Source: Acidimicrobiia bacterium
Lineage (GTDB): Bacteria; Actinomycetota; Acidimicrobiia; Spongiisociales; UBA5794
Assembly (NCBI GenBank): GCA_035458525.1
Contig: DATHZQ010000040.1
Span: 7,964 to 71,963, forward strand
DNA length: 64,000 nucleotides
Direction: 5' to 3'
The translations under genes and the position numbers were made by a program. This document shows positions 1-64,000 of this stretch, piece by piece. The notes beneath the pieces were generated by a model, which saw nothing but the letters and a program-made list of their open reading frames with translations, did no database searches and was not told the DNA's origin. The number at the start of each line of letters is the position of its first letter. Positions within the stretch are counted from its first letter, which is position 1.

Positions 1-1943
1 TCGAGACGACCGTAGGTCGTGCCATGATGAACGCGGCGTTCCCGTCGTCGTTCCCGTACATCGACTCGGTGGTCCTCAAAGCCGACATCCGCACGCTGAT
101 CGAGGAGCTCATCGACCGGTACGACAAGCCGGACGTGGCACGGACGCTCGACAACATCAAGGATCTCGGGTTCCACTTCGCCACGCGCGCCGGCCTGACC
201 ATCGGGCTGGAGGACGTGAAGACGCCGCCGGAGAAGCACGCGATCATCGCCAAGTTCGAAGAACGTGCCGCCAAGGTCGAGACGCTCTACCAGAAGGGCG
301 TCATCACCGACGACGAACGGCGCCAGGAGCTCATCGAGATCTGGACCGAGGCGACGGACGAGGTAAAAGACGCCATGCAGGCGACCCTCGAGGCTGAGCG
401 CTTCAATCCGATGGACATGATGGTTCGTTCCGGCGCACGCGGGAACATGATGCAGCTTCGGCAGATCGCCGGTATGCGCGGACTCGTAGCCAACCCGAAG
501 GGCGACATCATCCCGCAACCGATCAAGGCGAACTTCCGCGAGGGCCTGTCGGTGCTCGAGTACTTCATCTCGACGCACGGCGCCCGCAAGGGTCTGGCCG
601 ACACTGCGTTGCGTACGGCCGACTCCGGGTACCTGACGCGCCGCCTCGTGGATGTCTCGCAGGAGATCATCATCCACACCGAGGAGACGGACGATCCTGG
701 CTTGCTGGTCGTGATCCGCGAGGAGGACGGGAAGCCGATTCGCAATCTTCGCAACCGCGTCTTCGGGCGGGTGCTTGCTGAGGATGTCAAGGTTGGGCGG
801 ACGATCGTTGAGACGACCCACGGCGACAAGCTCCGCGCCGGCCGTCTGATCGACCGGGACGTGATGCAGGCGCTCCGCGACGCGGACGGGGTCAACGAGG
901 TGCGGGTCCGCTCGCCGCTCACCGACCAATCGCGTCACGGCATCAGCGTGGCTTCCTACGGCCTGAGCCTGGCGACAGGCCGCATGGTCGAGGTCGGCGA
1001 AGCGGTCGGCATCATGGCCGCACAGTCGATCGGTGAGCCGGGCACGCAGCTGACGATGCGTACGTTCCACACCGGCGGTGTCGCCGGCGAGGACATCACG
1101 CACGGTCTGCCTCGCGTCGTCGAGCTCTTCGAAGCTCGCACGCCGAAGGGCAAGGCGATCCTGTCTGAGCACGGTGGTGCCGTCCAGATCGTCGATGACG
1201 AGGAGGGTCGCCGCATCGTGGTGTCCGACAAGGACATCGAAGCGGAGTACCCGCTGCCACGCCGTGCTCGCCTCAGGGTGGCCGCGGGCGACATCATCGA
1301 GCCGGGGACTCAGCTCACCGAGGGTCCGCTGGACCCGAAGGAGGTGCTCGAGATCCAGGGCGTGCGCGCCTGTCAGCGTTACCTCGTGGACCAGGTCCAG
1401 GAGGTGTACCGCAGCCAGGGCGTGGACATCCACGACAAGCACATCGAGCTGATCGTGCGTCAGATGCTCCGGCGAGTTCGGGTGGTGAGCTCGGGAGATT
1501 CCGGGTTCCTGCCGGCCGAGCTGGTCGACACACAGGAGTTCCGCGAGGTCAACAAGACACTCGTGGCCGACGGCAAGACTCCCGCCGAGGGCCGCCCCGA
1601 GCTGATGGGTATCACCAAAGCCTCGCTGGCGACGGACTCGTGGCTGTCGGCGGCGTCGTTCCAGGAGACCACGCGGGTGCTCACGGAAGCGTCGCTGCAG
1701 TCCAAGTCGGACTTCATGCGCGGTCTGAAGGAGAACGTCATCATCGGGAAGCTGATCCCAGCTGGTACGGGGAGCGACTCGTATCAGATGATCGAGCCGG
1801 CACTGCCGGATGCGACCGTCGTGAGTGCGCTCGGCTTGTTCGGCGATTCGCCGGTCGAGAGTGCAGACGAAACGCTGCCGGCCAATCCGGCCGAGTGGCT
1901 CGCAAGCCTGGGTGCCCAGACCGAGAGCCCCGACGCCGAATAG
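1..1943 (+). CDS. rpoC: DNA-directed RNA polymerase beta-prime subunit, C-terminal ~640 aa (5' end upstream of window)
   Basis: ORF 24..1943 stays open to the window edge. Conserved beta-prime blocks: RSGARGNMMQLRQIAGMRGL, ADTALRTADSGYLTRRLVDV, AAQSIGEPGTQLTMRTFHTGG, TKASLATDSWLSAASFQETTRVLTEA. Confidence 0.97.
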   Translation, partial: ETTVGRAMMNAAFPSSFPYIDSVVLKADIRTLIEELIDRYDKPDVARTLDNIKDLGFHFATRAGLTIGLEDVKTPPEKHAIIAKFEERAAKVETLYQKGVITDDERRQELIEIWTEATDEVKDAMQATLEAERFNPMDMMVRSGARGNMMQLRQIAGMRGLVANPKGDIIPQPIKANFREGLSVLEYFISTHGARKGLADTALRTADSGYLTRRLVDVSQEIIIHTEETDDPGLLVVIREEDGKPIRNLRNRVFGRVLAEDVKVGRTIVETTHGDKLRAGRLIDRDVMQALRDADGVNEVRVRSPLTDQSRHGISVASYGLSLATGRMVEVGEAVGIMAAQSIGEPGTQLTMRTFHTGGVAGEDITHGLPRVVELFEARTPKGKAILSEHGGAVQIVDDEEGRRIVVSDKDIEAEYPLPRRARLRVAAGDIIEPGTQLTEGPLDPKEVLEIQGVRACQRYLVDQVQEVYRSQGVDIHDKHIELIVRQMLRRVRVVSSGDSGFLPAELVDTQEFREVNKTLVADGKTPAEGRPELMGITKASLATDSWLSAASFQETTRVLTEASLQSKSDFMRGLKENVIIGKLIPAGTGSDSYQMIEPALPDATVVSALGLFGDSPVESADETLPANPAEWLASLGAQTESPDAE

Positions 1944-1965
1944 GCGGCTACCGACCACAACGCAG

Positions 1966-1991
1966 GAAGGGCGGCCCTCGGGTCGCCCTTC
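1966..1991 (+). terminator. GC-rich hairpin after rpoC (possible terminator)
   Basis: GAAGGGCG-N10-CGCCCTTC, a perfect 8-bp stem 23 nt after the rpoC stop. No clear U-tract. Confidence 0.4.
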
Positions 1992-2015
1992 GGCGCGTCT
2001 GCGGTAGCCTGCGCG

Positions 2016-2744
2016 GTGATGCAGCTGGTCGCCGAGTCCATCTACCGCCTCGGGCGGAAGCACCACAACTTCTATGCCGTCGTCGACGGCCGGCGCGTGA
2101 CCGTCATCGACGCTGGAGGGAGCAGGGAGCTGCCGCTGCTCGAAGCAGGTCTGCAGAGCATCGGCCTCGGACTCAACGCCGTGGAAGCCGTCCTGCTGAC
2201 CCACGGCCACTCGGATCACGTCGGGTTTGCACGTGAGGTCTCCGAATCCGGTGTTCCGGTGATGGCCCACGAGGCAGAAGCCGCGTTCCTGACGGATGGC
2301 TCGCGGGGGAGCCAGGTGCAACCCATGGACCTGCCCCTGTGGCGCCGCCAGACGATGGCGTTCCTCGCCGAGATGATACGTGCCGGAGCGGCGCAGGAGT
2401 ATCGATTGCGTTCGGTGCAGACGCTGACCGACGGCGAGGTCGTCGACATCCCCGGAAAGCCGCGGACGCTGGCAACACCCGGGCACACGGCCGGCCATGC
2501 TGCGTACATCCTCGAGGATCGGCGAGTGGTGTTCAGCGGCGATGCGCTCGTGACCGACGGGCTCATCCACTCCGCAACCGGCCCCCAGATGCTCGGCGAC
2601 GTGTTCCACCATGACGTTGCCCTGGCGCGGGCATCGCTGCGGCGTTTCGGCGGCCAGTCGACCGACGTCCTGCTGCCCGGTCACGGCACTCCGTGGTACG
2701 GCCCCATCGCCCAGGCCGTGGCCCAGGCCCGCGCTGCGCTCTGA
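2016..2744 (+). CDS. MBL-fold metallo-hydrolase
   Basis: 242-aa ORF with the HxHxDH metal motif (LLTHGHSDHVGF) and a later TPGHTAGH. Confidence 0.85.
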   Translation: MMQLVAESIYRLGRKHHNFYAVVDGRRVTVIDAGGSRELPLLEAGLQSIGLGLNAVEAVLLTHGHSDHVGFAREVSESGVPVMAHEAEAAFLTDGSRGSQVQPMDLPLWRRQTMAFLAEMIRAGAAQEYRLRSVQTLTDGEVVDIPGKPRTLATPGHTAGHAAYILEDRRVVFSGDALVTDGLIHSATGPQMLGDVFHHDVALARASLRRFGGQSTDVLLPGHGTPWYGPIAQAVAQARAAL

Positions 2745-2769
2745 CGGCTGGCCACGGTACGCTCAATGC

Positions 2770-4983
2770 ATGAATGAGCGCACCACGGCATACCGAACCT
2801 GTCCGCTCTGCGAGGCGACCTGTGGCCTCGAGATCACCCTCGATGGCGAGTCGGTCGTGCGCATTCGCGGCGATCGCGACGACGTATTCAGCCACGGGTT
2901 CATCTGCCCCAAGGGCTCCACCTTGAAGCAGCTCGAGGCCGACCCTGATCGACTGCGTCAACCGTTGATCAAGCGCAACGGCCGGCACGAGCCGGCGTCG
3001 TGGGACGAGGCGTTTGCCCTGATCGACGAGCAGCTGCGCACCATCATGGGTGCCCAGGGTTCGGACGCCGTTGGCGTCTACCTCGGCAACCCAAACGTGC
3101 ACTCGATGTCGGGTCCGCTCTACAACCGTGTGCTGCTCAAGGCGCTCCAGTCCAAGAACATCTTCAGCGCCAGCACCGTGGATCAAATGCCGAAGCACGT
3201 TTCCGCGGGGTTCATGTTCGGTCATCCCGACTTGATTCCGGTGCCTGACCTCGACCGCACCTCGTACCTGCTGATGCTCGGGGCCAATCCGTTCGAGTCG
3301 AATGGGAGCTTGGCGACGGCACCGGATTGGCCGGGCCGGATGGAGGCGATCAGCGAACGCGGCGGCAAAGTGGTCGTTGTCGATCCTCGGCGAACGAAAA
3401 CGGCCGCGGTGGCTGACGAGCACGTCTTCATTCGTCCGGGGACGGATGCGCTCCTGCTGTTCGCGATGGTGCACACACTCTTCGAGGAGCACCTCGTTGC
3501 GCCTGGCGAACTGGGTGAGCAGCTGCGTGGCCTGGATCAGGTGGGAGCTGCTGCCGAGGCGTTCACCCCCGAACGGGTCGCGTCGGCGTGCGGCGTCGAG
3601 GCGGCCACCATTCGACGTCTGGCTCGCGAATTGGCCGCCGCAGACACGGGGGTCGTGTACGGACGCATCGGGACGCACACCGCGGAATTCGGCACGCTGG
3701 CGGCGTGGCTCGTCGACGTGCTCAATGCGCTGACGGGCAACCTCGACCGGCCCGGAGGGGCGATGTTCTCCCGCGCTGCGCACGAGCAACCCCGTTCGAA
3801 GCGAGGGTGGTCGACCGGCCGCTGGACGAGCCGTGCCGAGGGCTTGCCCGAGGTCCGCGGCGAGCTGCCCGTTTCGACGCTGGCTGCCGAGATCGAGACG
3901 CCGGGCGAGGGGCAGGTGCGCGCCCTCATCACCATTGCGGGGAATCCGGTGTTGTCGACGCCCGATGGCGACCGGCTGGATGCGGCCTTGACCTCGCTCG
4001 AGTTCATGGTGAGTGTTGATCTCTACCTCAACGAGACCACCCGGCACGCCGACGTCATCCTGCCGGGTTCATCGCCGCTGCGCCGCCCCCACTACGACTT
4101 CGCCTTCACACAGCTGTCCATTCGCAACGTGGCGAACTACTCCCCGGCCGTACTCCCGGTCCCGGCAGAGTCCTTGGAGGAGTGGGAGGTGCTGCTGCGG
4201 CTCGCCACGATCGTCTCCGGGATGGGTGTCGCTGCCGATCTGGACGCCCTCGATGACATGGTGTTGGGACGCCTCATCGCACAGGCCGTTGGGAACCCGG
4301 ATTCCCCGCTGATGGGGAGGGATCCTGCCGACATCACCACGATGACCGACGGTGAGCGGGGACCCGACCGACTGCTGGACTTCCTCGTGCGGAGCGGTCC
4401 GTACGGTGACGCCTACGGCGCCGATCCGGACGGCCTCACCCTGGCACGCCTGCAGGCTGCACCGCACGGAATCGACTTCGGTCCACTCCAACCGCGGATC
4501 CCGGACGGTCTGGCGACACCGTCCGGCAAAATCGAGCTGGCGCCCGAGGCCATCATGGCCGACGTCGCTCGGCTGGACCGAGCGGCCGACCGTACACCCA
4601 ACGGACACATGGTCCTGATCGGGCGGCGTCATCTGCGGTCCAACAACTCGTGGATGCACAACATCGACGTGCTGGTCAAAGGAAAGCCACGCTGCACGCT
4701 CCAAATCCACCCGAGCGACGCCACGAAGTTGGGCGTCACCGACGCCGCCAAGGTCACGTCGACGAGCGGTTCGGTGATCGCCGATGTCGAGATCACCGAC
4801 ACGATCATGCCCGGCGTCGTGAGCCTGCCGCACGGCTGGGGCCACGACATGGACGGCGCCCAACTGTCGGTGGCGTCGACCCGCCCGGGCGTGAACTCCA
4901 ACAAGCTCACCCCGGGTGCGATTGATCCGTTGAGCGGCAACGCCATCCTCAACGGCATCCCGGTAGAGGTGACCCCGGCCTGA
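2770..4983 (+). CDS. Molybdopterin-dependent oxidoreductase (formate-dehydrogenase-like MopB family)
   Basis: ORF 2611..4983 trimmed to the in-frame ATG at 2770. The N-terminal Cys cluster CPLCEATCGLEI is typical of the 4Fe-4S domain. Length (~737 aa) and C-terminal barrel region (VVSLPHGWGH) fit the family. Confidence 0.85.
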   Translation: MNERTTAYRTCPLCEATCGLEITLDGESVVRIRGDRDDVFSHGFICPKGSTLKQLEADPDRLRQPLIKRNGRHEPASWDEAFALIDEQLRTIMGAQGSDAVGVYLGNPNVHSMSGPLYNRVLLKALQSKNIFSASTVDQMPKHVSAGFMFGHPDLIPVPDLDRTSYLLMLGANPFESNGSLATAPDWPGRMEAISERGGKVVVVDPRRTKTAAVADEHVFIRPGTDALLLFAMVHTLFEEHLVAPGELGEQLRGLDQVGAAAEAFTPERVASACGVEAATIRRLARELAAADTGVVYGRIGTHTAEFGTLAAWLVDVLNALTGNLDRPGGAMFSRAAHEQPRSKRGWSTGRWTSRAEGLPEVRGELPVSTLAAEIETPGEGQVRALITIAGNPVLSTPDGDRLDAALTSLEFMVSVDLYLNETTRHADVILPGSSPLRRPHYDFAFTQLSIRNVANYSPAVLPVPAESLEEWEVLLRLATIVSGMGVAADLDALDDMVLGRLIAQAVGNPDSPLMGRDPADITTMTDGERGPDRLLDFLVRSGPYGDAYGADPDGLTLARLQAAPHGIDFGPLQPRIPDGLATPSGKIELAPEAIMADVARLDRAADRTPNGHMVLIGRRHLRSNNSWMHNIDVLVKGKPRCTLQIHPSDATKLGVTDAAKVTSTSGSVIADVEITDTIMPGVVSLPHGWGHDMDGAQLSVASTRPGVNSNKLTPGAIDPLSGNAILNGIPVEVTPA

Positions 4984-4984
4984 A

Positions 4985-5040
4985 CCCCCTACCCCCGCCT
5001 TCGGCGGCGGTACCTTCCCCCAGCCTTTGGCTGGGGGACT
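4985..5040 (-). repeat. REP-like structured intergenic repeat, copy A (inverted relative to copies B and C)
   Basis: Reverse complement reads GTCCCCCAGCCAAAGGCTGGGGGAAGGTACCGCCGCCGAAGGCGGGGGTAGGGGG. This is near-identical in modules to 43889..43944. Confidence 0.75.
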
Positions 5041-5062
5041 ATTCGGGGTTTCGGTTGGAGGA

Positions 5063-5128
5063 CATGGTCCCCCGATTGCGGGGGAAGGTGCCGCAGATGG
5101 AGCGGAGCGGAGTCTGGGGTAGGGGGTC
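5063..5128 (+). repeat. REP-like structured intergenic repeat, copy B
   Basis: CATGGTCCCCCGATTGCGGGGGAAGGTGCCGC...TCTGGGGTAGGGGGT. Shares the CATGGTCCCCC, GGGGGAAGGTNCCGC and TAGGGGGT modules with copy C. Forms an inverted pair with copy A. Confidence 0.7.
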
Positions 5129-5166
5129 GTGGGACCCCGGCCGGGCGAAGCTTGTTCCGGCCGCAA

Positions 5167-5688
5167 TCAGTCGAGGAGCTTGCTGTAGCGCACCACGGGG
5201 CGGGTTTCGTTGGAACCGGCGGGGTGGTCGCGCCTCTCGCCGTCTGCGACCCAGCCCTCCCGTTCGTAGAAGGCTCGCGTGGCGGAATTGGTCTCGAGGA
5301 CCCACAGAATCGCCATGTCGTAGCCTGCAGTGCGCCAGTGCTCCTCCGCCGCACCGATGAGTTGGCGGCCGATGCCGCGACCGAGGTAGTCCTCGAGCAG
5401 GTAGATCATCAGCAGTTCTGCGCATCGCTCCGAAACATCGTCGTCGCGCGCCCGACTCGAGGCCGCAAAGCCGACGATCTCGCCGTCTTCTTCTGCGACC
5501 CAGGCTACGAAATCGTTGCTCGACTCCTCGGTGAGCCAGGCGCGCCATGCCTTACCCCGGGACGTGGGCCGCAAACTGTCGAGCAGGTCGTCCGGCATGT
5601 GTCCTCGATAGGCCCATTGCCACGAGGAAACATGAACCTCCCCGAGGCGCGGTGCGTCGTCAGGCGTTGGCCGGCGGATCACTGCCAT
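5167..5688 (-). CDS. GNAT family N-acetyltransferase
   Basis: ORF 5167..5817 trimmed to MAVIRRPTPDD. GNAT core region: LLEDYLGRGIGRQLIGAAEEHW. Confidence 0.8.
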   Translation of the reverse strand: MAVIRRPTPDDAPRLGEVHVSSWQWAYRGHMPDDLLDSLRPTSRGKAWRAWLTEESSNDFVAWVAEEDGEIVGFAASSRARDDDVSERCAELLMIYLLEDYLGRGIGRQLIGAAEEHWRTAGYDMAILWVLETNSATRAFYEREGWVADGERRDHPAGSNETRPVVRYSKLLD

Positions 5689-5735
5689 TGGCGGCGAGGG
5701 TAGCGACGGCAGCTCGCTACCCGGGTTGCACCCTC

Positions 5736-7028
5736 CTATGGACCTGCCAGCGTCTCGACGGACTCCGTGTGGCCGCGCAGGTCGCGCTCGGTCAGCCGCA
5801 TCGGCTTGTACTGCCACGTGGCGTACAGCTCGAGCTGATCGGCGAAGTGCGGGCTGGCTGGGTCGCCGCTCTGGCCGGGTGAGATGACGTTCTCGGCCGA
5901 CAGGCGGCTGCCTGCCCCCAGGTACACGATCTGGTTGTAGGTTCCGCGGTTCACCCAGATCGTGTCAGGCACGGTGCCGACGCCGACCGGACTCCATGAG
6001 ATCACCGAGATCGGCTGCTGCCAATCGTCCGGGTCATCGCTCCCAAAGGCGGCTTCCAACGAGTCGATCGCCGCAATCAACGACGCAGTGGTCGCCTGCG
6101 CAACCGATTCCCCGTCCAGATAGTCGTGCACGAGAGGGAGTCCGGCGGCGGATCCTGCATACATCCGGTCGATGAGATTGCCGATGACGAAGCGGTCGAT
6201 CAAGGCCGCGGTGTCGTCGGCGAACACCCGGTCGCTCAACGCCGACCACCAGGCATTGAAGATCGTTCCTCCGGGGTGGTCGTAGTAGCCGTCACCGTCA
6301 CGGTCGGTCTGCAGGTGATCCCAGTTCTTCAGCAGATGGGCGATGGCATCGAGTCGTGGATCGGCGGTACGGTCGACGCTGGCCAACATCTCGTCGAAGT
6401 AGCTGCTGACGAACACCGAGCTCGCTTGACCCGAGGGTGTGTCGGTGGTCCACCCGCCGGTGCGATTCAACAACTCGAGTGTCCGAGTCGTCGCCGTGCC
6501 GGGTGCAACGCCTTCGAGGAAGTCCATGAAGGTGTTGACGCGGTGTGCGCCGCCCCATCGCCAGAAGTCGGCTGATGAGTTCGCCCATCCGGGCGCCGGC
6601 TTGTTGTTCCAACTCGCCAACCAACCCTGGTCAGGGTTGCGGCTGTGCGGGTTCTGGTCGAACGGCAGGATGCCTTGCCACTCGTACTCCCCGGTGCCCG
6701 GCGTCGGGAACAGCGGGTTGGCTCCTGCGGCGCGGACGGGCACATGCCCGATGTGCCAGTACGCGATATTGCCGTCGTCATCGGCGTACAGGACGTTGAA
6801 GTTGTAGGCCACGTCGTCGAGCCCGGCTGCGAACTCGTCGATGTTGGAGGCGGTGCCGAGCCTGGTCCATGCGTTCAGCGACTCCAGCTCGTGTCCGAAC
6901 GTGACGTTCTGGAGCGCATAGGCGGCGCCGGCGTCGGCGAAGATCACGTGACCGTGGACGGTTGTACACATCGTTTGCGGTACGGCCGCAGCACCGGCGA
7001 CCGGGATCGTCTCGACTCTGCAATCCAT
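5736..7028 (-). pseudogene. Penicillin-acylase (Ntn-hydrolase, S45) family remnant: C-terminal ~two-thirds of the beta chain only
   Basis: Aligns by eye to the E. coli PGA beta chain from ...TVHG... onward (NFNVLYADDDGNIAYWHIGHVPVR, PGTGEYEWQGILPF, NPDQGWLASWNNKP, VISPGQSGD). The alpha chain, spacer and catalytic N-terminal Ser region are missing. The ORF's upstream 66 codons are antisense to the M50 gene and are not acylase-like. Confidence 0.7.
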
Positions 7029-7058
7029 GTCGACCGCTGTGCCATTAGCCTCCGGGCC

Positions 7059-7778
7059 GTGCTCAAGTTCTCTCTCGGCGACGTGCCGGTTCGTGTCCAC
7101 TTCTCGTTCTTGCTGATCGCGTTCATCTTCCCCGCCGACCGTCTCGTCGATCGGGGGGCCTGGGTGCTCGTCGCGTTCCTGGCGATCCTGTTGCACGAGG
7201 CCGGGCATGCGTTCTCGGCACGCCACTATGGCGCCGAACCGGTGACCATCACCCTCTTTGCGCTGGGTGGGGTCACGGTGTACCCAGCCACGAAGGATCT
7301 GACGGCACCGCGCCGACTCGTCATCTCGGCAATGGGATCGATCGTTGGCATCGTTACCGGCGGCATCGTGCTGCTCATGGCCCGTGCCGGTGTGTTCGAC
7401 AATGCCAGCGCAGTGGTCGAAGTCGCAGTTACAGGATTCGTGTGGGCGTCGCTCGGATGGGGACTGCTCAACTGGATTCCGATTCGTCCGCTCGACGGCG
7501 GAGCGATGCTCACGAGCTTCCTCGAGATCGTCTGGCCGAGCCGGGCCCTCATTGCCGCCAAGGTCGTTTCGGTCATCTTCGGTGTCGGGGCCGCATATCT
7601 CCTATGGCAATTCGACTCTCCGTTCGGCGCCGTGTTCGTCCTCTTCATCATGATGATGGGCCTGGGGGGTCGTGACGGGGCACCGGACGACGAGGACGAG
7701 GCCGCGATCTCCCCCGAGGTCGTCGATCCCGAGCCACGTCGGGTGAGCGACGACCCGCCCCCCGAGTTCCCGATCTGA
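7059..7778 (+). CDS. Site-2 protease (M50) family membrane metalloprotease
   Basis: ORF 6645..7778 trimmed to the in-frame GTG at 7059. HEAGHA zinc motif, NWIPIRPLDGG second motif, several hydrophobic spans. Confidence 0.8.
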   Translation: MLKFSLGDVPVRVHFSFLLIAFIFPADRLVDRGAWVLVAFLAILLHEAGHAFSARHYGAEPVTITLFALGGVTVYPATKDLTAPRRLVISAMGSIVGIVTGGIVLLMARAGVFDNASAVVEVAVTGFVWASLGWGLLNWIPIRPLDGGAMLTSFLEIVWPSRALIAAKVVSVIFGVGAAYLLWQFDSPFGAVFVLFIMMMGLGGRDGAPDDEDEAAISPEVVDPEPRRVSDDPPPEFPI

Positions 7779-7829
7779 CACGGTGCTTTGCGGCCGCCCG
7801 ACGTGCCGCCGCGGGGCGCATCTACTAAG

Positions 7830-7841
7830 TTGTCTATACAG
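7830..7841. promoter_or_regulatory. Putative HutC/GntR (DasR/NagR-like) operator
   Basis: TTGTCTATACAG, 53 nt upstream of the 7894 start. Same core as the twin sites at 25457..25486. Confidence 0.5.
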
Positions 7842-7893
7842 GTTGCCACGGTGTCGATGACACTCCGGCTGGTCGGTGCGAAGGAAGGATCCG

Positions 7894-9093
7894 ATGATGG
7901 AAGGACGCAAGATCTCGATGCTGGGCACCGGCTTGATCGGCGATTTCTACACGATGACCCTGCACGGTCAGCGGAGCCGCGATCGGGTCGACCTCGTCTA
8001 CTCCCGGACGGCCGAGCGCGGTGAGGCGTTTGCGTCGCGGTGGGACATCCCGCGCAGCACGACGAGCTTGGAAGAAGCCGTCACCGACCCGGCGACGGAC
8101 ACCGTGGTCGTCGGGCTCCCGAACTTCCTCCACGAGGAAGCCATCGCCATGGCGGCCGACGCCGGCAAGGCGATCCTCTGCACCAAGCCGCTGGCGACCT
8201 CGGGCCAGGAGGCCAAACGCATCCTCGACAAGGTCGAGTCGGCAGGCGTGTTCGCGGGTTACCTGGAAGATCTCTGCTACACGCCCAAGACCCTCAAGGC
8301 GATCGCCGCCGTGCAAGGCGGGTCGATCGGCGACGTGACGTGGGTGCGGTCCCGCGAGACCCATCCAGGACCCCACAGTGCATGGTTCTGGGACAAGGAC
8401 AAGGCGGGTGGCGGCGCCATCGTCGATCTCGGCTGTCATTGCATCGAGATCATCCGCAGCTTCGTCGGCAAGGGCAACCGACCCGTCGAGGTGATGGCGT
8501 GGACAGACACGCTCGTCCATCCAATCAAGGCCGAGGACAACGCCGTCGTCTTGATCAAGTTCGAGTCGGGGGCGCTCGGCCAGTTCGAGGTGAGCTGGAC
8601 GTTCCGCGGTGGGATGGATCTGCGCGACGAGGTTGCCGGTACCGAAGGGACGATCTGGCTGAACCATTTCCTCCGCACGGGGTATGAGATGTACACCACA
8701 GGCGGCGGCGGCGGCTACGTCGCGGAGAAGCTCGAATCGTCGGAGGGATGGCTGTTCCCGGTGGGGGACGAGGTGGCCGAGCTCGGCTACGTGGACATGT
8801 TCACCGACATGTTCGAGTCGATGGAGAGCGGCACCGAACCGCGCGAGACGTTCTACGACGGCTATGTCGTGAACACCATCATGGATGCCGCCTACCGCTC
8901 TGCCGAGTCCCGGCAATGGGAGCCGGTCGATGTCGAATGGCGTGGCGGCACGACACCGCGGATCGCCAAGGACGTTGCCACGCATGAAGGGCATGCGATC
9001 GTGAAAGAGGAGATCCTGCCGGACGGGCGGCGCAAGCTGATGCTCAGCCACAACGAGACCGGGGCAGTCTTCGATCTGGTCACCGAGGGGTAG
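7894..9093 (+). CDS. Gfo/Idh/MocA family oxidoreductase
   Basis: ORF 7876..9093. GGAAGGA sits 5 nt before the ATG at 7894. N-terminal Rossmann motif [13 protein letters not shown]; ~400 aa. Confidence 0.85.
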
Positions 9094-9107
9094 CTATCGA
9101 CGTCCAG

Positions 9108-9797
9108 GTGCTCCCGATCGCCGATTGGGGCGATGGGATTGGCCGCAGGCTCTTCGAGGCGATCGCGGCCCGGCCCGCTCTCAGGCTGTGCCTGCCCACG
9201 GGCAGTACGCCCATGCCGGCGTATCGCTCATTCGCCCACCGGGGAGGGAGCTTGCGTGACGCGACCGTCTTCCTGCTCGACGAGTTCGGTTTGCCTCCCG
9301 GCCACCCGGCGCGCGGTGACTCGATGATTCGGCGCACCTTGCTGGATCATCTCGAGGGACCGCCGCAGCACATGCATGCCCTGGATCCGGCGGCATCAGA
9401 TCTTGTCGCCGAATGTCACCGCTACGAGGCCGCCGTCTTGGACGGTGGGCTCGACCTGACGCTGCTGGGGCTCGGCGGCAACGGGCATCTCGGGCTCAAC
9501 GAGCCGGGGTCGGAGCGTGCGACGCGGACTCGGCGGGTCGCGTTGGCGGCGGAGACGATCGAGCATGCCGAGGAGTACGGGTCGGGTGAGCGTCCGGCGT
9601 GGGGCCTCACGATGGGGATCGGGACGATCCTCGAGAGCCGGGAGGTCTGGCTACTGGTCACCGGCGCCCACAAAGCAGCAATCTTGCGCCGGGCCCTGTC
9701 GGGGCCGATCGGCGCCGAGGTGCCCGCGTCGTACCTGCGCACGCATCGGAATGCACTGGTCCTCGCCGACGAGGCGGCAGCCGTACAACTCGGCTGA
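9108..9797 (+). CDS. Glucosamine-6-phosphate deaminase / 6-phosphogluconolactonase family protein (NagB-like)
   Basis: LPTGSTP and LGLGGNGHLGLNEPGS motifs. GTG start 14 nt after the upstream stop. Confidence 0.8.
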   Translation: MLPIADWGDGIGRRLFEAIAARPALRLCLPTGSTPMPAYRSFAHRGGSLRDATVFLLDEFGLPPGHPARGDSMIRRTLLDHLEGPPQHMHALDPAASDLVAECHRYEAAVLDGGLDLTLLGLGGNGHLGLNEPGSERATRTRRVALAAETIEHAEEYGSGERPAWGLTMGIGTILESREVWLLVTGAHKAAILRRALSGPIGAEVPASYLRTHRNALVLADEAAAVQLG

Positions 9798-9800
9798 GCT

Positions 9801-10829
9801 TCACGAGGATTGGCGGGCCCGGCGGGCGCCTTCGACCATGTTGGCCAGCTTGTTCCGGCTGGCCCACCGCGCGGTCTGGGAAAGGCCACAATCCGGGGCC
9901 ACGGCGAGCCGGTCCGCCGGGACGTAGCGCAAGCACTGGGCGATGCGGGCGGCGACGTCATCTGCGGTCTCGATGTAGTAGCTCTTGACGTCGATGACGC
10001 CGACATTGACGTCCTTGGTCTCGGCGATCTCGCCGATCCGCTCCAACTCGGCGAACTCGCGACTGGCCATCTCGAGGTGGATCTCGTCGGCGGCCAGACC
10101 GAGGAAGGCCGGAAACATCGGTGCGTAGCGGCGCGGCGCCACCGCTCTCGCCTTGAAGTTTCCGAAGCAGAGGTGGGCGCCGAGGTAGCACCGGCCAACG
10201 ACAGGTTCGACGGTCCGGTTGTAGATATCGACGAGGCGATCCGGGTCCTCGCGATACGCGTAGCAACTCATCGAGGGCTCGTCGACGGTCACGACCTCGC
10301 AGCCCGCATCGACCAGGCGCACGAGTTCGTCCCGCACCAGAGGAACAAGTGCTTCGGTCACTGCGTAGCGATCGGGGTAGTCGGCATTGGGGAGCAGCCT
10401 CCCCGAAAGGGTGTAGGGACCCGGGATGGATGCCTTGAGGCGCGGTCCCTCGGGGGCGAGCGCAACCAGGCGGGCATACTCCTCGACCACGCCGAGCCCG
10501 CGTGGCGCACGCAGCTCGCCAACGATCTCGTGCTTGCCACGCTGGTCGTGGGCCGGAGGACCCCAGCGACGCACGGTGGACAGATCTGGTTCGATGCCGT
10601 CGAGAAACCCGTAGAAGGAGAGATTGAAGTCGAAGCGTGTCTGCTCGCCGTCGCTGATGACGTCGAGGCCGGCCCGAACCTGGTCCATGACGGCCGCGAT
10701 GGTTGCGTCGTCCTGCATCTCGGCGATGTCGGCCGGTCCGAATGCATCGAGGTCGGCGGAGGCGTGCTCGAGCCAGCCCGGAAACGGGTAGCTCCCGATG
10801 ACGGTGGTGACGATGGGGTCGTGCGGCAT
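9801..10829 (-). CDS. Cobalamin-independent methionine-synthase-like (MetE C-terminal domain family) protein
   Basis: 342 aa. N-terminus TTVIGSYPFPGWL and the C-terminal CGL...R region resemble the single-domain MetE-like family. Last gene of the minus-strand operon. Confidence 0.7.
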   Translation of the reverse strand: MPHDPIVTTVIGSYPFPGWLEHASADLDAFGPADIAEMQDDATIAAVMDQVRAGLDVISDGEQTRFDFNLSFYGFLDGIEPDLSTVRRWGPPAHDQRGKHEIVGELRAPRGLGVVEEYARLVALAPEGPRLKASIPGPYTLSGRLLPNADYPDRYAVTEALVPLVRDELVRLVDAGCEVVTVDEPSMSCYAYREDPDRLVDIYNRTVEPVVGRCYLGAHLCFGNFKARAVAPRRYAPMFPAFLGLAADEIHLEMASREFAELERIGEIAETKDVNVGVIDVKSYYIETADDVAARIAQCLRYVPADRLAVAPDCGLSQTARWASRNKLANMVEGARRARQSS

Positions 10830-10854
10830 GCGTTGCTCCTCTGTCAGTGCGGCC

Positions 10855-11859
10855 CTATTCGGACGAGGCTCGACCGCTCACCGATTCCACGTCAACCGTG
10901 AGGCGAGTTCTTCTCGTCTCGCCTGGCGGCAGGGTTGGCAGGGTGAGGGCGTTGCGTTCGAAGGCTCGGCCCCGTGTCCCGCAGTTCGCCGGTTCTATCC
11001 CGAGAACCGACATGCCGGGGTTGGGGTCGATCCACTGGTTGAGCCGGGGGAGCGCGGTGCGATCCCACGAGATCGTGAGGCGCAGGCCGACTTGCGTGTT
11101 CTCCAGGACGGCGCGGCCCACCGGTGCCTCTCCGAGGTCGTGCTCGAGTACGCGCTCCGAGCTTTCGGTGACGGGCGGAGGTTGTCGCCAGGTGTCGATC
11201 GCAGCTTCCGATGCAGGGTCGCGGGCTCGGGTTGCGTGGACGGGCATGTCGAGCGTGGCCGGTGGAGCCCACAGGGGAGCGCCGAAGTTGAAGTGGTAGA
11301 GCAGCGGCACGGCCGCTGCTTCGTCGCCGAGATTCTCGGTCGCGTCGGCGAGCTCGATCCGCCCGGATCCTGCGTGGACCACGATCGAGCGGCGATGGCG
11401 CAGCGGCCCCGGCTGTGCGGGGTCGGTCACGACGCCGGTCACCTCGACCTTCGCACCTTCTGGCGTCACCGTGCGCCTGGCGTCGACGTCCTGCGCCGCC
11501 AGGTGTGAGTAGGTGCCGTGAAGCCCGTGTCCCTCTGAAGGCATGCCGACATTGCGGAGCCCGGACGTGGTCATCAATCCGCCGATGAATGCCGAGCTCC
11601 ATCGCATCCCCTCGAGGTACTTCAGCGGCTTGGTTTCTCCGGTCGTCGATATCCAGGCCAAGGGGATGCCTTGGAACCATGCCTGACCCAGGTCGAGGCC
11701 GCGATCTGGATAGATGCGCACCGAAATGCCGTTACAGACGGCCACGTCGATCACCCGCATGCCGGCGCCGTTCCCGCGCGTGAGCTCGGCTTCGGAGATG
11801 GCGGCGACGGCGTCGAGATTGGCGAGCCGGCCCGACTGCAGCGCGTCGTGGATGTTCAT
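10855..11859 (-). CDS. Aldose-1-epimerase-like protein (DUF4432-type)
   Basis: ORF 10855..11976 trimmed to MNIHDALQSGRL. SEGHGLHGTYSH and the overall mutarotase-like pattern are my recollection of the DUF4432 family. Confidence 0.6.
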   Translation of the reverse strand: MNIHDALQSGRLANLDAVAAISEAELTRGNGAGMRVIDVAVCNGISVRIYPDRGLDLGQAWFQGIPLAWISTTGETKPLKYLEGMRWSSAFIGGLMTTSGLRNVGMPSEGHGLHGTYSHLAAQDVDARRTVTPEGAKVEVTGVVTDPAQPGPLRHRRSIVVHAGSGRIELADATENLGDEAAAVPLLYHFNFGAPLWAPPATLDMPVHATRARDPASEAAIDTWRQPPPVTESSERVLEHDLGEAPVGRAVLENTQVGLRLTISWDRTALPRLNQWIDPNPGMSVLGIEPANCGTRGRAFERNALTLPTLPPGETRRTRLTVDVESVSGRASSE

Positions 11860-11860
11860 G

Positions 11861-12178
11861 TCACACCGGCCGCCCATGCGGTGGGAAGGTGCGGGACGAC
11901 CCGGCGATCTCGGTTTCCAGCAGCGTGAGGTGCCACCGTCCAGAATCGGCCGGAACGAGGCGCCGCCGGTTGTCACCGATGAAGGAGACGTTGATCGGTG
12001 CCGCCAAGCCGCGCGCGATGCCCACGGCGTAGGCCTGGCCTAAGCCGCGCGCGATGCCCACGGCGTAGGCCCGGCCGTCCTCGCCACCGACAGAGAGGAC
12101 GTTGCTGCCGTGGTCGTGCGAAACACCCTCCGGGTGGTTGAGCCCATCGACGAGCGCCTCGACGCCTGTGACCTGCAT
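11861..12178 (-). pseudogene. 105-codon ORF: probable internally deleted beta-propeller (SMP-30/gluconolactonase/LRE-like) remnant
   Basis: Tail of ORF 11861..12850. Has a first-blade-like GLNHPEGVSHDHGSNVLSV and a last-blade-like APINVSFIGDNRRRLV with only ~40 aa between (full-length proteins are ~290 aa). The start overlaps the upstream stop (TGATG) and the stop lies 1 nt from the next start. Confidence 0.4.
12006..12071. repeat. 36-bp tandem duplication (2 copies, 30 nt identical)
   Basis: AAGCCGCGCGCGATGCCCACGGCGTAGGCC occurs at 12006 and 12042. It encodes AYAVGIARGL twice on the minus strand. Confidence 0.9.
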
Positions 12179-12981
12179 CAGTCGAGGGCGTGGCCGACGG
12201 TGCCGTTGATCACCAAGCCGCCGTCCACGACGATCTCTTGGCCGGTCAGGTAGCGGGAACCACGGGATGCGACGAAGACGACGACGTCGGCGATCTCGTC
12301 CTCTGCGCCGATGCGACCGAGAGGGATCCGGTGCTCGTAGGTGCGCCGTACCTCGGGGGTGTACGCCTTGGCGTTGAGCGGGGTATCGGTGGCGCCCGGC
12401 GAGACGGCGTTGACGGTGACGTTGTGCTCTGCGGCCTCGAGCGCCAGCGTCTTGGTGAGACCAACGATCCCGCCTTTGGCCGTGATGTAGGCGCCGAGGT
12501 TGGCAACAACGAGCACGTCCGCCGCCGAGGTGATGTTGATGATGCGGCCCCGCTGCTGCGGGTACATCGCCAGGGCGGCAGCACGGCAGCCGTAGAAGAA
12601 GCCGTGGAGGTTGGCGCCGAGGAGGCCGTGCCAGTCCTCGTCGCTCGTCTCGATGAGCGGCTTGACCATGAGCCGGGCAGCGTTGTTCACCCAGATGTCC
12701 ACGGAGCCCCACCGCTGCGTGGCCTCGGATGCCAGCCGTGCGGCAGTAGCCGGCTCCGCCGTGTCGCCCTGGAACACGATGGCCTCGCGCCCTGCGGCTT
12801 CGATCGCAGCGGTGACGGCAGCGGCGCCGTCGTGATCGGAGTAGTAGCACCCCGCCACGTTGGCGCCCGCCCGCGCCAGCGCGCCCGCGACGGCGCGGCC
12901 GATGCCGTTGGAGACTCCGGTGACGACGGCGTTGGGCCCCACCAGCGAGTTGTGGATGACGGTGGATTCAGGGCTGGTCAT
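12178..12981 (-). CDS. SDR family oxidoreductase
   Basis: 267 aa. TGVSNGIGRA cofactor motif; catalytic YxxxK region (YITAKGG). Confidence 0.9.
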   Translation of the reverse strand: MTSPESTVIHNSLVGPNAVVTGVSNGIGRAVAGALARAGANVAGCYYSDHDGAAAVTAAIEAAGREAIVFQGDTAEPATAARLASEATQRWGSVDIWVNNAARLMVKPLIETSDEDWHGLLGANLHGFFYGCRAAALAMYPQQRGRIINITSAADVLVVANLGAYITAKGGIVGLTKTLALEAAEHNVTVNAVSPGATDTPLNAKAYTPEVRRTYEHRIPLGRIGAEDEIADVVVFVASRGSRYLTGQEIVVDGGLVINGTVGHALD

Positions 12982-13012
12982 CTCGTAGAGCCTTTCGCTT
13001 GTCGCCGTCGAG

Positions 13013-14038
13013 TCAGTTCGCTCGCGGATCGAGCACGATCTTCATGCCCTCGCCGCGCCGGGTGGCGTCGAAGGCTCGTTCCCAGTCGGCCAGCGGGACG
13101 ACCTCGGAGACGAGCGGGTCGAGTCGAACCAGGCCTGCGTCGAGGAGGTGCATGGCCCGGCGCCACGAGCTCGGGGTGCTGGCGTTGCCGGACGTGAGCG
13201 TGATTTCGCCGTAGAGGATCACGTCCAGTGGGACCTCGATCGGTTTGCCGAAGATGCCGACTTGTAGGTAGCGCCCACCCTTGCGGACGGCGCCGAATGC
13301 CATCGTCGCCCCTCCCTGGTGGCCGGAGGCTTCGGCCACGACGTCGAAGGTCCCCACATCGTCCGCCCCGGACACCGTGACCGTGTGCAGGCCGAGGGAG
13401 GACGCCAGATCCAGGCGCGCTCGGTCCCTCGGCAGGCCGACGAGGGTCACGTCGCCTCCGGCCGCTCGCGCTGCCTGGGCGGTGAGGAGGCCCATCGTGC
13501 CGGGGCCGACGACGAGCACCCGGTCTCCCGCGTTGACCACGGCAGGGTCGAAGAGGCAGCGTGCCACGCACGCCAGCGGCTCGGCGAGGGCGCCGGCGTA
13601 TCTGCCGACGCCGCCCGGAAGACGCCACAGGTTCATCGCCGGGAGCGTGAGCCACCGGGCGAAGCCGCCGTCGACCCGAGAGCCGATCGATCGCCTGGCG
13701 TCACAGAGATTGGGTCGGCCGCTGCGGCAGAACGCACACCGCTCGCAGCACTCGTAGTACGTCTCGCAGGCAACCCTGGCGCCTTGCCAGCTGGGGTCGA
13801 CGCCCTCGCCGAGCAGCACCACCTCCCCGGTGACCTCGTGTCCCATGGTCACCGGAGGCTCGGAGGGAAACTCGTCCTCGGCGATGTGGAGATCGGTACC
13901 GCAGATGCCGGTCGCCAGAACCTCGATCGTCACCTCGCCGAATCCCGGTCGACGTACCGGTTGCGTCCGCATCCCCAGGTTCCCGGCACCCGGCGCCAGC
14001 TTGCCGACAGCGAGGGTGGTCTCCGGGAGGGACGTCAT
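13013..14038 (-). CDS. Zinc-dependent alcohol/polyol dehydrogenase (MDR family)
   Basis: C-terminal part of ORF 13013..15373, starting at MTSLPETT. GICGTDLH, GHEVTGEV, CERCAFCRSGRPNLC and GPGTMGLL motifs. The ATG overlaps the upstream stop (ATGA). Confidence 0.9.
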   Translation of the reverse strand: MTSLPETTLAVGKLAPGAGNLGMRTQPVRRPGFGEVTIEVLATGICGTDLHIAEDEFPSEPPVTMGHEVTGEVVLLGEGVDPSWQGARVACETYYECCERCAFCRSGRPNLCDARRSIGSRVDGGFARWLTLPAMNLWRLPGGVGRYAGALAEPLACVARCLFDPAVVNAGDRVLVVGPGTMGLLTAQAARAAGGDVTLVGLPRDRARLDLASSLGLHTVTVSGADDVGTFDVVAEASGHQGGATMAFGAVRKGGRYLQVGIFGKPIEVPLDVILYGEITLTSGNASTPSSWRRAMHLLDAGLVRLDPLVSEVVPLADWERAFDATRRGEGMKIVLDPRAN

Positions 14039-15000
14039 GCAGCGGGCTCCACGAAAGGAAAGAAGGCCGCCGGGTTGCCGGCAAGCATCCGTTCGATGGC
14101 GGCGTCGTCGGCGCCGCGTCGTTCCAGGAGCGGCAGGACTTCGACGGCGAGCGCGGCGAGGCCGGGGCTCCCCCCGAGCGAGGTCCACATCGATGGGCGC
14201 GCTCCGTCGGTGCCGAGCATCAGCCGCTCGGCGAGCCCCCGCTCGAGCATCGCACCGATCAGCTCCACCGTGGGGTTGTTCATGTCGAGCGGATGGCGCA
14301 GGGTCTGGTCGTACTCGAGATACGCGCCGCTTGCGGCCAGCTCGGCGTGATACCCGAGATCGTTCGCCTTGTCGGTATGGGACAGCACGATGCGGCCGGC
14401 GTCGACCCCCAACTCGGTGAGTGCGGCGACCTGCTCCAATCCCCCGTGCCCGCCTTCGCAGTGCGTGAGGATCGGCGCACCCGTCTTCAGGTGGGTCTCC
14501 GCCGCTGCGGCAAACACCCGGCGATCCCGATCGTCGAGCTGGGGTTGCAGGGTGCCGACCTTGATGAGGCCGGCGCGGTGCTCGCTGCGATCGATGATCG
14601 GGGCGCCGTAGTCGAATCGGTCGATGCCCTCCTCGATGTCGGCGATGAAGAGCCAAGCGAGGGTCGAAGGGTCGAGATCGCTCGTCCACGAGAACCCCGG
14701 ATACCAACGCTGCGTGTGCAGACCGGTCGTGGCGATCACGTGAACGCCGCTCCGCCGGCTGATGTCGGCGAGCCGCTCCGGGTGGCGGCCTGTGGCGCAC
14801 GGTAGGGCGTCGACCACCGTGGTCACTCCGGCGGCTGCGCACAACGCAAGCTCGGCGACCGCGGCATCGATGTCGTTGAGCACGATCTCGGCGAAGCGGT
14901 CCTCGACGAGCGGTGCGTCGATGACGAGATGCTCGTGGGCGTAGGTCCTGCCCAGGGACTCGGGCGGGACGTCCCCGAGCACGGTCCTGGCATTCTTCAT
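14035..15000 (-). CDS. Phosphotriesterase-family (PTE/PHP, lactonase-like) amidohydrolase
   Basis: ORF 14035..15141 trimmed to MKNARTVLG. LGRTYAHEHLVID metal motif; TIM-barrel amidohydrolase pattern. Confidence 0.8.
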   Translation of the reverse strand: MKNARTVLGDVPPESLGRTYAHEHLVIDAPLVEDRFAEIVLNDIDAAVAELALCAAAGVTTVVDALPCATGRHPERLADISRRSGVHVIATTGLHTQRWYPGFSWTSDLDPSTLAWLFIADIEEGIDRFDYGAPIIDRSEHRAGLIKVGTLQPQLDDRDRRVFAAAAETHLKTGAPILTHCEGGHGGLEQVAALTELGVDAGRIVLSHTDKANDLGYHAELAASGAYLEYDQTLRHPLDMNNPTVELIGAMLERGLAERLMLGTDGARPSMWTSLGGSPGLAALAVEVLPLLERRGADDAAIERMLAGNPAAFFPFVEPAA

Positions 15001-16433
15001 CCTGACTCCTCGATGGAGAGTACGGCCCCCTGCTTGCGGAGCCATGTGCGAGCATCGGCCGGCGACACGCTCCGAACTTCGCCGTCGGCCCGTGCGGCCA
15101 GTGCCGCCACCGTGCCGGCAGCATGCCCCATCGCCATACATTGCGCCATTGAGCGGACCGACGCTTGGGCATCGTGCTCGGCCGAGAAACAGCGGCCCGC
15201 AACGAGCACGTTGCGTCCGTCGCGGGGCACGAGCGTACGGAGTGGGATGCCGACGGCCGCGCCTTCCGGCAGGTACTCCCAGGTGGTGCCGGTGCCGGCG
15301 CCGCCGTGGTGATCCTCGATCGGGGCTCCGCAGAGCCCGATCTGGTCGTCGAACTGGCGGGCAGCCACAACATCCTCTCGGGTCAGCCGGTAGTCGCCCC
15401 AGACCCGCCGGGTCTCACGAAGACCGATCTGGGTCGACAGCGCCGCCAGCGATGCTCGCTCGTAACCCGGGATGCGGTCGACCAGGAATCGAACGTATTC
15501 GAGTGCCTGGCGACGGCCTTCCATCTCGGCGGAGGTGAGGACCTCGGGGTCGGTGGCGTTGCGGACCGGCTGTGCCGGTCCGTTGGCAGTTGCCTGCGGG
15601 AACTGCTGTGTGTGGGTGGGGTGTGCCGGTCCGTTGGCAGTTCCTTGCGGCGACTGCTGTGTGTGGATCGGCGTTGCGGCAACGGGTCGCAGCTGATCGA
15701 TCCGGGTCATCACCGTGGCGACCATTCCGTTGACCGGAGTGATGTGATCGCTGCCCTCCCGGCGGGGGAGGTCGTAGTCGCCGGACTCTGCGGCTTGTTC
15801 CATGGCCTCGTGGAACTGGGCTTTCGACATCTGGTCACGTCGATCGTGGTCGACGTTGACCATGCGAAACGTCGTCGTGAGCGTTTGGGCCGGCGTCACC
15901 GCTCCCGCTGCCTCGTAGCCGAAGCCGGCGTGATGGCAGACGTCGGCATCTCCCGACGCATCGATCACCACATCGGCGGCGATCTGTATGAGCCCGGCCT
16001 TGGTGGCCACGGTCAGGGTGGTGACTCGCCCGTCGACAGCGGTCGCATCTTGGACGAACGCATGGAGCAGCACCCTGGCGCCGGACTGGACGACCAGGTG
16101 CTCCCACACCACCTTCAGATGGTCTGCCAGATAGGTGATTCCCGTCCCTGCGCCATACGTGTTGGCCCGCTCCACGACCGGTCCGAGCCGCCGGAGTTCC
16201 GCGACCACGTCGTCGCCGATGCCGCCGACGACCTTCTGCGCACGTTGGCCGGGTGTGTAGAAGCCGTAGAACGTGTCCAGCACCGCGGTCGAGTTGCCGC
16301 CCAGGAACGGCAGCTTCTCGAGCAGCAAGACATCTGCCCCGGTGCGCGCCGCGGCGATGGCCGCCGCCGACCCGGCGGCGCCGGAGCCGACGACCACTAC
16401 CTCGGCTCTGGAGGGCCCAACCGGTGTCGCCAT
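14997..16433 (-). CDS. FAD-dependent oxidoreductase
   Basis: ORF 14997..16955 trimmed to MATPVGPS. Dinucleotide motif VVVVGSGAAGSAAAIAAARTGADVLLLEK. Contains an internal Q/P-rich duplicated insert. Confidence 0.8.
   Translation of the reverse strand: MATPVGPSRAEVVVVGSGAAGSAAAIAAARTGADVLLLEKLPFLGGNSTAVLDTFYGFYTPGQRAQKVVGGIGDDVVAELRRLGPVVERANTYGAGTGITYLADHLKVVWEHLVVQSGARVLLHAFVQDATAVDGRVTTLTVATKAGLIQIAADVVIDASGDADVCHHAGFGYEAAGAVTPAQTLTTTFRMVNVDHDRRDQMSKAQFHEAMEQAAESGDYDLPRREGSDHITPVNGMVATVMTRIDQLRPVAATPIHTQQSPQGTANGPAHPTHTQQFPQATANGPAQPVRNATDPEVLTSAEMEGRRQALEYVRFLVDRIPGYERASLAALSTQIGLRETRRVWGDYRLTREDVVAARQFDDQIGLCGAPIEDHHGGAGTGTTWEYLPEGAAVGIPLRTLVPRDGRNVLVAGRCFSAEHDAQASVRSMAQCMAMGHAAGTVAALAARADGEVRSVSPADARTWLRKQGAVLSIEESG
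15571..15672. repeat. 51-bp in-frame tandem duplication (2 copies) inside the FAD oxidoreductase gene
   Basis: TGTGCCGGTCCGTTGGCAGTT... recurs at 15571 and 15622. It encodes HTQQ(S/F)PQ(G/A)TANGPA(H/Q)P twice. Confidence 0.9.
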
Positions 16434-16447
16434 TGCGTTCGGCCGGC

Positions 16448-17362
16448 TCAGTGGCAGTACGGGGCGAGTACGTCGCGGGCGAGGAGGAAGCCGCGCTTCA
16501 CCAGCTCGTCTGTTGCTTCGAAGTCGCGGTCCTCGTGCTCGATGATGATCGGACCGTCGTAGCCGACTCGATAGAGCGACCGAAACACGATGGCCCAGTC
16601 GACATCGCCGAGACCGGGGAGCCGTGGGACCTGCCAGCCGATGCCGGACGACAGTGAGCCGTTGTCGTAGAGGCCTCCGTAGTCGATCATCACGTCCTTC
16701 GCCTGGAAGTGATAGAACCGCTCGCCGAACTCCAAGATGGCGCTCTCGATGTCGATCATCAGCCAGATGAGGTGCGACGGGTCGAAGTTGAGGCCGATCG
16801 TCTCCCCGAACTCCTCGAACATGCGGCGCCAGATCTTCGGGTTGTACGCAACGTTGTGACCGGACGGCCACTCGTCCTTCGAGAAGATCATCGGGCAGTT
16901 CTCGATCGCCATCTTCACGCCGTTCTCCTCGGCGCACGAGATGATCTCCGGCCACACCCGGGTCGCCTTCTCCCAGTTCTCGTCCTGGGTGAAGGCACGA
17001 TCGGCGCCGACGAACGTGTTGACCACGCCGACCCCCATCTTGCCTGCGGCCACGATCACCTTCTTGAGGTGGTCGATGACCATGCGTGCGTGCTCTCCAT
17101 CGGGGTGCAGCGGATTCGGGTAGTACCCGAGTCCCGAGATCTCGAGCCCGCGTTCGTTCATCCCGGCAACGATCTCCGCGGCTCGCGCATCGGAGAGGCC
17201 ATCGACATCGATGTGGCTCGTTCCGGCGTAGCGGCGGGTATCGCCGCTCGAGGCGGGCCAGCAGGCGATCTCGATAGTGGTGAATCCGGCCCCGGCGGTC
17301 CAGTCCGCGACCTCATCGAGTGGCGTCTCCGGGAATGGCGCAGTCAGCAATCCGAGCTTCAT
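16448..17362 (-). CDS. Sugar phosphate isomerase/epimerase (xylose-isomerase-like TIM barrel)
   Basis: ORF 16448..17566 trimmed to MKLGLLTAPFPE. Typical AP-endonuclease-2/IolE-like barrel pattern (IIEHED near the C-terminus). Confidence 0.8.
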   Translation of the reverse strand: MKLGLLTAPFPETPLDEVADWTAGAGFTTIEIACWPASSGDTRRYAGTSHIDVDGLSDARAAEIVAGMNERGLEISGLGYYPNPLHPDGEHARMVIDHLKKVIVAAGKMGVGVVNTFVGADRAFTQDENWEKATRVWPEIISCAEENGVKMAIENCPMIFSKDEWPSGHNVAYNPKIWRRMFEEFGETIGLNFDPSHLIWLMIDIESAILEFGERFYHFQAKDVMIDYGGLYDNGSLSSGIGWQVPRLPGLGDVDWAIVFRSLYRVGYDGPIIIEHEDRDFEATDELVKRGFLLARDVLAPYCH

Positions 17363-17375
17363 GCCGCTCTCCTCC

Positions 17376-18530
17376 TCATCTCTCGACTCGTACCCAGCGT
17401 TGTTCTTCCGAGCTCCGCGCCACCGCCTCAGTGACGAGCAGCGCATCGTGGCCGTCCGCGAATGTGGGGTAGGTTGGCGCCGCCGACGGTCCACCCCGAG
17501 CCACGTCGGCGTAGACCTGGCCGAAGAGAGCCCGGAACGTGTCCGGATAGCCTTCGACGTGCCCACCGGGATAGCCGATCAGTCGCGCCGCTTCGGGTGC
17601 TGCCAGCGACGGGTCTCGCTGCAACACCTCGTTGGCCCGGCCCCGGTGGCCGATCCACAGGTGGTCGGGAGTCTCCGAGTACCACGACACCGCGGATGAC
17701 GTGCCGTCGACTTCGATCGACACCGAGTTCTTTCGCCCGGCCGAAACCTGGGAGATGGTTGCGATGCCCCTTGCGCCGTTGTCGAACCGCAGCAGGATGC
17801 CGGCAGCGTCGTCGGACGACATGGTCTCCTCGACGAGTTCGGCGTTCTCGTCAACGGTCGCGAAGGTCTCCACCGGACCAGGCGGGTGGGTCCGGGTGGT
17901 CACGAAGGTGTGCAGGTCGGCCATCACCTCGACCACGTTTGCCCCGGTGATGTAGCGGGCGAGGTCGAGCCAGTGCGAGCCGATGTCGGCGACGGCCCGC
18001 AAGCCTCCTGCCTTGTCCGGCTCGAGCCGCCAGTTCCAGTCCGTCTCGAGCAGGAGCCAGTCCTGCAAGTAGCTGCCTGAGATCAGCCGGGGTGCGCCGA
18101 TCTCGCCGGAGTCGACCAACGCTCTGGCCTGGTGACAGTTGGGGTAGAACCGGATGTTGAAGCACACGGCGTTGATGAGACCCGACGCCTCGGCGCGGGC
18201 GACCAGGTCGGCCGTGTCCTCCGAGGTCAACGCAAGCGGCTTCTCGCAAACGACGTGCTTACCGGCATCGAGCACGATCCGCACCTGATCGGCATGTGCA
18301 TGGTTGGGGCTGGCGATGTGGATGATGTCGATGTCGGGATCGGCGGCGAGGGCCTCGACGCTGTCGTACACCTTCGGGAGGTTTGCGGCTTCGGCCTTGG
18401 CTGCGGCGCGCTCGGGTGTCGAACCGACCACGCCGACGACGTCCACGCCGAGCCGGCGCAACGCCTCCACGTGGGCAACGCCGATGAAACCGACGCCGAC
18501 GACGCCCGCCTTGATCTCGCTCAGACGCAT
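17376..18530 (-). CDS. Gfo/Idh/MocA family oxidoreductase
   Basis: ORF 17376..18632 trimmed to MRLSEIKAGVVGVGFIGVAH (Rossmann N-terminus). VCEKPLA motif. Confidence 0.85.
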   Translation of the reverse strand: MRLSEIKAGVVGVGFIGVAHVEALRRLGVDVVGVVGSTPERAAAKAEAANLPKVYDSVEALAADPDIDIIHIASPNHAHADQVRIVLDAGKHVVCEKPLALTSEDTADLVARAEASGLINAVCFNIRFYPNCHQARALVDSGEIGAPRLISGSYLQDWLLLETDWNWRLEPDKAGGLRAVADIGSHWLDLARYITGANVVEVMADLHTFVTTRTHPPGPVETFATVDENAELVEETMSSDDAAGILLRFDNGARGIATISQVSAGRKNSVSIEVDGTSSAVSWYSETPDHLWIGHRGRANEVLQRDPSLAAPEAARLIGYPGGHVEGYPDTFRALFGQVYADVARGGPSAAPTYPTFADGHDALLVTEAVARSSEEQRWVRVER

Positions 18531-18543
18531 GGTGCTTCCCTTC

Positions 18544-19548
18544 TCATTGAGCCGCTGCGATGCGTGTGTACAGCCACGACAGGCCGATGACGATGCTGCC
18601 GTACAGCATTTGCTGGATTGCCTGGCCGACACCGAGGAACGTCAACATGGATTGCAGGACGCCGAGGATCAGGGCGCCGAGGATCGTGCCGCTGTAGGTG
18701 CCGGTGCCGCCGAAGATCGACGTGCCGCCGATCACCGCCGCTGCCACGGATGGCAGCAAGAAGACGTTGGCGAGTTGGAGATCCACCGCGCCGACCCGGC
18801 CGCCGAGCAGGAGTCCGGCGATGGCGGCGAAGAGGCCGGCGATCATGTACACGACAATGAGGACTTGCCACGAGCGCGTGCCGGAAAGCCTGGTCGCAAT
18901 GGCGTTGTCGCCCAACGCGTAGAGGTTTCGCCCGAACCCCGAGTAGCGCAGCATGTAGATCACCAGCACCGACAGCACCGCCCAGACCACCACCGCCCAT
19001 GGGACGGTCCGTCCCCAGAACGAGCCGCCGCCGAGGGTCCGGATGAAGTCGCCCATTCGGGTGGATCCAGAGAAGATCGTCTGCGCCCAGGAGGTGAAGA
19101 GACCGAGCAGGATGGCGGACATCGCCAGCGTCATGATCAGCGGGTTGACGCGGAAGACACCGACACCGATTCCGTTGGCGGCACCCGACAGCACGCCGAC
19201 GAGCAGCCCGCCGCCAATGGCGATGACGGCGCCCTCGGGGGATTGGTTGGCGGCGACATAAGCGGCGCCGGTGGCGATCATCGCCGCAGAGAGGTCGATC
19301 CCTCCCGTGAGCATGAGGATCGTCTGCGCCGCCGCCAGCACGCCGATCGGAACGGCGAAGAGCACGGAGTTGCGGACGCCGGTCACGCTCAGGTAGTTCG
19401 GTTGGATGGCGCCGGTGACGAGGATCAGCGTGACGAGCACGGCGACGAGCACCAAGTGTGGATGGGTTGCCAGATACCGCCCGAACCGGCGCAGCCGAGG
19501 CGGGGCGCCGTCATCGGTGGAGGGGGCCCGAGTCGTCCTGGTGCTCAT
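18544..19548 (-). CDS. Sugar ABC transporter permease (RbsC-like)
   Basis: C-terminal part of ORF 18544..20622, starting at MSTRTTRAPS. Multi-span hydrophobic protein. ATGA overlap with the upstream permease. Confidence 0.85.
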   Translation of the reverse strand: MSTRTTRAPSTDDGAPPRLRRFGRYLATHPHLVLVAVLVTLILVTGAIQPNYLSVTGVRNSVLFAVPIGVLAAAQTILMLTGGIDLSAAMIATGAAYVAANQSPEGAVIAIGGGLLVGVLSGAANGIGVGVFRVNPLIMTLAMSAILLGLFTSWAQTIFSGSTRMGDFIRTLGGGSFWGRTVPWAVVVWAVLSVLVIYMLRYSGFGRNLYALGDNAIATRLSGTRSWQVLIVVYMIAGLFAAIAGLLLGGRVGAVDLQLANVFLLPSVAAAVIGGTSIFGGTGTYSGTILGALILGVLQSMLTFLGVGQAIQQMLYGSIVIGLSWLYTRIAAAQ

Positions 19549-20558
19549 GAGCGCCGTTGCCTCCGCCACTCGAGCAGGCCCGTCACCATCATCACGATGA
19601 CGATGAGGAGCCCTTGGATGATCTGGGCGCGATTCGGGTCGACGCCCATGGCGCTGAGGATCGGATTGAGGAAGAACAGGATCAGCCCGGCCGGCACGAC
19701 GGCGATCACCGAGCCGATGCCTCCGGTCAGCGCGACTCCGCCGAGCACGATCGCGGCGACGGAGTTCAGCGTGAGGTTGCCGCCGAAAGTGGTTGCATTG
19801 CCGCGGCCGGCGATTGCCGTGGTCGCCAAGCCGGCCAACGCCGCAAACGATCCGCCGACGGCGTACGAGAGGATCTTGACTCGGGCGGCGCGGATTCCGG
19901 ACAAGTAGGCCGCGGTCGTGTCGCTGCCCACCGCGTAGAGCGAAAGGCCGCGTCGCGTCCTGCCCAACCACCACGCCACGGCGAGGATGGCGATGCTGAT
20001 CATTGCGATCGCGGGCCACGGGTTGGCGCCGATGCCGGTGTTCGACCCGGTGAACAGGTACCGGTATCCCTCGCTGGTGCCCCCACCCGGGTTCGGTAGC
20101 ACCCACAGCGCCATGCCCTGGAAGACATAGAGGGAGCCGAGGGTCACGACGATGTCCGGCACCTGCGACACGGTGATGATCCAGCCGACGATCGAGTTGA
20201 GCACCGCCGCGGCCAACAGGATCCCTATGCCGATGAGGATGGTGGCCGCAAACGGCTGCCCTTCCATCAGCCGTGCTGCCGTGACGCTGGTGAGCACCAG
20301 CATGGAGCCCACGCCGAGGTCGATTCCTCCGGCGATCACGATCACGGCCTGCGCCGCGGCGAGGAAGACGAACGGCGACCCGTTGTTGACGATCGAGGCG
20401 ACCTGGAACGAGCCGAAGCTCGGAATCAGCGTCGAGTAGTAGGCGATGAGCGCAAGGAACAGGATCCAGATCCCGGTGGTCCAGCCGTGGCGGCGGACCC
20501 AGCGGCGCCACGGTCGGCGGGATCCGGCGGCGATGGCCGAGGGCGTGGTTGCCGTCAT
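19545..20558 (-). CDS. Sugar ABC transporter permease (RbsC-like)
   Basis: ORF 19545..20672 trimmed to MTATTPSAIAAG. Multi-span. The start overlaps the ATPase stop. Confidence 0.85.
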   Translation of the reverse strand: MTATTPSAIAAGSRRPWRRWVRRHGWTTGIWILFLALIAYYSTLIPSFGSFQVASIVNNGSPFVFLAAAQAVIVIAGGIDLGVGSMLVLTSVTAARLMEGQPFAATILIGIGILLAAAVLNSIVGWIITVSQVPDIVVTLGSLYVFQGMALWVLPNPGGGTSEGYRYLFTGSNTGIGANPWPAIAMISIAILAVAWWLGRTRRGLSLYAVGSDTTAAYLSGIRAARVKILSYAVGGSFAALAGLATTAIAGRGNATTFGGNLTLNSVAAIVLGGVALTGGIGSVIAVVPAGLILFFLNPILSAMGVDPNRAQIIQGLLIVIVMMVTGLLEWRRQRRS

Positions 20559-22054
20559 GCCGGCGCCTCCTCGAGCCCGTGCGCCGCGGAGAGGAGCATC
20601 TCCTCGGTGGCCGTCCGCGCATCCTGCTCGCTGACGACTCGGCCCGAATACATCACGAGCACTCGGTCGCACACGAGGGGGATCTCACGGAGCTCGCTGG
20701 TGTAGAGCAGCACGGCGGCGCCGTCGGCGGCGAGCTCGCGCAACAGGTCGTAGATCTGGGCCTTGGTTTGGATATCGATTCCGCGGGTGGGGTCGAAGCA
20801 CAGCAGGGTGTCGAAGCCGGCAGCCAGCCAGCGCCCGATCGTCACCTTCTGCTGATTGCCACCCGAGAGTCGCTGCACCTGCTCGGCGGCCCGGATGTCG
20901 ATGTCGAGCCGTTCGACGGCCCGCGACACCCGCTCCTCCTCGTCGCGGGCGAGGGTGAACCAGCGGCTGATGCGGTTGTAGAGCGGCGTCGACAAGTTCT
21001 CGCGCACGGAACGCTGTGGGAGCAGTGCGTGTTGCCGTTCCGCCGGCACGAGGACCACGCCTTGGCGAATCGCATCGAAAGGGGAGCGGGCGGTGAGCGG
21101 TTTCCCGTTGACGACGAGCTCGCCACTCGTGGGCCGGTGGTCGCCGGACAGCATCTGGAACAGCTCGTCCTGACCCTGGCCCTCGAGTGCGGTCAGTCCG
21201 AGGATCTCGCCGGCCCGCAATGCGAAAGAGACGCCGTTCACCTTGTCGCGAAGCCTGAGGTCCCGGGCTTCGAGCACGATCGGCCGTTCGCCGTTGCCGA
21301 TGGTGCGCCCGGTGCGGGCGGTGGCATCCTCGCCCGTTGCGGCCTCTGCCAGCTCCTCGCCGAGCATCGCCCTGACGAGCTCGGTCTCGGCGACGCCCTC
21401 GAGGTCGAGCTCCGCGACGTTGGTGCCGTTGCGCAGGATGGTGGCCCGGTCACTCATCTCGAGTACCTCGCCGAGACGGTGCGTGATGAACAAGACCGAG
21501 CGGCCTCGTTCCTTCCATTCGCGCATCAGGTCGAAGACGAAGGTGGTCTGGTCGGTGGTCAGCGCGGCGGTGATCTCGTCGAGCATGAGCAGCTGTGGAT
21601 CTTTGGCGAGGGCTCGGGCCAGGTCCAGCAGGCGCAGCATTGCCAGTGGGACGTCGCGTACCTGGAGATCGAGGTCGATCGAATCGAGCTGCATCCGCTC
21701 CAGCCAGGGCATCACGGCGCCGACGTCGAGATTGCTGATGCGCAAGTTCTGCTCGAGCGAGAGGTCGCGGATCAGCGCCGGATCCTGAAACACGGTGGCG
21801 ATGCCTGCGGCGACCGAGTCGGCGGGCTTGCGAAGCCTCGCCGGTGCCCCGTTGACGGCGATCGTCCCGGCGTCCGCACCGAAGACTGCGGAGAGGATCT
21901 TGACGAGGGTGCTCTTCCCGGCGCCGTTGGCGCCGAGGAGCGCGTGAATCTCGCCGGGAGCCACGGTGAGGTCGGCAGACCGCAGCGCCACCACGGGGCC
22001 ATAGCGCTTGGCGATGCCTCGCGCCGCCAGCAGCGCCTGCGTCGATTCGCTCAC
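20555..22054 (-). CDS. Sugar ABC transporter ATP-binding protein (tandem ABC domains)
   Basis: 499 aa. Walker A GANGAGKST, signature LSGGNQQK, second degenerate cassette. Confidence 0.93.
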   Translation of the reverse strand: MSESTQALLAARGIAKRYGPVVALRSADLTVAPGEIHALLGANGAGKSTLVKILSAVFGADAGTIAVNGAPARLRKPADSVAAGIATVFQDPALIRDLSLEQNLRISNLDVGAVMPWLERMQLDSIDLDLQVRDVPLAMLRLLDLARALAKDPQLLMLDEITAALTTDQTTFVFDLMREWKERGRSVLFITHRLGEVLEMSDRATILRNGTNVAELDLEGVAETELVRAMLGEELAEAATGEDATARTGRTIGNGERPIVLEARDLRLRDKVNGVSFALRAGEILGLTALEGQGQDELFQMLSGDHRPTSGELVVNGKPLTARSPFDAIRQGVVLVPAERQHALLPQRSVRENLSTPLYNRISRWFTLARDEEERVSRAVERLDIDIRAAEQVQRLSGGNQQKVTIGRWLAAGFDTLLCFDPTRGIDIQTKAQIYDLLRELAADGAAVLLYTSELREIPLVCDRVLVMYSGRVVSEQDARTATEEMLLSAAHGLEEAPA

Positions 22055-22125
22055 ATCGTGATCCTCAAGTCGGGCGAAAGTGTGCCGGGCCCCGACGGGG
22101 GCCCGGCACGACTCTCAGGTTGGTG

Positions 22126-23226
22126 TCACTCGCCGGGTCCCTTGCAGGCGACGACCATGTCGGCGGTGTAGCTGACGTACGGCTCGATCTCCATGTAGGA
22201 AGACCATCCTGCGGTCAGCCCGTCGACGTACACGGCCTCCAGGTCGCCTTGCTCGCTGAGCACCACGGGCGTCAGCAGCGTCTGCTGCGAGACGTCCTTG
22301 CCTTCGAGAATGTCGAGGGCGACTGCCGCACCGACGCCGCCGACCGATGGCGGGTTGCTGACTGCGGCTCCGGTGAGACCTTCGCCTCCGAGTTCGATCA
22401 GCTGTGCAACGAACTCGTTGTTGTCCGCACCCACGACGGGCACGTAGTCGACACCGGCGACCGAGAACTGCTCGACCACCGTGTAGTCGATGCCAGACGT
22501 CCAAATACCGTCCAGCTCCTGAGTGGTGAGGATCTCGAGCGCTTGCTGCGCACCGACGCTGGGATCCCAGCCGGTCCAGTCCTCGTATACGACCTCGATC
22601 CCCGGATAGTCCACCAGTGCGGCCTGGAAGCCGTCGTCGCGATCGGTGTCGGCCGGGTGGCCTTGGAGCCCACGCATGTAGGCGACCTTGCCTTCGCCGC
22701 CGAGCGACTCGAACAGCCAGCGGGCGCCGACCTCGCCGTACTGGACCTGATTGTTGGACACGAAATACGCCGACTCCGCGGTGACGGGGGCGTCGATGGC
22801 GATCACAGGGATGCCTTGTGCTGCTGCTTCTTCGATCACGTCGTCGAGCGCCGAGCGGTCGGCCGGGTTCACCAGGATCGCATCGACGCCCTGCGAGATG
22901 AGTGTCTGGATCTGGGCGACCTGCCCGGCGACGTCCGTATTGGCGTTCTGCAACACGACCTCGTCCACGTTGCCGCGGGCCAACGCCTCGGCCTTGATGG
23001 CGCAGATCATCTGCTCACGCCAGGCGTTGCCGACGAGCGTGTTGGACACACCGAGCGTGAACGTCTCATCGGCCATCGCTTCGGTGGTTTCGGTCGTGTC
23101 GTCGCCGCCCGCAGCGGCGGTCGTGTCGGCGTCGGCGTCATCGTCATCCCCGCCGCATGCGGCGACGACGAGCGCAAGCGCCATGAACAAAGCTGCGAGA
23201 CGCAGCCATGCGTTCTTACGCGTCAT
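22126..23226 (-). CDS. Sugar ABC transporter substrate-binding lipoprotein (type I periplasmic binding protein)
   Basis: Signal/lipobox [13 protein letters not shown]. RbsB-like core: [32 protein letters not shown]. Confidence 0.88.
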
Positions 23227-23328
23227 TGCGGATTCCTCCTCCGTCTTCCTTCTCTCTTTGCCTTTCCCACCGCCCCGACCGCCCTCGGCGATCGAAGCGG
23301 AATCCTCTGTGCCGTACGCGAGCGCGCT

Positions 23329-24528
23329 TCATGTCCGACTCCCCGCAGAAACGGCGAGCTGTGTGTTGACCGCTGCCGGTGAGAGCACGTGCTCGATCAC
23401 CATTGCCGCGGCTCCGGTGATGCCGGCGTTGTCGCCCAAGCGGGCGGGCACGACATCCAGGTGGCCTGTCGAGAGCGCCGTGGAGCGGCGGTATACGACC
23501 TCGCGTATGCGGGCGATGAACTCGGGCCCGGCGGAAGCGAGGTCGCCGCCGATCGCGATCGTGTTCGGGTTCACGACGTTCACGATCGAAGCAAGCACGG
23601 AGCCGATGAGGCGCCCGGCGCCCTGGACGGCCTGGATCGCATCGTGGTTTCCCGACCGCACCAGCGCTACGACATCCCGGGTGTCGGTGGTCGCATACCC
23701 CTTTGCCGCAAGGGACGTTGCAAGCGCATTGCCGCCTGCGGAAGCTTCGAGGCAACCGACGTTGCCGCACCGGCACACGACGTCGGCATCCCCGATCTGG
23801 ATGTGGCCGATGTCCCCGGCGGCACCGTCCGAGCCGCGATGCAGGCGTCCACCGAGGATGAGGCCGGAACCGATACCCGTGCCGACCTTCACGTAGACGA
23901 AATCGAGCGGCGGCGAGTCCATGGCCCACCATTCTCCGAGTGCCATGATGTTGACGTCGTTGTCGACGAGGCAGGTGGTGGCGAAGCTGTCGGCAATTCG
24001 CTCCCGGACCGCAAAGCCGTCCCATCCGGGCATGATCGGCGGGACCACGGCTCTTCCGGTCGCAAACTCGACCGGGCCCGGGAGGCCGATACCGATGCCC
24101 TTGACGTCGGCGGTGGTTTTGCCTGCGGCGGCGAGAAGCTCTCGGAACGTCGTTTCGACCCAATCGAGCACAACCTCCGGGCCGGCGGCGATGTCGATGT
24201 CCGACCCGACATGCTCGAGCGGCTCCGCCATCAAGTTCGTGAGGGCAAGTCGTGAGTGGGTGGCGCCGAGGTCGGCGGCCAACACGACGCCGGCATTGCG
24301 GTTGAACTCGAGCAACGTGGGCGGCCGTCCCCCGGTCGAGGGCCCTTCACCGGCCTCGACCAGCAGCTTGTCTCCGATCAGGCGTTCGATGCGCTGGGAC
24401 ACGGTGGACCGGGCGAGGCCGGTGACGTCGACGAGTTCGGCCCGAGTCGTGGCCGAGCCGCTGCGAATCAGCTGCAGCAGTACGCCGGCCGAGTCTGCGG
24501 AGGCGGGGGGCGCCTCATGACGTTCCAT
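23329..24528 (-). CDS. ROK family transcriptional regulator
   Basis: ORF 23329..25023 trimmed to MERHEAPP. N-terminal winged helix (TRAELVDVTGLARSTVSQRIERL) plus ROK sugar-kinase fold with CRCGNVGCLE. Confidence 0.85.
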   Translation of the reverse strand: MERHEAPPASADSAGVLLQLIRSGSATTRAELVDVTGLARSTVSQRIERLIGDKLLVEAGEGPSTGGRPPTLLEFNRNAGVVLAADLGATHSRLALTNLMAEPLEHVGSDIDIAAGPEVVLDWVETTFRELLAAAGKTTADVKGIGIGLPGPVEFATGRAVVPPIMPGWDGFAVRERIADSFATTCLVDNDVNIMALGEWWAMDSPPLDFVYVKVGTGIGSGLILGGRLHRGSDGAAGDIGHIQIGDADVVCRCGNVGCLEASAGGNALATSLAAKGYATTDTRDVVALVRSGNHDAIQAVQGAGRLIGSVLASIVNVVNPNTIAIGGDLASAGPEFIARIREVVYRRSTALSTGHLDVVPARLGDNAGITGAAAMVIEHVLSPAAVNTQLAVSAGSRT

Positions 24529-24644
24529 GCTTTCGCCAGTCAACCAACCTCTTTTGTCGGTGTCAAGAACGAAGTCCGGGGTCCACGGCCGACGACCGAC
24601 AGTCGTGCTGGTGGCTGTCGCGTGCGCTGCGTCGGTGGACCACT

Positions 24645-25427
24645 TCAGCATGCGCCGCCGAGGGCCCGCGCCAGCCGTCGGGCGTGCTCTTGGTAGGCGC
24701 GTTCGAATAGCTCCGCGGAACGTTCCGCCCCGACCACGCTCGAGCTGGTCAGCACCGGAGGCAGCGCATCCATCGGCGCGAGGATGGCGGCGGTCTGCAC
24801 TTTGATCTCGTTCACGATCGCGGCGTTGGCCACGGTCGACACGGGGCCGATCGGTGTGTCGAGGCCATCGAGTGCGACGGCGGCGTCGCCGATCGGCACG
24901 CAGATGTCGATCACCACGTCTGCGTGGTCGAGGAGGCGGGTGCCGTCTGGGGTACCGGGCGTGCCCGCGAGCGAGTGGTCGACGGCGGTGACGGCGACCA
25001 CCGGAAGTCCGCGCTGCTTGCATCCCGCCGCAAGCTCGACGGGTACTGCCGTATTCCCGCTCGAGCTGAACACGATCATCACGTCTTCGGGCTGGAACGC
25101 GAAGTTGGCCAGGATCACCTCGGCCAGACCCGGGACCCGCTCGATGAACATTGCCTGCCGCTGGCCATTGGCGCCGGCAACCTGCGTGTGGAACGTCATC
25201 GACAGCTCGGCGATGGGATGGAATCCAGGGTAAGAGCCGTAGCGGGGAAACATCTCCTCGAGGGGGATGCGGGAATGGCCCGTGCCGAACAGATGCACCA
25301 TGCCTCCGGCCGCGATGGCCCTCGCGGACATCTCGGCAACCGTGGCGATCGCATCCATCTGGGTCGCCTCGATGCGATCGAGCGTTGCTCGCGCCGCCTC
25401 CAGCCAGCGCCCCGCCATGGCCGTCAT
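24645..25427 (-). CDS. SIS (sugar isomerase) domain protein, UPF0309-like
   Basis: ORF 24645..26168 trimmed to MTAMAGRW. GGMVHLFGTGHSRIPLEEMFPR and VFSSSGNT motifs. Confidence 0.8.
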   Translation of the reverse strand: MTAMAGRWLEAARATLDRIEATQMDAIATVAEMSARAIAAGGMVHLFGTGHSRIPLEEMFPRYGSYPGFHPIAELSMTFHTQVAGANGQRQAMFIERVPGLAEVILANFAFQPEDVMIVFSSSGNTAVPVELAAGCKQRGLPVVAVTAVDHSLAGTPGTPDGTRLLDHADVVIDICVPIGDAAVALDGLDTPIGPVSTVANAAIVNEIKVQTAAILAPMDALPPVLTSSSVVGAERSAELFERAYQEHARRLARALGGAC

Positions 25428-25456
25428 GGTCTTCCCCTCCAAGCGAACGACATTGA

Positions 25457-25486
25457 CTTGTCTATACAAGCAAATGTCTAGACAAG
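25457..25486. promoter_or_regulatory. Twin HutC/GntR (DasR/NagR-like) operators in the divergent SIS/GntR promoter region
   Basis: CTTGTCTATACAAG (25457..25470) and ATGTCTAGACAAG, which contains the perfect palindrome TGTCTAGACA (25475..25484). Confidence 0.65.
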
Positions 25487-25526
25487 TTTCCACCCGTCTC
25501 GAGCGACGGCGGTATGCTCGGCGACG

Positions 25527-26243
25527 ATGCCCCCAGGTGCCCGCTACCTCGAAATCGCTGCCTATCTGCGCGAGGCGGTGAGCGCTTCCCAGCAGGGGGA
25601 TCGGCTGCCCTCGGAGGCGGAGCTCTGCGAGCGCTTCGGCGTGAGCCGCATGACGGCCCGGCATGCGATCCAAGTCCTCGAGCAAGAACACCTGGTGCAT
25701 CGCAAGAGGGGCAAAGGCACCTTCGTGTCGGCCAAGCCGGTACCGCGTCTGCTCGGATCGCCGCTGTCGTTCACCGAGAGCATGAAGCGGCGCGGCATGC
25801 AGGCATCGACCACGGTGCTCGCGGCCCGCTACGAAGCTCCCGATGAGGGCGACGTCAAGGCGCTCGAGATCGCGGCCGACGATCAGATCGCCGTGCTCGA
25901 GCGGCTGCGCTGTGCCGACGGTGTGCCGATGGCGATCGAGCGGGCGGTGCTGGCGCCGGATTGCGCCTCCGTGATCGAAGCCATCGGCGACGGTTCGCTG
26001 CACGACGCATTCGAAGCGATGGGACGCGTTCCCAGTCGCGCCACCGCCGAGGTCACCGCACGCTCGGCCTCGGCGACCGAGAAGCGCCTCCTCGAGCTCG
26101 AAGGCGACGACGTCGTGCTGTGCGAGCGTCGGGTGATCTACGACCAGGACGGCGCACCACTCGAGCACACGGAAACCCGTTACGCCGCCGATCGCTACGT
26201 GTTCGACGTCACGATGTACCGGCCCCCGAGCGTGTCGCTGTGA
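25527..26243 (+). CDS. GntR family (HutC subfamily, UTRA domain) transcriptional regulator
   Basis: LPSEAELCERFGVSRMTARHAIQVLEQEHLVHRKRGKGTFV helix-turn-helix. ~240 aa with a UTRA-sized C-terminal domain. Confidence 0.9.
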   Translation: MPPGARYLEIAAYLREAVSASQQGDRLPSEAELCERFGVSRMTARHAIQVLEQEHLVHRKRGKGTFVSAKPVPRLLGSPLSFTESMKRRGMQASTTVLAARYEAPDEGDVKALEIAADDQIAVLERLRCADGVPMAIERAVLAPDCASVIEAIGDGSLHDAFEAMGRVPSRATAEVTARSASATEKRLLELEGDDVVLCERRVIYDQDGAPLEHTETRYAADRYVFDVTMYRPPSVSL

Positions 26244-27145
26244 CGGAGGCCCTCTTTCTCGGCGTCGACCTCGGTGCGACCAACATCAAGATGGTCGTCG
26301 TTGACGCCGGACTCGAGCCCGAAGTGGTCGGTACCGAGCGCATCCCAACGCTCGGTGAGCAAGGTCACGATGCCGTGATCGATCGGCTTGCCAATGCGGT
26401 CGTCGAGCGCCACGAGCGCGCAGGCCCGTTCCGCGGCGTGGGGATCGGCACGCCGGGTCTGTTCGCTCCCGAGACGGGCGTCGTCGAGATCTTCACGAAC
26501 TTGCCCGGTCAATGGCGTGGCGTGCCGCTGCGGCACCGGATGGAGACAGGCACCGGGTTGCCCATCACGCTCATCAACGACGCCAGAGCCTTCACCCTCG
26601 CCGAGGGGCGCTTGGGGGCAGGCAACGGTCTGCCGGTGGTCGCTTGCCTGACCCTCGGCACGGGCATCGGCGGCGGCCTGATGATCGACGGCCGCCTCTT
26701 CAACGGCGCCACCGGGATCGCCGGCGAGATCGCCCACCAGACCGTGCTGCCCGGCGGTCGCGTCTGCGGCTGTGGAAACGCCGGATGCGCGGAAGGTCTC
26801 GCCCGGTCCGACGTGCTGGCTGAGATGGCCGGGAAGAGCAGCGTCGAGGAGGTCTTTGCGGGTCTCGCCGCCGGCGACGCACGGTGCGCGGAGGCGGTCG
26901 CCACTGCCGCAAAGTACGTCGGCATCGCCCTCGCCAACGTGGTCACGGTGATCGGCCCGAACCGGATCGTCATCGGCGGCGGAATCGCCGCAGCCGGTGA
27001 TGCGATCCTCGACCCCATCCGGGATGCCATCAAGGCTCATGTGACGCTCGTGCCCCACGAGTCCATCGAGGTGGTCCCGGCTTCGCTCGGCTCGGAAGCC
27101 GGGGCGATCGGTGCGGCGCTTGCCGCCATCGACGCTGCGGGCTGA
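26240..27145 (+). CDS. ROK family sugar kinase
   Basis: ORF 25961..27145 trimmed to the GTG at 26240 (GTGA overlap with the gntR stop). LGVDLGATNIK ATP motif and CGCGNAGCAE zinc motif. Confidence 0.85.
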   Translation: MTEALFLGVDLGATNIKMVVVDAGLEPEVVGTERIPTLGEQGHDAVIDRLANAVVERHERAGPFRGVGIGTPGLFAPETGVVEIFTNLPGQWRGVPLRHRMETGTGLPITLINDARAFTLAEGRLGAGNGLPVVACLTLGTGIGGGLMIDGRLFNGATGIAGEIAHQTVLPGGRVCGCGNAGCAEGLARSDVLAEMAGKSSVEEVFAGLAAGDARCAEAVATAAKYVGIALANVVTVIGPNRIVIGGGIAAAGDAILDPIRDAIKAHVTLVPHESIEVVPASLGSEAGAIGAALAAIDAAG

Positions 27146-27946
27146 TCAGGCTGGGGCTTCGGTCACCGACCACCCGCCGTCGAGGGCGATCACCTGGCCG
27201 GTGATGTAACGCGACTCGGGGGACAGGAGGAACACCGCAAGGTCGGCGGCCGCCTCCGCCGGGAGCAAACCCTGGGCCAGCGGCTGTTTGCGGGCGGCGT
27301 ACGCAACGCTGGCCGGGTCGTCCTGGGCCCGCTGCGACATCGGTGTGGCAACGAGGCCAGGAGCGACGGCGTTCACCCGGATCAGGTCCGCAGCGTAACG
27401 CGCCGCCATCGTCACGGTGAGTGCCTCGATGGCGCCCTTGGCGGTGGCGTAGCCGTGTGTAGCGAACAGCTGCGCCGGGCTCGAAGCCAGCACACTCGAC
27501 ATGAGGATGATGGCGCCCCGGCCGCCGGCCGCGGGGTCCTGGTGCAGCATCTGACGGATCGCCGCCGCGGCGACGGTGAAGGCAGGTACCGCGTTGAGCT
27601 CGTATGCGGCAGCGAAGCCGTCCAGCGTCGCCTGGTCGATCGGACCGTCGCCGTGCGTGCGGGCGCTGGCCCCGGCGACGGCGAAGAGCCCGTCAACGCG
27701 GCCAAAGCGCTCCACGCATGCTGCCACCGCGGCGTTCGTGGCTACCTCGTCACGGAGGTCTGCTGCCGACCACGCCGCAGTGCCGCCTTCCTGCCGGATC
27801 CGCTCGGCGAGGACGCGGCACTCCTCGGGTTCCATCGAAACGATGAAGACGCCGGCGCCCTCGGCCGCACACCGAGTTGCGGCGGCGGCCGCCATCCCCG
27901 TGGCGCCGGTGATCAGGCAAACGTGGCCGGTGAGTCGATCTGACAT
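27146..27946 (-). CDS. SDR family oxidoreductase
   Basis: ORF 27146..28156 trimmed to MSDRLTGHVCLITGATGMAAA. YATAKGA catalytic region. Confidence 0.85.
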   Translation of the reverse strand: MSDRLTGHVCLITGATGMAAAAATRCAAEGAGVFIVSMEPEECRVLAERIRQEGGTAAWSAADLRDEVATNAAVAACVERFGRVDGLFAVAGASARTHGDGPIDQATLDGFAAAYELNAVPAFTVAAAAIRQMLHQDPAAGGRGAIILMSSVLASSPAQLFATHGYATAKGAIEALTVTMAARYAADLIRVNAVAPGLVATPMSQRAQDDPASVAYAARKQPLAQGLLPAEAAADLAVFLLSPESRYITGQVIALDGGWSVTEAPA

Positions 27947-28267
27947 TCCGGGCAGTTGTAGCAGGTCGCCGGGGACCTCTCGATCAGGCAGCGGTTGGAG
28001 CGCAACGAGCCTGCCCTGGGGGGAACACTCCGACCGGTGAGGGTGTTGCCCGGTGGTACGACCCGTCGAGGGCGACGATTTGGGCTCGGATCGCCTGGAT
28101 GCGTCTATACTCCCGGTCAGATCTTCCCGATCGAGTTCCCGTTTACCCGGAGCCAAGGCCGTACTGCGGCGTGGTGTTGTGAGCGGAGCAACTCACCCGG
28201 GGTCGGCGGTCGCATGAGTGCGGCGCCGACTTTCGCGTGTAGAGAACCAACAGAAGAGAGAAGGCAC

Positions 28268-28639
28268 GTGCCGACCGTACAGCAGCTCGTCCGCAAAGGA
28301 CGCAGGCCGAAGCCGAAGAAGACGAAGACCCTGGGCCTCGCCGGTTCCCCGCAACGGCGTGGTGTGTGCACTCGCGTGTACACCGTCACGCCCAAGAAGC
28401 CGAACTCGGCGCTCCGCAAGGTGGCCCGTGTGCGGCTGACCTCTCAGATCGAGGTCACGGCCTACATCCCCGGCGAAGGTCACAACCTCCAGGAGCACTC
28501 GATCGTGCTCGTTCGTGGCGGTCGTGTGAAGGATCTTCCCGGCGTTCGCTACAAGGTCATCCGCGGCGCTCTCGACGCCGCCGGTGTCGACGGTCGCAAG
28601 CAGTCGCGTTCCCGCTACGGCGCCAAGAAGGACAACTAG
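28268..28639 (+). CDS. rpsL: 30S ribosomal protein S12
   Basis: GTG start. [11 protein letters not shown]...[16 protein letters not shown]... Confidence 0.97.
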
Positions 28640-28641
28640 CC

Positions 28642-29109
28642 ATGCGTAGAGCACCCGCTGAAGTACGCACGCTCGACCCGGATCCGGTGTACCGCAGCGT
28701 GCTGGTGACCCAGGTGATCAACAAGGTCTTGTGGCGCGGCAAGAAGGGCGCCGCCCGCCGCATCGTCTACGGGGCGCTGGAGATCGTCGACAAGCGCACG
28801 GGTGGGGACCCGCTGCAGACGCTGAAGGCGGCGGTCGACAACATCCGCCCCTCCGTCGAGGTTCGGTCCCGCCGAGTCGGCGGCTCGTCTTACCAGGTGC
28901 CGATGGAAGTTCGGCCGCGCCGTGCCCAGACGCTCGCCGTCCGCTGGCTCGTCGAGTTTGCGCGCAAGCGCAAGGAGAACACGATGGCCGAGCGGCTCGC
29001 CAACGAGATTCTCGACGCCGCCAACCGCACCGGCTCAGCCGTGAAACGGCGCGAGGACATCCACAAGATGGCGGAGTCCAACAAGGCCTTCGCTCACTAC
29101 CGCTGGTAG
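28642..29109 (+). CDS. rpsG: 30S ribosomal protein S7
   Basis: [30 protein letters not shown]...AHYRW. Confidence 0.97.
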
Positions 29110-29222
29110 CGCCCGGAGCCTGCACCGCAGACACCTGGCCCACCCCCAACACTGTCAACCGAGAGGCCGCCCCCGTTACAGGTCGGCCGCGCCAGGAATC
29201 GCAGCACAGAAGAGACTGAACC

Positions 29223-31307
<2,085 letters not shown>

Positions 31308-31493
31308 GTCCCCCCGGGGCCGACACGCTCCCGTTCTTGCGTATATGACCGCGACATCTTTGACTGAGCTACGCCAGAACACCGTGGTCGGCCAACGTTG
31401 TTGGTCTTGCGTGGCTCGCTGCACCACTCCCGACGCAGCGGTGCCCCGCATCGCTGCGAGGCACCGTCGATCGGAGTTGGAAGCGGGTGGGGC

Positions 31494-32423
31494 TCAGCCG
31501 AGCAAGCCGAGCTCTCGAATGAGCTGAGCGTGAGTGTTTGCGATCTTCCGGTAGCCGAGATCCGACGGGTGGATGTCGGTTTGCGGCCCTTCGGTCACCG
31601 GGTCGTAGTCGCTCAGCACAAGGCCTCCGGCTGCGCGCTCGCACATGAGGGTGTAGGAGCAGATTCGGCGCACGTTGATGGGTGTTCCCGCACCGTTGGT
31701 CAGGAACGTCCCGAACGCGGACGCCACATCGGCCACGGGAACGCCGAACGCTCCATAGACCGCTTCGAGCGTTCCGTTGAAGACCGGCGTCAAGGCCAGC
31801 GACTGCTCGGCCAAGGCTTGACCCTCGGGACCGGTGATCCAAAAGGCCAGGTTGGGCTGGTAGTAGTTCATGGCGACGATCGGCACATTGGGAGCGACAG
31901 CCTGCAGCGTGCCGATGATCACAGGCAGCGTTGCCCCGATCTGACCGAGCTGCGCCCCCAGGCAGGCCTCGATGTCCGGATCGAGCGGGTCGCACGCCAA
32001 GATGTCGTTGGCGCCGATTGCGATTGTGATGAGACGGACCTCGCCTGGGTGGGAGAGCAGGTAGTCGACGGCGACGTCGAGCTGCGAGCTGCCACCAGGT
32101 GGGAGCTGGGCGTACGGCCCGTAGCACAGCGATCCGAACTCCGAAGCCCCTCCGATGCCGTGCACCATTTCGACGGTGTCGTCGCCGGGACAGGCGAGAT
32201 TGACGAAGTTGTCGACCCCGTGTTCGCGCTTCAGGCTCTTGAACAGACCGTTCGTGTAGCCGTTGTCGGTGAACGGCAAAGGCTGCTGGGTCCCGGCTGC
32301 AACCGAGTCACCCAGTGCCAGATAGGTGCCGCCGTCGTCACCGGAGTCCTGTTCGGCAGCCGCGACCGGCACCGCGGTCGCAACGAGTACCCCGACCGTG
32401 ATTGCGATCAAGCGCATCCGCAT
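31494..32423 (-). CDS. Secreted SGNH/GDSL-family hydrolase
   Basis: Signal peptide MRMRLIAITVGVLVATAVPVAAA. Block I YLALGDSVAAG. C-terminal DIHPSDLGYRKIA (DxxH block). Confidence 0.85.
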   Translation of the reverse strand: MRMRLIAITVGVLVATAVPVAAAEQDSGDDGGTYLALGDSVAAGTQQPLPFTDNGYTNGLFKSLKREHGVDNFVNLACPGDDTVEMVHGIGGASEFGSLCYGPYAQLPPGGSSQLDVAVDYLLSHPGEVRLITIAIGANDILACDPLDPDIEACLGAQLGQIGATLPVIIGTLQAVAPNVPIVAMNYYQPNLAFWITGPEGQALAEQSLALTPVFNGTLEAVYGAFGVPVADVASAFGTFLTNGAGTPINVRRICSYTLMCERAAGGLVLSDYDPVTEGPQTDIHPSDLGYRKIANTHAQLIRELGLLG

Positions 32424-32490
32424 AGATTCCCACCTTCCCTCTCCTGAGGCGCCGAGTGTACCCGGCCTCCCGGCAGCTGCGGGGGTGAAT

Positions 32491-32520
32491 TTGCTACTCC
32501 GTTTTCGGCGCCACTACTAT
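32491..32520 (+). promoter_or_regulatory. Candidate sigma-70-type promoter of the S10 operon
   Basis: TTGCTA-18 nt-TACTAT, ~215 nt upstream of rpsJ. Sequence pattern only. Confidence 0.35.
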
Positions 32521-32732
32521 CCCGTTTCGCCGCAGGCATTCGCCTGCGCGCAATCCGTAAGTCTTCGACGGTTGGGCGCCGTGTGCCCAGCCCCTGCCAA
32601 ACCCGCGATGTACCCCCGGTACCGCTCGCCAGGTGGCGGGTCATCAGCTCTCGTGCGAGGGAGCTTCTTGGCCTTGCCACGTGACGTGCCTCCGGACGGT
32701 CCATCAACCGATCGAGAGACAGGACAGCACCC

Positions 32733-33044
32733 GTGGCTAACGAGCACCGGATCCGAATCCGCCTCAAGGCCTACGACCATTCTGTGGTCGACGAATCGGC
32801 GCGCAAGATCGCCGAGACGGTGGTCCGCACCCAAGCGAAGATCAAGGGTCCGGTTCCGCTGCCGACGAAGATTCACCGCTACACGGTGATCCGCGGCCCC
32901 CACGTCGACAAGACGAGTCGTGAGCACTTCGAGATGCGAATTCACAAGCGTCTCATCGACATCCTCGAGCCGACGCCCAAGACCGTCGATTCCCTCATGC
33001 GGCTGGATCTGCCGGCCGGCGTCGAGGTGGAGATCAAGACATGA
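32733..33044 (+). CDS. rpsJ: 30S ribosomal protein S10
   Basis: [24 protein letters not shown]... Confidence 0.97.
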
Positions 33045-33679
33045 AGGCCATCATCGGTGAGAAACTGGGGATGACCCAGGTCTTCGACGATGACGCCCGC
33101 ATCGTCCCTGTAACGGTGATCAAGGCCGGGCCCGTCCGCGTGACCCAGGTCAAGACTCCCGAGAAGGACGGCTACGCCGCCATCCAGATCTCGTTCAAGG
33201 AACTCCGGTCGAAGCACGTCAACCGTGCGCAGGCCGGGCATTTCGGCCGGGCGGGCGTGGCTCCGTCGAAGCACATCGTCGAAGTGCGCGTCGATGACGC
33301 CGGCGCCTACCAGATCGGTCAGGAACTCACCGTCGGAGACATCTTCGCCGCCGGCCAGAAGGCCGACGTGACCGGGATCTCCAAGGGCAAGGGCTTCGCC
33401 GGATCGATGAAGCGTCACAACTTCAAGGGACAGGGCGCTTCGCACGGCGCCCACAAGGTCCACCGAGCCCCTGGCGCCATCGGCGCCTGCGCAACGCCGG
33501 CCCGCGTCTTCAAGGGCAAGCGGATGCCGGGCCGCATGGGCGGAGACAAGACCACGGTCATGAACCTCGACGTGGTGCAAGTCGACGCAGCGCGCAACCT
33601 CCTCATGGTCCGCGGCGCCGTGCCCGGTCCCAAGGGAGCGGTGCTCGTGATCCGAGAGGCGGTGAAGGCCAGTGCCTGA
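33041..33679 (+). CDS. rplC: 50S ribosomal protein L3
   Basis: [17 protein letters not shown]...[21 protein letters not shown]. Confidence 0.97.
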
Positions 33680-34475
33680 GAAGCTCACCGCAGAGTTGTA
33701 CGACGCCTCCGGCGCCCGCAAGGGCGAGGTCGAGCTGTCGCCCGTGATCTTCGGCATCGAGCCCAATGTTCCGGTGATGCACCAAGTAGTGACGGCGCAG
33801 CTCGCTGCCGCCCGCTCCGGCACTGCGTCGACCAAGACTCGTTCCGAGGTGCGCGGCGGCGGCCGCAAGCCATGGCGTCAGAAGGGCCTCGGCCGTGCTC
33901 GCCATGGTTCGATCCGTTCTCCGCAATGGATCGGTGGCGGTGTGGCCCACGGGCCGAAGCCACGCGACTACTCGCAGCGGACCCCGAAGAAGATGCGGCG
34001 CCTCGCCCTGCGCTCGGCACTCTCGACCCGGGCCGCCGCGGGACAGATCAAGGTGGTCGACTCGTTCGACGATTGGGCCGCACCCAAGACCAAGCAGGCC
34101 GTGGCGTTGCTCGACGCCATGGGAGTGTCCGGCAAGGTGCTCCTCATCGCCGAAGACCACGAGCGGACCGCCATCAAGTCGTTCCGCAACCTCGGTCACG
34201 TCATCGCGTCGAATCTCGGCCAAGCGAACACGTACGACGTGTTGTGGGCCGACACGGTCGTGATGAGCAAAGGGACGCTGGATCTCGGCCAGGCGGCGCC
34301 TCGCGGAACCGAGGAGCACGCCGAGGGCGTGCGTGGTCCTGCCGACAAGGCGACGAGTGCCGGTCCGCAGGCAGAAGCGGTCGCAGAACATGTTGCCGTG
34401 GCTGCCGAGGCCCCTGCCGTCGAGAGCGCCGGTGGGCCGGAGACGGAGAGTGCTGAGGGCGGTGATGCCACGTGA
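33672..34475 (+). CDS. rplD: 50S ribosomal protein L4 with ~60-aa A/E-rich C-terminal extension
   Basis: [26 protein letters not shown] core. 267 aa against a typical ~205-220. Confidence 0.96.
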
Positions 34476-34762
34476 AGAAGAACCCGCGCGACATCATCAT
34501 CGCTCCGGTCGTCTCGGAGAAGTCCTACGACCTCATTCAGTTCAACAACACGTACACGTTCGTCGTCGACAAGCGCACCAACAAGACGGAGGTGCGCCAA
34601 GCCATCGAGCAGATTTTCGATGTCAAGGTCGTCGGCGTGAACACCATCAACCGCAAGGGCAAGCGCAAGCGCACCGGCTACGTGATCGGCAAGAGAGCCG
34701 ACACCAAGCGGGCGCTCGTACGGCTCGCCGACGGCGACTCGATCGACATCTTCGAGGTGTGA
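34472..34762 (+). CDS. rplW: 50S ribosomal protein L23
   Basis: [13 protein letters not shown]...[20 protein letters not shown]. Confidence 0.96.
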
Positions 34763-34766
34763 TGCC

Positions 34767-35600
34767 ATGGGTGTGAAGAAACTCAAGCCAACCTCTCCGG
34801 GTCGCCGCTTCCAGACGGTGTCGGATTTCGACACCGTCACGAAGTCGAAGCCGGAGAAGCAACTGCTCGACAAGCAGAAGCGCTCCTCCGGGCGCAACAC
34901 GTACGGCCGTATCACGTCGCGTCACCGTGGCGGTGGTCACAAGCGCCGCTATCGCGTTGTGGACTTCCGCCGCACGAAGGACGGCGTACCGGCCAAGGTG
35001 GCGGCGATCGAATACGACCCCAACCGCAACGCGCGGCTGGCGCTGCTCCACTACGTGGACGGCGAGAAGCGCTACATCCTGGCTCCGGTCGGCGTGAAAC
35101 CGGGGGACATGCTCATCTCGGGAACCGGCGCTGAGATCCGGCCGGGCAACGCGCTGCCGTTGCGCAACATCCCGACGGGCACCGTTGTGCACGCGGTCGA
35201 GATGCGTCCCGGTGGCGGCGCCAAGATGGGCCGCGCCGCCGGCACGGCGATCCAGCTCATGTCCAAGGAATCCAACATGGCGCTGCTGCGACTCCCCTCG
35301 GGAGAGATGCGGCAGGTCGCTCTGGATTGCCGGGCGACCGTCGGTCAGGTGGGCAACACCGAAGCCGAGTTGGTGAAGATCGGGAAAGCCGGTCGCAACC
35401 GCTGGAAGGGCAAGCGCCCGCAGACTCGTGGCGTCGCCATGAACCCCGTCGATCACCCCCTCGGGGGCGGCGAGGGCCGCAGCTCCGGTGGTCGCCATCC
35501 GGTCAGCCCTTGGGGCAAGCCCGAGGGACGTACCCGCAAGAAGAACAAGGCAAGCGACAAGTACATCGTGCGTCGCAGAAGCAAGAAGGGACGCCGCTGA
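34767..35600 (+). CDS. rplB: 50S ribosomal protein L2
   Basis: [12 protein letters not shown]...[16 protein letters not shown]. Confidence 0.98.
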
Positions 35601-35878
35601 TGGCACGCAGCCTGAAGAAAGGCCCGTTCGTCGACGAGCACCTTCTGCGGAAGGTCGAGGCCGCCAACGACCGCAACGAGAAGAAGGTCATTCGCACGTG
35701 GAGCCGTCGCTCCACGATCGTGCCCGAGATGGTGGGCCACACCATTGCGGTGCACGACGGTCGGAAGCACATTCCGGTATACGTCAGCGAGTCGATGGTC
35801 GGACACAAGCTCGGCGAGTTTGCGCCGACGCGAACGTTCCGGGGTCACTCTGGCGAGAAGTCTGCGAGGCGCCGATGA
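35600..35878 (+). CDS. rpsS: 30S ribosomal protein S19
   Basis: [16 protein letters not shown]...[21 protein letters not shown] overlap with rplB. Confidence 0.97.
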
Positions 35879-36219
35879 AGGTCCGTGCGCAAGCCAAGTA
35901 CATTCGCCAGTCGCCGTACAAGGTCCGCCGCGTGCTGGACCTGGTTCGGGGGCTTCCGGTGGAAGCCGCTCGCGACATCTTGACGTTCACCAACCGGCGC
36001 GCCGCCCCCACCATTCTCAAGGTCCTCGATTCGGCTGTAGCCAACGCCGAGCACAACTTTGCGCTGGATGAAGAGGACCTGTTCGTGAGCGAAGCCTTCG
36101 CCGACGAGGGACCGACCCTCAAACGCTACCGCCCGCGAGCTCGCGGCCGCGCCACGCGGGTCCGCAAGCGCACGAGCCACATAACGATCGTCGTCGCCGA
36201 CGAAGAAGACGAGGAGTAG
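35875..36219 (+). CDS. rplV: 50S ribosomal protein L22
   Basis: [30 protein letters not shown] overlap with rpsS. Confidence 0.96.
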
Positions 36220-36221
36220 CC

Positions 36222-37400
36222 ATGGGTCAGAAGATTCACCCGTACGGCCTGCGCCTCGGCATCGTCACCGACTGGAAGTCGCGCTGGTACAGCGAGAAGG
36301 ACTATGCGTTCCAGGTCAACCAGGACCATCAGATTCGCAAGTACCTGACCGGTGAGCTGCGTCGCGGCGCCGTGTCGCGGATCGATATCGAGCGCATCGG
36401 CACCAACAAGGTGCAGGTCGACGTGCACACCGGACGCCCGGGTGTTGTGATCGGTCGCGGCGGCTCCGAGGCGGAGCGGCTCCGCTCCGGCCTCGAGAAG
36501 CTCACCGACCGCATCGTCAAGTTCAACGTCATCGAGGTCCAGAACGTCGAGCTCGACGCCACCCTGCTCGCCCGCAGCGTGGCGGATCAGCTGGAGGGTC
36601 GCGTCTCGTTCCGGCGTGCCATGAAGCGGGCCGTGGCCACGGCGCTCAAGGCAGGCGCCGAAGGCGTGCGCGTCCAGGCTTCGGGTCGTCTCGGCGGCGC
36701 CGACATGGGTCGTCGCGAGTGGTACCTCGAAGGTCGGGTTCCGCTGCACACGTTGCGGGCCGACATCGACTACGGCAAAGCAACCGCACGGACCACGGTC
36801 GGCGCCATCGGTGTCCAGGTGTGGGTCTACAAAGGCGACCTCCTGCCATCTGCCGCCAGCAGCCGCGAGAAGATCGCGGCCGAGGCCCGGCTCGCCGCAG
36901 GCGGTCCCGCCAAACGTCGCCGCTCTGCCAAGTCCCGTGCCGAAGCTGCGGCGGGGGAGAGCGGTCCCCGGCTCATCGAGGCCGGTGGCGGCAAGCGCAT
37001 CGTCGAGGCCGGTGGCGGCAAGCGTGGCGGCGGTCGCCGCTTGATCGAAGCCGGGGGTGGGCGCAAGCTCACCACCAGCGACGCGGCCAGCGAGTTCGAG
37101 GCCGCCCGCGAGGAGGCCCAGGAGGTCTTGCCGGCGACGGAGGGCGTCGAGAACGTCGCTCCGCCGGTGCCTGCAGCCGACGAGGTTGCAGTACCGGACA
37201 TCGCCTCTTCGGCTGGCGCCGAAGAGGTTGCGGCCGAAGAGGTTGCGGCCGGAGAGGCTGCAGAGGTCGAAGCCTCCGCCGAGCCTGCCGAGGCTGTGGT
37301 CGAGGCCGAGGTCGAGGCCGACGTGGAGGCTGTGGTGGAGGCTGTGGTGGAGGCCGAGGGCGAAGCCGAGGCGAAGGACGCCGAAGGCGGTGATGCCTGA
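36222..37400 (+). CDS. rpsC: 30S ribosomal protein S3 with ~165-aa repeat-containing C-terminal extension
   Basis: [14 protein letters not shown]...KH domain...[31 protein letters not shown] core. 392 aa against a typical 230-280. Confidence 0.96.
36972..37070. repeat. In-frame 27-bp tandem repeat (2 near-perfect copies plus 1 diverged) in the rpsC tail
   Basis: (A/G)TCGAGGCCGGTGGCGGCAAGCG at 36975 and 37002, with a degenerate copy at 37044. Encodes L/I-(I/V)-E-A-G-G-G-(K/R)-(R/K). Confidence 0.9.
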
Positions 37401-37813
37401 TGCTCATGCCAAAGCGCACGAAGTACCGGAAGACCCAGAAGGGTCGAATGACCGGCAAGGCGAGCCGAGGCACCCGCGTGACGTTCGGTGACTACGGCCT
37501 GCAAGCGCAGGAATCCGGCTGGATCACGGCGCGCCAGATCGAGGCCGCCCGTGTCGCGATGACCCGTGCCATCAAGCGTGGCGGCAAGGTCTGGATCAAC
37601 ATCTTTCCAGACAAGCCGATCACCGAGAAGCCGGCAGAGACGCGCATGGGGTCTGGCAAGGGCAACCCCGAGTACTGGGTTGCCGTGATCAAGCCGGGCC
37701 GTGTGATGTTCGAGATGTCCGGCGTGACCGAAGAGCTGGCGCGGGAAGCCATGCGGCTGGCCGCTCACAAATTGCCGGTGAAGACCCGTTTCGTGGCTCG
37801 GGAGGACATATGA
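37400..37813 (+). CDS. rplP: 50S ribosomal protein L16
   Basis: [17 protein letters not shown]... Confidence 0.97.
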
Positions 37814-38031
37814 ACGCCCTCGAACTCCGCAACAACAGCTACGCAGAGCTGAGCGAGCTGCTCGACGAGGCGAAGGAAGAGCTCTTCAACCTCCGCTTCC
37901 AGCTCGCCACGAACCAGCTCGACAACACGACGCGCCTGCGCGAGGTGCGCCGTGACATCGCCAGGATCCGCACCGTCATGCGCGAGCAAGAGATCGCCGC
38001 ATGGCGTCAGCAGCAGGAGGCCGCACAGTGA
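37810..38031 (+). CDS. rpmC: 50S ribosomal protein L29
   Basis: [33 protein letters not shown]. Confidence 0.95.
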
Positions 38032-38285
38032 CAGATCGTGCGCAACGCAAGGTGCGCCAGGGGATCGTGGTGTCCGACTCCCGTGACAAGACCGTCACGG
38101 TGGAGGTCGCCGGTTCCAAGCGTCACCGCAAGTACGGCAAGACGATGCCGAGTCGCAAGCGGTACCACGCCCACGACGAGACGAACAACGCTCGCATTGG
38201 CGACACCGTCCGGATCGAAGAGACCCGGCCGCTGTCGAAGACGAAGCGCTGGCGGGTCTCCTCGATTGTTGAGCGTGCCCGATGA
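38028..38285 (+). CDS. rpsQ: 30S ribosomal protein S17
   Basis: GTG start (GTGA overlap with rpmC). [21 protein letters not shown]...YHAHDE. Confidence 0.95.
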
Positions 38286-38650
38286 TCCAGCAGGAAACCC
38301 GCTTGCGGGTGGCGGACAACACCGGGGCACGCGAGCTGCTGTGTATTCGCGTGCTCGGTGGCTCGCGACGCCGCTATGCCCACCTGGGTGATGTGATCGT
38401 CGGCACGGTCAAGGACGCCACGCCTGGCGGCACCGTCAAGAAGGGCGAGGTCGTGAAGGCCGTTGTCGTGCGGACGCGCAAGGAGAGCCGCCGCAAGGAC
38501 GGCACCTACATCCGCTTCGACGACAACGCTTGCGTGATCATCAACGATCAGCAGCAGCCGCGCGGCACTCGCATCTTTGGTCCCGTCGGCCGAGAGCTGC
38601 GCGACAAGAAGTTCATGCGCATCGTCTCGCTCGCTCCGGAGGTGCTGTGA
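38282..38650 (+). CDS. rplN: 50S ribosomal protein L14
   Basis: [27 protein letters not shown]. Confidence 0.98.
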
Positions 38651-38955
38651 TGAAGATCAAAGCCGGAGACACGGTTCGCGTGATCGCAGGCAAGGACAAA
38701 GGCGTCGAGAGCAAAGTCGCTCGGGTCCTCAGGTCGAAGAACAAGGTGATCGTCGAGGGTGTTGCCACTGCCAAGCGGCACCAGCGCCCTACCGGCCAGA
38801 CGATGCAGGGCGGCATCATCGACAAGGACATGCCGATCGACGTTTCCAACGTCATGATCGTGTGCCCCGAGTGTGGCCCGACGCGCATCGGTTCCCGCTT
38901 CGACGAGGAGGGCCGCAAGTACCGAGTGTGCCGCAAGTGTGGGAGTGATCTGTGA
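38650..38955 (+). CDS. rplX: 50S ribosomal protein L24 (carries a CxxC-x18-CxxC motif)
   Basis: [21 protein letters not shown] motif. C-terminal [28 protein letters not shown]. Confidence 0.95.
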
Positions 38956-39509
38956 TGACCCCTCGACTGAAGCAGCTCTACAACGACGAGATCCAAGCCA
39001 AGCTCAAGGAAGAGCTCGAGCTCGACAACGTCATGGCGGTGCCTCGGCTCGTCAAGATCAATGTCAACATGGGTTTGGGCGATGCCACGCAAGATTCGAA
39101 GCTGGTCGACTCCGCAGTCGAGGACATGCGGATCATCACGGGCCAGCACCCCAAGGTGAACCGGGCTCGCAAGTCGATCGCCAACTTCAAGCTGCGCGAA
39201 GACATGCCGATCGGCGTGTCGGTCACGCTGCGAGGCGATCGGATGTGGGAGTTCTTCGACCGTCTGGTTGCGCTGGCGATTCCCCGGATTCGTGACTTTC
39301 GCGGGCTCAACCCGAGGGGCTTCGACGGCCGCGGCAACTACAGCTTCGGCGTGACGGAGCAGCTGATATTCCCGGAGATCGAGTACGACAAGGTGGCAAA
39401 GGTGCGTGGCATGGACATCACGTTTGTCACGACCGCAGAGAACGACGACCAAGGACGAGCGCTGCTCACAGCGTTCGGCTTCCCGTTCCGTCAGCAGGCA
39501 GGTGTGTGA
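38955..39509 (+). CDS. rplE: 50S ribosomal protein L5
   Basis: [13 protein letters not shown]...[15 protein letters not shown]. An alternative GTG lies at 38952. Confidence 0.96.
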
Positions 39510-39814
39510 TGGCGAAGAAATCGAAGATCGCCAAGAACAACCGGCGGAAGGTGCTGGTCGAGCGCTACAAAGAGCGCCGAGCCGAGCTGATCGCCGTCAT
39601 CAAGAGTCCGGAAACCACGTACGAGCAGAAGCGAGAGGCCTATCAGGCCATCGCCAAGATGCCTCGCGACGCAAGCGCGACGCGGTACCGCAACCGCTGC
39701 GGCGTGAGCGGGCGTCCTCGTGGCTACTTCCGGAAGTTCGGCATGTCCCGGCTCGCACTGCGGGAGCTCGCCCACAACGGCGAGCTGCCCGGGGTGAGAA
39801 AGGCCTCGTGGTAA
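39509..39814 (+). CDS. rpsN: 30S ribosomal protein S14, long non-zinc (C-minus) form
   Basis: [14 protein letters not shown]...[41 protein letters not shown]. 101 aa, single Cys. Confidence 0.95.
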
Positions 39815-40212
39815 CCGTGTTCACTGATCCAGTTTCTGATCTGCTGACCCGGCTGCGCAACGCAAATTCCGCGCTGCATCCCGAGGTCAAGATGCCGTCC
39901 TCGAAGATGAAGGAAGGCATCGCCGAGATCCTCGCCGCCGAAGGCTATGTGGACAGTTTCAAGGTCGATGATGGCCGGGTGGGACGTGAGCTGACGATCC
40001 GTCTCCGCTACGGCGACGACCGTGCCAGGGTTCTCCAGGGCATCAAGCGAGTGTCCCGTCCGGGCAACCGCGTGTATAAGCCTGCGCGCGGCCTTGCTCG
40101 GGTGCAAGGCGGGCTCGGCGTCGCCATCGTGTCGACGTCCCAGGGGCTGCTGACAGACCGTGAAGCGCGTCGCCGCAACGTTGGTGGCGAAATCGTGTGC
40201 GAGGTCTGGTGA
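39808..40212 (+). CDS. rpsH: 30S ribosomal protein S8
   Basis: [14 protein letters not shown]...GGEIVCEVW. Start uncertain (GTG 39808 or GTG 39817). Confidence 0.95.
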
Positions 40213-40216
40213 GGTC

Positions 40217-40756
40217 ATGAGTCGTATCGGCAACAACCCGATTCAGGTGCCCAGCGGCGTCGACGTCGCCGTCAAGGGCGCCAACGTCACCGTGAAGGGT
40301 CCCAAGGGAACGCTCGATCGCACGTTCGATGAGCGGATCACGATCGCCATGGATGACGGTACCGTCACGCTCACGCGAGTCGACGACGAGCGAGAGTCCA
40401 AGGCGCTCCACGGCCTGTCGCGCGCCCTGCTCGCCAACATGGTCATCGGCGTCTCGGAGGGCTACAGCAAGGAGCTCCAGGCAGTCGGCGTTGGCTATCG
40501 CGCCAATCTGCAGGGGCGCAAGCTCGAGCTGCAGCTCGGCTTCTCACACCCGGTGGTCGTCGAAGCTCCGGACGGGGTCGACTTCGAGGTACCCGAGCCG
40601 ACGAGGATCATCGTGTCCGGCATCGACAAAGAGTTGGTCGGGCAGACGGCTGCGAACATCCGCAGTCTTCGGCCGCCTGAGCCGTCCAAGGGCAAGGGTC
40701 TCCGCTACTCGAATGAGACGGTCCGCCGCAAGGCTGGCAAGGCAGGTATCGCATGA
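40217..40756 (+). CDS. rplF: 50S ribosomal protein L6
   Basis: [17 protein letters not shown]...GKGLRYSNE. Confidence 0.96.
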
Positions 40757-41106
40757 GAGGTTCGCGCACCGACGCACGGCGCCGTCGTCACACGCGGGTG
40801 CGCAAGCGCCTGCACGGTACGGCGCAACGTCCCCGTCTGGCTGTCTACCGCAGCAACAAGTACATCTACGCTCAGGTCATCGATGACGACGCCGGCCACA
40901 CGCTGGCCTCGGCATCGTCCCGAGAGTCCGGCATGGGCGAAAAGTCCCTGACGGTCGAGACAGCGGCAGAGGTCGGCAAGCTGGTTGCGGCTCGGGCGGC
41001 CGACGCCGGGGTCACCAGCGTGATCTTCGACCGAGGTGGATTCCAATTCCACGGCAGGGTCAAAGCTCTCGCCGACGCTGCCCGTGAGAGCGGACTGAAG
41101 TTCTGA
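40753..41106 (+). CDS. rplR: 50S ribosomal protein L18
   Basis: [20 protein letters not shown]...[26 protein letters not shown]. Confidence 0.96.
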
Positions 41107-41134
41107 TGATCCATTCAATGGCAAGGAGCACGAG

Positions 41135-41701
41135 GTGACGAGGAGATCCGACCGTAACCGCGACTCGGAATTCGACGAGCGGGTGATCGCGATCAACCGG
41201 GTGGCCAAGGTCGTCAAGGGTGGCCGCCGGTTCTCGTTCACCGCGCTCGTCACCGTTGGCAACGGCAAGGGCAAGGTTGGCATCGGCTACGGCAAGGCCA
41301 AGGAAGTCCCGACCGCGATCCAAAAGGGCATCGAGACGGCCCGCAAGAACATGGTTGACGTGCCGATGGCCGGTGCGACGATCATCCATCAGGTCATCGG
41401 CGAGCAGGGTGCGTCCCGCGTGCTGCTGAAGCCGGCTGCACCCGGTACCGGGGTCATCGCCGGTGGCGCCGTGCGGCAGATCCTCGAGGCGGCGGGCATC
41501 CGCGACGTTCTCGCCAAGAGCCTCGGATCGCCGACCCACATCAACGTGGCGCGAGCCACGATGGCGGCCATCGAGGCGCAGCGGCGTCCCGACGAAGTCG
41601 CCCGGGCCCGCGGCAAGAAGCCTGAGGACATCTTTCCTCCAGCACTGTTGGCGGCCTATCGCTCGGCGGAGCTGATGAAGACCCAAGTGGGTGGTGACTG
41701 A
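41135..41701 (+). CDS. rpsE: 30S ribosomal protein S5
   Basis: [43 protein letters not shown]. Confidence 0.97.
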
Positions 41702-41703
41702 CG

Positions 41704-41886
41704 ATGGCCGGCACCCTCAAGATCACGCTCGTCAAGAGCACAATCGGTGAGAAGCCCAAGACGCGGGCCACGGTGGAGAGCCTCGGGCTGCGCAAGATCC
41801 GCCAGTCGGTCGAGCGCCCGGACACGCCCGATGTGCGGGGCATGGTGTTTCGCGCCAAGCATCTGCTGGACGTTGAGGAGATCTGA
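41704..41886 (+). CDS. rpmD: 50S ribosomal protein L30
   Basis: [28 protein letters not shown]. Confidence 0.95.
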
Positions 41887-42323
41887 TGAAGCTGCACCAT
41901 CTGAAGCCCGCCGAGGGCTCGAAGAAGGCAAAGGTCCGCGTCGGGCGCGGTGAGCGCGGCCGCCGCGGCAAGACAGCGGGTCGCGGCACCAAGGGGCAGA
42001 AGGCGCGCAGCAAGGTGCGTCCCGGCTTCGAGGGCGGGCAGATGCCGCTGCAGCGGCGGCTGCCGAAGCTCAAGGGCTTCAAGAACCGCAACAAGGAGTA
42101 CTACGCCCTCATCAACGTCGAGCGCCTCAACGAGTTCGACGCCGGCGAAGAGATCACGCCGCAGGTGCTGCGGGACCGCGGCATGGTGAAGCACCGGGGT
42201 CGGGTCAAGGTGCTCGGCAACGGTGACCTCGACAAGGCACTCACGGTCAAGGCGCATGCGTTCAGCCTCGGTGCCGTCGAGAAGATCAAAGCAGCGGGCG
42301 GATCGACCGAAGTCGTCGAATGA
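41886..42323 (+). CDS. rplO: 50S ribosomal protein L15
   Basis: [22 protein letters not shown]...[15 protein letters not shown]. Confidence 0.96.
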
Positions 42324-42327
42324 GTGT

Positions 42328-42353
42328 TTCGCTCGAAGCAGGCTTCGAGCGAA
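42328..42353 (+). terminator. Strong hairpin immediately after rplO (terminator or attenuator candidate)
   Basis: TTCGCTCGAAGC-AG-GCTTCGAGCGAA, an 11-12 bp near-perfect inverted repeat 5 nt after the stop. Confidence 0.45.
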
Positions 42354-42537
42354 TCGAGATGTCGGCCCCTGGCCGCGCCTTCTCGGATCGCACCGCACAT
42401 GTCGCTGCGATCCGGGCGAGGGGGACGGCGGAGCCGTTCCCCCTCCCGCACCCCCTCCTAGAACCGAACTGATGCGGTGGGGATACAACCGCTCAACAAC
42501 TAGTCTCTGACCACCCAGGACACAGGACCTCAGACTC

Positions 42538-43848
42538 ATGCTCTCTGTCTTTCGCAACATGTTCCGGATCCCGGACCTCCGGAACAAGATCCTGTTCACG
42601 CTCTTCATCTTTGCGGTGTACCGCTTCGGTGCGGCGGTGCCGGTACCCGGTGTCGATCTGGATCGCGTCCAGACGTTTGCGAATCAGCAAGAGCAGGCGG
42701 GCTTCGTCGGGATCCTGAACCTGTTCAGCGGTGGTGCGCTGGAGACGATGTCCGTGTTCGCATTGGGAATCATGCCGTACATCACGGCGTCGATCATCAT
42801 GCAGCTCCTAGCAGTGGTCATCCCGCGCCTGCAGGCGCTGCAGGACGAAGGTGAGGCGGGTCGCAAGGTCGTGACGCAGTGGACCCGCTACCTCACCGTG
42901 GCGCTGGCACTGATCCAATCGACGGGCTTCACGTTCCTCTTCCACTCCGGGCAGTTCACCGGGGGCGTCGATCTCATCCCCGACTACACCTTGCGCAACG
43001 TGCTCACCATCGTGATCACCATGACGGCCGGCACGGCGCTCATCATGTGGCTGGGTGAGCTGATCACCCAACGCGGCATCGGCAACGGCATGTCGCTGAT
43101 CATCTTCGTCAGCATCGTGAGCCAGCTGCCCAGCCAGCTCGGCATCCTGCAGGCGAACTCCTCGACGTTCCAGTTCCTCGCCGTCATCCTGCTGATGCTG
43201 GTGCTGACGGTCGGGATCATCTTCATCGACCAGGGCCAGCGGCGAATCCCGATCTCATTCTCGAGGCGGGTCCGCGGTCGCAAGGTGCTCGGCGGCCAGA
43301 ACACGTACATCCCGCTGAAGGTGAACATGGCCGGTGTGATCCCCGTGATCTTCGCCACCAGCATCATGTACTTCCCCGTGCTGGCCTCCTCGGCGATCCC
43401 GTCCGACGGGTGGGGCGCCACGGTCCGCGACTGGATCGACCGCAACCTCATCGGCACGGGCGGCCAGGGCGGATTCAGCCCGACGTTGCCCTACATCATC
43501 GTGCTGGCACTCCTCGTGGTGTTCTTCACGTACTTCTACACGGCGATCCAGTTCGACCCGGAGCGCCAGGCCGAGACGATTCAGCGCCAAGGCGGGTTCA
43601 TCCCGGGGATCCGTCCGGGCCGGGCCACCGTGCGCCACCTCGAGTACGTCCTGAGCCGCATCACCCTGCCGGGTTCGATCTACCTGGCCTTCGTCGCCGT
43701 GGCGCCGTCGATCATGGGGTGGGCATGGGACATCCCGGTCGGCCTTTCCGGCATCTCGATCCTCATCGTCGCCGGCGTGGCGCTGGAGACGATGAAGCAG
43801 ATCGAGTCCCAGCTCATGATGCGCAACTACGAAGGCTTCCTGAGCTAG
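42538..43848 (+). CDS. secY: Preprotein translocase subunit SecY
   Basis: 436 aa, 10 hydrophobic spans. LFSGGALETMSVFALGIMPYITASIIMQLL. Confidence 0.97.
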   Translation: MLSVFRNMFRIPDLRNKILFTLFIFAVYRFGAAVPVPGVDLDRVQTFANQQEQAGFVGILNLFSGGALETMSVFALGIMPYITASIIMQLLAVVIPRLQALQDEGEAGRKVVTQWTRYLTVALALIQSTGFTFLFHSGQFTGGVDLIPDYTLRNVLTIVITMTAGTALIMWLGELITQRGIGNGMSLIIFVSIVSQLPSQLGILQANSSTFQFLAVILLMLVLTVGIIFIDQGQRRIPISFSRRVRGRKVLGGQNTYIPLKVNMAGVIPVIFATSIMYFPVLASSAIPSDGWGATVRDWIDRNLIGTGGQGGFSPTLPYIIVLALLVVFFTYFYTAIQFDPERQAETIQRQGGFIPGIRPGRATVRHLEYVLSRITLPGSIYLAFVAVAPSIMGWAWDIPVGLSGISILIVAGVALETMKQIESQLMMRNYEGFLS

Positions 43849-43888
43849 CTCGCCTTTCCCCGGTGACGTCGCCGCTTGTCGCATCCTG

Positions 43889-43944
43889 CATGGTCCCCCA
43901 CCAAGTGGGGGAAGGTACCGCCGCCGCAGGCGGCGATAGGGGGT
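43889..43944 (+). repeat. REP-like structured intergenic repeat, copy C
   Basis: CATGGTCCCCCACCAAGTGGGGGAAGGTACCGCCGCCGCAGGCGGCGATAGGGGGT. Matches 5063..5128 and the reverse complement of 4985..5040. Confidence 0.75.
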
Positions 43945-44051
43945 GGCCGGGTCGCTCGATCGGCCCGAAACATGACCTCCCCCGAGGTGGGGTCCGCTGC
44001 TTTCGTCCTTGGTGACATCTGGGGCCGCAGACTGCGTTAACCTCGTCGCCC

Positions 44052-44633
44052 ATGGGTCGACGCATTCTCTTTCTGGGTCCTCCTGGGGCAGGCAAAGGCA
44101 CGCAGGCTGCGATGCTGGCGCGGGCGTTGGGGGTGCCGCACATCTCCACCGGCGACATGTTGCGGGCCGCGGTGGCGGCCGGCACCGATCTCGGCAAGCA
44201 GGCCGAAGCGATCATGGCGGCCGGTGATCTCGTACCCGACGACCTGGTCGTTGCGATGGTCGCAGAGCGACTGCACGCCGACGACGCACGCTGTGGCTAT
44301 CTCCTCGACGGCTTTCCCCGCAACGTCGAGCAGGCCGATGCGCTTGCGCAGAAGATGGGGGAGGGATCGCTCGAAGTCGCAATGCTGCTCGATGTCGACG
44401 AGGAGGAGCTGGTAGCTCGGCTCATGAACCGTGCGCGCGAGTTGGGGCGCACGGACGACAACGAAGGCACAGTCCGCCGCCGCCTTCAGGTGTACCGAGC
44501 AGAGACCGAGCCGCTCGTGGAGTACTACCCACCGGCCGGCGTTCCGGTGCTGGCCGTCGACGGGATCGGTTCCATCGAAGAGGTGTTCGCCCGCCTCGTC
44601 GTGGCGCTCGCCGAGGAGCCGTCGAAGTCGTGA
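44052..44633 (+). CDS. adk: Adenylate kinase
   Basis: ILFLGPPGAGKGTQA P-loop. GYLLDGFPRN. Confidence 0.96.
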   Translation: MGRRILFLGPPGAGKGTQAAMLARALGVPHISTGDMLRAAVAAGTDLGKQAEAIMAAGDLVPDDLVVAMVAERLHADDARCGYLLDGFPRNVEQADALAQKMGEGSLEVAMLLDVDEEELVARLMNRARELGRTDDNEGTVRRRLQVYRAETEPLVEYYPPAGVPVLAVDGIGSIEEVFARLVVALAEEPSKS

Positions 44634-45409
44634 ACGGCCGCGTGATCACCATGAAGGACGCCGCCGCGTTCGAGAAGATGACCATCGCCGGCCAATGTGT
44701 CGCCGCGGCCCACGCCGCCGTGCGCCAGGCGGCAGAGCCAGGGGTCTCGATGAAGGATCTCGATGCGGTTGCGGCCGAGGTGATTCGCGACCACGACTGC
44801 CGGCCCTCGTTCTTGGGCTATCACGGCTATCCGGCGACGATCTGTGCCTCACCCAACTCGGTGATCGTCCACGGCATCCCCGACGGCTACAAGCTGACGG
44901 ACGGCGACATCATCTCGGTCGACGTGGGCGCGATCTATGAAGGGTGGCACGGCGACGCTGCGTTCACCATGGCGGTGGGCGACGTACCGGCCGAGGTGGC
45001 CAAGCTCATCGAAGTCACCGAGCAAGGGCTCTGGAACGGCATCGCCCAAGCGAGGGCTGGAAAGCGCCTCGGTGACGTTGGGAACGCCATCGAGACCACC
45101 GCCAAGCCCCACGGCTACGGCGTCGTTCGCGAGTACATCGGTCACGGCATCGGGCGCAACATGCACGAAGCGCCCAATGTCCCCAACTACGGCAAGAAGG
45201 GCAAGGGACTCAAGCTGAAGACCGGCATGGCTCTCGCCATCGAGCCCATGTTCAACCTCGGCACGGCCGAGACGGCACTCCTCGATGACGGCTGGACCGT
45301 CGTCACCGCCGATGGGGCCTTGTCCGCCCACTTCGAACACACCGTGTTGCTCACGGAGCAAGGGTCGATCGTGTCGACCCTCCCCGAGCCGAAACTCGTC
45401 GGCGTCTGA
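44630..45409 (+). CDS. map: Type I methionine aminopeptidase
   Basis: GTGA overlap with adk. GYHGYP, VDVGA, GHGIGRNMHE and EHTV metal-ligand blocks. Confidence 0.95.
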   Translation: MNGRVITMKDAAAFEKMTIAGQCVAAAHAAVRQAAEPGVSMKDLDAVAAEVIRDHDCRPSFLGYHGYPATICASPNSVIVHGIPDGYKLTDGDIISVDVGAIYEGWHGDAAFTMAVGDVPAEVAKLIEVTEQGLWNGIAQARAGKRLGDVGNAIETTAKPHGYGVVREYIGHGIGRNMHEAPNVPNYGKKGKGLKLKTGMALAIEPMFNLGTAETALLDDGWTVVTADGALSAHFEHTVLLTEQGSIVSTLPEPKLVGV

Positions 45410-45423
45410 TTCCTGCGTACCTG

Positions 45424-45441
45424 GCCGCGGCATGCCGCGGC
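45424..45441. terminator. Perfect 18-bp palindrome/hairpin after map
   Basis: GCCGCGGCATGCCGCGGC (7-bp stem, CATG loop) 15 nt after the map stop. No U-tract. Confidence 0.35.
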
Positions 45442-45579
45442 GAGCTACGCAAGTTCGCCGAACGAGCGCGATCCTCGCTGAGGGCGCGGTTCCGGCGCGC
45501 ATCACGGGACCGGTCGGGTCTGGGGCCTCTGGTTGCGGGCGGGCGCCGGGGCGAAGCTGATGTGGACGGGAGGTTTCTG

Positions 45580-46047
45580 ATGCCGGAGATATCTGTCCGA
45601 ACGCTGGAGCGGCAACCCACGCTCGTGATGTGGGGCAAGGTGGTCGTCAAAGACATGCCGCAGTTCCTCGGCAGAGCGTTTCGCGCTGCGGCCACCCACG
45701 CCGAGACCCTCGGCACGGAGATCTGCGGGCCGCCGTTCGCTCGCTACCGGCCGCTGGACAGCGAATTCAAGGAGTTCGAGGTGGAGGCCGGGTTCCCGGT
45801 GACCAATGAGCCGACCGGATCTGAAGAGGTGGATGCCTCATCGCTCCCCGCCGGGCCGGCGGCCGTAGCAATGCACATCGGACCCTACGACGCGATGGTG
45901 CCCGCTTACGACGCGATCGTGGCGTTCCTCCGCGAGCAACACGCCGAGGCGTTTGGCCCGGCCTGGGAGGTATATCTCTCAGACGCCAGCGAGGAGCCGG
46001 ACCCGGCGAAGTGGCGTACCGAGATCGTGCAACCGTTCATGGCGTAG
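45580..46047 (+). CDS. GyrI-like small-molecule-binding domain protein
   Basis: ORF 45562..46047. ~155 aa with the two-repeat pattern (FEVEAGFPV, WEVYLSD...PAKWRTEI) typical of GyrI/SbmC-like effector-binding domains. Confidence 0.65.
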   Translation: MPEISVRTLERQPTLVMWGKVVVKDMPQFLGRAFRAAATHAETLGTEICGPPFARYRPLDSEFKEFEVEAGFPVTNEPTGSEEVDASSLPAGPAAVAMHIGPYDAMVPAYDAIVAFLREQHAEAFGPAWEVYLSDASEEPDPAKWRTEIVQPFMA

Positions 46048-46151
46048 TTCGACCGTCATCGGGGGGCGATGGGCGCCTGCCCGGTGAGGGCGCGGAACGC
46101 TTCGTCGTCCGACCGCCACTGAGCGGGCGCTGATGGGCGCTGAGGTCGGGC

Positions 46152-46903
46152 TCACTGCGTCGTTGCCTGGGTGCGATACCAGTACTGGTACTCGGCGCCG
46201 AAGCCGTGACCCGAGTAAAACGCCCGAGCCGGCGTGTTCTCTGTCTGTAGCTGGAGAAACGCCATCGTTGCGCCGTTGCTCCGACCCCGCGCCTGCAGTG
46301 CCTGCAACACCTGCGTACCCAGCCCCGAGCCACGAAGATGCCGGGCGGTGTGCATCACATAGATGGCGACGGCGTCGTCCCACACCACGCCCATGCCCAT
46401 CGCAGCGACTTCGCCGGCGGCCTCCAGCTCGGCGTACGCCGTTGGAGTGGGGAGGCGGGCAAGCATCGAGCGGACCACGTCCGGGTCCGTTCCGTGAGGG
46501 AGCGTCGTGACATCAACGCTTCGAACCAGCGAGCCGACGGAGCCTGGTCGATGCGGACGTCGCCGGGCTCCGAAGCGTCCTCGATGCGCCGGGTCATCAC
46601 GTCGACGGCATTCTCACGGCGGTAGCCGCGGGCGCCGAGGGTCATTTCGAGCTCGGTCGGGGCGAGCTCGGTGAGCCGAAATCGACACGGCAACCCCAGC
46701 GCCGCATACCACCGTTCCGCATCGCGAAGAGCGGCCAGCAGGGTTCCATCCGGCTGCCCCAGCGGGCTCACCGAGTTGGAGCGGTTGGTGACACCGCGGG
46801 CGGTGCGGAACACCCACGACCCGTCGGTGTGGTGTTCGAGGGCCGGCCAGGTGGCCAGTCCGATCTCCTCCAGCCGCCGGATTCGCTCCGGCCTGCCGGT
46901 CAC
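46152..46903 (-). pseudogene. GNAT family acetyltransferase, frame-disrupted
   Basis: The N-terminal half is in the frame of ORF 46355..46975 (from GTG 46903). The GNAT core (VVWDDAVAIYVMHTARHLRGSGLGTQVLQALQ...AFYSGHGF) is in the frame of ORF 46152..46478. That second frame is open upstream through ~46530, so a frameshift near 46490-46520 is implied. Confidence 0.65.
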
Positions 46904-47622
46904 GTCAGGTCGTCGAGGTACAGCGGGAGCATCGCCCGCCAGGTCGGCCAGTCGTGGTCCCACTGCCGGCCCCAATCGTCGACGCGGTTCGGGATGCCTT
47001 TCGAGCCCAGGAGCTCCGCCACCTGCCAGCTCTCGCTTGGATCCTCCCAGCGACCGCTCCCGGTGGCCAGGATGATGAAGCGCTGCCGCAGCCGGTCGAG
47101 CACCGGACCGCCGAGATCCGGCAGGAAGTGGAGCGGAGACGAGTAGTAGAAGTCGTCGCTCCAGTGGCCGCCCAGCCGGTCGGAGAGGTCGTAGCTCCCG
47201 CTCATGCAGATCGCGCTGCGGATCACGTCGGGGTGGCGGCTGATGGTCTCGAGCGCCCAGAAGGCTCCGATCGACGAACCGGCCGTGATGATCTCGATGT
47301 GGTCATCGTGGCAATCCGCCCGGATGGCCGGCACCGCTTCCTCCCGGATGAACCGGTCGAACTGGTTCTGCAGCCACATCGAGTGCCGGGGGTCGTCCTG
47401 TTCGAGCCACGAACGGCCCGACACCGAATCGACGGAGTACACCTTGATCCGGCCGGCCGAGAGCAATCCTGCGAGTGCGTCGATCAACTGGAAGCGCTCG
47501 ACCTCCTCGGCGTCGCCGCCCGCCGTCGGAAAGACGAGCACCGGTGTGCCGATGCTGCCCCACCGGGCCATGGACACCCACTGCTCCAGGCGAGGGGAAT
47601 ACCAGCGCTCGACGGCCTTCAC
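46900..47622 (-). CDS. Alpha/beta-hydrolase esterase (putative-esterase/enterochelin-esterase-like fold), 240 aa
   Basis: GSSIG nucleophile elbow (ITAGSSIGAFWA). GTG start overlaps the ATP-grasp stop (GTGA). Confidence 0.75.
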   Translation of the reverse strand: MKAVERWYSPRLEQWVSMARWGSIGTPVLVFPTAGGDAEEVERFQLIDALAGLLSAGRIKVYSVDSVSGRSWLEQDDPRHSMWLQNQFDRFIREEAVPAIRADCHDDHIEIITAGSSIGAFWALETISRHPDVIRSAICMSGSYDLSDRLGGHWSDDFYYSSPLHFLPDLGGPVLDRLRQRFIILATGSGRWEDPSESWQVAELLGSKGIPNRVDDWGRQWDHDWPTWRAMLPLYLDDLT

Positions 47623-48869
47623 GACGGATCCAGGCGATCGCGCTCGGTCCGCCGCCAGAACTGGATCAACCCCCAGAAGTGCTCGGTGAACTGGTCGACT
47701 TCCTGCGCGGGGAACATCGTCTCGACTTTGTGGCGGATGATTCCCTTCGCCCGCTCCGTGGCGAAATAGTCGAGCGTGATCTCGTCGAGGTCGGCCAGGT
47801 GGTCGTCACAGAACTCGGCGAAGCGATCGGCTTCGAGACGCCGCCTGGCGAGGCTCCCGAGCGCCGCAAGCCGCTCTCCATGGTCGTCGTGTGCTTCCGC
47901 GGTCGCGAAGAACTCGTGCCAGTTGAGGTCGTGGCGCATGGGGCGCCGGGTCGCCGCACAGAACAGCGACCAGCGGATCAGCGCCTTGACGAGCCACGGG
48001 ATGTGGAAGTGCAGCGACGTCACCTGAGAGTCCGGGTTGGCGTTGGCGAAATCGATGGGGTGGTACACCCCGTCCTGACGCAGCGCTTCGCAGGAGTTGA
48101 AGTCCCACCCGAAGAACGTGTTGATGGTGAGCGTGAGGTCGGCGAGCTGATTCCAGTCGGCCCCGTCGACGAAATCGAAAGCGACCTTGTAGCGGTCGTG
48201 CAATGGTGCATCCGGGTCGTACCGCATCACGTTGACCTGGGGCCCCACGGCGAGGCAGCGCACGAACAGGTCGAACGGCTCGACTGCCCTTTGGGCGTGC
48301 ATGATCCGCGTGCCCGAGGCGTCGTAGGCGGCCTTGAGCTGGCCGGCGTCCTCGATGCGGCTCACTCCGACCCACGCGCCGCCGTCGTACGGCTTGAGGA
48401 ACATCGGAAATCCGATCTCCTCGCCGATCGCATCGAGATCGAACATCTGGGCGTAGCGCTCGAGGGTCACGTGGAGATCGTCGGCGTGGTCGTACTCCTT
48501 CGGCGGGAGTAGATACGTCTGCGGGACGGGCACGCCCAGCCGCATCATGGCGGCGTACGACGTGTGTTTCTGCATCGCCTGCAACGTGAACGGATTGTTC
48601 AAGACGTACAGGTCGTCCTTCACGACCGCCTTCTTGATCCACTCGCGACTGGTGTGATACCAGGGCGTGAGCCGGTCGAGCACCAGGTCGTAGCGCACCG
48701 GCTGGTTGAGGTCGAAAGGTTCGATCGTCACCCGCTCGACGCCGAAACGGAGCGTCTTGCCCGCCACCGTGGCCCGTGGGTCGAGCCTTGCGACGATGTC
48801 CTCGTAGAACTGCGGCCAGCACAGATCAGCGCCGAGGCTGAGGCCGATGAGTCGCGTCGAGCTGGTCAT
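47619..48869 (-). CDS. ATP-grasp fold protein of unassigned subfamily, 416 aa
   Basis: Central IGFPMFLKPYDGGAWVGVSRIED...HAQRAVEPFDLFVRCLAVG region resembles the ATP-grasp nucleotide-binding core. A ~100-aa helical C-terminal extension follows. Confidence 0.6.
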   Translation of the reverse strand: MTSSTRLIGLSLGADLCWPQFYEDIVARLDPRATVAGKTLRFGVERVTIEPFDLNQPVRYDLVLDRLTPWYHTSREWIKKAVVKDDLYVLNNPFTLQAMQKHTSYAAMMRLGVPVPQTYLLPPKEYDHADDLHVTLERYAQMFDLDAIGEEIGFPMFLKPYDGGAWVGVSRIEDAGQLKAAYDASGTRIMHAQRAVEPFDLFVRCLAVGPQVNVMRYDPDAPLHDRYKVAFDFVDGADWNQLADLTLTINTFFGWDFNSCEALRQDGVYHPIDFANANPDSQVTSLHFHIPWLVKALIRWSLFCAATRRPMRHDLNWHEFFATAEAHDDHGERLAALGSLARRRLEADRFAEFCDDHLADLDEITLDYFATERAKGIIRHKVETMFPAQEVDQFTEHFWGLIQFWRRTERDRLDPS

Positions 48870-48878
48870 GGCGCCAAC

Positions 48879-50027
48879 CTAGTGGTGCACCGGCGCCGGG
48901 AAGAGCTCGCGCAGTGCGTCGCCGAGGTTGTTGCGCCAGTTCTGCCAGTGGTGACCGTCGAGCGGTTCGCGGTAGGACACATCGATGCCGGCCAGCCGCA
49001 GGCGGGACACGAAGGCCATGTTGTCCGTCGACAGCGCTTCGAACGCCCCACACGCAACCCAGGCCATCGGCGTCGGCAGCCCGGGGCCACTGTGGAACCG
49101 GTGCATGAAGTCGACGACGGGCTGCAGCTCCGGCCCCCGGTGCCACGGTCCCCCCAGCTCTGTGATGAAGGTTCCGGAGAGCAACACCATTGCGCCAAAG
49201 ACATCTGGGTGGCGCCATGCCGTAGCCAGGCTGGCGACGGCGCCGAGGCTGGCGCCGCCGATCACTCGGTGGCGAGGCTCCGAGCTGATCTGGAATTCGG
49301 AAGTGACGCCGGGCACGATCTCGTCGACAATCGATCGGCCGTGGGCGGGTAGCGCCATGTACTCGCGGTTCCGGTCGACGGGGTCCATCAACACGACCAC
49401 GGTGGGGCGCATCGCACCCGCGCCGATCAGGCTGTCGAGCGACGTCGTGAGCGCGGCGTATTGGATCAGATCGCTGCCGTCGTGAAGGAACACCGCCGGG
49501 TACGGCGCCGCCGCCGGAAATCCTGCAGGGACGTACACCGAGTGGGAGCGTTTGCCGCCGAGCGCCTTCGAGTCGATCTCTATGGTCTCGACATCGCCGC
49601 GAGCGGCGTCCACGCTCGGCGATGTCCACATCGGGTCCACGTAACCGAGGGCGTGCGCAACCGAGTTGGCCCCAAACGGATCGTGTGCGATCCGGGTGTT
49701 CAAAGGATCGATGGTGCGCTGTGTCTCGTGGTCCCACTCGATCTCGAGCTGGTACTCCATGCGAGTGCGCTGCGGCAGCTTCACCGTCACGGACCACAGA
49801 TCGGTGCTCTCGAACCGTTCCATGTCGGGGATCTTCGGAAACTGCGCCATGAAGTGAACGACCCGAACCGCCCGCGGGCTCCCGACGTAGGTGAACGTGA
49901 CCGTTTCGCCGTCGATGAACGGGGTTCTGGCCCGCGTCAGGCGTCGTCGCAGATATGCGGGTGCCATGGATCGGGCTGCTTCGGCAACCGCCTCAGGCAG
50001 GGGGAACCGGGGAAACGTCTCGCTCAT
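48879..50027 (-). CDS. Esterase with N-terminal beta-sandwich-like domain plus enterochelin-esterase-like alpha/beta core, 382 aa
   Basis: GASLG nucleophile elbow (VIGGASLGAVASL), YVPAG...PYPAVFLHDG block, ~150-aa N-terminal extension. Confidence 0.75.
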   Translation of the reverse strand: MSETFPRFPLPEAVAEAARSMAPAYLRRRLTRARTPFIDGETVTFTYVGSPRAVRVVHFMAQFPKIPDMERFESTDLWSVTVKLPQRTRMEYQLEIEWDHETQRTIDPLNTRIAHDPFGANSVAHALGYVDPMWTSPSVDAARGDVETIEIDSKALGGKRSHSVYVPAGFPAAAPYPAVFLHDGSDLIQYAALTTSLDSLIGAGAMRPTVVVLMDPVDRNREYMALPAHGRSIVDEIVPGVTSEFQISSEPRHRVIGGASLGAVASLATAWRHPDVFGAMVLLSGTFITELGGPWHRGPELQPVVDFMHRFHSGPGLPTPMAWVACGAFEALSTDNMAFVSRLRLAGIDVSYREPLDGHHWQNWRNNLGDALRELFPAPVHH

Positions 50028-50209
50028 GACGCCAGAGGCTACCGGCCGCTCGAGGCGCTCGCTGCCGTCTGACCTCTCGGAAACCCCTTCCCCAAGGGCT
50101 TGGCCTGCACTATCGTCGTGGCTGTCGGGCAGATTGCGCTGCGATGTGCCGTCAGTTTCATTCGTCCTCTAATATTCCCCGTCCGGTCCAGTTCCGGGCC
50201 GGTTTTCTT

Positions 50210-50431
50210 GTGGCAAAAACAGACGACGTCATCGAGGTTGAAGGCACCGTCGTCGAGCCCCTCCCGAACGCGATGTTCAGGGTCAAGCTCGACAACGGCC
50301 ATGAGGTGCTCTGCCACATCTCAGGCAAGATGCGGAAGCACTACATCCGCATCATCCCTGGGGATCGGGTGCGCCTCGCCATGTCGCCCTATGACCTCGA
50401 ACGAGGCAGGATCACGTACAGGTACCGATGA
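50210..50431 (+). CDS. infA: Translation initiation factor IF-1
   Basis: ORF 50144..50431 trimmed to the GTG at 50210. [41 protein letters not shown]. Confidence 0.96.
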
Positions 50432-50541
50432 AAGTTTCCGCATCAGTCAAGAAGATGTGCGAGAAGTGCCGGGTCATCCGGCGGCACGGTCGCGTCTGGG
50501 TGATCTGCTCCAATCCGCGACACAAGCAACGTCAGGGGTAG
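50428..50541 (+). CDS. rpmJ: 50S ribosomal protein L36 (zinc-binding C-plus form)
   Basis: Not in the ORF track (37 aa). [41 protein letters not shown] overlap with infA. Confidence 0.95.
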
Positions 50542-50547
50542 CGCAGC

Positions 50548-50925
50548 ATGGCCCGTATCGCAGGAACCGACCTCCCGAGGGACAAGCGCGTCGAGATTGG
50601 CCTCACGTACATCTTCGGCGTCGGCAAGACGACGTCGCAGCTGATCCTGCACGACCTCGACATCAACCTCGACACCAAGGTCCGGGATCTGACGGACAAC
50701 GAGGTCGTTCAGATCCGCCAGTACATCGATGCCAATCTCACCGTGGAAGGTGATCTTCGCCGCGACGTGGCGCAGAACATCAAGCGCAAGATCGAGATCG
50801 GCAGCTATCAGGGTCTCCGGCACCGCCGGGGCCTGCCCGTTCGGGGGCAGCGGACGCACACCAACGCCCGCACCCGAAAGGGCAAGTCGGCGCCCGTCGC
50901 CGGCAAGAAAAAGGTCACCAAGTAG
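50548..50925 (+). CDS. rpsM: 30S ribosomal protein S13
   Basis: [24 protein letters not shown]. Confidence 0.97.
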
Positions 50926-50942
50926 GTCGCTGAGAGGTATCC

Positions 50943-51332
50943 GTGGCAAAACAGCAGCGAGTCGGGCGAAGGCGCATCAAGCGCAACATTCCGCACGGCC
51001 AGGCCCATATCAAGGCCAGCTTCAACAACACGATCATCACGATCACCGACCAAGACGGTGGTGTCGTGGCGTGGACGTCCGGCGGTTCCGTTGGATTCAA
51101 GGGTTCGCGCAAATCGACACCGTACGCCGCCCAGGTGGCTGCCGAGCAGGCGGCTCGCCGCGCCGGTGAGATGGGTGTTCGCAAGCTCGACGTGATCGTG
51201 CGCGGCTCGGGTTCGGGCCGGGAGACGGCGATTCGCACGTTGCAGAACATGGGTATCGAAGTGACCGGGATCAAGGACGTCACACCCGTGCCACACAATG
51301 GCTGCCGCCCCAAGAAGCGGAAGGGCCGCTGA
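50943..51332 (+). CDS. rpsK: 30S ribosomal protein S11
   Basis: [18 protein letters not shown]...[14 protein letters not shown]. Confidence 0.97.
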
Positions 51333-51937
51333 TGGCTCGGTACACCGGACCCCGTACCAAGCGCAGCCGCCGCGCCCGCCAACTCCTCGACGAGAACAAG
51401 GCGAAGTATTTCGACCGGCGGCCGTATCCGCCGGGTGAGCACGGCCGCGGCCGCATCCGCGAGTCGCAGTACCAGATCCAGCTGCGTGAGAAGCAGAAGC
51501 TTCGCTTCACGTACGGCGTGCTCGAGCGTCAATTCCGCCGCTACTACGAGAAGGCCGCCCGCCAGCGAGGCATCACGGGTGAGAATCTCCTGCGGCTGCT
51601 CGAGGCGAGGCTCGACAATGTCGTCTACCGCGCCGGTCTGGCCCGTACCCGTCCCCAGGCTCGCCAGCTCGTCAACCACGGGCACTTCCAAGTCAACGGG
51701 AAGAAGGTCGACATCCCTTCGTACCAGGTTCGTGCCGGCGACGTGATCACGATGCGGGAGCGCAGCCGCGAGCTGTTCCCCGTGCAGCAGGCCGTTGACA
51801 CGATCGACCGTCCGATGCCCGAGTGGCTGGACGTCAACGCCGGTGACCGCAAGGTAACCGTCACCTCGCTTCCCAGCCGCCAGCAGATCGACACACAGAT
51901 CCAAGAGCAGCTGGTCGTCGAGCTCTACTCCAAGTAA
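51332..51937 (+). CDS. rpsD: 30S ribosomal protein S4
   Basis: [14 protein letters not shown]...RLDNVVYRAGLARTRPQARQLVNHGH. Confidence 0.97.
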   Translation: MARYTGPRTKRSRRARQLLDENKAKYFDRRPYPPGEHGRGRIRESQYQIQLREKQKLRFTYGVLERQFRRYYEKAARQRGITGENLLRLLEARLDNVVYRAGLARTRPQARQLVNHGHFQVNGKKVDIPSYQVRAGDVITMRERSRELFPVQQAVDTIDRPMPEWLDVNAGDRKVTVTSLPSRQQIDTQIQEQLVVELYSK

Positions 51938-51969
51938 CCACTCAGTCCCTCCGAACCCGAGGAGCGCCC

Positions 51970-52923
51970 GTGCTCATCGTCCAGCGTCCAACCATTGAAG
52001 AGGAGCAGGTAACCGACGTCCGCTCACGGTTCGTCATCGAACCGCTCGAGCCTGGCTTCGGCTACACCCTGGGGAACACTCTCCGGCGTACGCTCCTGTC
52101 CCGTATTCCCGGGGCCGCCATCACGTCGGTCCGGATCGAGGGCGTTCAACACGAGTTCTCGACCATCGAGGGCGTAGTCGAGGACGTCGTCGACTTCATC
52201 CTGAATCTCAAGCAGGTCGTGCTCCAGATGGAGACCGATGAGCCGGCGACGTTGTACCTCTCCGCCAAGGGCAAGGCCGATGTCGCCGCATCCGACCTGA
52301 AGGTCCCAGCCGGGGTCGAGGTCGTCAACGGCGATCTTCATCTCGCCAGCTTGTCGTCCAGCGGCAGGCTCGAGGTCGAGATGACGGTCGAGCGCGGGGT
52401 CGGCTATCGCAGCGCAGATCGCAACAAGCGCAGCGACACGATCGGTGTCATGCCGATCGACTCCATCTTCTCTCCCGTGCGCAAGGTCTCGTACCGGGTC
52501 GAGAGCACGCAGGTCGGCCAGATGACCGACTTCGACAAGCTCATCCTCGATGTGGAGGCCGATGGTTCCACCTCGCCGAGTGAGACGCTGTCTTCCGCCG
52601 GCAAGACGCTGCGCGAGCTGTTCGGGCTGTTCGCCGACATGGATGAGGGCATTGGCCTCGAACTCGGCGACGTCGTCGCGGCCGAGCCGTCCTCGCCGGA
52701 CCTCGACCTGCCGATCGAGGCGCTGGATCTCTCGGAGCGGCCGCGCAATTGCTTGCGACGGGCCCAGGTCCACACCGTTGGCGAGCTGGTCGAGAAGACC
52801 GAGGATGATCTGCTGAACATCACCAACTTCGGGCAGAAGAGCCTGGAAGAGGTCACTGCGAAGCTCGACGAGCTCGGGCTGAGCCTGCGTTCGATCGCCG
52901 ACGCCGATCCGGGAGTCGTGTGA
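51970..52923 (+). CDS. rpoA: DNA-directed RNA polymerase alpha subunit
   Basis: [25 protein letters not shown]-terminal domain [23 protein letters not shown]. Confidence 0.97.
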
Positions 52924-53273
52924 TGCCTCGGCCGAAGAAGGGTCCTCGTCTCGGCGGCAGTCCGTCGCATCAACGGAAGATCCTCGCCAACCTCGCTGCC
53001 TCGCTCATCGAGGAGGAGCGCGTGACGACCACCGAAGCGAAGGCGAAGATGTTGCGGCCCTACGTGGAGAAGATGATCACCAAGGCGCGCCGTGGTGATC
53101 TCCACGCCCGCAGGCTGGTGCTGCGAAAGATCCAGGACAACGAGGTCGTGACGAAGCTGTTCGACGACGTGGGTCCTCGCTACGCCGACCGGCCGGGCGG
53201 CTACACGCGGATCGTCAAGATCGGCCCGCGTCGTGGCGACGGCGCACCGATGGCCATCGTCGAGCTCGTCTGA
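52923..53273 (+). CDS. rplQ: 50S ribosomal protein L17
   Basis: [30 protein letters not shown] overlap with rpoA. Confidence 0.96.
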
Positions 53274-53296
53274 GCCGTCGATCCAATCGAGAAGTC

Positions 53297-53329
53297 GAGG
53301 AAGGGGCCGCCGTAGCGGCCCCTTTCCTC
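53297..53329. terminator. Bidirectional terminator-like hairpin between convergent rplQ and the surface-protein gene
   Basis: GAGGAAGGGGCCGC-CGTA-GCGGCCCCTTTCCTC, a ~13-bp GC-rich stem flanked by T/C-rich sequence. Confidence 0.6.
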
Positions 53330-53349
53330 TTCCCTGGCCCTCTGCGCCG

Positions 53350-56142
53350 CTACGACGACCGTCGTCGTCGAGCGGGCAGACCCCCGTGGGAAGCCACAAC
53401 GAATGCGCCCCCCAGTCCGAGAAGGACGGTGGCGATCAGGGCCAGGAGACCTGTGGCAACACCGGTTGTCGGCAGTTCTTCCTGAGCGATCGACACACGC
53501 ACCAAATTCTCGGCCCGCAGCGTCGTCGTAGGAGCCAAGGCATCGCCGGTGGTGGGCGAAGCCGCAGTGGCGGTGACGATTCCAATGTCGGTGATGTCAC
53601 CAGTGGCGGAGGTTCGCCATGCGTAGACCAGCGCCGCCCCCGGGAGGAGCGGGATTGCGCCGTCGCCTGAGATGAGGTCCATCTCGGCCCCACCGACGGC
53701 AAAGGTGGTGTCCTCGAGTTCGACCGGCCACAACGCCGTGTCGCCCGTGTTCTCGATGACGAAGCAGAGCGTGACGGGCTCGCCGACGTCGTCCACCGTC
53801 AGTGCCGCTGCACCATCGCCGACGGCACACTCCGTTTCGTGCCCCGCCACCGCGGTGTGAATGAAGCGCAGTGAAGGCTCCAGCAGCTCGACGGTGGTTG
53901 TCGCCCTCGCCGTCACGGTCTCCGGTACGGCGGCCGCAGCCAGGGTCTGCGAAGCCAGCGAGGCCGGGTCGTCGTAGAGGGTTGCCGTCACGGTGGTGGT
54001 GCTGGTCAGGTTCTGGTCGATGACGTCGAGGTGCTCCAGCATCAACGCCGCACCCGGCGGGAGAGGCTGGCTCGGGTCACCATTCACGGTGGCGAGGTCG
54101 TTCCTCGTGATGTCGAGCTCAGGGTCGTCGATCATGATGGGGTACAAGGGGACCGTGCCGGTGTTGGCGATGATGAAGCAGTAGCGCACCTCGGCGCCAC
54201 GCACGCCTTCCATCGCCCTGTCAGACGTCTCGAGCGCCCCACCACAGCTGGCACCGGCAGCGACAACGAACTTGGTGAGGTGAACGCCACCTTCGCGGAT
54301 CGCCACCCCCGCCGTATCGCTCGCGGTCACGACCGAGTCGGCGATGTCAGGGTCGGCAGCGGTGGCGCTGGCCGTAGCCGTCGAGGTCGTATCCGAATCC
54401 AGCCGGGCGGCCAGCGACCACACCGCTGTCTCGCCTGGTGTCAGACCGTCGGAGAGCTCGCCGGCGACGAGTGTCAGGTCACCCGTTGCCACTCCCAGAT
54501 CCGGATCGGAGATCGTGACCGTGTCCACGTCGACTTCACCGGTGTTGGTGACGGCGAAGCAGTATGTGATGGCCGTGCCGGTCGCTGCGGCCACCAGCTC
54601 ATCGACGCCTTCTCGGCCGGGGCACGCCGCGGCAGTGCCGGCGAGCACGGTCTTGGAAAGCGCGATGCCGGGCGTGAGGACGACCAGCGCCGCATCGTCG
54701 GTTGCAGTGACGTCGGCGAGCGCCAGCGTCGTACCGGCTGCGTCGCTCGGCGTGCCGGTGGCCGTCGCCGTGATGAGGAGGTCGCTGTTGGCCACCGCCT
54801 CGTAGGCGTACACCAGCTCGCCGCCCAGCAGCAACGGCGACGCAGCGTCACCGGCCACCAACTCCATGTCGGCCTCGCCGATACCGAGCACCGCGGCGTT
54901 GACGTACACGGGAAAGAGGGGAGTGGTTCCCGGATTCGTGACCCGGAAGCAATACGTGACGAGATCGCCCGGTTCAGCCACGGCAGACTCGTCGACGCCT
55001 GCGACCCCGGGGCAGGCACCATCTGCGGTGTCGAGGATGGTCGTCTCGAGTCCGATCGCAGGTGCGGCATCGGCGAATGAAGGGATGTGAAGCACGCTGC
55101 CGCCCGCCCATGCTCCCGACTCGGGGAGACCGCGGTAGCCACCGTTGTCGCTGGGGGACTCGAACTGCACGACCATCCACTCGCTGCCTGCCGGGACGAC
55201 GATGTCCACCTCGACCAGCGCGTATTCGGGGCCGACGCTGCCGCCGCGGATGGCAGAAGCCGGCGCTGACACTGTGGCGGCCGGGCAGCTCTGGCCCGGT
55301 GGTGAGAACGGATTGGACACTATGCGAGTAGCTCCGGGGAACACCGCGTTGCCCTGAGCGTCGACGAGCGTGTCTGTCGTCGAGGGTGCCGCTCCGTTGC
55401 CCGTCGCCGCCCATATTTGGGACACCCTGCACTGCTGTGTTCCGCTGTCGGCGCCGCCCTGTGCGGCGCGCACGGTCACGGTCAGGTCGGAGGCCGGTGC
55501 GCCCACCCAGTCATACACCAGCAACTCGGTGGTTCCGGAGGATGCGGCGTGACCGCCGAAGTAATAGTCGGCGCCGATCTTCCAGATCGCATCTTCGACG
55601 CCGGCGCACGGCGTCGTGTCGTAGACGGCGGTGACGACTCCACCCCACGAGACGCCGAGGCCTGGTGTGGCGAACGGCTCGATGTCGATGGAGTAGACCC
55701 CGGCATCGCCAGGCGCCAGGAGATCGGTGATGTCGGCCCACCACGAGTACACGTTGTCGCCGCGTCCGTCGATGCGAGAGTTGTCGGAGCCGATCAACGT
55801 GCCGGCCCTCGCGGGATCACTGGACGATCCGCCCGGTCCGGCGACTTCGATGTCGAGCGAGGACGTACCGCTGTCGGCGTCGTCGCGGCCCGTCCACTCG
55901 ACGATGACGCTGACCACTGGTCCCGGTACGTTCAGCTCGACACCGTCGGCGGGTGACTTGACGCCTTCGCTGAGACCGAAGCCGGATGCGACGGATGCGA
56001 TGCATCGGTCGTCGGGGATGGGCAGCTCGAGCACGTCGGCGTACGCAGGTGCGCTCATCAGCGGCAACAACGCAGCAACCAGCGCGGCGATCGTGATCGC
56101 CCACGGCCCACGCAGGCGAGTTCTTGTGTGCATTGTTCCCAA
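53350..56142 (-). CDS. LPXTG-anchored cell-wall surface protein with four tandem ~125-aa repeat domains
   Basis: Signal peptide (AITIAALVAALLPLMSAPAYA). C-terminal LPTTG plus hydrophobic span plus RRRRSS. Four repeats each carry C...(V/I)(T/R)(Y/L)CF.(V/I).N.G: VTYCFRVTNPG, ITYCFAVTNTG, VRYCFIIANTG, VTLCFVIENTG. Confidence 0.85.
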   Translation of the reverse strand: MGTMHTRTRLRGPWAITIAALVAALLPLMSAPAYADVLELPIPDDRCIASVASGFGLSEGVKSPADGVELNVPGPVVSVIVEWTGRDDADSGTSSLDIEVAGPGGSSSDPARAGTLIGSDNSRIDGRGDNVYSWWADITDLLAPGDAGVYSIDIEPFATPGLGVSWGGVVTAVYDTTPCAGVEDAIWKIGADYYFGGHAASSGTTELLVYDWVGAPASDLTVTVRAAQGGADSGTQQCRVSQIWAATGNGAAPSTTDTLVDAQGNAVFPGATRIVSNPFSPPGQSCPAATVSAPASAIRGGSVGPEYALVEVDIVVPAGSEWMVVQFESPSDNGGYRGLPESGAWAGGSVLHIPSFADAAPAIGLETTILDTADGACPGVAGVDESAVAEPGDLVTYCFRVTNPGTTPLFPVYVNAAVLGIGEADMELVAGDAASPLLLGGELVYAYEAVANSDLLITATATGTPSDAAGTTLALADVTATDDAALVVLTPGIALSKTVLAGTAAACPGREGVDELVAAATGTAITYCFAVTNTGEVDVDTVTISDPDLGVATGDLTLVAGELSDGLTPGETAVWSLAARLDSDTTSTATASATAADPDIADSVVTASDTAGVAIREGGVHLTKFVVAAGASCGGALETSDRAMEGVRGAEVRYCFIIANTGTVPLYPIMIDDPELDITRNDLATVNGDPSQPLPPGAALMLEHLDVIDQNLTSTTTVTATLYDDPASLASQTLAAAAVPETVTARATTTVELLEPSLRFIHTAVAGHETECAVGDGAAALTVDDVGEPVTLCFVIENTGDTALWPVELEDTTFAVGGAEMDLISGDGAIPLLPGAALVYAWRTSATGDITDIGIVTATAASPTTGDALAPTTTLRAENLVRVSIAQEELPTTGVATGLLALIATVLLGLGGAFVVASHGGLPARRRRSS

Positions 56143-56231
56143 TCCTCGGGGTGATGCGGTGGATCGCCCAAAGGACCCCTACTTGTGTGACACCGGTACG
56201 GCCCGACCTATGGCACTGCGCGGGAGGAATT

Positions 56232-56245
56232 GGGCCGTACGGCCC
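56232..56245. promoter_or_regulatory. Perfect 14-bp palindrome in the divergent promoter region
   Basis: GGGCCGTACGGCCC, with an extra half-site CGGTACGGCCC at 56194..56204. Confidence 0.3.
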
Positions 56246-56395
56246 ACGGCGAGGTCACCTGGCGGCCGCGTGGGTTGCGGCGAACCTGCCCCGCGACGCT
56301 GCGGGACGACCGTCGCCATCTGTCCCATCGGGGGCACCGTTGTCGAGCTACCGTCTGGTCCCTTCGGCGGCCCCAACGGCAGAAACGGCGGTTCC

Positions 56396-56935
56396 ATGTC
56401 CAGACGACTCGAGCTCATGCGGCTGCTCGACGGGTTCACCCCGACCGCGTGCGAGCGCCGGGCCATGGCCGAGATGCGCGCCATCGTCACCGACCCCCGC
56501 GACATCCTCTCGGCTTACACCTACGACCCGGGCCACTTCACGGTGAGCGCCTTTGTGACCGATCGCGCCATGAGCAAGCTCGTGCTCATCCGGCACTCCC
56601 GGGTGGGCGCCTGGCTGCAACCGGGCGGGCACATCGAGCCCTCGGACTCGTCGCTCGAATCTGCCGCGCGTCGGGAGATCTGCGAGGAGACTGGCCTCAC
56701 GCAGTTCGAGTCCGCTCCCGGGCTCTTCGACGTCGACTCGCACCGGGTGCCGGCATACCGCGGGCAACCGTCACACCGTCATTTCGATCTCCGGTTCCGC
56801 ATGGTCGCATCGGACGACAGCTTGGCCCCGCCACCCGGTGGCGACGAGGTGGCGTGGGTGGTATTCGACGACGTGCCGAGTTTGACGGCTGATCGCTCGG
56901 TGCTGCGGTCTCTCCAGAAACTGCTGGGACCTTGA
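56396..56935 (+). CDS. NUDIX hydrolase
   Basis: ORF 55727..56935 trimmed to MSRRLELM. Nudix box GGHIEPSDSSLESAARREICEETGL. Confidence 0.85.
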   Translation: MSRRLELMRLLDGFTPTACERRAMAEMRAIVTDPRDILSAYTYDPGHFTVSAFVTDRAMSKLVLIRHSRVGAWLQPGGHIEPSDSSLESAARREICEETGLTQFESAPGLFDVDSHRVPAYRGQPSHRHFDLRFRMVASDDSLAPPPGGDEVAWVVFDDVPSLTADRSVLRSLQKLLGP

Positions 56936-56947
56936 GCGGATGCTGGG

Positions 56948-57643
56948 TCAGCGTTTGTACACGATGATCTCGCCGTCGCCGGTGGTCAGCGTCACCGTAT
57001 TGGCGGCTCCGTCCGATCCGTCGATGCGGAGCTCCGTGCGATCCTCCGGTTCGGTGTCGAAGGCATAGCTGCCGTCGGGGAGTTGCACCGTCACGTCGCC
57101 CTTGTCGGTGGCGACGACCAACGTGCTGACGACCTCGTCGAACGTGATGTCGACGTTTCCCTCGCTCGCTTCGAAGGTCGCAACGTCGCTGACCAAACGA
57201 GTCCCCAGCACGTCACCTTCACCAACGATCACCTGGAGGTCTCCGTCGACCGTTGCCAGGGTCACCGCTCCGATGCTGGTCTCGACCGTGATTGTGCCCG
57301 TGATGTTGGACACCACGACGTTGCCGTCGTCGGTCGTGATCACGACGTCGGCGTCCCCAGCCACCAGGATGTCGTAGTTGACTGAGCAGTCCGAGCTGCA
57401 GTCATCGGCGATGCTCAGCACCCCATCGCCAAGCTCCACGGACGGCGTGGCAGCGCCGTCGACCTCCGTCTCCACGCTCACCCCGTCGGTAGCGGCGTTT
57501 CCGGTCACCGACACATCACCCGCAGCGATATCGACTTCGATTCGCTGGGGTACGTCATCGAACTCCGTGATGGCGCTGCCGCCATCGCCCCCGCACGCAG
57601 CGAGGAGTATTGCGAGGCCAGCGGTGATGAGGCTGATGCGCAT
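56948..57643 (-). CDS. Lipoprotein with DUF4097-like (putative adhesin, beta-helix) repeats
   Basis: ORF 56948..58702 trimmed to MRISLITAGLAILLAACGG (lipobox). Repetitive G-D/N-V-x-V/I strands. Confidence 0.75.
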   Translation of the reverse strand: MRISLITAGLAILLAACGGDGGSAITEFDDVPQRIEVDIAAGDVSVTGNAATDGVSVETEVDGAATPSVELGDGVLSIADDCSSDCSVNYDILVAGDADVVITTDDGNVVVSNITGTITVETSIGAVTLATVDGDLQVIVGEGDVLGTRLVSDVATFEASEGNVDITFDEVVSTLVVATDKGDVTVQLPDGSYAFDTEPEDRTELRIDGSDGAANTVTLTTGDGEIIVYKR

Positions 57644-57739
57644 GAACCGTCCTTGTTGACTCAGCCGGGCGAGGTTAGTGGTGATGGCGGTCCGTTCGTT
57701 CGGTGACGCCGGTATCCTCGCCGCCGACAAGGAGCGGAA

Positions 57740-58270
57740 TTGACCGAGAGTCTCAAACGTGTGGTGCAAGCAGCCCGGTTCGACCGCGATGCGTTCGTGT
57801 GGATGGACTTCAACGACCGCGCCACCGGCGACGGCCTCATCATCGTGCTCATCGCTCGCACCCTGCTGCAGGTTGGTTTCGGCTCGAGCCTGCTGGGCCT
57901 GACGACATCGCTGTCCGGTCTGGAGTTTCTCCTTGCGATTGCGATCAACACCGCCGTCTTCTGGCTCGCCTACAGCGGCATCGTGTACGCCATCGCCCGG
58001 TTCCTGATGGAGGCGGGCTCCAGCTATGCGCTCGTTCTGCGCATCACGGCATATGCCTACCCGACGTTGCTCCTGCTGCTCGTGACCGACCGGCTCGTCA
58101 ACAACGCCCTCTTGGCGCTGATTCTCGGCAGCCTCTGGTTTCTGGCGATCATGGCCCACGGGATGCGTTACGCGGCGGATCTGCCATTGGAGCGGGCTGC
58201 ATTGGCGGCCGGCGGCGGAATGCTGGGTTGGATCATCATCGCCAACATCCTCGGCCGCGGTCTCATCTGA
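57740..58270 (+). CDS. Yip1-family integral membrane protein
   Basis: 176 aa with 4-5 hydrophobic spans. N-terminal RFDRDAFVWMDFNDRATGDGL resembles the Yip1/DUF1282-type head. TTG start per the ORF track. Confidence 0.55.
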   Translation: MTESLKRVVQAARFDRDAFVWMDFNDRATGDGLIIVLIARTLLQVGFGSSLLGLTTSLSGLEFLLAIAINTAVFWLAYSGIVYAIARFLMEAGSSYALVLRITAYAYPTLLLLLVTDRLVNNALLALILGSLWFLAIMAHGMRYAADLPLERAALAAGGGMLGWIIIANILGRGLI

Positions 58271-58275
58271 CGGGC

Positions 58276-59007
58276 ATGCCCGTCTACCGGCTGGATCTGG
58301 CGTACGACGGCTCGGGTTTCCACGGCTATGCGCGTCAGCCGGGCGTCCGCACGGTGCAGGGCGACCTCGAGGCCGCCCTTTTCCACCACACCGGAGCGGT
58401 CGACACGTTCGTGGCCGGACGCACCGACAAGGGCGTTCACGCCGCCGGACAGGTCGCGAGCTTTGCGACGGACGCTCCGCTCGACAGCGATCGTGTCCGG
58501 CGTTCCTTGAACCGGCAGCTCGCTCCGGAGATCGCTGTGCTGGCGCTTGCGGTTGCTCCAGATGACTTCCACGCTCGATTCTCGGCGACCGGTCGATCGT
58601 ATCGCTACCTCGTGCTCGATCGTGAGGCCCCTGATCCGTTTCTCGCTGCGACAGCCTGGCACTACGGGCAAGGCCTGGATGAGAGGGCGATGGACGCCGC
58701 AACGGCGGCGCTGGTCGGCGAACACGATTTCGCGTCGTTCTGCAGGCGTTCCGGAGACCGCAGCACCATCCGCCTCGTGCGCTCGGCCGGGTGGATGCGG
58801 GTGAGGGTAGGGCTGCTTGCGTTCGACATCGAGGCGTCGTCGTTCTGTCACCAGATGGTGCGTTCGGCCGTCGCGCTGTCGGTCGAGGTAGGCCGCGGGC
58901 GAGTTGATGCGGCTGCGGTGCCGGCGATCATCGAGGCGAAGGACCGTCACGCCGCCAAGGGTGCCGCTCCGCCCCACGGCCTCACGCTGATGCGCGTGGA
59001 CTACTGA
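58276..59007 (+). CDS. truA: tRNA pseudouridine(38-40) synthase
   Basis: ORF 57703..59007 trimmed to MPVYRLDLAYDGSGFHGYARQ. Catalytic GRTDKGVHA. Confidence 0.93.
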   Translation: MPVYRLDLAYDGSGFHGYARQPGVRTVQGDLEAALFHHTGAVDTFVAGRTDKGVHAAGQVASFATDAPLDSDRVRRSLNRQLAPEIAVLALAVAPDDFHARFSATGRSYRYLVLDREAPDPFLAATAWHYGQGLDERAMDAATAALVGEHDFASFCRRSGDRSTIRLVRSAGWMRVRVGLLAFDIEASSFCHQMVRSAVALSVEVGRGRVDAAAVPAIIEAKDRHAAKGAAPPHGLTLMRVDY

Positions 59008-59027
59008 GCCGTCGGCGCTCCGCCGCT

Positions 59028-59056
59028 TTGCTGAGCAAGCGCGAATCCGGTACGAT
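59028..59056 (+). promoter_or_regulatory. Candidate sigma-70-type promoter of rplM-rpsI
   Basis: TTGCTG-17 nt-TACGAT, ~65 nt upstream of the rplM start. Sequence pattern only. Confidence 0.4.
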
Positions 59057-59121
59057 GCCGCTTCGCTCCTGGGTCCCCGGAGCGCTCTCCCGTGCCCGAC
59101 TCTCTCGTTACGGATGCGCAC

Positions 59122-59580
59122 ATGAAGCCAAAGCTCCAGAAGACCTTCACGCCGAAGCCCGGTGATATTCAGCGGCAGTGGTTCGTCGTCGATGCCGACG
59201 GTCAGACGCTGGGCCGGTTTGCGTCCGAGATCGCGCGAATCCTGCGCGGGAAGCACAAGCCGACGTTCGCACCGCACGTCGACGGTGGTGACTACGTGAT
59301 CGTGGTCAACGCCGAGAAGGTCGCGGTCACCGGGAACAAGGAAGTCACGAAGATGTACTACCGCCACTCGGGATTCCCGGGTGGCCTGACCGAGATGAAC
59401 CTCGCAGAGCTGCGGGCGAAGTATCCAGAGCGCATCATCGAGGGTGCGGTCAGGGGCATGCTTCCGAAGAACAAGCTCGGGCGCCAGATGTTCGGCAAGC
59501 TCAAGGTGTACGCCGGCCCGGACCATCCCCATGCCGCCCAGAAGCCCGAGACGCTCGAGATTGGAAAGGTCTCCGCCTGA
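59122..59580 (+). CDS. rplM: 50S ribosomal protein L13
   Basis: ORF 59092..59580. [41 protein letters not shown]. Start at 59122 or 59092. Confidence 0.95.
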
Positions 59581-59972
59581 TGTCGAAGCCGCTTGCCCAG
59601 ACCACCGGCCGCCGCAAGAGCTCCGTAGCGCGCGTCCGCCTGTACGACGGAACGGGCGACTTCAAACTCAACGGACGCTCTCTGGACACCTACTTCCCGC
59701 AATTGGCGCTGCGGCTTCGCGTGCTGGAGCCATTGAAGACCGTCGAGGTCGAGGGACGCTACGACGTGCACGCCACCATTCACGGCGGCGGCTACACCGG
59801 GCAGACGGATGCGCTTCGCCTCGGCATCGCCCGAGCGCTCGTCGAGGTCGATCCCGAGCTGCGGCCTGCGCTCAAGAAGGAGGGCTTGCTCACTCGCGAC
59901 GCCCGCCGCGTCGAGCGCAAGAAGTACGGTCTTCGCAAGGCGCGTCGCGCCCCGCAGTTCACCAAGCGCTGA
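59580..59972 (+). CDS. rpsI: 30S ribosomal protein S9
   Basis: [13 protein letters not shown]...[19 protein letters not shown]...[17 protein letters not shown]. Confidence 0.97.
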
Positions 59973-59988
59973 TCAGCGCTTCGGGTCG

Positions 59989-61302
59989 ATGGCCCCACGT
60001 CTCTTCGGAACGGACGGCGTTCGCGGTGTCGCCAACGCGGAACTGACTCCGCAGCTTGCGTTCGACCTCGCCCGCGCCGCCGGACAGTCGGTGCATGGAC
60101 CCGTCCTCATAGGTCGTGACACCCGCCGCTCCGGCCCCATGCTCACGGCTGCACTCGTTGCCGGCTTCAACTCGGTCGGCGTCGACACCGTGGATCTCGG
60201 TGTGATCCCCGTCGGGGGTGTTGCCCGCCTCACCAACCACACCCATGCCGAGCTTGGTGTCATGGTGAGCGCATCGCACAACCCGGCACCCGACAACGGC
60301 ATCAAGCTGATCGGCATGGCGGGCAACAAACTGCCTGACGAGCAAGAGGCAGTCATCGAGGCGCGCTATCGCAGCGACGCTCCGTATCCGTCGCCGGTGG
60401 GGGCGGAGGTCGGGAACTCACTTCGTGACGACCACGCAGTGCATCGCTACCTCACCCTGATCAAGGGTGGTCGCGGCCGCGTGCTCGAAGGTATGAACCT
60501 CGTGCTCGACTGTGCCAACGGCGCCGCTTACGAGGCGGCGCCTGCGCTGTTCCGTGAGCTGGGGGCCAGGGTCGAGGTCTTTGCGGCCGCACCGAATGGC
60601 GTCAATATCAACGATGGCTGGGGGGCGACGCATCCCGAGACGCTGGCCCAGCACGTGTCCGGCCGCGTCGGATTCTGTTTCGATGGGGATGCAGATCGAC
60701 TCATTGCCGTCGACGAGGATGGGGTGGTCGCCAACGGCGACGTCATCATGGCGATTCTCGCAAGTCGCATGAAGTCGGCCGGCACGCTGGCCGGCGATCA
60801 TGTCGTCGCAACGGTGATGTCGAACTTGGGGTTCAAGCAGGCGATGCGGCGACTCGGCATCTCGATACACGAGACCAAGGTGGGCGACCGGTACGTGCTC
60901 GAAGAGATGCACCGGTCCGGTGCGGTGTTGGGGGGCGAGCAGTCCGGCCACATCGTGCTCGAAGATCGGTTGAGTGGCGACGGCCTGCGCACCGCCATCC
61001 GGTTGGCCGAGGTGATGGCGGAAACCGGATCGGAATTGCGTGACCTCCGCAAGGTCATGACCGAGTTCCCTCAGGTCCTGCAGAACCTGACCGTGCGAGA
61101 CAAGAACGGGCTCGATGCCGCCGCCACCGTGTGGGACGCCGTGTCAGAAGCCGAGGCGGAGCTGGGCGAGAACGGACGCGTGCTCGTCCGCGCTTCCGGC
61201 ACAGAACCGATCGTGCGCGTGATGGTGGAGGCTCCCACCGCGCACACCGCCGAAGACGTCGCCACCGGAATCAGCAAGGTCGTCGTCGCCGAGCTGGGCT
61301 AG
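59989..61302 (+). CDS. glmM: Phosphoglucosamine mutase
   Basis: ORF 59809..61302 trimmed to MAPRLFGTDGVRGVAN. Active-site SASHNPAPDNGIK. Confidence 0.95.
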   Translation: MAPRLFGTDGVRGVANAELTPQLAFDLARAAGQSVHGPVLIGRDTRRSGPMLTAALVAGFNSVGVDTVDLGVIPVGGVARLTNHTHAELGVMVSASHNPAPDNGIKLIGMAGNKLPDEQEAVIEARYRSDAPYPSPVGAEVGNSLRDDHAVHRYLTLIKGGRGRVLEGMNLVLDCANGAAYEAAPALFRELGARVEVFAAAPNGVNINDGWGATHPETLAQHVSGRVGFCFDGDADRLIAVDEDGVVANGDVIMAILASRMKSAGTLAGDHVVATVMSNLGFKQAMRRLGISIHETKVGDRYVLEEMHRSGAVLGGEQSGHIVLEDRLSGDGLRTAIRLAEVMAETGSELRDLRKVMTEFPQVLQNLTVRDKNGLDAAATVWDAVSEAEAELGENGRVLVRASGTEPIVRVMVEAPTAHTAEDVATGISKVVVAELG

Positions 61303-61429
61303 TCCACGCGACTCGCCTGCCGAACTCGAGCGCCGCAGGTCCGGCATCGCGGGGGGTCCCAAGACCTATGGCGCAACACCTCGACCGGTCTATCCTGATC
61401 GGGTACAACCGACGACCGGAGCATCCAAC

Positions 61430-61560
61430 CTCAAGCGCCCGGCCTCATCCGTGAGGTGACGAGGAAGAGGGAGTATCGAACGATTCGGCGGATGCCCTCT
61501 CGGCCCCCCAGGGTCGTGACGATGTGGGCCAAAGCCCGAGGGTGACCTCGGTGACAACGT
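61430..61560 (+). ncRNA. glmS ribozyme (GlcN6P-activated self-cleaving riboswitch)
   Basis: A/GCGCC cleavage-site context at 61434/61435. Conserved core strings GACGAGGAAGAGGGAGUAUCGAACGAUUCGGCGGAUGCCCUC. Downstream GGGCCAAAGCCC and CGAGGGUGACCUCG helices. Lies 75-200 nt upstream of glmS. Confidence 0.85.
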
Positions 61561-61634
61561 CCACGTCGGTCTGGGAACGGACATCGACGTGTCCGTTCTT
61601 CGAGCTCCGGTCCCGAACAAGGAGGTCCGCGCGC

Positions 61635-63458
61635 GTGTGCGGAATCATGGGATACGTAGGGCCGCGCACGGCGGCGCCGCTCATCCTCGACGGCCTGCGC
61701 CGCTTGGAGTACCGCGGCTACGACTCAGCCGGCATCGCCGTCGCCAACGGCGACATTCAGGTCCGCAAGGCGGAGGGGAAGATCGAACGACTGTCCAACC
61801 TCCTTGCGGACGATCCGCTCGAAGGTACGGTCGGCATCGGCCACACCCGTTGGGCGACGCACGGCGAGCCGAGTGACATCAACGCCCACCCCCACACCGA
61901 CCCCTCTGGTCGATTTGTGGTGGTGCACAACGGAATCATCGAGAACTTCCACGAGCTGAAGCAGCGGCTTGCAGAAGCGGGTCATGCGTTCCAGTCCGAG
62001 ACCGATTCCGAAATCCTCGCCCACCTCGTCGCACTGGAGTACGACGGCGACCTCGTCGCCGCGGTGCGTCGTGCCATCGGCCACGCCGAAGGGGCCTACG
62101 CCCTGGTGGTGATGACTGCGGAAGAGCCGGGCAAGATCGTGGCCGTTCGCAAGATCAGCCCGCTCGTTGTGGGGCTTGGAGACGGTGAGACGTTTCTCGC
62201 CTCGGACATCCCCGCGGTGCTGCAACACACCAGAGACTTCCTCATCGTGGAGGACGGCGAGCTGGTGGTCGTCGATGCCAACGGTGCGACCGTCGAGCTC
62301 ATCGAAGGCGGTGCCGTCGATCGGGAAGTCCTGCATGTCGATTGGGACGCCGAGCAAGCCGAAAAGGGCGGCTACGAGCACTTCATGCTCAAGGAGATCA
62401 ACGAGCAGCCGGCCGTGGTGACCGAGACCGTTGGCGGTCGGCTGGACGGCGACGGTGAAGTATGGCTCGAGGACGTGCACTTCGATGACGAGTTTGCGCG
62501 AAACCTCGAGCGCATCTGGATCACCGCATGCGGGACCGCGCTGCACGCTGGCCTGGTCGGCCGCGAGATCTTCCAGCGCATCCTGCGGATCCCTACGTCG
62601 GTCGAGTTCGCTCATGAGATGCGGTACGGCGATCCGCTCGTCGAGTCCGGCAGCCTGACGATCGCCATCAGCCAGTCCGGCGAGACGGCCGACACGCTGG
62701 CGGCGGCGCGACTGGCGCACGAGCGCGGCTCTCGCCTGCTGGCCCTGACGAACGTCGTCGGATCGACGCTCAGCCGCGAGGCCGACGACATCCTGTACAC
62801 CAGGGCCGGGCCCGAGATCTCCGTCGCCTCGACAAAGGCATACGTGGCGATGCTGATCGCCGAGTACCTGCTGGCGTTGCGCATCGGAAGAGCGCGGGGC
62901 GTCGTGGATGAAGCGCTCGCACAGCGCGTGGCTCGCGGGCTGCACCTGCTGCCTGCGCAGATCGAGGGCATCCTCGAACGAGAGGACGAGGCGGTGAAGG
63001 CGGCGCACGCGATCGCTGACGCCGACGACGTGTACTTCATCGGCCGTGGACTCGACTATGCCGTGGCCATGGAAGGCTCCTTGAAGCTGAAAGAGATCAG
63101 CTATCTGCACTCGGAGGCGATGCCGGCCGGCGAGCTGAAGCACGGCACGCTTGCCCTCGTCACCCACGGGACGCCCGTGATCGTCGTGTTGACCCAGACC
63201 GCCGTGTACGACAAGACGATGTCGGCAGTGCAAGAGGTGAAAGCTCGTGGCGCCACCGTCCTGGCGGTGGCCTACGAGGACGACGACAAGATCGGCAACT
63301 TCGCAGATGCCGTCATCCGTATCCCGCGCAACGACGACCTGCTGAGCCCGGTGGCGGCCATCGTGCCGTTGCAGTTGCTTGCGTATCACGTCGCCAAGCT
63401 GCGGGGACACGACATCGACCAACCCCGCAATCTCGCCAAGTCGGTGACGGTGGAGTGA
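61635..63458 (+). CDS. glmS: Glutamine--fructose-6-phosphate aminotransferase
   Basis: ORF 61524..63458 trimmed to the GTG at 61635 (V)CGIMGYVG, with AAGGAGG 9 nt upstream. Ends ...RNLAKSVTVE. Confidence 0.96.
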   Translation: MCGIMGYVGPRTAAPLILDGLRRLEYRGYDSAGIAVANGDIQVRKAEGKIERLSNLLADDPLEGTVGIGHTRWATHGEPSDINAHPHTDPSGRFVVVHNGIIENFHELKQRLAEAGHAFQSETDSEILAHLVALEYDGDLVAAVRRAIGHAEGAYALVVMTAEEPGKIVAVRKISPLVVGLGDGETFLASDIPAVLQHTRDFLIVEDGELVVVDANGATVELIEGGAVDREVLHVDWDAEQAEKGGYEHFMLKEINEQPAVVTETVGGRLDGDGEVWLEDVHFDDEFARNLERIWITACGTALHAGLVGREIFQRILRIPTSVEFAHEMRYGDPLVESGSLTIAISQSGETADTLAAARLAHERGSRLLALTNVVGSTLSREADDILYTRAGPEISVASTKAYVAMLIAEYLLALRIGRARGVVDEALAQRVARGLHLLPAQIEGILEREDEAVKAAHAIADADDVYFIGRGLDYAVAMEGSLKLKEISYLHSEAMPAGELKHGTLALVTHGTPVIVVLTQTAVYDKTMSAVQEVKARGATVLAVAYEDDDKIGNFADAVIRIPRNDDLLSPVAAIVPLQLLAYHVAKLRGHDIDQPRNLAKSVTVE

Positions 63459-63467
63459 CGAGAGGTT

Positions 63468-63540
63468 CCGCCGGTGCTGCCGGCGGGCTACTCCTCGGGA
63501 GGGAAGGAACCGAAGAGGCCCTGCCAAGGGGCCCCTTCGG
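63468..63540. terminator. Two GC-rich hairpins after glmS
   Basis: CCGCCGG-TGCTG-CCGGCGG (63468..63486) and CCGAAGAGGCCC...GGGCCCCTTCGG (63510..63540). Confidence 0.45.
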
Positions 63541-63802
63541 TGCGTTTCGCCGCGTTGCCGATCACTAGGCGGGCGGGAGGGGTGCTCCTGTCTCGAGCAG
63601 CGTCTTCATGCCGGACACGATCAGCGGGAATCCGTTCACGAAATCGTTGAGCGTCTTGGAGTCGTCTGCCACGTCGGACAGCTCGATGGTCAGTTGTGCC
63701 AGCTGCCCGCTCTGCGCCACTCTCCAGATCTCACATGCGGGCCCTGGCGGTGATCTCGCCGTCTGCGGCGATCGAGCCGTCACCGTTGCAGCCGTTCCTG
63801 CA

Positions 63803-64000
63803 ATGACCCGACTCGTTGCCGAAACGCTTCGGCGCGTCGCACGGGCGGGGCTGCAGGACAGCATGCCTCGCGCTGCGGTGCTCTTCATTCACGCCCGTGT
63901 CCAGTCGACGCATCCAACGATTGTGGAGGACGCTTCGCTGGTTCAGCTGTGGGGTCCGCGGTTCAGCGTCTACGCCGTTGCAGCGGAGGATCGCGCCGTG
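63803..64000 (+). CDS. Winged-helix DNA-binding domain protein (YcaQ/AlkZ-like), N-terminal 66 codons; runs off the window
   Basis: Open frame to the window end, so absent from the ORF track. MTRLVAETLRRVARAGLQDSMPRAAVLFIHARV...LVQLWGPRFSVYAVAAEDRAV resembles my memory of the family N-terminus. The frame is open from 63652, with an alternative ATG near 63686. Confidence 0.4.
   Translation, partial: MTRLVAETLRRVARAGLQDSMPRAAVLFIHARVQSTHPTIVEDASLVQLWGPRFSVYAVAAEDRAV

Follow-up and report, generated by a model that had tools for sequence, protein, structure and literature searches.

The window, the 64-kb stretch of DNA analysed here, contains 13 consecutive open reading frames (ORFs) on the minus strand from position 23226 to 9801. 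A sequence-only reading had described these ORFs, and its ends and junctions were reproduced exactly on recomputation. With the start codons implied by that reading, the junctions from the gene of the substrate-binding protein (SBP) to that of the MetE-like protein measure 71, -4, -4, 13, 13, 14, -4, -4, 31, -1, 1 and 25 nt. Each of the 13 ORFs has one terminal stop, a GGAGG-like ribosome-binding site stands before most start codons and the annotated frames are supported by third-position GC. Pfam confirmed every fold that had been named, and the Gfo/Idh/MocA and TIM-barrel pair is present (Table 1). Identical gene order was found in locus L001, with 100% protein identity, and in L002, with 66-92% protein identity, where the deletion remnant alone aligns at 39%. 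Because the order recurs in these loci and partly in dozens of other genomes, the arrangement is not a product of chance. The island is flanked by rpoC and fusA housekeeping regions.

Table 1. Features of the region in order of position in the window
Feature	Position	Strand	Basis or remark
Predicted GntR/HutC-type operator TGTCTATACA	7831..7840	.	36 nt upstream of Gfo2
Gfo2, second Gfo/Idh/MocA oxidoreductase	7876..9093	+	Pfam; outside the interval of the sequence-only reading
NagB-like sugar-phosphate deaminase/isomerase	9108..9797	+	Glucosamine_iso
MetE-like core (folate-domain-less) homocysteine S-alkyltransferase-type protein, 342 aa	9801..10829	-	Meth_synt_2
DUF4432 protein, aldose-1-epimerase-like fold	10855..11859	-	PF14486, E 2e-67
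SGL (SMP-30/gluconolactonase) lactonase remnant, 105 aa	11861..12178	-	Alignment to L002 gene
Tail SDR oxidoreductase	12178..12981	-	adh_short / adh_short_C2 (Pfam)
Zn-dependent medium-chain dehydrogenase (Zn-ADH)	13013..14038	-	ADH_N/ADH_zinc_N
PTE-family amidohydrolase	14035..15000	-	PF02126
PF12831 FAD-dependent oxidoreductase (FAD)	14997..16433	-	FAD_oxidored, E 3e-100
Xylose-isomerase-like TIM barrel	16448..17362	-	AP_endonuc_2, PF01261
Gfo/Idh/MocA oxidoreductase (Gfo), levoglucosan-dehydrogenase-like	17376..18530	-	GFO_IDH_MocA (Pfam)
Two CUT2 ABC permeases	18544-19548, 19545-20558	-	BPD_transp_2 twice; 4-nt overlaps
Fused double ABC ATPase	20555..22054	-	ABC_tran x2
12-bp GC stem-loop	22082..22109	-	Sequence; in 71-nt SBP-ATPase gap
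CUT2 substrate-binding lipoprotein (SBP)	22126..23226	-	Peripla_BP_4
ROK-family transcriptional regulator (ROKr)	23329..24528	-	ROK + HTH (Pfam)
SIS_2 phosphosugar enzyme, UPF0309/NagS family	24645..25430	-	PF13580
Two predicted operators, TGTCTATACA and TGTCTAGACA	25459..25484	.	Divergent SIS_2/GntR intergenic region
GntR/HutC-family regulator with UTRA domain	25527..26243	+	Pfam
ROK sugar kinase	26240..27145	+	ROK (Pfam); overlaps GntR gene by 4 nt
SDR2, second SDR	27146..27946	-	adh_short_C2

The SBP of the CUT2 importer carries the lipobox LVVAAC at its N terminus. Its best PDB match is 4pe6 (E 1.7e-34) and its nearest PDB relatives are diverse. The fused ATPase is nearest to AraG, XylG and AlsA, all below cut-offs. 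A strong hairpin at the SBP-ATPase gap is conserved in about 24 of 26 loci, in structure and not in sequence; this stem-loop behind the SBP gene may favour excess SBP expression. The sugar brought in by the lipoprotein-anchored importer would be of monosaccharide size and probably carry an amino or other substituent.

Conservation was followed in 82 related loci anchored on the FAD gene and, separately, in 43 metagenome contigs anchored on the MetE-like gene. Most conserved are the PF12831 flavoprotein and PTE pair, the NagS-like SIS_2, Gfo2, SDR2 and the ROK kinase, with NagB-like, NagA and KDPG or DeoC aldolases as frequent companions. Comparison of synteny shows three parts in the operon: a widespread ABC-Gfo-TIM block, the FAD-PTE pair, which is near-invariant, and a tail whose genes become progressively rarer. 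The 13 genes were thus not borne out as one functional unit. The Gfo-TIM block is dispensed with in several loci, among them L005, L019 and L039, which retain FAD-PTE-SIS. By their occurrence, Zn-ADH (16 of 82 loci), the tail SDR (13, always together with Zn-ADH), the lactonase remnant and DUF4432 (7 of 82; PDB match 3ty1) form a variable tail. Zn-ADH lies under every equivalog cut-off. The 105-aa ORF has no Pfam match; it is an in-frame internal deletion which joins residues 1-40 to 234-276 of a 282-aa SGL beta-propeller, whose intact gene occupies the same position in L002, and it carries a 36-nt tandem duplication (repeat at 12006-12076). Zn-ADH, SDR, lactonase and DUF4432 could provide an optional side branch for aldonate or polyol epimerisation via a keto intermediate, the lactonase of which would have been lost by deletion in this genome.

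The palindromic GntR/HutC-type operator TGTCTA[T/G]ACA has only three matches in the 64-kb window, all of them promoter-proximal. A site at the corresponding place ahead of Gfo2 was found in 19 related loci, and the position of the SIS_2/GntR intergenic operators is also conserved in related loci. Over the 82 loci, 66 sites were counted against 0.63 expected from simulation, and 65 of them stand before SIS, Gfo2, GntR, FAD, Gfo or ROKr. The GntR regulator is closest to NagR (YvoA; PDB 2wv0/4u0v, E 4e-29) and DasR (E 1e-21). The ROKr gene, whose L001 counterpart is called as 399 aa, lies 102 nt upstream of the SBP gene on the same strand, and the order SIS>ROKr>SBP occurs in 33 of 82 loci. The sequence-only reading had therefore drawn the boundary too narrowly, since the operator-defined regulon also holds SIS_2, the ROK regulator, GntR, the ROK kinase, SDR2, Gfo2 and the NagB-like gene, which are more conserved partners than the tail genes. 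The 13-gene operon makes up the greater part of a sugar-utilisation system that counts roughly 20 genes and is probably controlled by these regulators. An accidental mosaic of unrelated small operons, set head-to-tail and sharing no function, might be suspected from the tail genes that vary between genomes, the deletion remnant and the position between the rpoC and fusA regions. We consider this very improbable, as the predicted operator is common to three transcription units of the window, the same families occur in differing orders across four phyla and translational coupling bridges the module borders (TIM-FAD 14 nt, PTE-ZnADH -4 nt).

Gfo and the TIM barrel are present in 50 and 54 of the 82 loci, and Gfo2 in 51 (70-86% identity). 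The best match of Gfo is levoglucosan dehydrogenase (PDB 6a3f, E 7.5e-42), while the PDB entries nearest to Gfo2 are 6nor and 6jw6, followed by 6a3f. These likenesses, the parallel of Gfo, TIM and Gfo2 to LgdA/LgdB/LgdC and the resemblance of the PTE to E. coli Php speak for one of the characterised pathways: iol for myo-inositol, lgd for levoglucosan, dgp/car for C-glycosides or frl/php-yhf for fructoselysine. However, Gfo scores 176 against a cut-off of 650 with the levoglucosan dehydrogenase model NF052479, both Gfo proteins score about 123 bits against 355 with IolG, the TIM barrel only 32.9 against 290 with IolE and the PTE 136 against 486 with Php. Pfam shows a single TIM barrel and neither a small subunit of DgpC type nor genes of FrlB or FrlD type, and the PF12831 flavoprotein, the NagS-like SIS_2 and the MetE-like enzyme are absent from all those pathways. 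Identity with any of them is largely refuted by these scores and missing genes, and we leave it a minimal probability. The label 'uncharacterised' given earlier stands, because the remainder of those pathways is missing and none of the products attains the curated NCBIfam equivalog cut-offs for their enzymes. Substrate and chemistry of the system, which includes the MetE-like enzyme, fit no described pathway. By comparison with other Gfo and TIM routes, Gfo, the TIM barrel and Gfo2 would convert the sugar via a keto intermediate (oxidation, isomerisation or elimination, reduction).

The PF12831 flavoprotein is the signature enzyme of the system. It has more than 7000 homologues, the best 120 of which show 65-96% identity. 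No full-length PDB relative was found by sequence, and its predicted model (pLDDT 68.6, moderate) matches generic flavoprotein folds only. The PTE gene is the immediate downstream neighbour of the FAD gene in 76 of 82 loci (Acidimicrobiia, Chloroflexota, Planotetraspora, Propionibacteriaceae). The PTE is closest to phospho-sugar lactonases (NF045706 phospho-furanose lactonase, 151.8 against 630; PDB 3msr/3ovg, E 2.5e-39), and three unrelated hydrolase folds (PTE, MBL and SGL) interchange among cassettes. In Chloroflexota loci an SDR2 homologue immediately precedes the FAD gene; SDR2 was found in 27 of the 82 FAD-anchored and 25 of the 43 MetE-anchored loci. In other lineages SDR2 partners FAD/SIS/MetE.

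SIS_2, present in 41 of 82 loci, scores 268.7 with NF002805 (cut-off 135) and matches NagS of S. coelicolor (PDB 9eol, E 1e-30, phmmer). NagS is a MurQ-related phosphosugar dehydratase and binds 6-phosphogluconate tightly (PMC12680351). Distant NagS homologues (about 30% identity) showed no GlcNAc-6P dehydratase activity in vitro (PMC12680351), which counts against the reading given below. The ROK kinase, called as 301 aa in L001 and L002, is under every equivalog cut-off. The NagB-like protein, found in 34 of 82 loci, keeps Asp72, His143, Glu148 and Lys208 of E. coli NagB, with Asp141 replaced by Asn. NagA occurs in 13 related loci and passes TIGR00221; KDPG aldolase and DeoC occur in 9 loci each, DeoC above its equivalog cut-off. 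The NagR/DasR-like regulator, the NagB-type deaminase and NagA in relatives form an amino-sugar signature that the sequence-only reading had missed.

On our leading reading, to which we give an even chance as a whole, the interval is the main predicted transcription unit of a regulon spanning about 7831-27946 under the NagR/DasR-like GntR repressor and the ROK regulator, and serves the uptake and phosphorylative-oxidative breakdown of a probably amino-substituted hexose to a KDPG-type product. After the conversion by the Gfo enzymes and the TIM barrel, the ROK kinase would phosphorylate the sugar, and the NagS/MurQ-like SIS_2 would perform an elimination or dehydration on the phosphosugar. SDR2 and the flavoprotein would then oxidise it, the PTE hydrolase would open the phospho-lactone so formed, or an amide, and the NagB-like enzyme would deaminate or isomerise at the C2 amine. 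An aldolase whose gene lies in another part of this genome would cleave the end product, either a KDPG-type 2-keto-3-deoxy-6-phospho-aldonate or the phosphate of a 2-deoxy-sugar. Both the sequence of the steps and the parts assigned to the flavoprotein and the two Gfo enzymes are our inference. Counted against this reading are the SBP without an NCBIfam equivalog match, the absence of NagA and aldolase genes from the 64-kb window and the scores of the PTE and the NagB-like protein (147.9 against 236.9, nagB TIGR00502) below curated cut-offs.

The system is widespread in uncultured soil bacteria. Two cultured carriers, which make it experimentally accessible, have compact versions with neither NagA nor NagB: kinase-SDR2-FAD-PTE-Eda-SIS with DUF4432 at the head in Deinococcus aetherius, and GntR-SIS-SDR2-FAD-ROK-creatininase-Eda in Persicobacter psychrovividus. 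Thus, the amino-sugar link may be lineage-specific. These operons, the tight binding of 6-phosphogluconate by NagS (PMC12680351) and the alternation of PTE, MBL and SGL folds, as expected for a lactonase step, would also suit a route of Entner-Doudoroff type in which non-orthologous enzymes degrade a rare neutral hexose and the amino-sugar genes are lineage-specific neighbours. Here the kinase would yield a hexose-6-phosphate, SDR2 or the flavoprotein would oxidise C1, the PTE (elsewhere an MBL-fold or SGL enzyme) would be the phospho-lactonase, SIS_2 the phospho-aldonate dehydratase, and Eda would cleave the product. We regard this route as unlikely: the window's lineage has a NagB-type deaminase with catalytic residues kept, NagA in 13 relatives and a NagR/DasR-like regulator, Persicobacter has a creatininase-family amidase in place of the lactonase, and no role is left for the flavoprotein beside SDR2, nor for the MetE-like enzyme.

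The MetE-like protein retains each of the seven functional residues by which E. coli MetE binds zinc and homocysteine, and scores under all NCBIfam methionine-synthase cut-offs (191.6 against 406). Its gene occurs in only 3 of the 82 FAD-anchored loci. In the family's own neighbourhoods it is the gene most closely linked to the SIS_2/kinase/SDR cassette, with SIS_2 adjoining in 31, SDR2 linked in 25 and the ROK kinase in 21 of the 43 contigs; the methyltransferase-type fold is no peripheral oddity. The most probable task of the enzyme is the transfer or removal of an alkyl (methyl) group, with homocysteine and an intermediate of the pathway as the two partners. If the substrate were an O-methylated compound, either a sugar such as a methyl-hexose or a cyclitol of the pinitol or rhizopine kind, its catabolism would employ the Gfo enzymes as inositol-type dehydrogenases, the TIM barrel as inosose dehydratase and the MetE-like enzyme to move the methyl group onto homocysteine. 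Such a route draws on the IolG and weak IolE matches, on the intact homocysteine/zinc site and on L103, L122 and L157, which join Gfo, TIM, Zn-ADH, SDR, SGL, DUF4432 and MetE without FAD or ABC genes; cyclitols are also common ligands of CUT2 binding proteins. It is nevertheless quite improbable, because the iol scores are all far under cut-off, IolB, IolC, IolD and IolJ are missing, unactivated methyl ethers donate methyl poorly, and the ROK kinase, SIS enzyme, NagA/NagB and KDPG and DeoC aldolases suit aldose phosphates, not cyclitols.

Several known systems share parts with this regulon. Levoglucosan LgdA/LgdB1/LgdB2/LgdC and other 3-keto-sugar routes (IolG/IolE, DgpA/DgpBC, BT2158-2159) likewise place a Gfo, a TIM barrel and a second Gfo by a sugar ABC importer, and the PDB entries nearest to Gfo are levoglucosan dehydrogenase and uncharacterised relatives of that enzyme; however, every curated score falls far short of its cut-off, only one TIM barrel is present instead of two, DgpC is absent and the Gfo-TIM block is dispensable. 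The PTE-family phospho-sugar lactonases (Mycoplasma MS53_0025, Listeria Lmo2620) and E. coli Php belong to the same Pfam family and provide the best NCBIfam and PDB matches, but at 151.8 against 630 and 136 against 486 only. To our knowledge, the MS53_0025, Lmo2620 and Php systems lack the PF12831 flavoprotein, the invariant partner of the PTE here. With the Entner-Doudoroff and oxidative amino-sugar routes to KDPG (DgaE/DgaF D-glucosaminate-6-P ammonia-lyase; GlcNAc1A pathway, PMC9537276), a comparable set of steps is plausible: kinase, C1 oxidation, lactone hydrolysis, C2/C3 elimination and KDPG aldolase. The Eda-type aldolase is found in 9 related loci and both cultured carriers and not in this window, and Zwf, Pgl, Edd, DgaE and OngB/OngC have no homologue among the enzymes here; their steps would fall to the SDR or PF12831 flavoprotein, PTE and SIS_2. 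The core (folate-independent) methionine synthases MesA-MesD (PMC7857596) are likewise about 340 aa long and consist of the MetE catalytic domain only; MesD (3rpd) is the closest PDB entry to the MetE-like protein, yet at only 95 bits, and in place of MesX (DUF1852) or a corrinoid protein the MetE-like family is linked to SIS_2, SDR, ROK kinase and an MBL-fold hydrolase. Finally, the GlcNAc-6-phosphate dehydratase route of Streptomyces with NagS (SCO4393) and NagA/NagB under DasR (PMC12680351) shares with this regulon a SIS_2/UPF0309 enzyme, a GntR regulator resembling DasR/NagR whose predicted operator is a dre-like palindrome, and a NagB-type enzyme, with NagA in relatives. True NagS proteins have identities of at least 58.7% and are encoded beside dmdR1 (PMC12680351), whereas SIS_2 is only a distant match and its gene lies amid those of the flavoprotein, PTE, SDR, Gfo enzymes, MetE-like protein and ABC importer. 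This setting points to productive catabolism and not to a toxic side reaction.

The stretch carries a gene system for regulated sugar catabolism, made up mostly of families for which no function was found in the libraries and papers searched. At a G+C content of ~66% raw ORF lists were crowded, and genes were called from third-position GC together with the start codons of the sequence-only reading. The calls recovered the 13 minus-strand genes of that reading, with computed junctions (71, -4, -4, 13, 13, 14, -4, -4, 31, -1, 1 and 25 nt) identical to those it had listed, and Pfam agreed with every fold it had named. The transporter genes lie in one operon and encode Peripla_BP_4, two BPD_transp_2 permeases and an ATPase with two fused ABC domains, as in CUT2 sugar ABC importers; the binding protein has a lipoprotein signal. 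The first enzymes are GFO_IDH_MocA (Gfo) and a xylose-isomerase-like TIM barrel (TIM), followed by a PF12831 FAD oxidoreductase (FAD) and a PTE-family protein (PTE), and the tail contains Zn-ADH, SDR, DUF4432 and Meth_synt_2 (MetE-like). A 105-aa ORF of the tail had no Pfam match. A related genome of 4.2 Mb has at the same position an intact SGL gene (SMP-30/gluconolactonase, 282 aa), and the ORF aligns with residues 1-40 and 234-276 of its product. The ORF is therefore an in-frame deletion derivative of SGL, in which the reading frame and the coupling to the next gene were preserved. Beside the deletion junction, the remnant contains a 36-nt tandem duplication (x2, 97% match).

Features of the sugar-catabolic region (window positions) and lower bounds for the occurrence of each family in 82 related loci
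Feature	Position	Loci (of 82)
rpoC end	24-1943	
Metallo-beta-lactamase-fold protein, molybdopterin oxidoreductase, GNAT acetyltransferase, penicillin-amidase-family protein, 207-aa ORF (no Pfam match)	2016-7849	
Operator match upstream of Gfo2	7831	
Gfo2 (second Gfo)	7876-9093	at least 51
NagB-like	9108-9797	at least 34
13-gene minus-strand block	23226 to 9801	
MetE-like	9801-10829	at least 3 (FAD-anchored set)
DUF4432		at least 7
Tandem duplication in SGL remnant	12006-12076	
SDR (tail)		at least 13
Zn-ADH		at least 16
PTE	14035-15000	at least 76 (directly after FAD)
FAD	14997-16433	
Repeat insertion in FAD	~15567-15674	
TIM	16448-17362	at least 54
Gfo	17376-18530	at least 50
ABC genes		at least about 40
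Hairpin in 71-nt gap	22082-22109	
Binding protein (SBP)	22126-23226	
ROK regulator (ROKr)	23329-24528	at least 33
SIS_2	24645-25430	at least 41
GntR	25527-26243	at least 25
ROK kinase	26240-27145	at least 13
SDR2	27146-27946	at least 27
fusA and S10 ribosomal-protein operon	29223-34475	
NagA		at least 13
KDPG aldolase		at least 9
DeoC		at least 9

Scans of 7500-27400 found no sigma-70 promoter, and terminator-like sites were fewer than in shuffled sequences, so that a single transcript is neither supported nor refuted. The 71-nt gap contains a perfect 12-bp GC stem with a 4-nt loop, and a strong hairpin of differing sequence occurs at the same gap in ~24 of 26 loci, as would be expected if the RNA structure were under selection. 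By analogy with other ABC operons, such a hairpin would protect or attenuate the transcript and thereby provide the binding protein in excess. At each end of the block two genes converge, NagB-like/MetE-like (9797/9801, 3-nt spacer) and ROK kinase/SDR2 (27145/27146, 0-nt spacer), which leaves no space for intergenic terminators. Flanked by rpoC on one side and by fusA and the S10 operon on the other, this accessory catabolic block is thus located inside the conserved rpoBC-str-S10 neighbourhood. In the related locus L001 the amidase, the GNAT and a Peptidase_M50-like gene likewise adjoin Gfo2.

To define the unit, 23 protein families were mapped on 82 distinct loci obtained via flavoprotein homologues (Acidimicrobiia, Chloroflexota/Limnocylindria, Planotetraspora and one Propionibacteriaceae MAG); many contigs are truncated and the counts in the table are therefore lower bounds. 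They describe an operon with a conserved ABC-Gfo-TIM-FAD-PTE stretch and a tail that varies. Among the partners that accompany it most faithfully, several are encoded beyond the 13-gene interval, on both sides. NagA and DeoC representatives scored above their equivalog cut-offs. Identities of 62-86% for the flavoprotein and Gfo2 across Acidimicrobiia and Chloroflexota, and of 72-86% for the MetE-like protein across lineages including Thermoleophilia, are unusually high for peripheral sugar catabolism and may reflect either strong constraint or lateral spread in recent times.

Two palindromes, TGTCTATACA and TGTCTAGACA, lie at 25459-25484 between the divergent SIS_2 and GntR genes. The motif TGTCTA[T/G]ACA, which we take to resemble the DasR/NagR box, has only one further match in the 64 kb, located 36 nt upstream of Gfo2 (7831-7840). 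With a slightly relaxed motif, 66 sites were found in the 82 loci (1.25 Mb) compared with 0.63 in Markov simulations (maximum 3). In all except one, a gene of the regulon follows at short distance: SIS_2 (19), Gfo2 (19), GntR (13) and FAD (6, in loci with a detached FAD-PTE pair), plus Gfo and ROKr. The common putative operator joins three transcription units, Gfo2-NagB, SIS_2 (-ROKr-SBP...MetE) and GntR-ROK kinase, into one regulon. The GntR protein combines a GntR HTH with a UTRA domain (Pfam) and is nearest in the PDB to NagR(YvoA) and DasR; together with a palindromic putative operator before the target genes, this suggests a regulon of the HutC/NagR type. Synteny and operator thus place partners on both sides of the 13 genes that had been taken as the unit, and neither these boundaries nor the earlier choice of central genes could be kept. 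The common operator contradicts the idea of an accidental mosaic, as does the fact that these families recur elsewhere in other orders. The foreign loci anchored on the MetE-like family lack the operator motif (over their 770 kb there are 2 sites, of which one is from a close relative), so that the regulator-operator pair is lineage-specific and the enzyme set is not.

A tblastn search against plasmids gave compact versions in two cultured bacteria. Plasmid pDAETH-1 of Deinococcus aetherius ST0316 (DAETH_RS18445-18500) encodes DUF4432, a CUT1 ABC system, an FGGY kinase, SDR2, FAD, PTE, Eda and SIS_2, and plasmid pPP2 of Persicobacter psychrovividus NBRC 101262 (AABK40_RS17555-17585) encodes GntR, SIS_2, SDR2, FAD, ROK, a creatininase-family amidase and Eda. 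The recurring minimal set, present in four phyla, therefore consists of a kinase, SIS_2, SDR2, the flavoprotein, a hydrolase and a KDPG aldolase. Neither compact version contains NagA or NagB, which favours a rival explanation, an Entner-Doudoroff-like route for a neutral hexose. In the window, the NagB-like protein keeps D58, H127 and E132, as do 30 homologues; they correspond to Asp72, His143 and Glu148 of E. coli NagB, presumably the catalytic residues. K208 of E. coli NagB is also kept and Asp141 is changed to Asn.

The SIS_2 protein matches NagS of Streptomyces coelicolor (PDB 9eol) with a phmmer E of 1e-30 (110 bits). NagS dehydrates GlcNAc-6P and binds 6-phosphogluconate; true NagS proteins have at least 58.7% identity to the S. 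coelicolor enzyme and a divergent dmdR1 neighbour, and homologues of ~30% identity are inactive on GlcNAc-6P (PMC12680351). The window gene adjoins GntR, not dmdR1, and with this neighbour and the distant match its product does not qualify as a NagS GlcNAc-6P dehydratase. Because the ~30%-identity homologues are inactive on GlcNAc-6P, the true substrate should be a different one.

By sequence search of the PDB, Gfo is nearest to levoglucosan dehydrogenase 6a3f and uncharacterised relatives, Gfo2 to 6nor and 6jw6, which we take to be aminoglycoside sugar 3''-dehydrogenases, PTE to the Mycoplasma phospho-sugar lactonase 3msr/3ovg and also to Php, and DUF4432 to a hypothetical aldose epimerase. 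The match of the flavoprotein, which has 7,231 homologues at E <= 1e-20, was confined to the FAD-binding motif in its first ~60 residues. Its AlphaFold2 model (23-sequence alignment; pLDDT 68.6, pTM 0.74) retrieved generic two-domain flavoproteins by Foldseek against the PDB (geranylgeranyl reductase, aromatic hydroxylases and halogenases; TM 0.3-0.49), and with generic folds only, the structure is uninformative as to function. Residues ~254-289 form a 36-aa insertion of two imperfect 17-aa repeats (PxHTQQxPQxTANGPAx) with very low model confidence; it is present in no other aligned homologue, and P0001, which is 96% identical, carries three copies. In one locus (L088) TIM is directly followed by PTE, without the PF12831 gene, and a 556-aa protein is encoded between DUF4432 and MetE (4293-5963; precomputed Pfam label Beta_methylindole_red_C, no match by hmmscan), which may be a replacement flavoenzyme. 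Literature searches found nothing relevant for PF12831, DUF4432 and UPF0309 and nothing for PTE lactonases. In the libraries and papers searched, no experimentally assigned function was found for PF12831 flavoproteins, DUF4432, non-Streptomyces NagS-like SIS_2 proteins or the MetE-like family.

The view that the MetE-like gene is a stray housekeeping methionine synthase at the operon end was rejected on the neighbourhoods of its family. Of the 43 metagenome contigs that are anchored on this family and span at least 8 kb (72-86% identical proteins), 31 have SIS_2 adjacent to the MetE-like gene, 25 have SDR2 and 21 a ROK kinase, usually as SDR2>ROK>SIS_2>MetE. Some loci (L140, L169) have the order ROK>SIS_2>FAD>MetE...PTE, and another group (L103, L122, L157) comprises Zn-ADH, TIM, Gfo, DUF4432, GntR, SGL, SDR and MetE. 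In 16 metagenome loci without PTE (L098-L165), an MBL-fold hydrolase (Lactamase_B_2/B_3; e.g. L109, 2950-3855) directly follows the MetE-like gene and may take over the hydrolase step as a non-orthologous replacement. E. coli MetE binds zinc by H641, C643, E665 and C726 and homocysteine by S433, E484 and D599 (PMC7857596). All seven residues are kept in the window protein (S13, E62, D183, H219, C221, E253 and C314 by alignment with E. coli MetE) and are invariant in 14 sequences, namely this protein and 13 homologues. The family has at least 8,000 homologues at E <= 1e-30. The 342-aa protein lacks the folate-binding half and is nearest in the PDB to the core methionine synthase MesD (3rpd); the MesD partner MesX (DUF1852) occurs in none of the genomic contexts examined (relatives and MetE-anchored loci), and no corrinoid partner was found near the gene. 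Most unexpected is the tight, widespread linkage of an enzyme that, judged by its residues, appears to be a complete homocysteine/zinc MetE-type protein to a phosphosugar cassette. We give a slim chance to a fifth folate-independent methionine-synthase-type family. It would use as its alkyl donor or acceptor a phosphosugar intermediate made by the co-encoded ROK kinase, NagS-like SIS_2 enzyme, SDR and PF12831 flavoprotein. Breakdown of methylated or thio-substituted sugars would then be coupled directly to homocysteine/methionine metabolism, and PF12831, DUF4432 and non-Streptomyces NagS-like proteins would receive their first functions. As a rival explanation, the same enzyme could act as a demethylase in a route for O-methyl sugars or cyclitols.

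For the steps from import to aldolase cleavage we infer a route for a monosaccharide-sized hexose, probably amino-substituted. After import, the hexose would be remodelled by Gfo, TIM and Gfo2 via a keto intermediate, phosphorylated by the ROK kinase and subjected to dehydration or elimination by the NagS/MurQ-like SIS_2 enzyme. Oxidation by SDR2 and the flavoprotein would be followed by lactone or amide hydrolysis, carried out here by PTE and in other loci by MBL, SGL or creatininase-type enzymes, an alternation that may reflect non-orthologous replacement of one hydrolytic step. The NagB-like enzyme would carry out deamination and an aldolase would cleave a KDPG-type or 2-deoxy-sugar-phosphate product. 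In a concrete version, which we rate well below this general statement, the Streptomyces NagS product would be made productive: the enamide would be deacetylated, the imine hydrolysed to 3-deoxy-hexosulose-6-P and C1 oxidized to a lactone, which PTE would open to KDPG.

The system is abundant, as the numbers of flavoprotein and MetE-like homologues indicate, and strongly conserved: identities are 65-85% across Acidimicrobiia, Chloroflexota and Thermoleophilia, which are dominant in soils and sediments and barely cultured. Identification of the substrate would add a carbohydrate route, probably for an amino sugar, to models of carbon and nitrogen cycling, would reveal the purpose of NagS-type chemistry outside its role as a toxic side reaction, and might show that sugar catabolism and methionine metabolism are linked in a new way. 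With three cultured carriers, the two plasmid-bearing species and Planotetraspora kaengkrachanensis NBRC 104272, this is testable now.

Scores of the products against curated families, with the cut-off of each
Family	Product	Bits	Cut-off
Levoglucosan dehydrogenase NF052479		176.3	650
IolG		122.9	355
IolE		32.9	290
Phospho-furanose lactonase NF045706	PTE	151.8	630
Php PRK09875		136.2	486
L-threonine dehydrogenase		176	380
Methionine synthase PRK04326	MetE-like (best match)	191.6	406
nagB TIGR00502	NagB-like	147.9	236.9
L-idonate 5-dehydrogenase		105	469
Gluconate 5-dehydrogenase		167	279
YtfQ	Binding protein (best match; all others lower)	68	510

Membership of a known pathway, judged by NCBIfam equivalog cut-offs, is largely refuted by the curated scores: no product reached an equivalog cut-off, and the sole family-level pass was that of SIS_2 (NF002805, UPF0309/PRK02947 subfamily, 268.7 vs 135). 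The binding protein matched no equivalog for known CUT2 specificities (ribose, xylose, allose, galactofuranose, rhizopine, AI-2). Neither the cluster genes (7876-28156) nor the flanking genes scanned contain a further iol family (IolB/C/D/J/A), and the rest of the iol, lgd, dgp and frl gene sets is missing. For these reasons the earlier view that the pathway is uncharacterised was upheld. Scores below the cut-offs do not support Zn-ADH/SDR as IdnD/IdnO or as an epimerising LgnH/LgnI pair; with the L-idonate and L-gluconate systems the locus has in common only Zn-ADH, SDR and the lactonase logic. The match to DgpA of DgpA/DgpBC (CarA/BC) reached only E 1e-16 to 1e-19, and no ORF for a DgpC-type small subunit lies beside TIM. 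The levoglucosan lgd cluster has two LgdB-type TIM barrels and an LgdC-type reductase; one TIM barrel and a second Gfo, Gfo2, are present here. Compared with frl and php-yhf, the kinase is of the ROK type instead of PfkB, and the SIS protein belongs to SIS_2/UPF0309 instead of being GlmS-like.

Follow-up and report, generated by a model that had tools for sequence, protein, structure and literature searches.

ORF calling in the window (the whole stretch of 64,000 nucleotides that was analysed) places four co-directional ORFs on the minus strand between map and infA: an esterase gene (estA), an ATP-grasp gene, a second esterase gene (estB) and a split GNAT gene. The features are the following.

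45562-46047, plus strand: GyrI-like gene, between map and the cassette
46152..46903, minus strand: GNAT pseudogene, Rv0428c_C / CG3035 N-acetylglutamate-synthase-like, frameshift at about 46480-46510
46355-46975, minus strand: first piece of the GNAT ORF, with a homology-supported GTG start at 46903
46152-46478, minus strand: second piece of the GNAT ORF
46900..47622, minus strand: estB ORF, 240 aa
47619..48869, minus strand: ATP-grasp gene, ORF for a 416-aa ATP-grasp ligase with its core at about residues 1-310
47622..47921, minus strand: C-terminal helical domain of the ligase (residues 317-416), family-specific
48879..50027, minus strand: estA ORF, 382 aa
49578..50027, minus strand: N-terminal beta-sandwich domain of EstA (residues 1-150), with similarity to CBM20, CBM48 and the N-domain of Fes
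50028..50212, no strand assigned: intergenic region between the divergent starts of estA and, probably, infA, read from the ORF layout

The genes are tightly packed, with no space for a small ORF: 9 nt separate estA from the ATP-grasp gene (48870-48878), and 4-nt GTGA overlaps join the ligase to estB (47619-47622) and estB to the GNAT (46900-46903), all as the initial annotation had described them. That annotation also had the genes interrupting the map|infA junction. They do lie there, but so does the plus-strand GyrI-like gene, which it had missed. Nor does this placement hold as a feature of the system, being common to only ~7 related species while other trios stand in unrelated contexts; the ribosomal-operon location is incidental to this lineage. 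The region 50028..50212 is presumed, from its position, to contain the cassette promoter, and a search of it for a sigma-70 consensus found none.

The fourth gene is a frameshifted GNAT, as had been proposed. Its two ORFs are the N- and C-halves of one family (Pfam matches to GNAT/Rv0428c_C), scoring 71.8 and 37 bits against a CG3035 equivalog cutoff of 280, and neither is an intact ORF. It is one intact gene in two relatives, L001 (250 aa as called) and L004, and the frameshift recurs in an independent assembly (L092) that is 99.88% identical without gaps over 4051 nt. The GNAT does not extend beyond the four or five closest relatives, where it is translationally coupled as the fourth gene, and it is a pseudogene here; its inclusion in the system therefore has to be abandoned, and we regard it as a lineage-specific extra rather than a core member of the cassette.

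The ligase stays below the family thresholds of Pfam, NCBIfam and PDB, and its PDB sequence E-values are 3.5e-4 or weaker, over about 45 residues. Its AF2 model (pLDDT 80.5, pTM 0.83) finds RimK, ArgX/LysX and Ddl as top Foldseek matches (probability 1.00, E about 6e-9), with target-normalised TM-scores of 0.6-0.68 at 13-17% identity, among 449 PDB matches at E<=1e-3. The model predicts a member of the ATP-grasp superfamily with the three-domain fold. Across 26 sequences K159-P160, G163-G164-x-W-x-G168, D200/R204, D256/N258 and D273/N276 are invariant, and by motif analogy these would be the nucleotide/Mg motifs.

None of the characterised subfamilies accommodates this protein. The RimK family model TIGR00768 gives a partial match (58-184) of 24.3 bits (E 1.8e-5) against a cutoff of 143.4. 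Models of D-Ala-D-Ala ligase score 17.9 versus 24 bits (PF07478) and ~20 versus 245.65 bits (TIGR01205), with matches confined to ~40 residues around the KP/Gly loop. LysX/ArgX reaches 16.8 bits versus an equivalog cutoff of 275.6, and no small LysW-type carrier ORF is conserved among 82 loci. Cyanophycin synthetase combines ATP-grasp and Mur-ligase domains in about 870 aa; our protein has 416 aa and no Mur-ligase domain, and CphA chains match it at E 0.24-0.65. With HMM searches below every cutoff and only distant structural matches, the initial placement of the ligase outside known subfamilies stands, and so does its ~100-aa helical tail: residues 317-413 are modelled as all helical (pLDDT 87-96). 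The Foldseek alignments to RimK, Ddl and LysX cannot take in this tail, because they span only ~300 columns of targets that are 250-360 residues long. The helical domain is retained in a relative of 28% identity (P0263), and the N-domain carries distinctive invariant stretches (GLSLGAD, DRLTxWYxTSREWxKK). Clustering at 90% identity leaves over 5800 clusters of homologues, and GTDB species genomes contain at least 575 stretches that match the ligase. It defines a large and very strongly conserved protein family; neither Pfam nor NCBIfam has a model of it, none of its members has a solved structure, and we found it described nowhere in the literature searched.

Both flanking genes encode hydrolases of family PF00756 (Pfam gathering score 22 bits): EstA scores 75.4 bits (E 7.7e-21) and EstB 30.7 bits (E 3.4e-7). 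In EstA the motifs H182-D-G, G258-x-S260-x-G262 and H359 are kept in at least 96% of 67 orthologues, the GASLG elbow with its nucleophile S260 being invariant among them, and the catalytic acid is probably E330, by spacing analogy to Ag85. No signal peptide can be read in either esterase, and EstA is, as far as its sequence tells, a cytoplasmic serine esterase. Its best NCBIfam match is the enterochelin-esterase model NF007758 (85.6 bits, E 3.2e-24). As a Fes equivalog it fails, with the same 85.6 bits versus a cutoff of 222 and Enterochelin_N at 22.6-24.4 versus 27.1 bits. PDB sequence matches are to CE1 ferulic acid esterases, a CBM48-CE1 protein and Fes. EstB is a compact serine hydrolase whose 6501 homologues have a nearly fixed length (240-242 aa). 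Among its orthologues G115-x-S117-x-G119, the GSSIG elbow of the initial annotation, is invariant, as are E193 and H223; E193 is probably the catalytic acid, again by spacing analogy to Ag85. The AF2 model of EstB (pLDDT 87) is closest to the CE1 feruloyl esterase 5vol, FrmB and Ag85C (TM about 0.7), and S9 peptidase catalytic domains also appear among its Foldseek matches. Taken together, the two esterases most resemble CE1 carbohydrate esterases.

The extra N-terminal region of ~150 aa noticed in EstA is present too. Among the N-domains of 49 orthologues, 40 match Enterochelin_N, 15 CBM_20 and 14 CBM_48 (best CBM_48 E 2.9e-6), and the top PDB profile match is the glucoamylase starch-binding domain 1ac0 (E 7e-4). 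The window copy matches weakly (CBM_20 E 0.035, GlgB_N E 0.0019), and all CBM-type matches are sub-threshold. Residues Y92, D107, N110, P117, G119, N121 and S122 are invariant. The domain resembles, in sequence, the starch-binding modules CBM20 and CBM48; we know of no glucan binding by the Fes N-domain, which has the same fold.

The cassette is present in at least 60 species of three phyla, and the estA/ligase/estB order is kept across Acidimicrobiia, Acidobacteriota and Myxococcota, a co-occurrence that the initial annotation had singled out as worth checking. In 60 of 76 loci estA lies directly upstream of the ligase, estB immediately follows it in 57 of 76, and the 4-nt overlap of ligase stop and estB start is found in 36/44, with the trio flanked by many different, unrelated contexts. 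Ligase identity is 58-62% across phylum-level pairs; for instance, in an Acidimicrobiia and Thermoanaerobaculia genome pair it is 62%, with 57% for EstB and 33-37% for the EstA, GlgA and GlgC encoded at those two loci. That these are three unrelated genes, neighbours by chance or history only, is scarcely tenable: one or both esterases are indeed missing at some loci, but order, strand and overlap are held in three phyla and in many flanking contexts, and homologue numbers are alike for the ligase and estB, so that the synteny statistics effectively refute chance juxtaposition. Two outcomes had been named as counting against the initial annotation, namely a strong score of the ligase to a characterised family and a lack of conserved adjacency; the searches returned no such score, and the adjacency is conserved. 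In the literature searched we found no description of the cassette, in line with the initial annotation, which knew of no described system with such an architecture.

In Acidobacteriota and Myxococcota the cassette has further conserved partners, an S51-like peptidase and up to three additional ATP-grasp ligases, which the initial annotation had not noticed. The S51-like gene, c5, immediately precedes estA in 26-27 loci; its S205, H219 and E230 are invariant, it carries a long coiled-coil-like insertion, and hhalign relates it (97.7%) to a Pfam-S51 neighbour of divergent ligases. Our scan gave c5 no Pfam match, and a weak precomputed PF03575 match exists in Nannocystis pusilla. One to three L-amino-acid-ligase-like ATP-grasp extras stand beside the cassette in 15 loci, including that of the cultured N. 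pusilla. Acidimicrobiia, this window included, have a single ligase and usually no S51-like gene. Elsewhere in the ligase family, some members stand beside HEAT and HD-domain genes and lack an esterase; a MATCAP-family peptidase is encoded close to one member. PADLOC models of anti-phage defence matched neither the three window proteins nor c5 or c14, and no cassette was found on plasmids.

The fourth operon gene is frequently that of an alpha-1,4-glucan synthase: amylosucrase in some loci and GlgA in others, two enzymes that are non-homologous to each other. Amylosucrase (E 3e-144 to 1g5a) is found within 6 kb in 14 loci, and at least 10 of these have it immediately behind estB; the slot is filled by GlgA in three loci (L030, L041 and L043), with GlgC convergent, and in L041 the glg genes stand between ligase-estB and estA-c5. 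GlgA and GlgC also occur near the cassette in Acidobacteriota loci, and a spacer of 13 nt separates the remote ligase homologue P0263 from an upstream gene for an alpha-amylase with CBM20. Overall, alpha-1,4-glucan synthesis genes are within 6 kb in 24/82 loci and absent in 58/82, this window having no glucan gene within 6 kb of the cassette. This recurrent tie had escaped the initial annotation.

From the genes and their folds, the intact catalytic motifs, the conserved order and overlap and the glucan-synthase neighbours, we infer the chemistry, a bond common to both enzyme types, the identity of the substrate and a complex. The ATP-grasp enzyme would activate a carboxyl group with ATP to an acyl-phosphate and join it to a hydroxyl or amine, and the two Ser-His-acid hydrolases would cut that bond or closely related ones, giving an ATP-driven cycle of making, trimming and removal on a cytoplasmic substrate. 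The most economical reading, in keeping with the build-and-break cycle of the initial annotation, would be that one ester or amide bond is made and broken in turn, though the two hydrolases beside the ligase could serve different steps. Ester as well as amide formation is within the repertoire of ATP-grasp enzymes, as in the VanA D-Ala-D-Lac ligase and graspetide ligases. The group transferred would most likely be amino-acid-derived or another carboxylic acyl group, placed on glucan or a glucan-associated acceptor; the CBM20/48-like domain of EstA would dock on the glucan, and the ligase and EstB would probably act as a complex.

Synteny in three phyla, the 4-nt overlap and the unrelated flanking contexts argue for a functional unit; the predicted ATP-grasp fold with invariant nucleotide/Mg motifs and the invariant elbows and His of both esterases argue for catalytic competence; and the constraint on ligase and EstB, well above that on EstA, GlgA and GlgC, counts in the same direction. 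The link to glucan comes from the amylosucrase, GlgA and GlgC neighbours, the alpha-amylase beside P0263, the CBM-type matches and the likeness to CE1 enzymes. It is weakened because those matches are sub-threshold and share their fold with the Fes N-domain, because a glucan gene is absent within 6 kb in this window and in most loci, and because some family members have HEAT/HD-domain neighbours and no esterase; the S51-like peptidase and extra ligases point to peptide chemistry. Besides, glycogen has no carboxyl and no amine group, and we know of no acylated bacterial glycogen. We therefore propose only tentatively, and at somewhat less than even chances, that the cassette is one co-translated unit which makes and breaks an ester or amide bond of a cytoplasmic substrate connected with storage alpha-1,4-glucan. 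A more specific version, in which the ligase writes and EstA/EstB erase a covalent acyl or aminoacyl ester mark, of a kind not described before, that sets the solubility or turnover of storage alpha-glucan granules, as phosphate esters affect them in starch and mammalian glycogen, seems to us unlikely as it stands.

A cytoplasmic peptide or poly(amino acid) cycle resembling that of cyanophycin, in which the ligase extends a chain (possibly Asp/Glu-rich), the alpha/beta hydrolases and, in loci that have it, the S51-like enzyme depolymerise it and glycogen genes are nearby only as fellow storage functions, is a serious candidate if on the unlikely side. It would accommodate c5 with its invariant Ser, His and Glu and its S51 homology, the extra ATP-grasp ligases, the amino-acid ligation common to RimK, LysX and ArgX, and the S9 domains among EstB matches. 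It does not account for non-homologous glucan synthases as fourth gene of the operon, nor for the alpha-amylase-CBM20 beside the remote homologue and the CBM-like domain; moreover, Acidimicrobiia usually lack the peptidase and have no extra ligases, and PF00756 members are typically esterases or acyltransferases, not peptidases. Were the substrate instead a conserved protein, which the ligase would extend with amino acids at a C-terminal or side-chain carboxylate in the manner of RimK or tubulin-tyrosine ligase and from which the hydrolases would erase them, the unusually high ligase identity of 58-62% across phyla would suit such a macromolecule; the best structural matches, RimK in complex with RpsF and LysX/ArgX with LysW, would fit, and so would the HEAT-repeat neighbours and the MATCAP-family peptidase. 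We find this distinctly unlikely, given that the cassette has no conserved gene for a substrate or carrier and no room for a small one, that removing peptide tails would be unusual for hydrolases of the esterase type, that the glucan context is left unexplained and that the ribosomal-operon position is lineage-specific.

Improbable, too, is a small-molecule pathway, siderophore-like or for a compatible solute, in which the ligase builds an ester or amide metabolite (a seryl-ester oligomer, for example) and a Fes-like esterase releases or recycles it. The Fes architecture of EstA, its best NCBIfam match, the prevalence of Enterochelin_N among the N-domains and the coupled N-acetylglutamate synthase-family GNAT of the closest relatives speak for it. 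On the other side, EstA falls far under the Fes cutoff, no transporter, receptor, NRPS/NIS synthetase or iron regulator is conserved nearby, no cassette was found on plasmids, the extreme conservation of the ligase is atypical of secondary metabolism, and the GNAT is dispensable.

Compared with known systems, the ligase shares with the carboxylate-amine ligases RimK, LysX, ArgX and Ddl the three-domain ATP-grasp fold, the K-P strand, the glycine-rich loop, the acidic/Asn Mg ligands and, presumably, acyl-phosphate chemistry; it differs in its 100-residue helical C-domain, its distinctive N-domain, its esterase partners and the absence of an S6/LysW-type partner. As with CphA and CphB (S51), the gene for an ATP-grasp ligase goes together with those for serine hydrolases that would reverse its product, S51-type hydrolases being conserved partners of this family in Acidobacteriota, Myxococcota and a divergent clade, and the setting would be cytoplasmic and storage-linked; here, however, the ligase has no Mur-ligase domain (CphA E 0.24) and the window partners are PF00756 esterases, not S51. 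EstA has the beta-sandwich followed by a PF00756 catalytic domain of Fes and the CBM48-CE1 esterases, yet no siderophore or xylan-utilisation genes are near the cassette, and both its esterases lack a signal peptide and are in an operon with a ligase. By analogy only, glucan-water dikinase with SEX4 or laforin also pairs an ATP-using writer with hydrolytic ester erasers on storage alpha-glucan, with CBM20/CBM48 targeting; the enzyme families are others, there is no phosphohistidine domain here, and the ester proposed is carboxylic, not phosphate.

The hydrolase partnership and the operonic coupling to two glucan synthases offer a testable entry to cytoplasmic storage or modification chemistry, making the cassette a good target for enzyme discovery: with glycogen as the substrate it would represent a new class of glycogen modification, with a peptide polymer a new relative of cyanophycin. 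The lineages that carry it (Acidimicrobiia, Thermoanaerobaculia and Nannocystineae) are abundant in soil, sediment and wastewater, and the cultured carriers N. pusilla and Paraliomyxa miuraensis make experiments feasible.

Four reading frames lie on the minus strand between 46152 and 50027, as the initial annotation had described, and an ORF listing recovers all of them together with the 9-nt gap and the two GTGA overlaps it had pointed out. The presence of PF00756 in both estA and estB bears out their assignment as esterases. The flanks are also those first proposed, with map on one side and infA on the other, except that a GyrI-like gene had been overlooked. The DNA belongs to an Acidimicrobiia MAG, and a protein with 100% identity carries the name 'MAG TPA Acidimicrobiia bacterium'. 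The arrangement is the following:

up to 45409, plus strand: secY, adk and map, one flank of the cassette
45562-46047, plus strand: GyrI-like gene (SRPBCC-type, small-molecule-binding), between map and the GNAT pseudogene
46355-46975 and 46152-46478, minus strand: GNAT, in two ORFs, with Pfam Rv0428c_C/Acetyltransf_1 on both pieces
46900-46903: overlap of the estB stop with a GTG at 46903
46900-47622, minus strand: estB, 240 aa, PF00756 (30.7 bits)
47619-47622: GTGA common to the ligase stop and the estB start
47619-48869, minus strand: ATP-grasp ligase gene, ORF of 416 aa
48870-48878: 9-nt gap between the estA stop and the ligase start
48879-50027, minus strand: estA, 382 aa, PF00756 (75.4 bits)
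from about 50213, plus strand: infA, rpsM, rpsK, rpsD, rpoA and rplQ, the other flank

In a scan of GTDB species genomes, relatives of the ligase turned up in at least 575 stretches, and the 80 best loci belong to Acidimicrobiia, Acidobacteriota (mostly Thermoanaerobaculia) and Myxococcota (Nannocystis, Polyangiaceae). Among loci with sufficient flanking DNA, estA lies directly upstream of the ligase on the same strand in 60 of 76, estB directly downstream in 57 of 76, and the stop of the ligase overlaps the start of estB by exactly 4 nt in 36 of 44. In three loci examined with called genes, the trio stood in three unrelated contexts. The possibility raised at the outset, that three genes had met by chance and that their adjacency would not be kept in relatives, is thus effectively excluded. 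The closest relative (L004, 86% ligase identity) carries a DDE_Tnp_1_4 transposase between estA and the ligase (L004:4296-5789), which breaks the tight coupling found elsewhere.

The ligase had been read as an ATP-grasp protein outside the characterised subfamilies, and this stands: every Pfam and NCBIfam model stays under its cutoff (the best being Dala_Dala_lig_C, 17.9 bits against 24; rimK_fam, 24.3 against 143.4; LysX, 16.8 against 275.6), and sequence and profile searches of the PDB give E-values of 3.5e-4 or weaker, limited to about 45 residues near the 'FLKPYDGGAWVGVS' strand-loop, so that a strong score to a characterised family was found in none of the three. An AF2 model built from 26 homologues (pLDDT 80.5, pTM 0.83) has the ATP-grasp fold according to Foldseek, with RimK (5zk6, 4iwx, 7qyr), ArgX/LysX (3vpb, 3vpd, 1uc9) and Ddl as nearest structures (E about 6e-9, target-normalised TM-score 0.6-0.68, 13-17% identity). 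In the model, the helical tail noticed earlier is an additional all-helical domain (residues 317-413), absent from the matched targets, which at 250-360 residues are too short to contain it. The canonical nucleotide and Mg motifs, whose residue roles we assign by analogy, are invariant, so the protein should be enzymatically active.

The family is large, forming more than 5800 clusters when grouped at 90% identity, and strikingly uniform: columns in the alignment of 26 sequences average 65% identity, and members from different phyla are still 58-62% identical. In a library of 1.84 billion proteins the main clade is a single representative at 50%, and only 293 representatives, many of them fragments, fall below 1e-30. 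Ten longer members hold no extra Pfam domains that would make informative fusions, and probably have mis-called starts. When L043, from Acidimicrobiia, is compared with L063, from Thermoanaerobaculia, ligase and estB are 62% and 57% identical, whereas estA, GlgA and GlgC reach only 37%, 35% and 33%; on this comparison ligase and estB are under unusually strong constraint, as would fit a complex or a macromolecular substrate. The low values for their neighbours also make horizontal transfer unlikely as the whole cause of the high identity of the ligase across phyla.

Both esterases seem competent for catalysis. The estA motifs H182-D-G and G258-A-S260-L-G262 and residue H359 are kept in at least 96% of 67 orthologues, and its sequence neighbours in the PDB are CE1 ferulic acid esterases, the CBM48-CE1 protein 7b5v and Fes. 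Its 150-residue N-domain matches Enterochelin_N in 40 of 49 orthologues, CBM_20 in 15 and CBM_48 in 14 (best E 2.9e-6 for the latter), and its top PDB profile match is the starch-binding domain of glucoamylase (1ac0, E 7e-4), all these matches being at or under family thresholds. The 6501 homologues of estB are of almost fixed length, with G115-x-S117-x-G119, E193 and H223 invariant; its model (pLDDT 87) is nearest to the CE1 feruloyl esterase 5vol, the S-formylglutathione hydrolase FrmB and antigen 85C (TM about 0.7). Read from their sequences, neither protein has an evident signal peptide, and both should therefore be cytoplasmic. We also observed two subtypes of estA, exemplified by L041:10632-12685 and L043:4990-5979. 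Measured against Acidobacteriota and Myxococcota copies, the L041 copy, which has an S51-like gene as its partner, shows 55-58% identity; against the usual Acidimicrobiia type it shows only 35%. This hints that an estA/S51 module was exchanged between phyla. Since estA has these subtypes, some gene exchange does seem to have occurred.

The strongest functional clue comes from combining the CBM-like domain and the CE1-like esterases with what follows estB. All ORFs of 82 loci were clustered, and follow-up searches were added; six-frame clustering yields shadow ORFs in high-GC DNA, and clusters c0, c4, c9, c13, c25, c26 and c47, judged to be antisense or alternative-frame artefacts, were set aside. 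Amylosucrase (E 3e-144 to the N. polysaccharea enzyme) directly follows estB in at least 10 Acidimicrobiia loci and lies within 6 kb of the cassette in 14, while in L030, L041 and L043 GlgA stands there instead and GlgC is convergent. Two non-homologous enzymes making one polymer thus hold the same operon position. GlgA and GlgC are found just downstream in six Acidobacteriota loci (L034, L047, L051, L056, L063, L065), glg genes sit between ligase-estB and estA-S51-like in L041, and a gene for alpha-1,4-glucan synthesis occurs within 6 kb in 24 of 82 loci. A divergent full-length homologue, P0263 (28% identical, helical tail retained), starts 13 nt after an alpha-amylase with a CBM20. Our leading reading, held tentatively and at a little short of even, is a functional cytoplasmic ligase and two-hydrolase cassette acting on one bond and coupled to storage alpha-glucan metabolism. 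The ligase would form an ester or an amide through an acyl-phosphate, the two serine hydrolases would reverse or trim that same bond, and the glucan itself may be what is modified.

Other neighbours speak of peptide chemistry. An S51-like gene (c5, about 310 aa, invariant pattern 'AGGH...AWSAGAM...FHD...E') immediately precedes estA in 26-27 loci from Acidobacteriota and Myxococcota, as well as in one from Acidimicrobiia; it is homologous (hhalign 97.7%, E 1.5e-12) to a 464-aa Pfam-S51 protein directly preceding the divergent ligase-family members P0141 and P0160. In 15 loci, one to three extra ATP-grasp_4 ligases, L-amino-acid-ligase-like, flank the cassette. The full seven-gene form is found in the cultured Nannocystis pusilla (GCA_020073745.1, L093 5282-13631), where two ATP-grasp genes diverge from a run of five others, namely S51-like, esterase, ligase, esterase and another ATP-grasp gene; with its four ligases of the ATP-grasp type, two PF00756 esterases and single S51-like hydrolase, this extended cluster also occurs in L059, L080 and L083. 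The Myxococcota cluster suggests stepwise assembly of a multi-residue product. A cycle building and degrading a cyanophycin-like peptide or polyamide, the main rival, would account for the S51 protein and the multi-ligase context but fails to account for the glucan-synthase slot, and we consider it rather unlikely.

Esterase-less variants of the ligase have HEAT-repeat and HD_5 neighbours, and one relative is near a MATCAP-family peptidase. HEAT-repeat proteins, DUF3806 and HD_5 phosphohydrolase-like proteins recur on the flanks of divergent or esterase-less members (L084:3654-6765, L085:4768-7934, L089:5749-6912, L082:1694-4910). Reversible modification of protein tails is improbable and a Fes-like small-molecule pathway still more so, each accounting for less of the data than the glucan-linked and polyamide readings. 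A defence system was discarded, as PADLOC gave no match for the three window proteins, c5 or another ORF cluster, c14.

ATP-grasp ligases whose products are undone by hydrolases are a known theme, as in CphA/CphB or in tubulin-tyrosine ligase and carboxypeptidases, and the cassette resembles these in its putative pairing of ligase and product-undoing hydrolases. New within the databases and literature searched are the ligase family, the two-esterase architecture and the glucan association, none of which was found in Pfam, NCBIfam, PDB or PADLOC. Full-text literature searches returned no description of the cassette; the amidoligase survey of Iyer et al. (2009), outside their coverage, may mention the family.

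The GNAT gene had been listed as a frameshifted member of the operon; the frameshift holds, the membership does not. Its reading frame switches at about 46480-46510 in the window, while it is one intact gene in L004 and in L001 (81% ligase identity), where it is called at 250 aa. The GTG at 46903 is, judging from orthologues, its true start, because the L001 gene begins 4 nt inside estB. An independent assembly, GCA_041555635.1 (L092), is 99.88% identical to the window over 4051 nt without gaps, and there too only the C-terminal 104 aa are annotated. Although the two assemblies could share a systematic error, we reject sequencing error as the simplest reading and take the gene to be a real pseudogene. 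Both halves were detected by tblastn only in the closest four or five of 83 loci, and the gene is incidental to the cassette.

The same is true of the map|infA position, first presented as a feature of the system: the ribosomal-operon site is common only to about seven related species (L004-L008, L010, L011). The insert has a GC content of 0.64-0.70 and its flanks one of 0.61-0.69; the two ranges overlap, giving no clear sign of recent transfer, and tblastn found no match among 72,556 plasmids that would point to a mobile trait. Scans of 45400-50600 found neither a sigma-70 consensus nor a convincing internal terminator and are therefore uninformative on the cassette transcript. The GyrI-like gene converges on the cassette and keeps its place in L001 and L092. 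A GC-rich hairpin followed by TTTTCTT (50181-50212, plus strand) lies immediately 5' of the probable infA start, within the divergent intergenic region common to estA and infA; it looks like a terminator or attenuator, with no plus-strand gene for 4 kb upstream. In L092, the public annotation leaves infA uncalled and places an 87-aa ORF antisense to it (L092:2568-2831, window about 50039-50317, minus strand); high-GC DNA has probably misled the gene calling here. Finally, a full-length glmS ribozyme (RF00234, 88.2 bits, E 5.6e-19) occupies 61423-61577 on the plus strand, with a glmS-sized ORF (61524-63458, 644 aa as listed) directly downstream.
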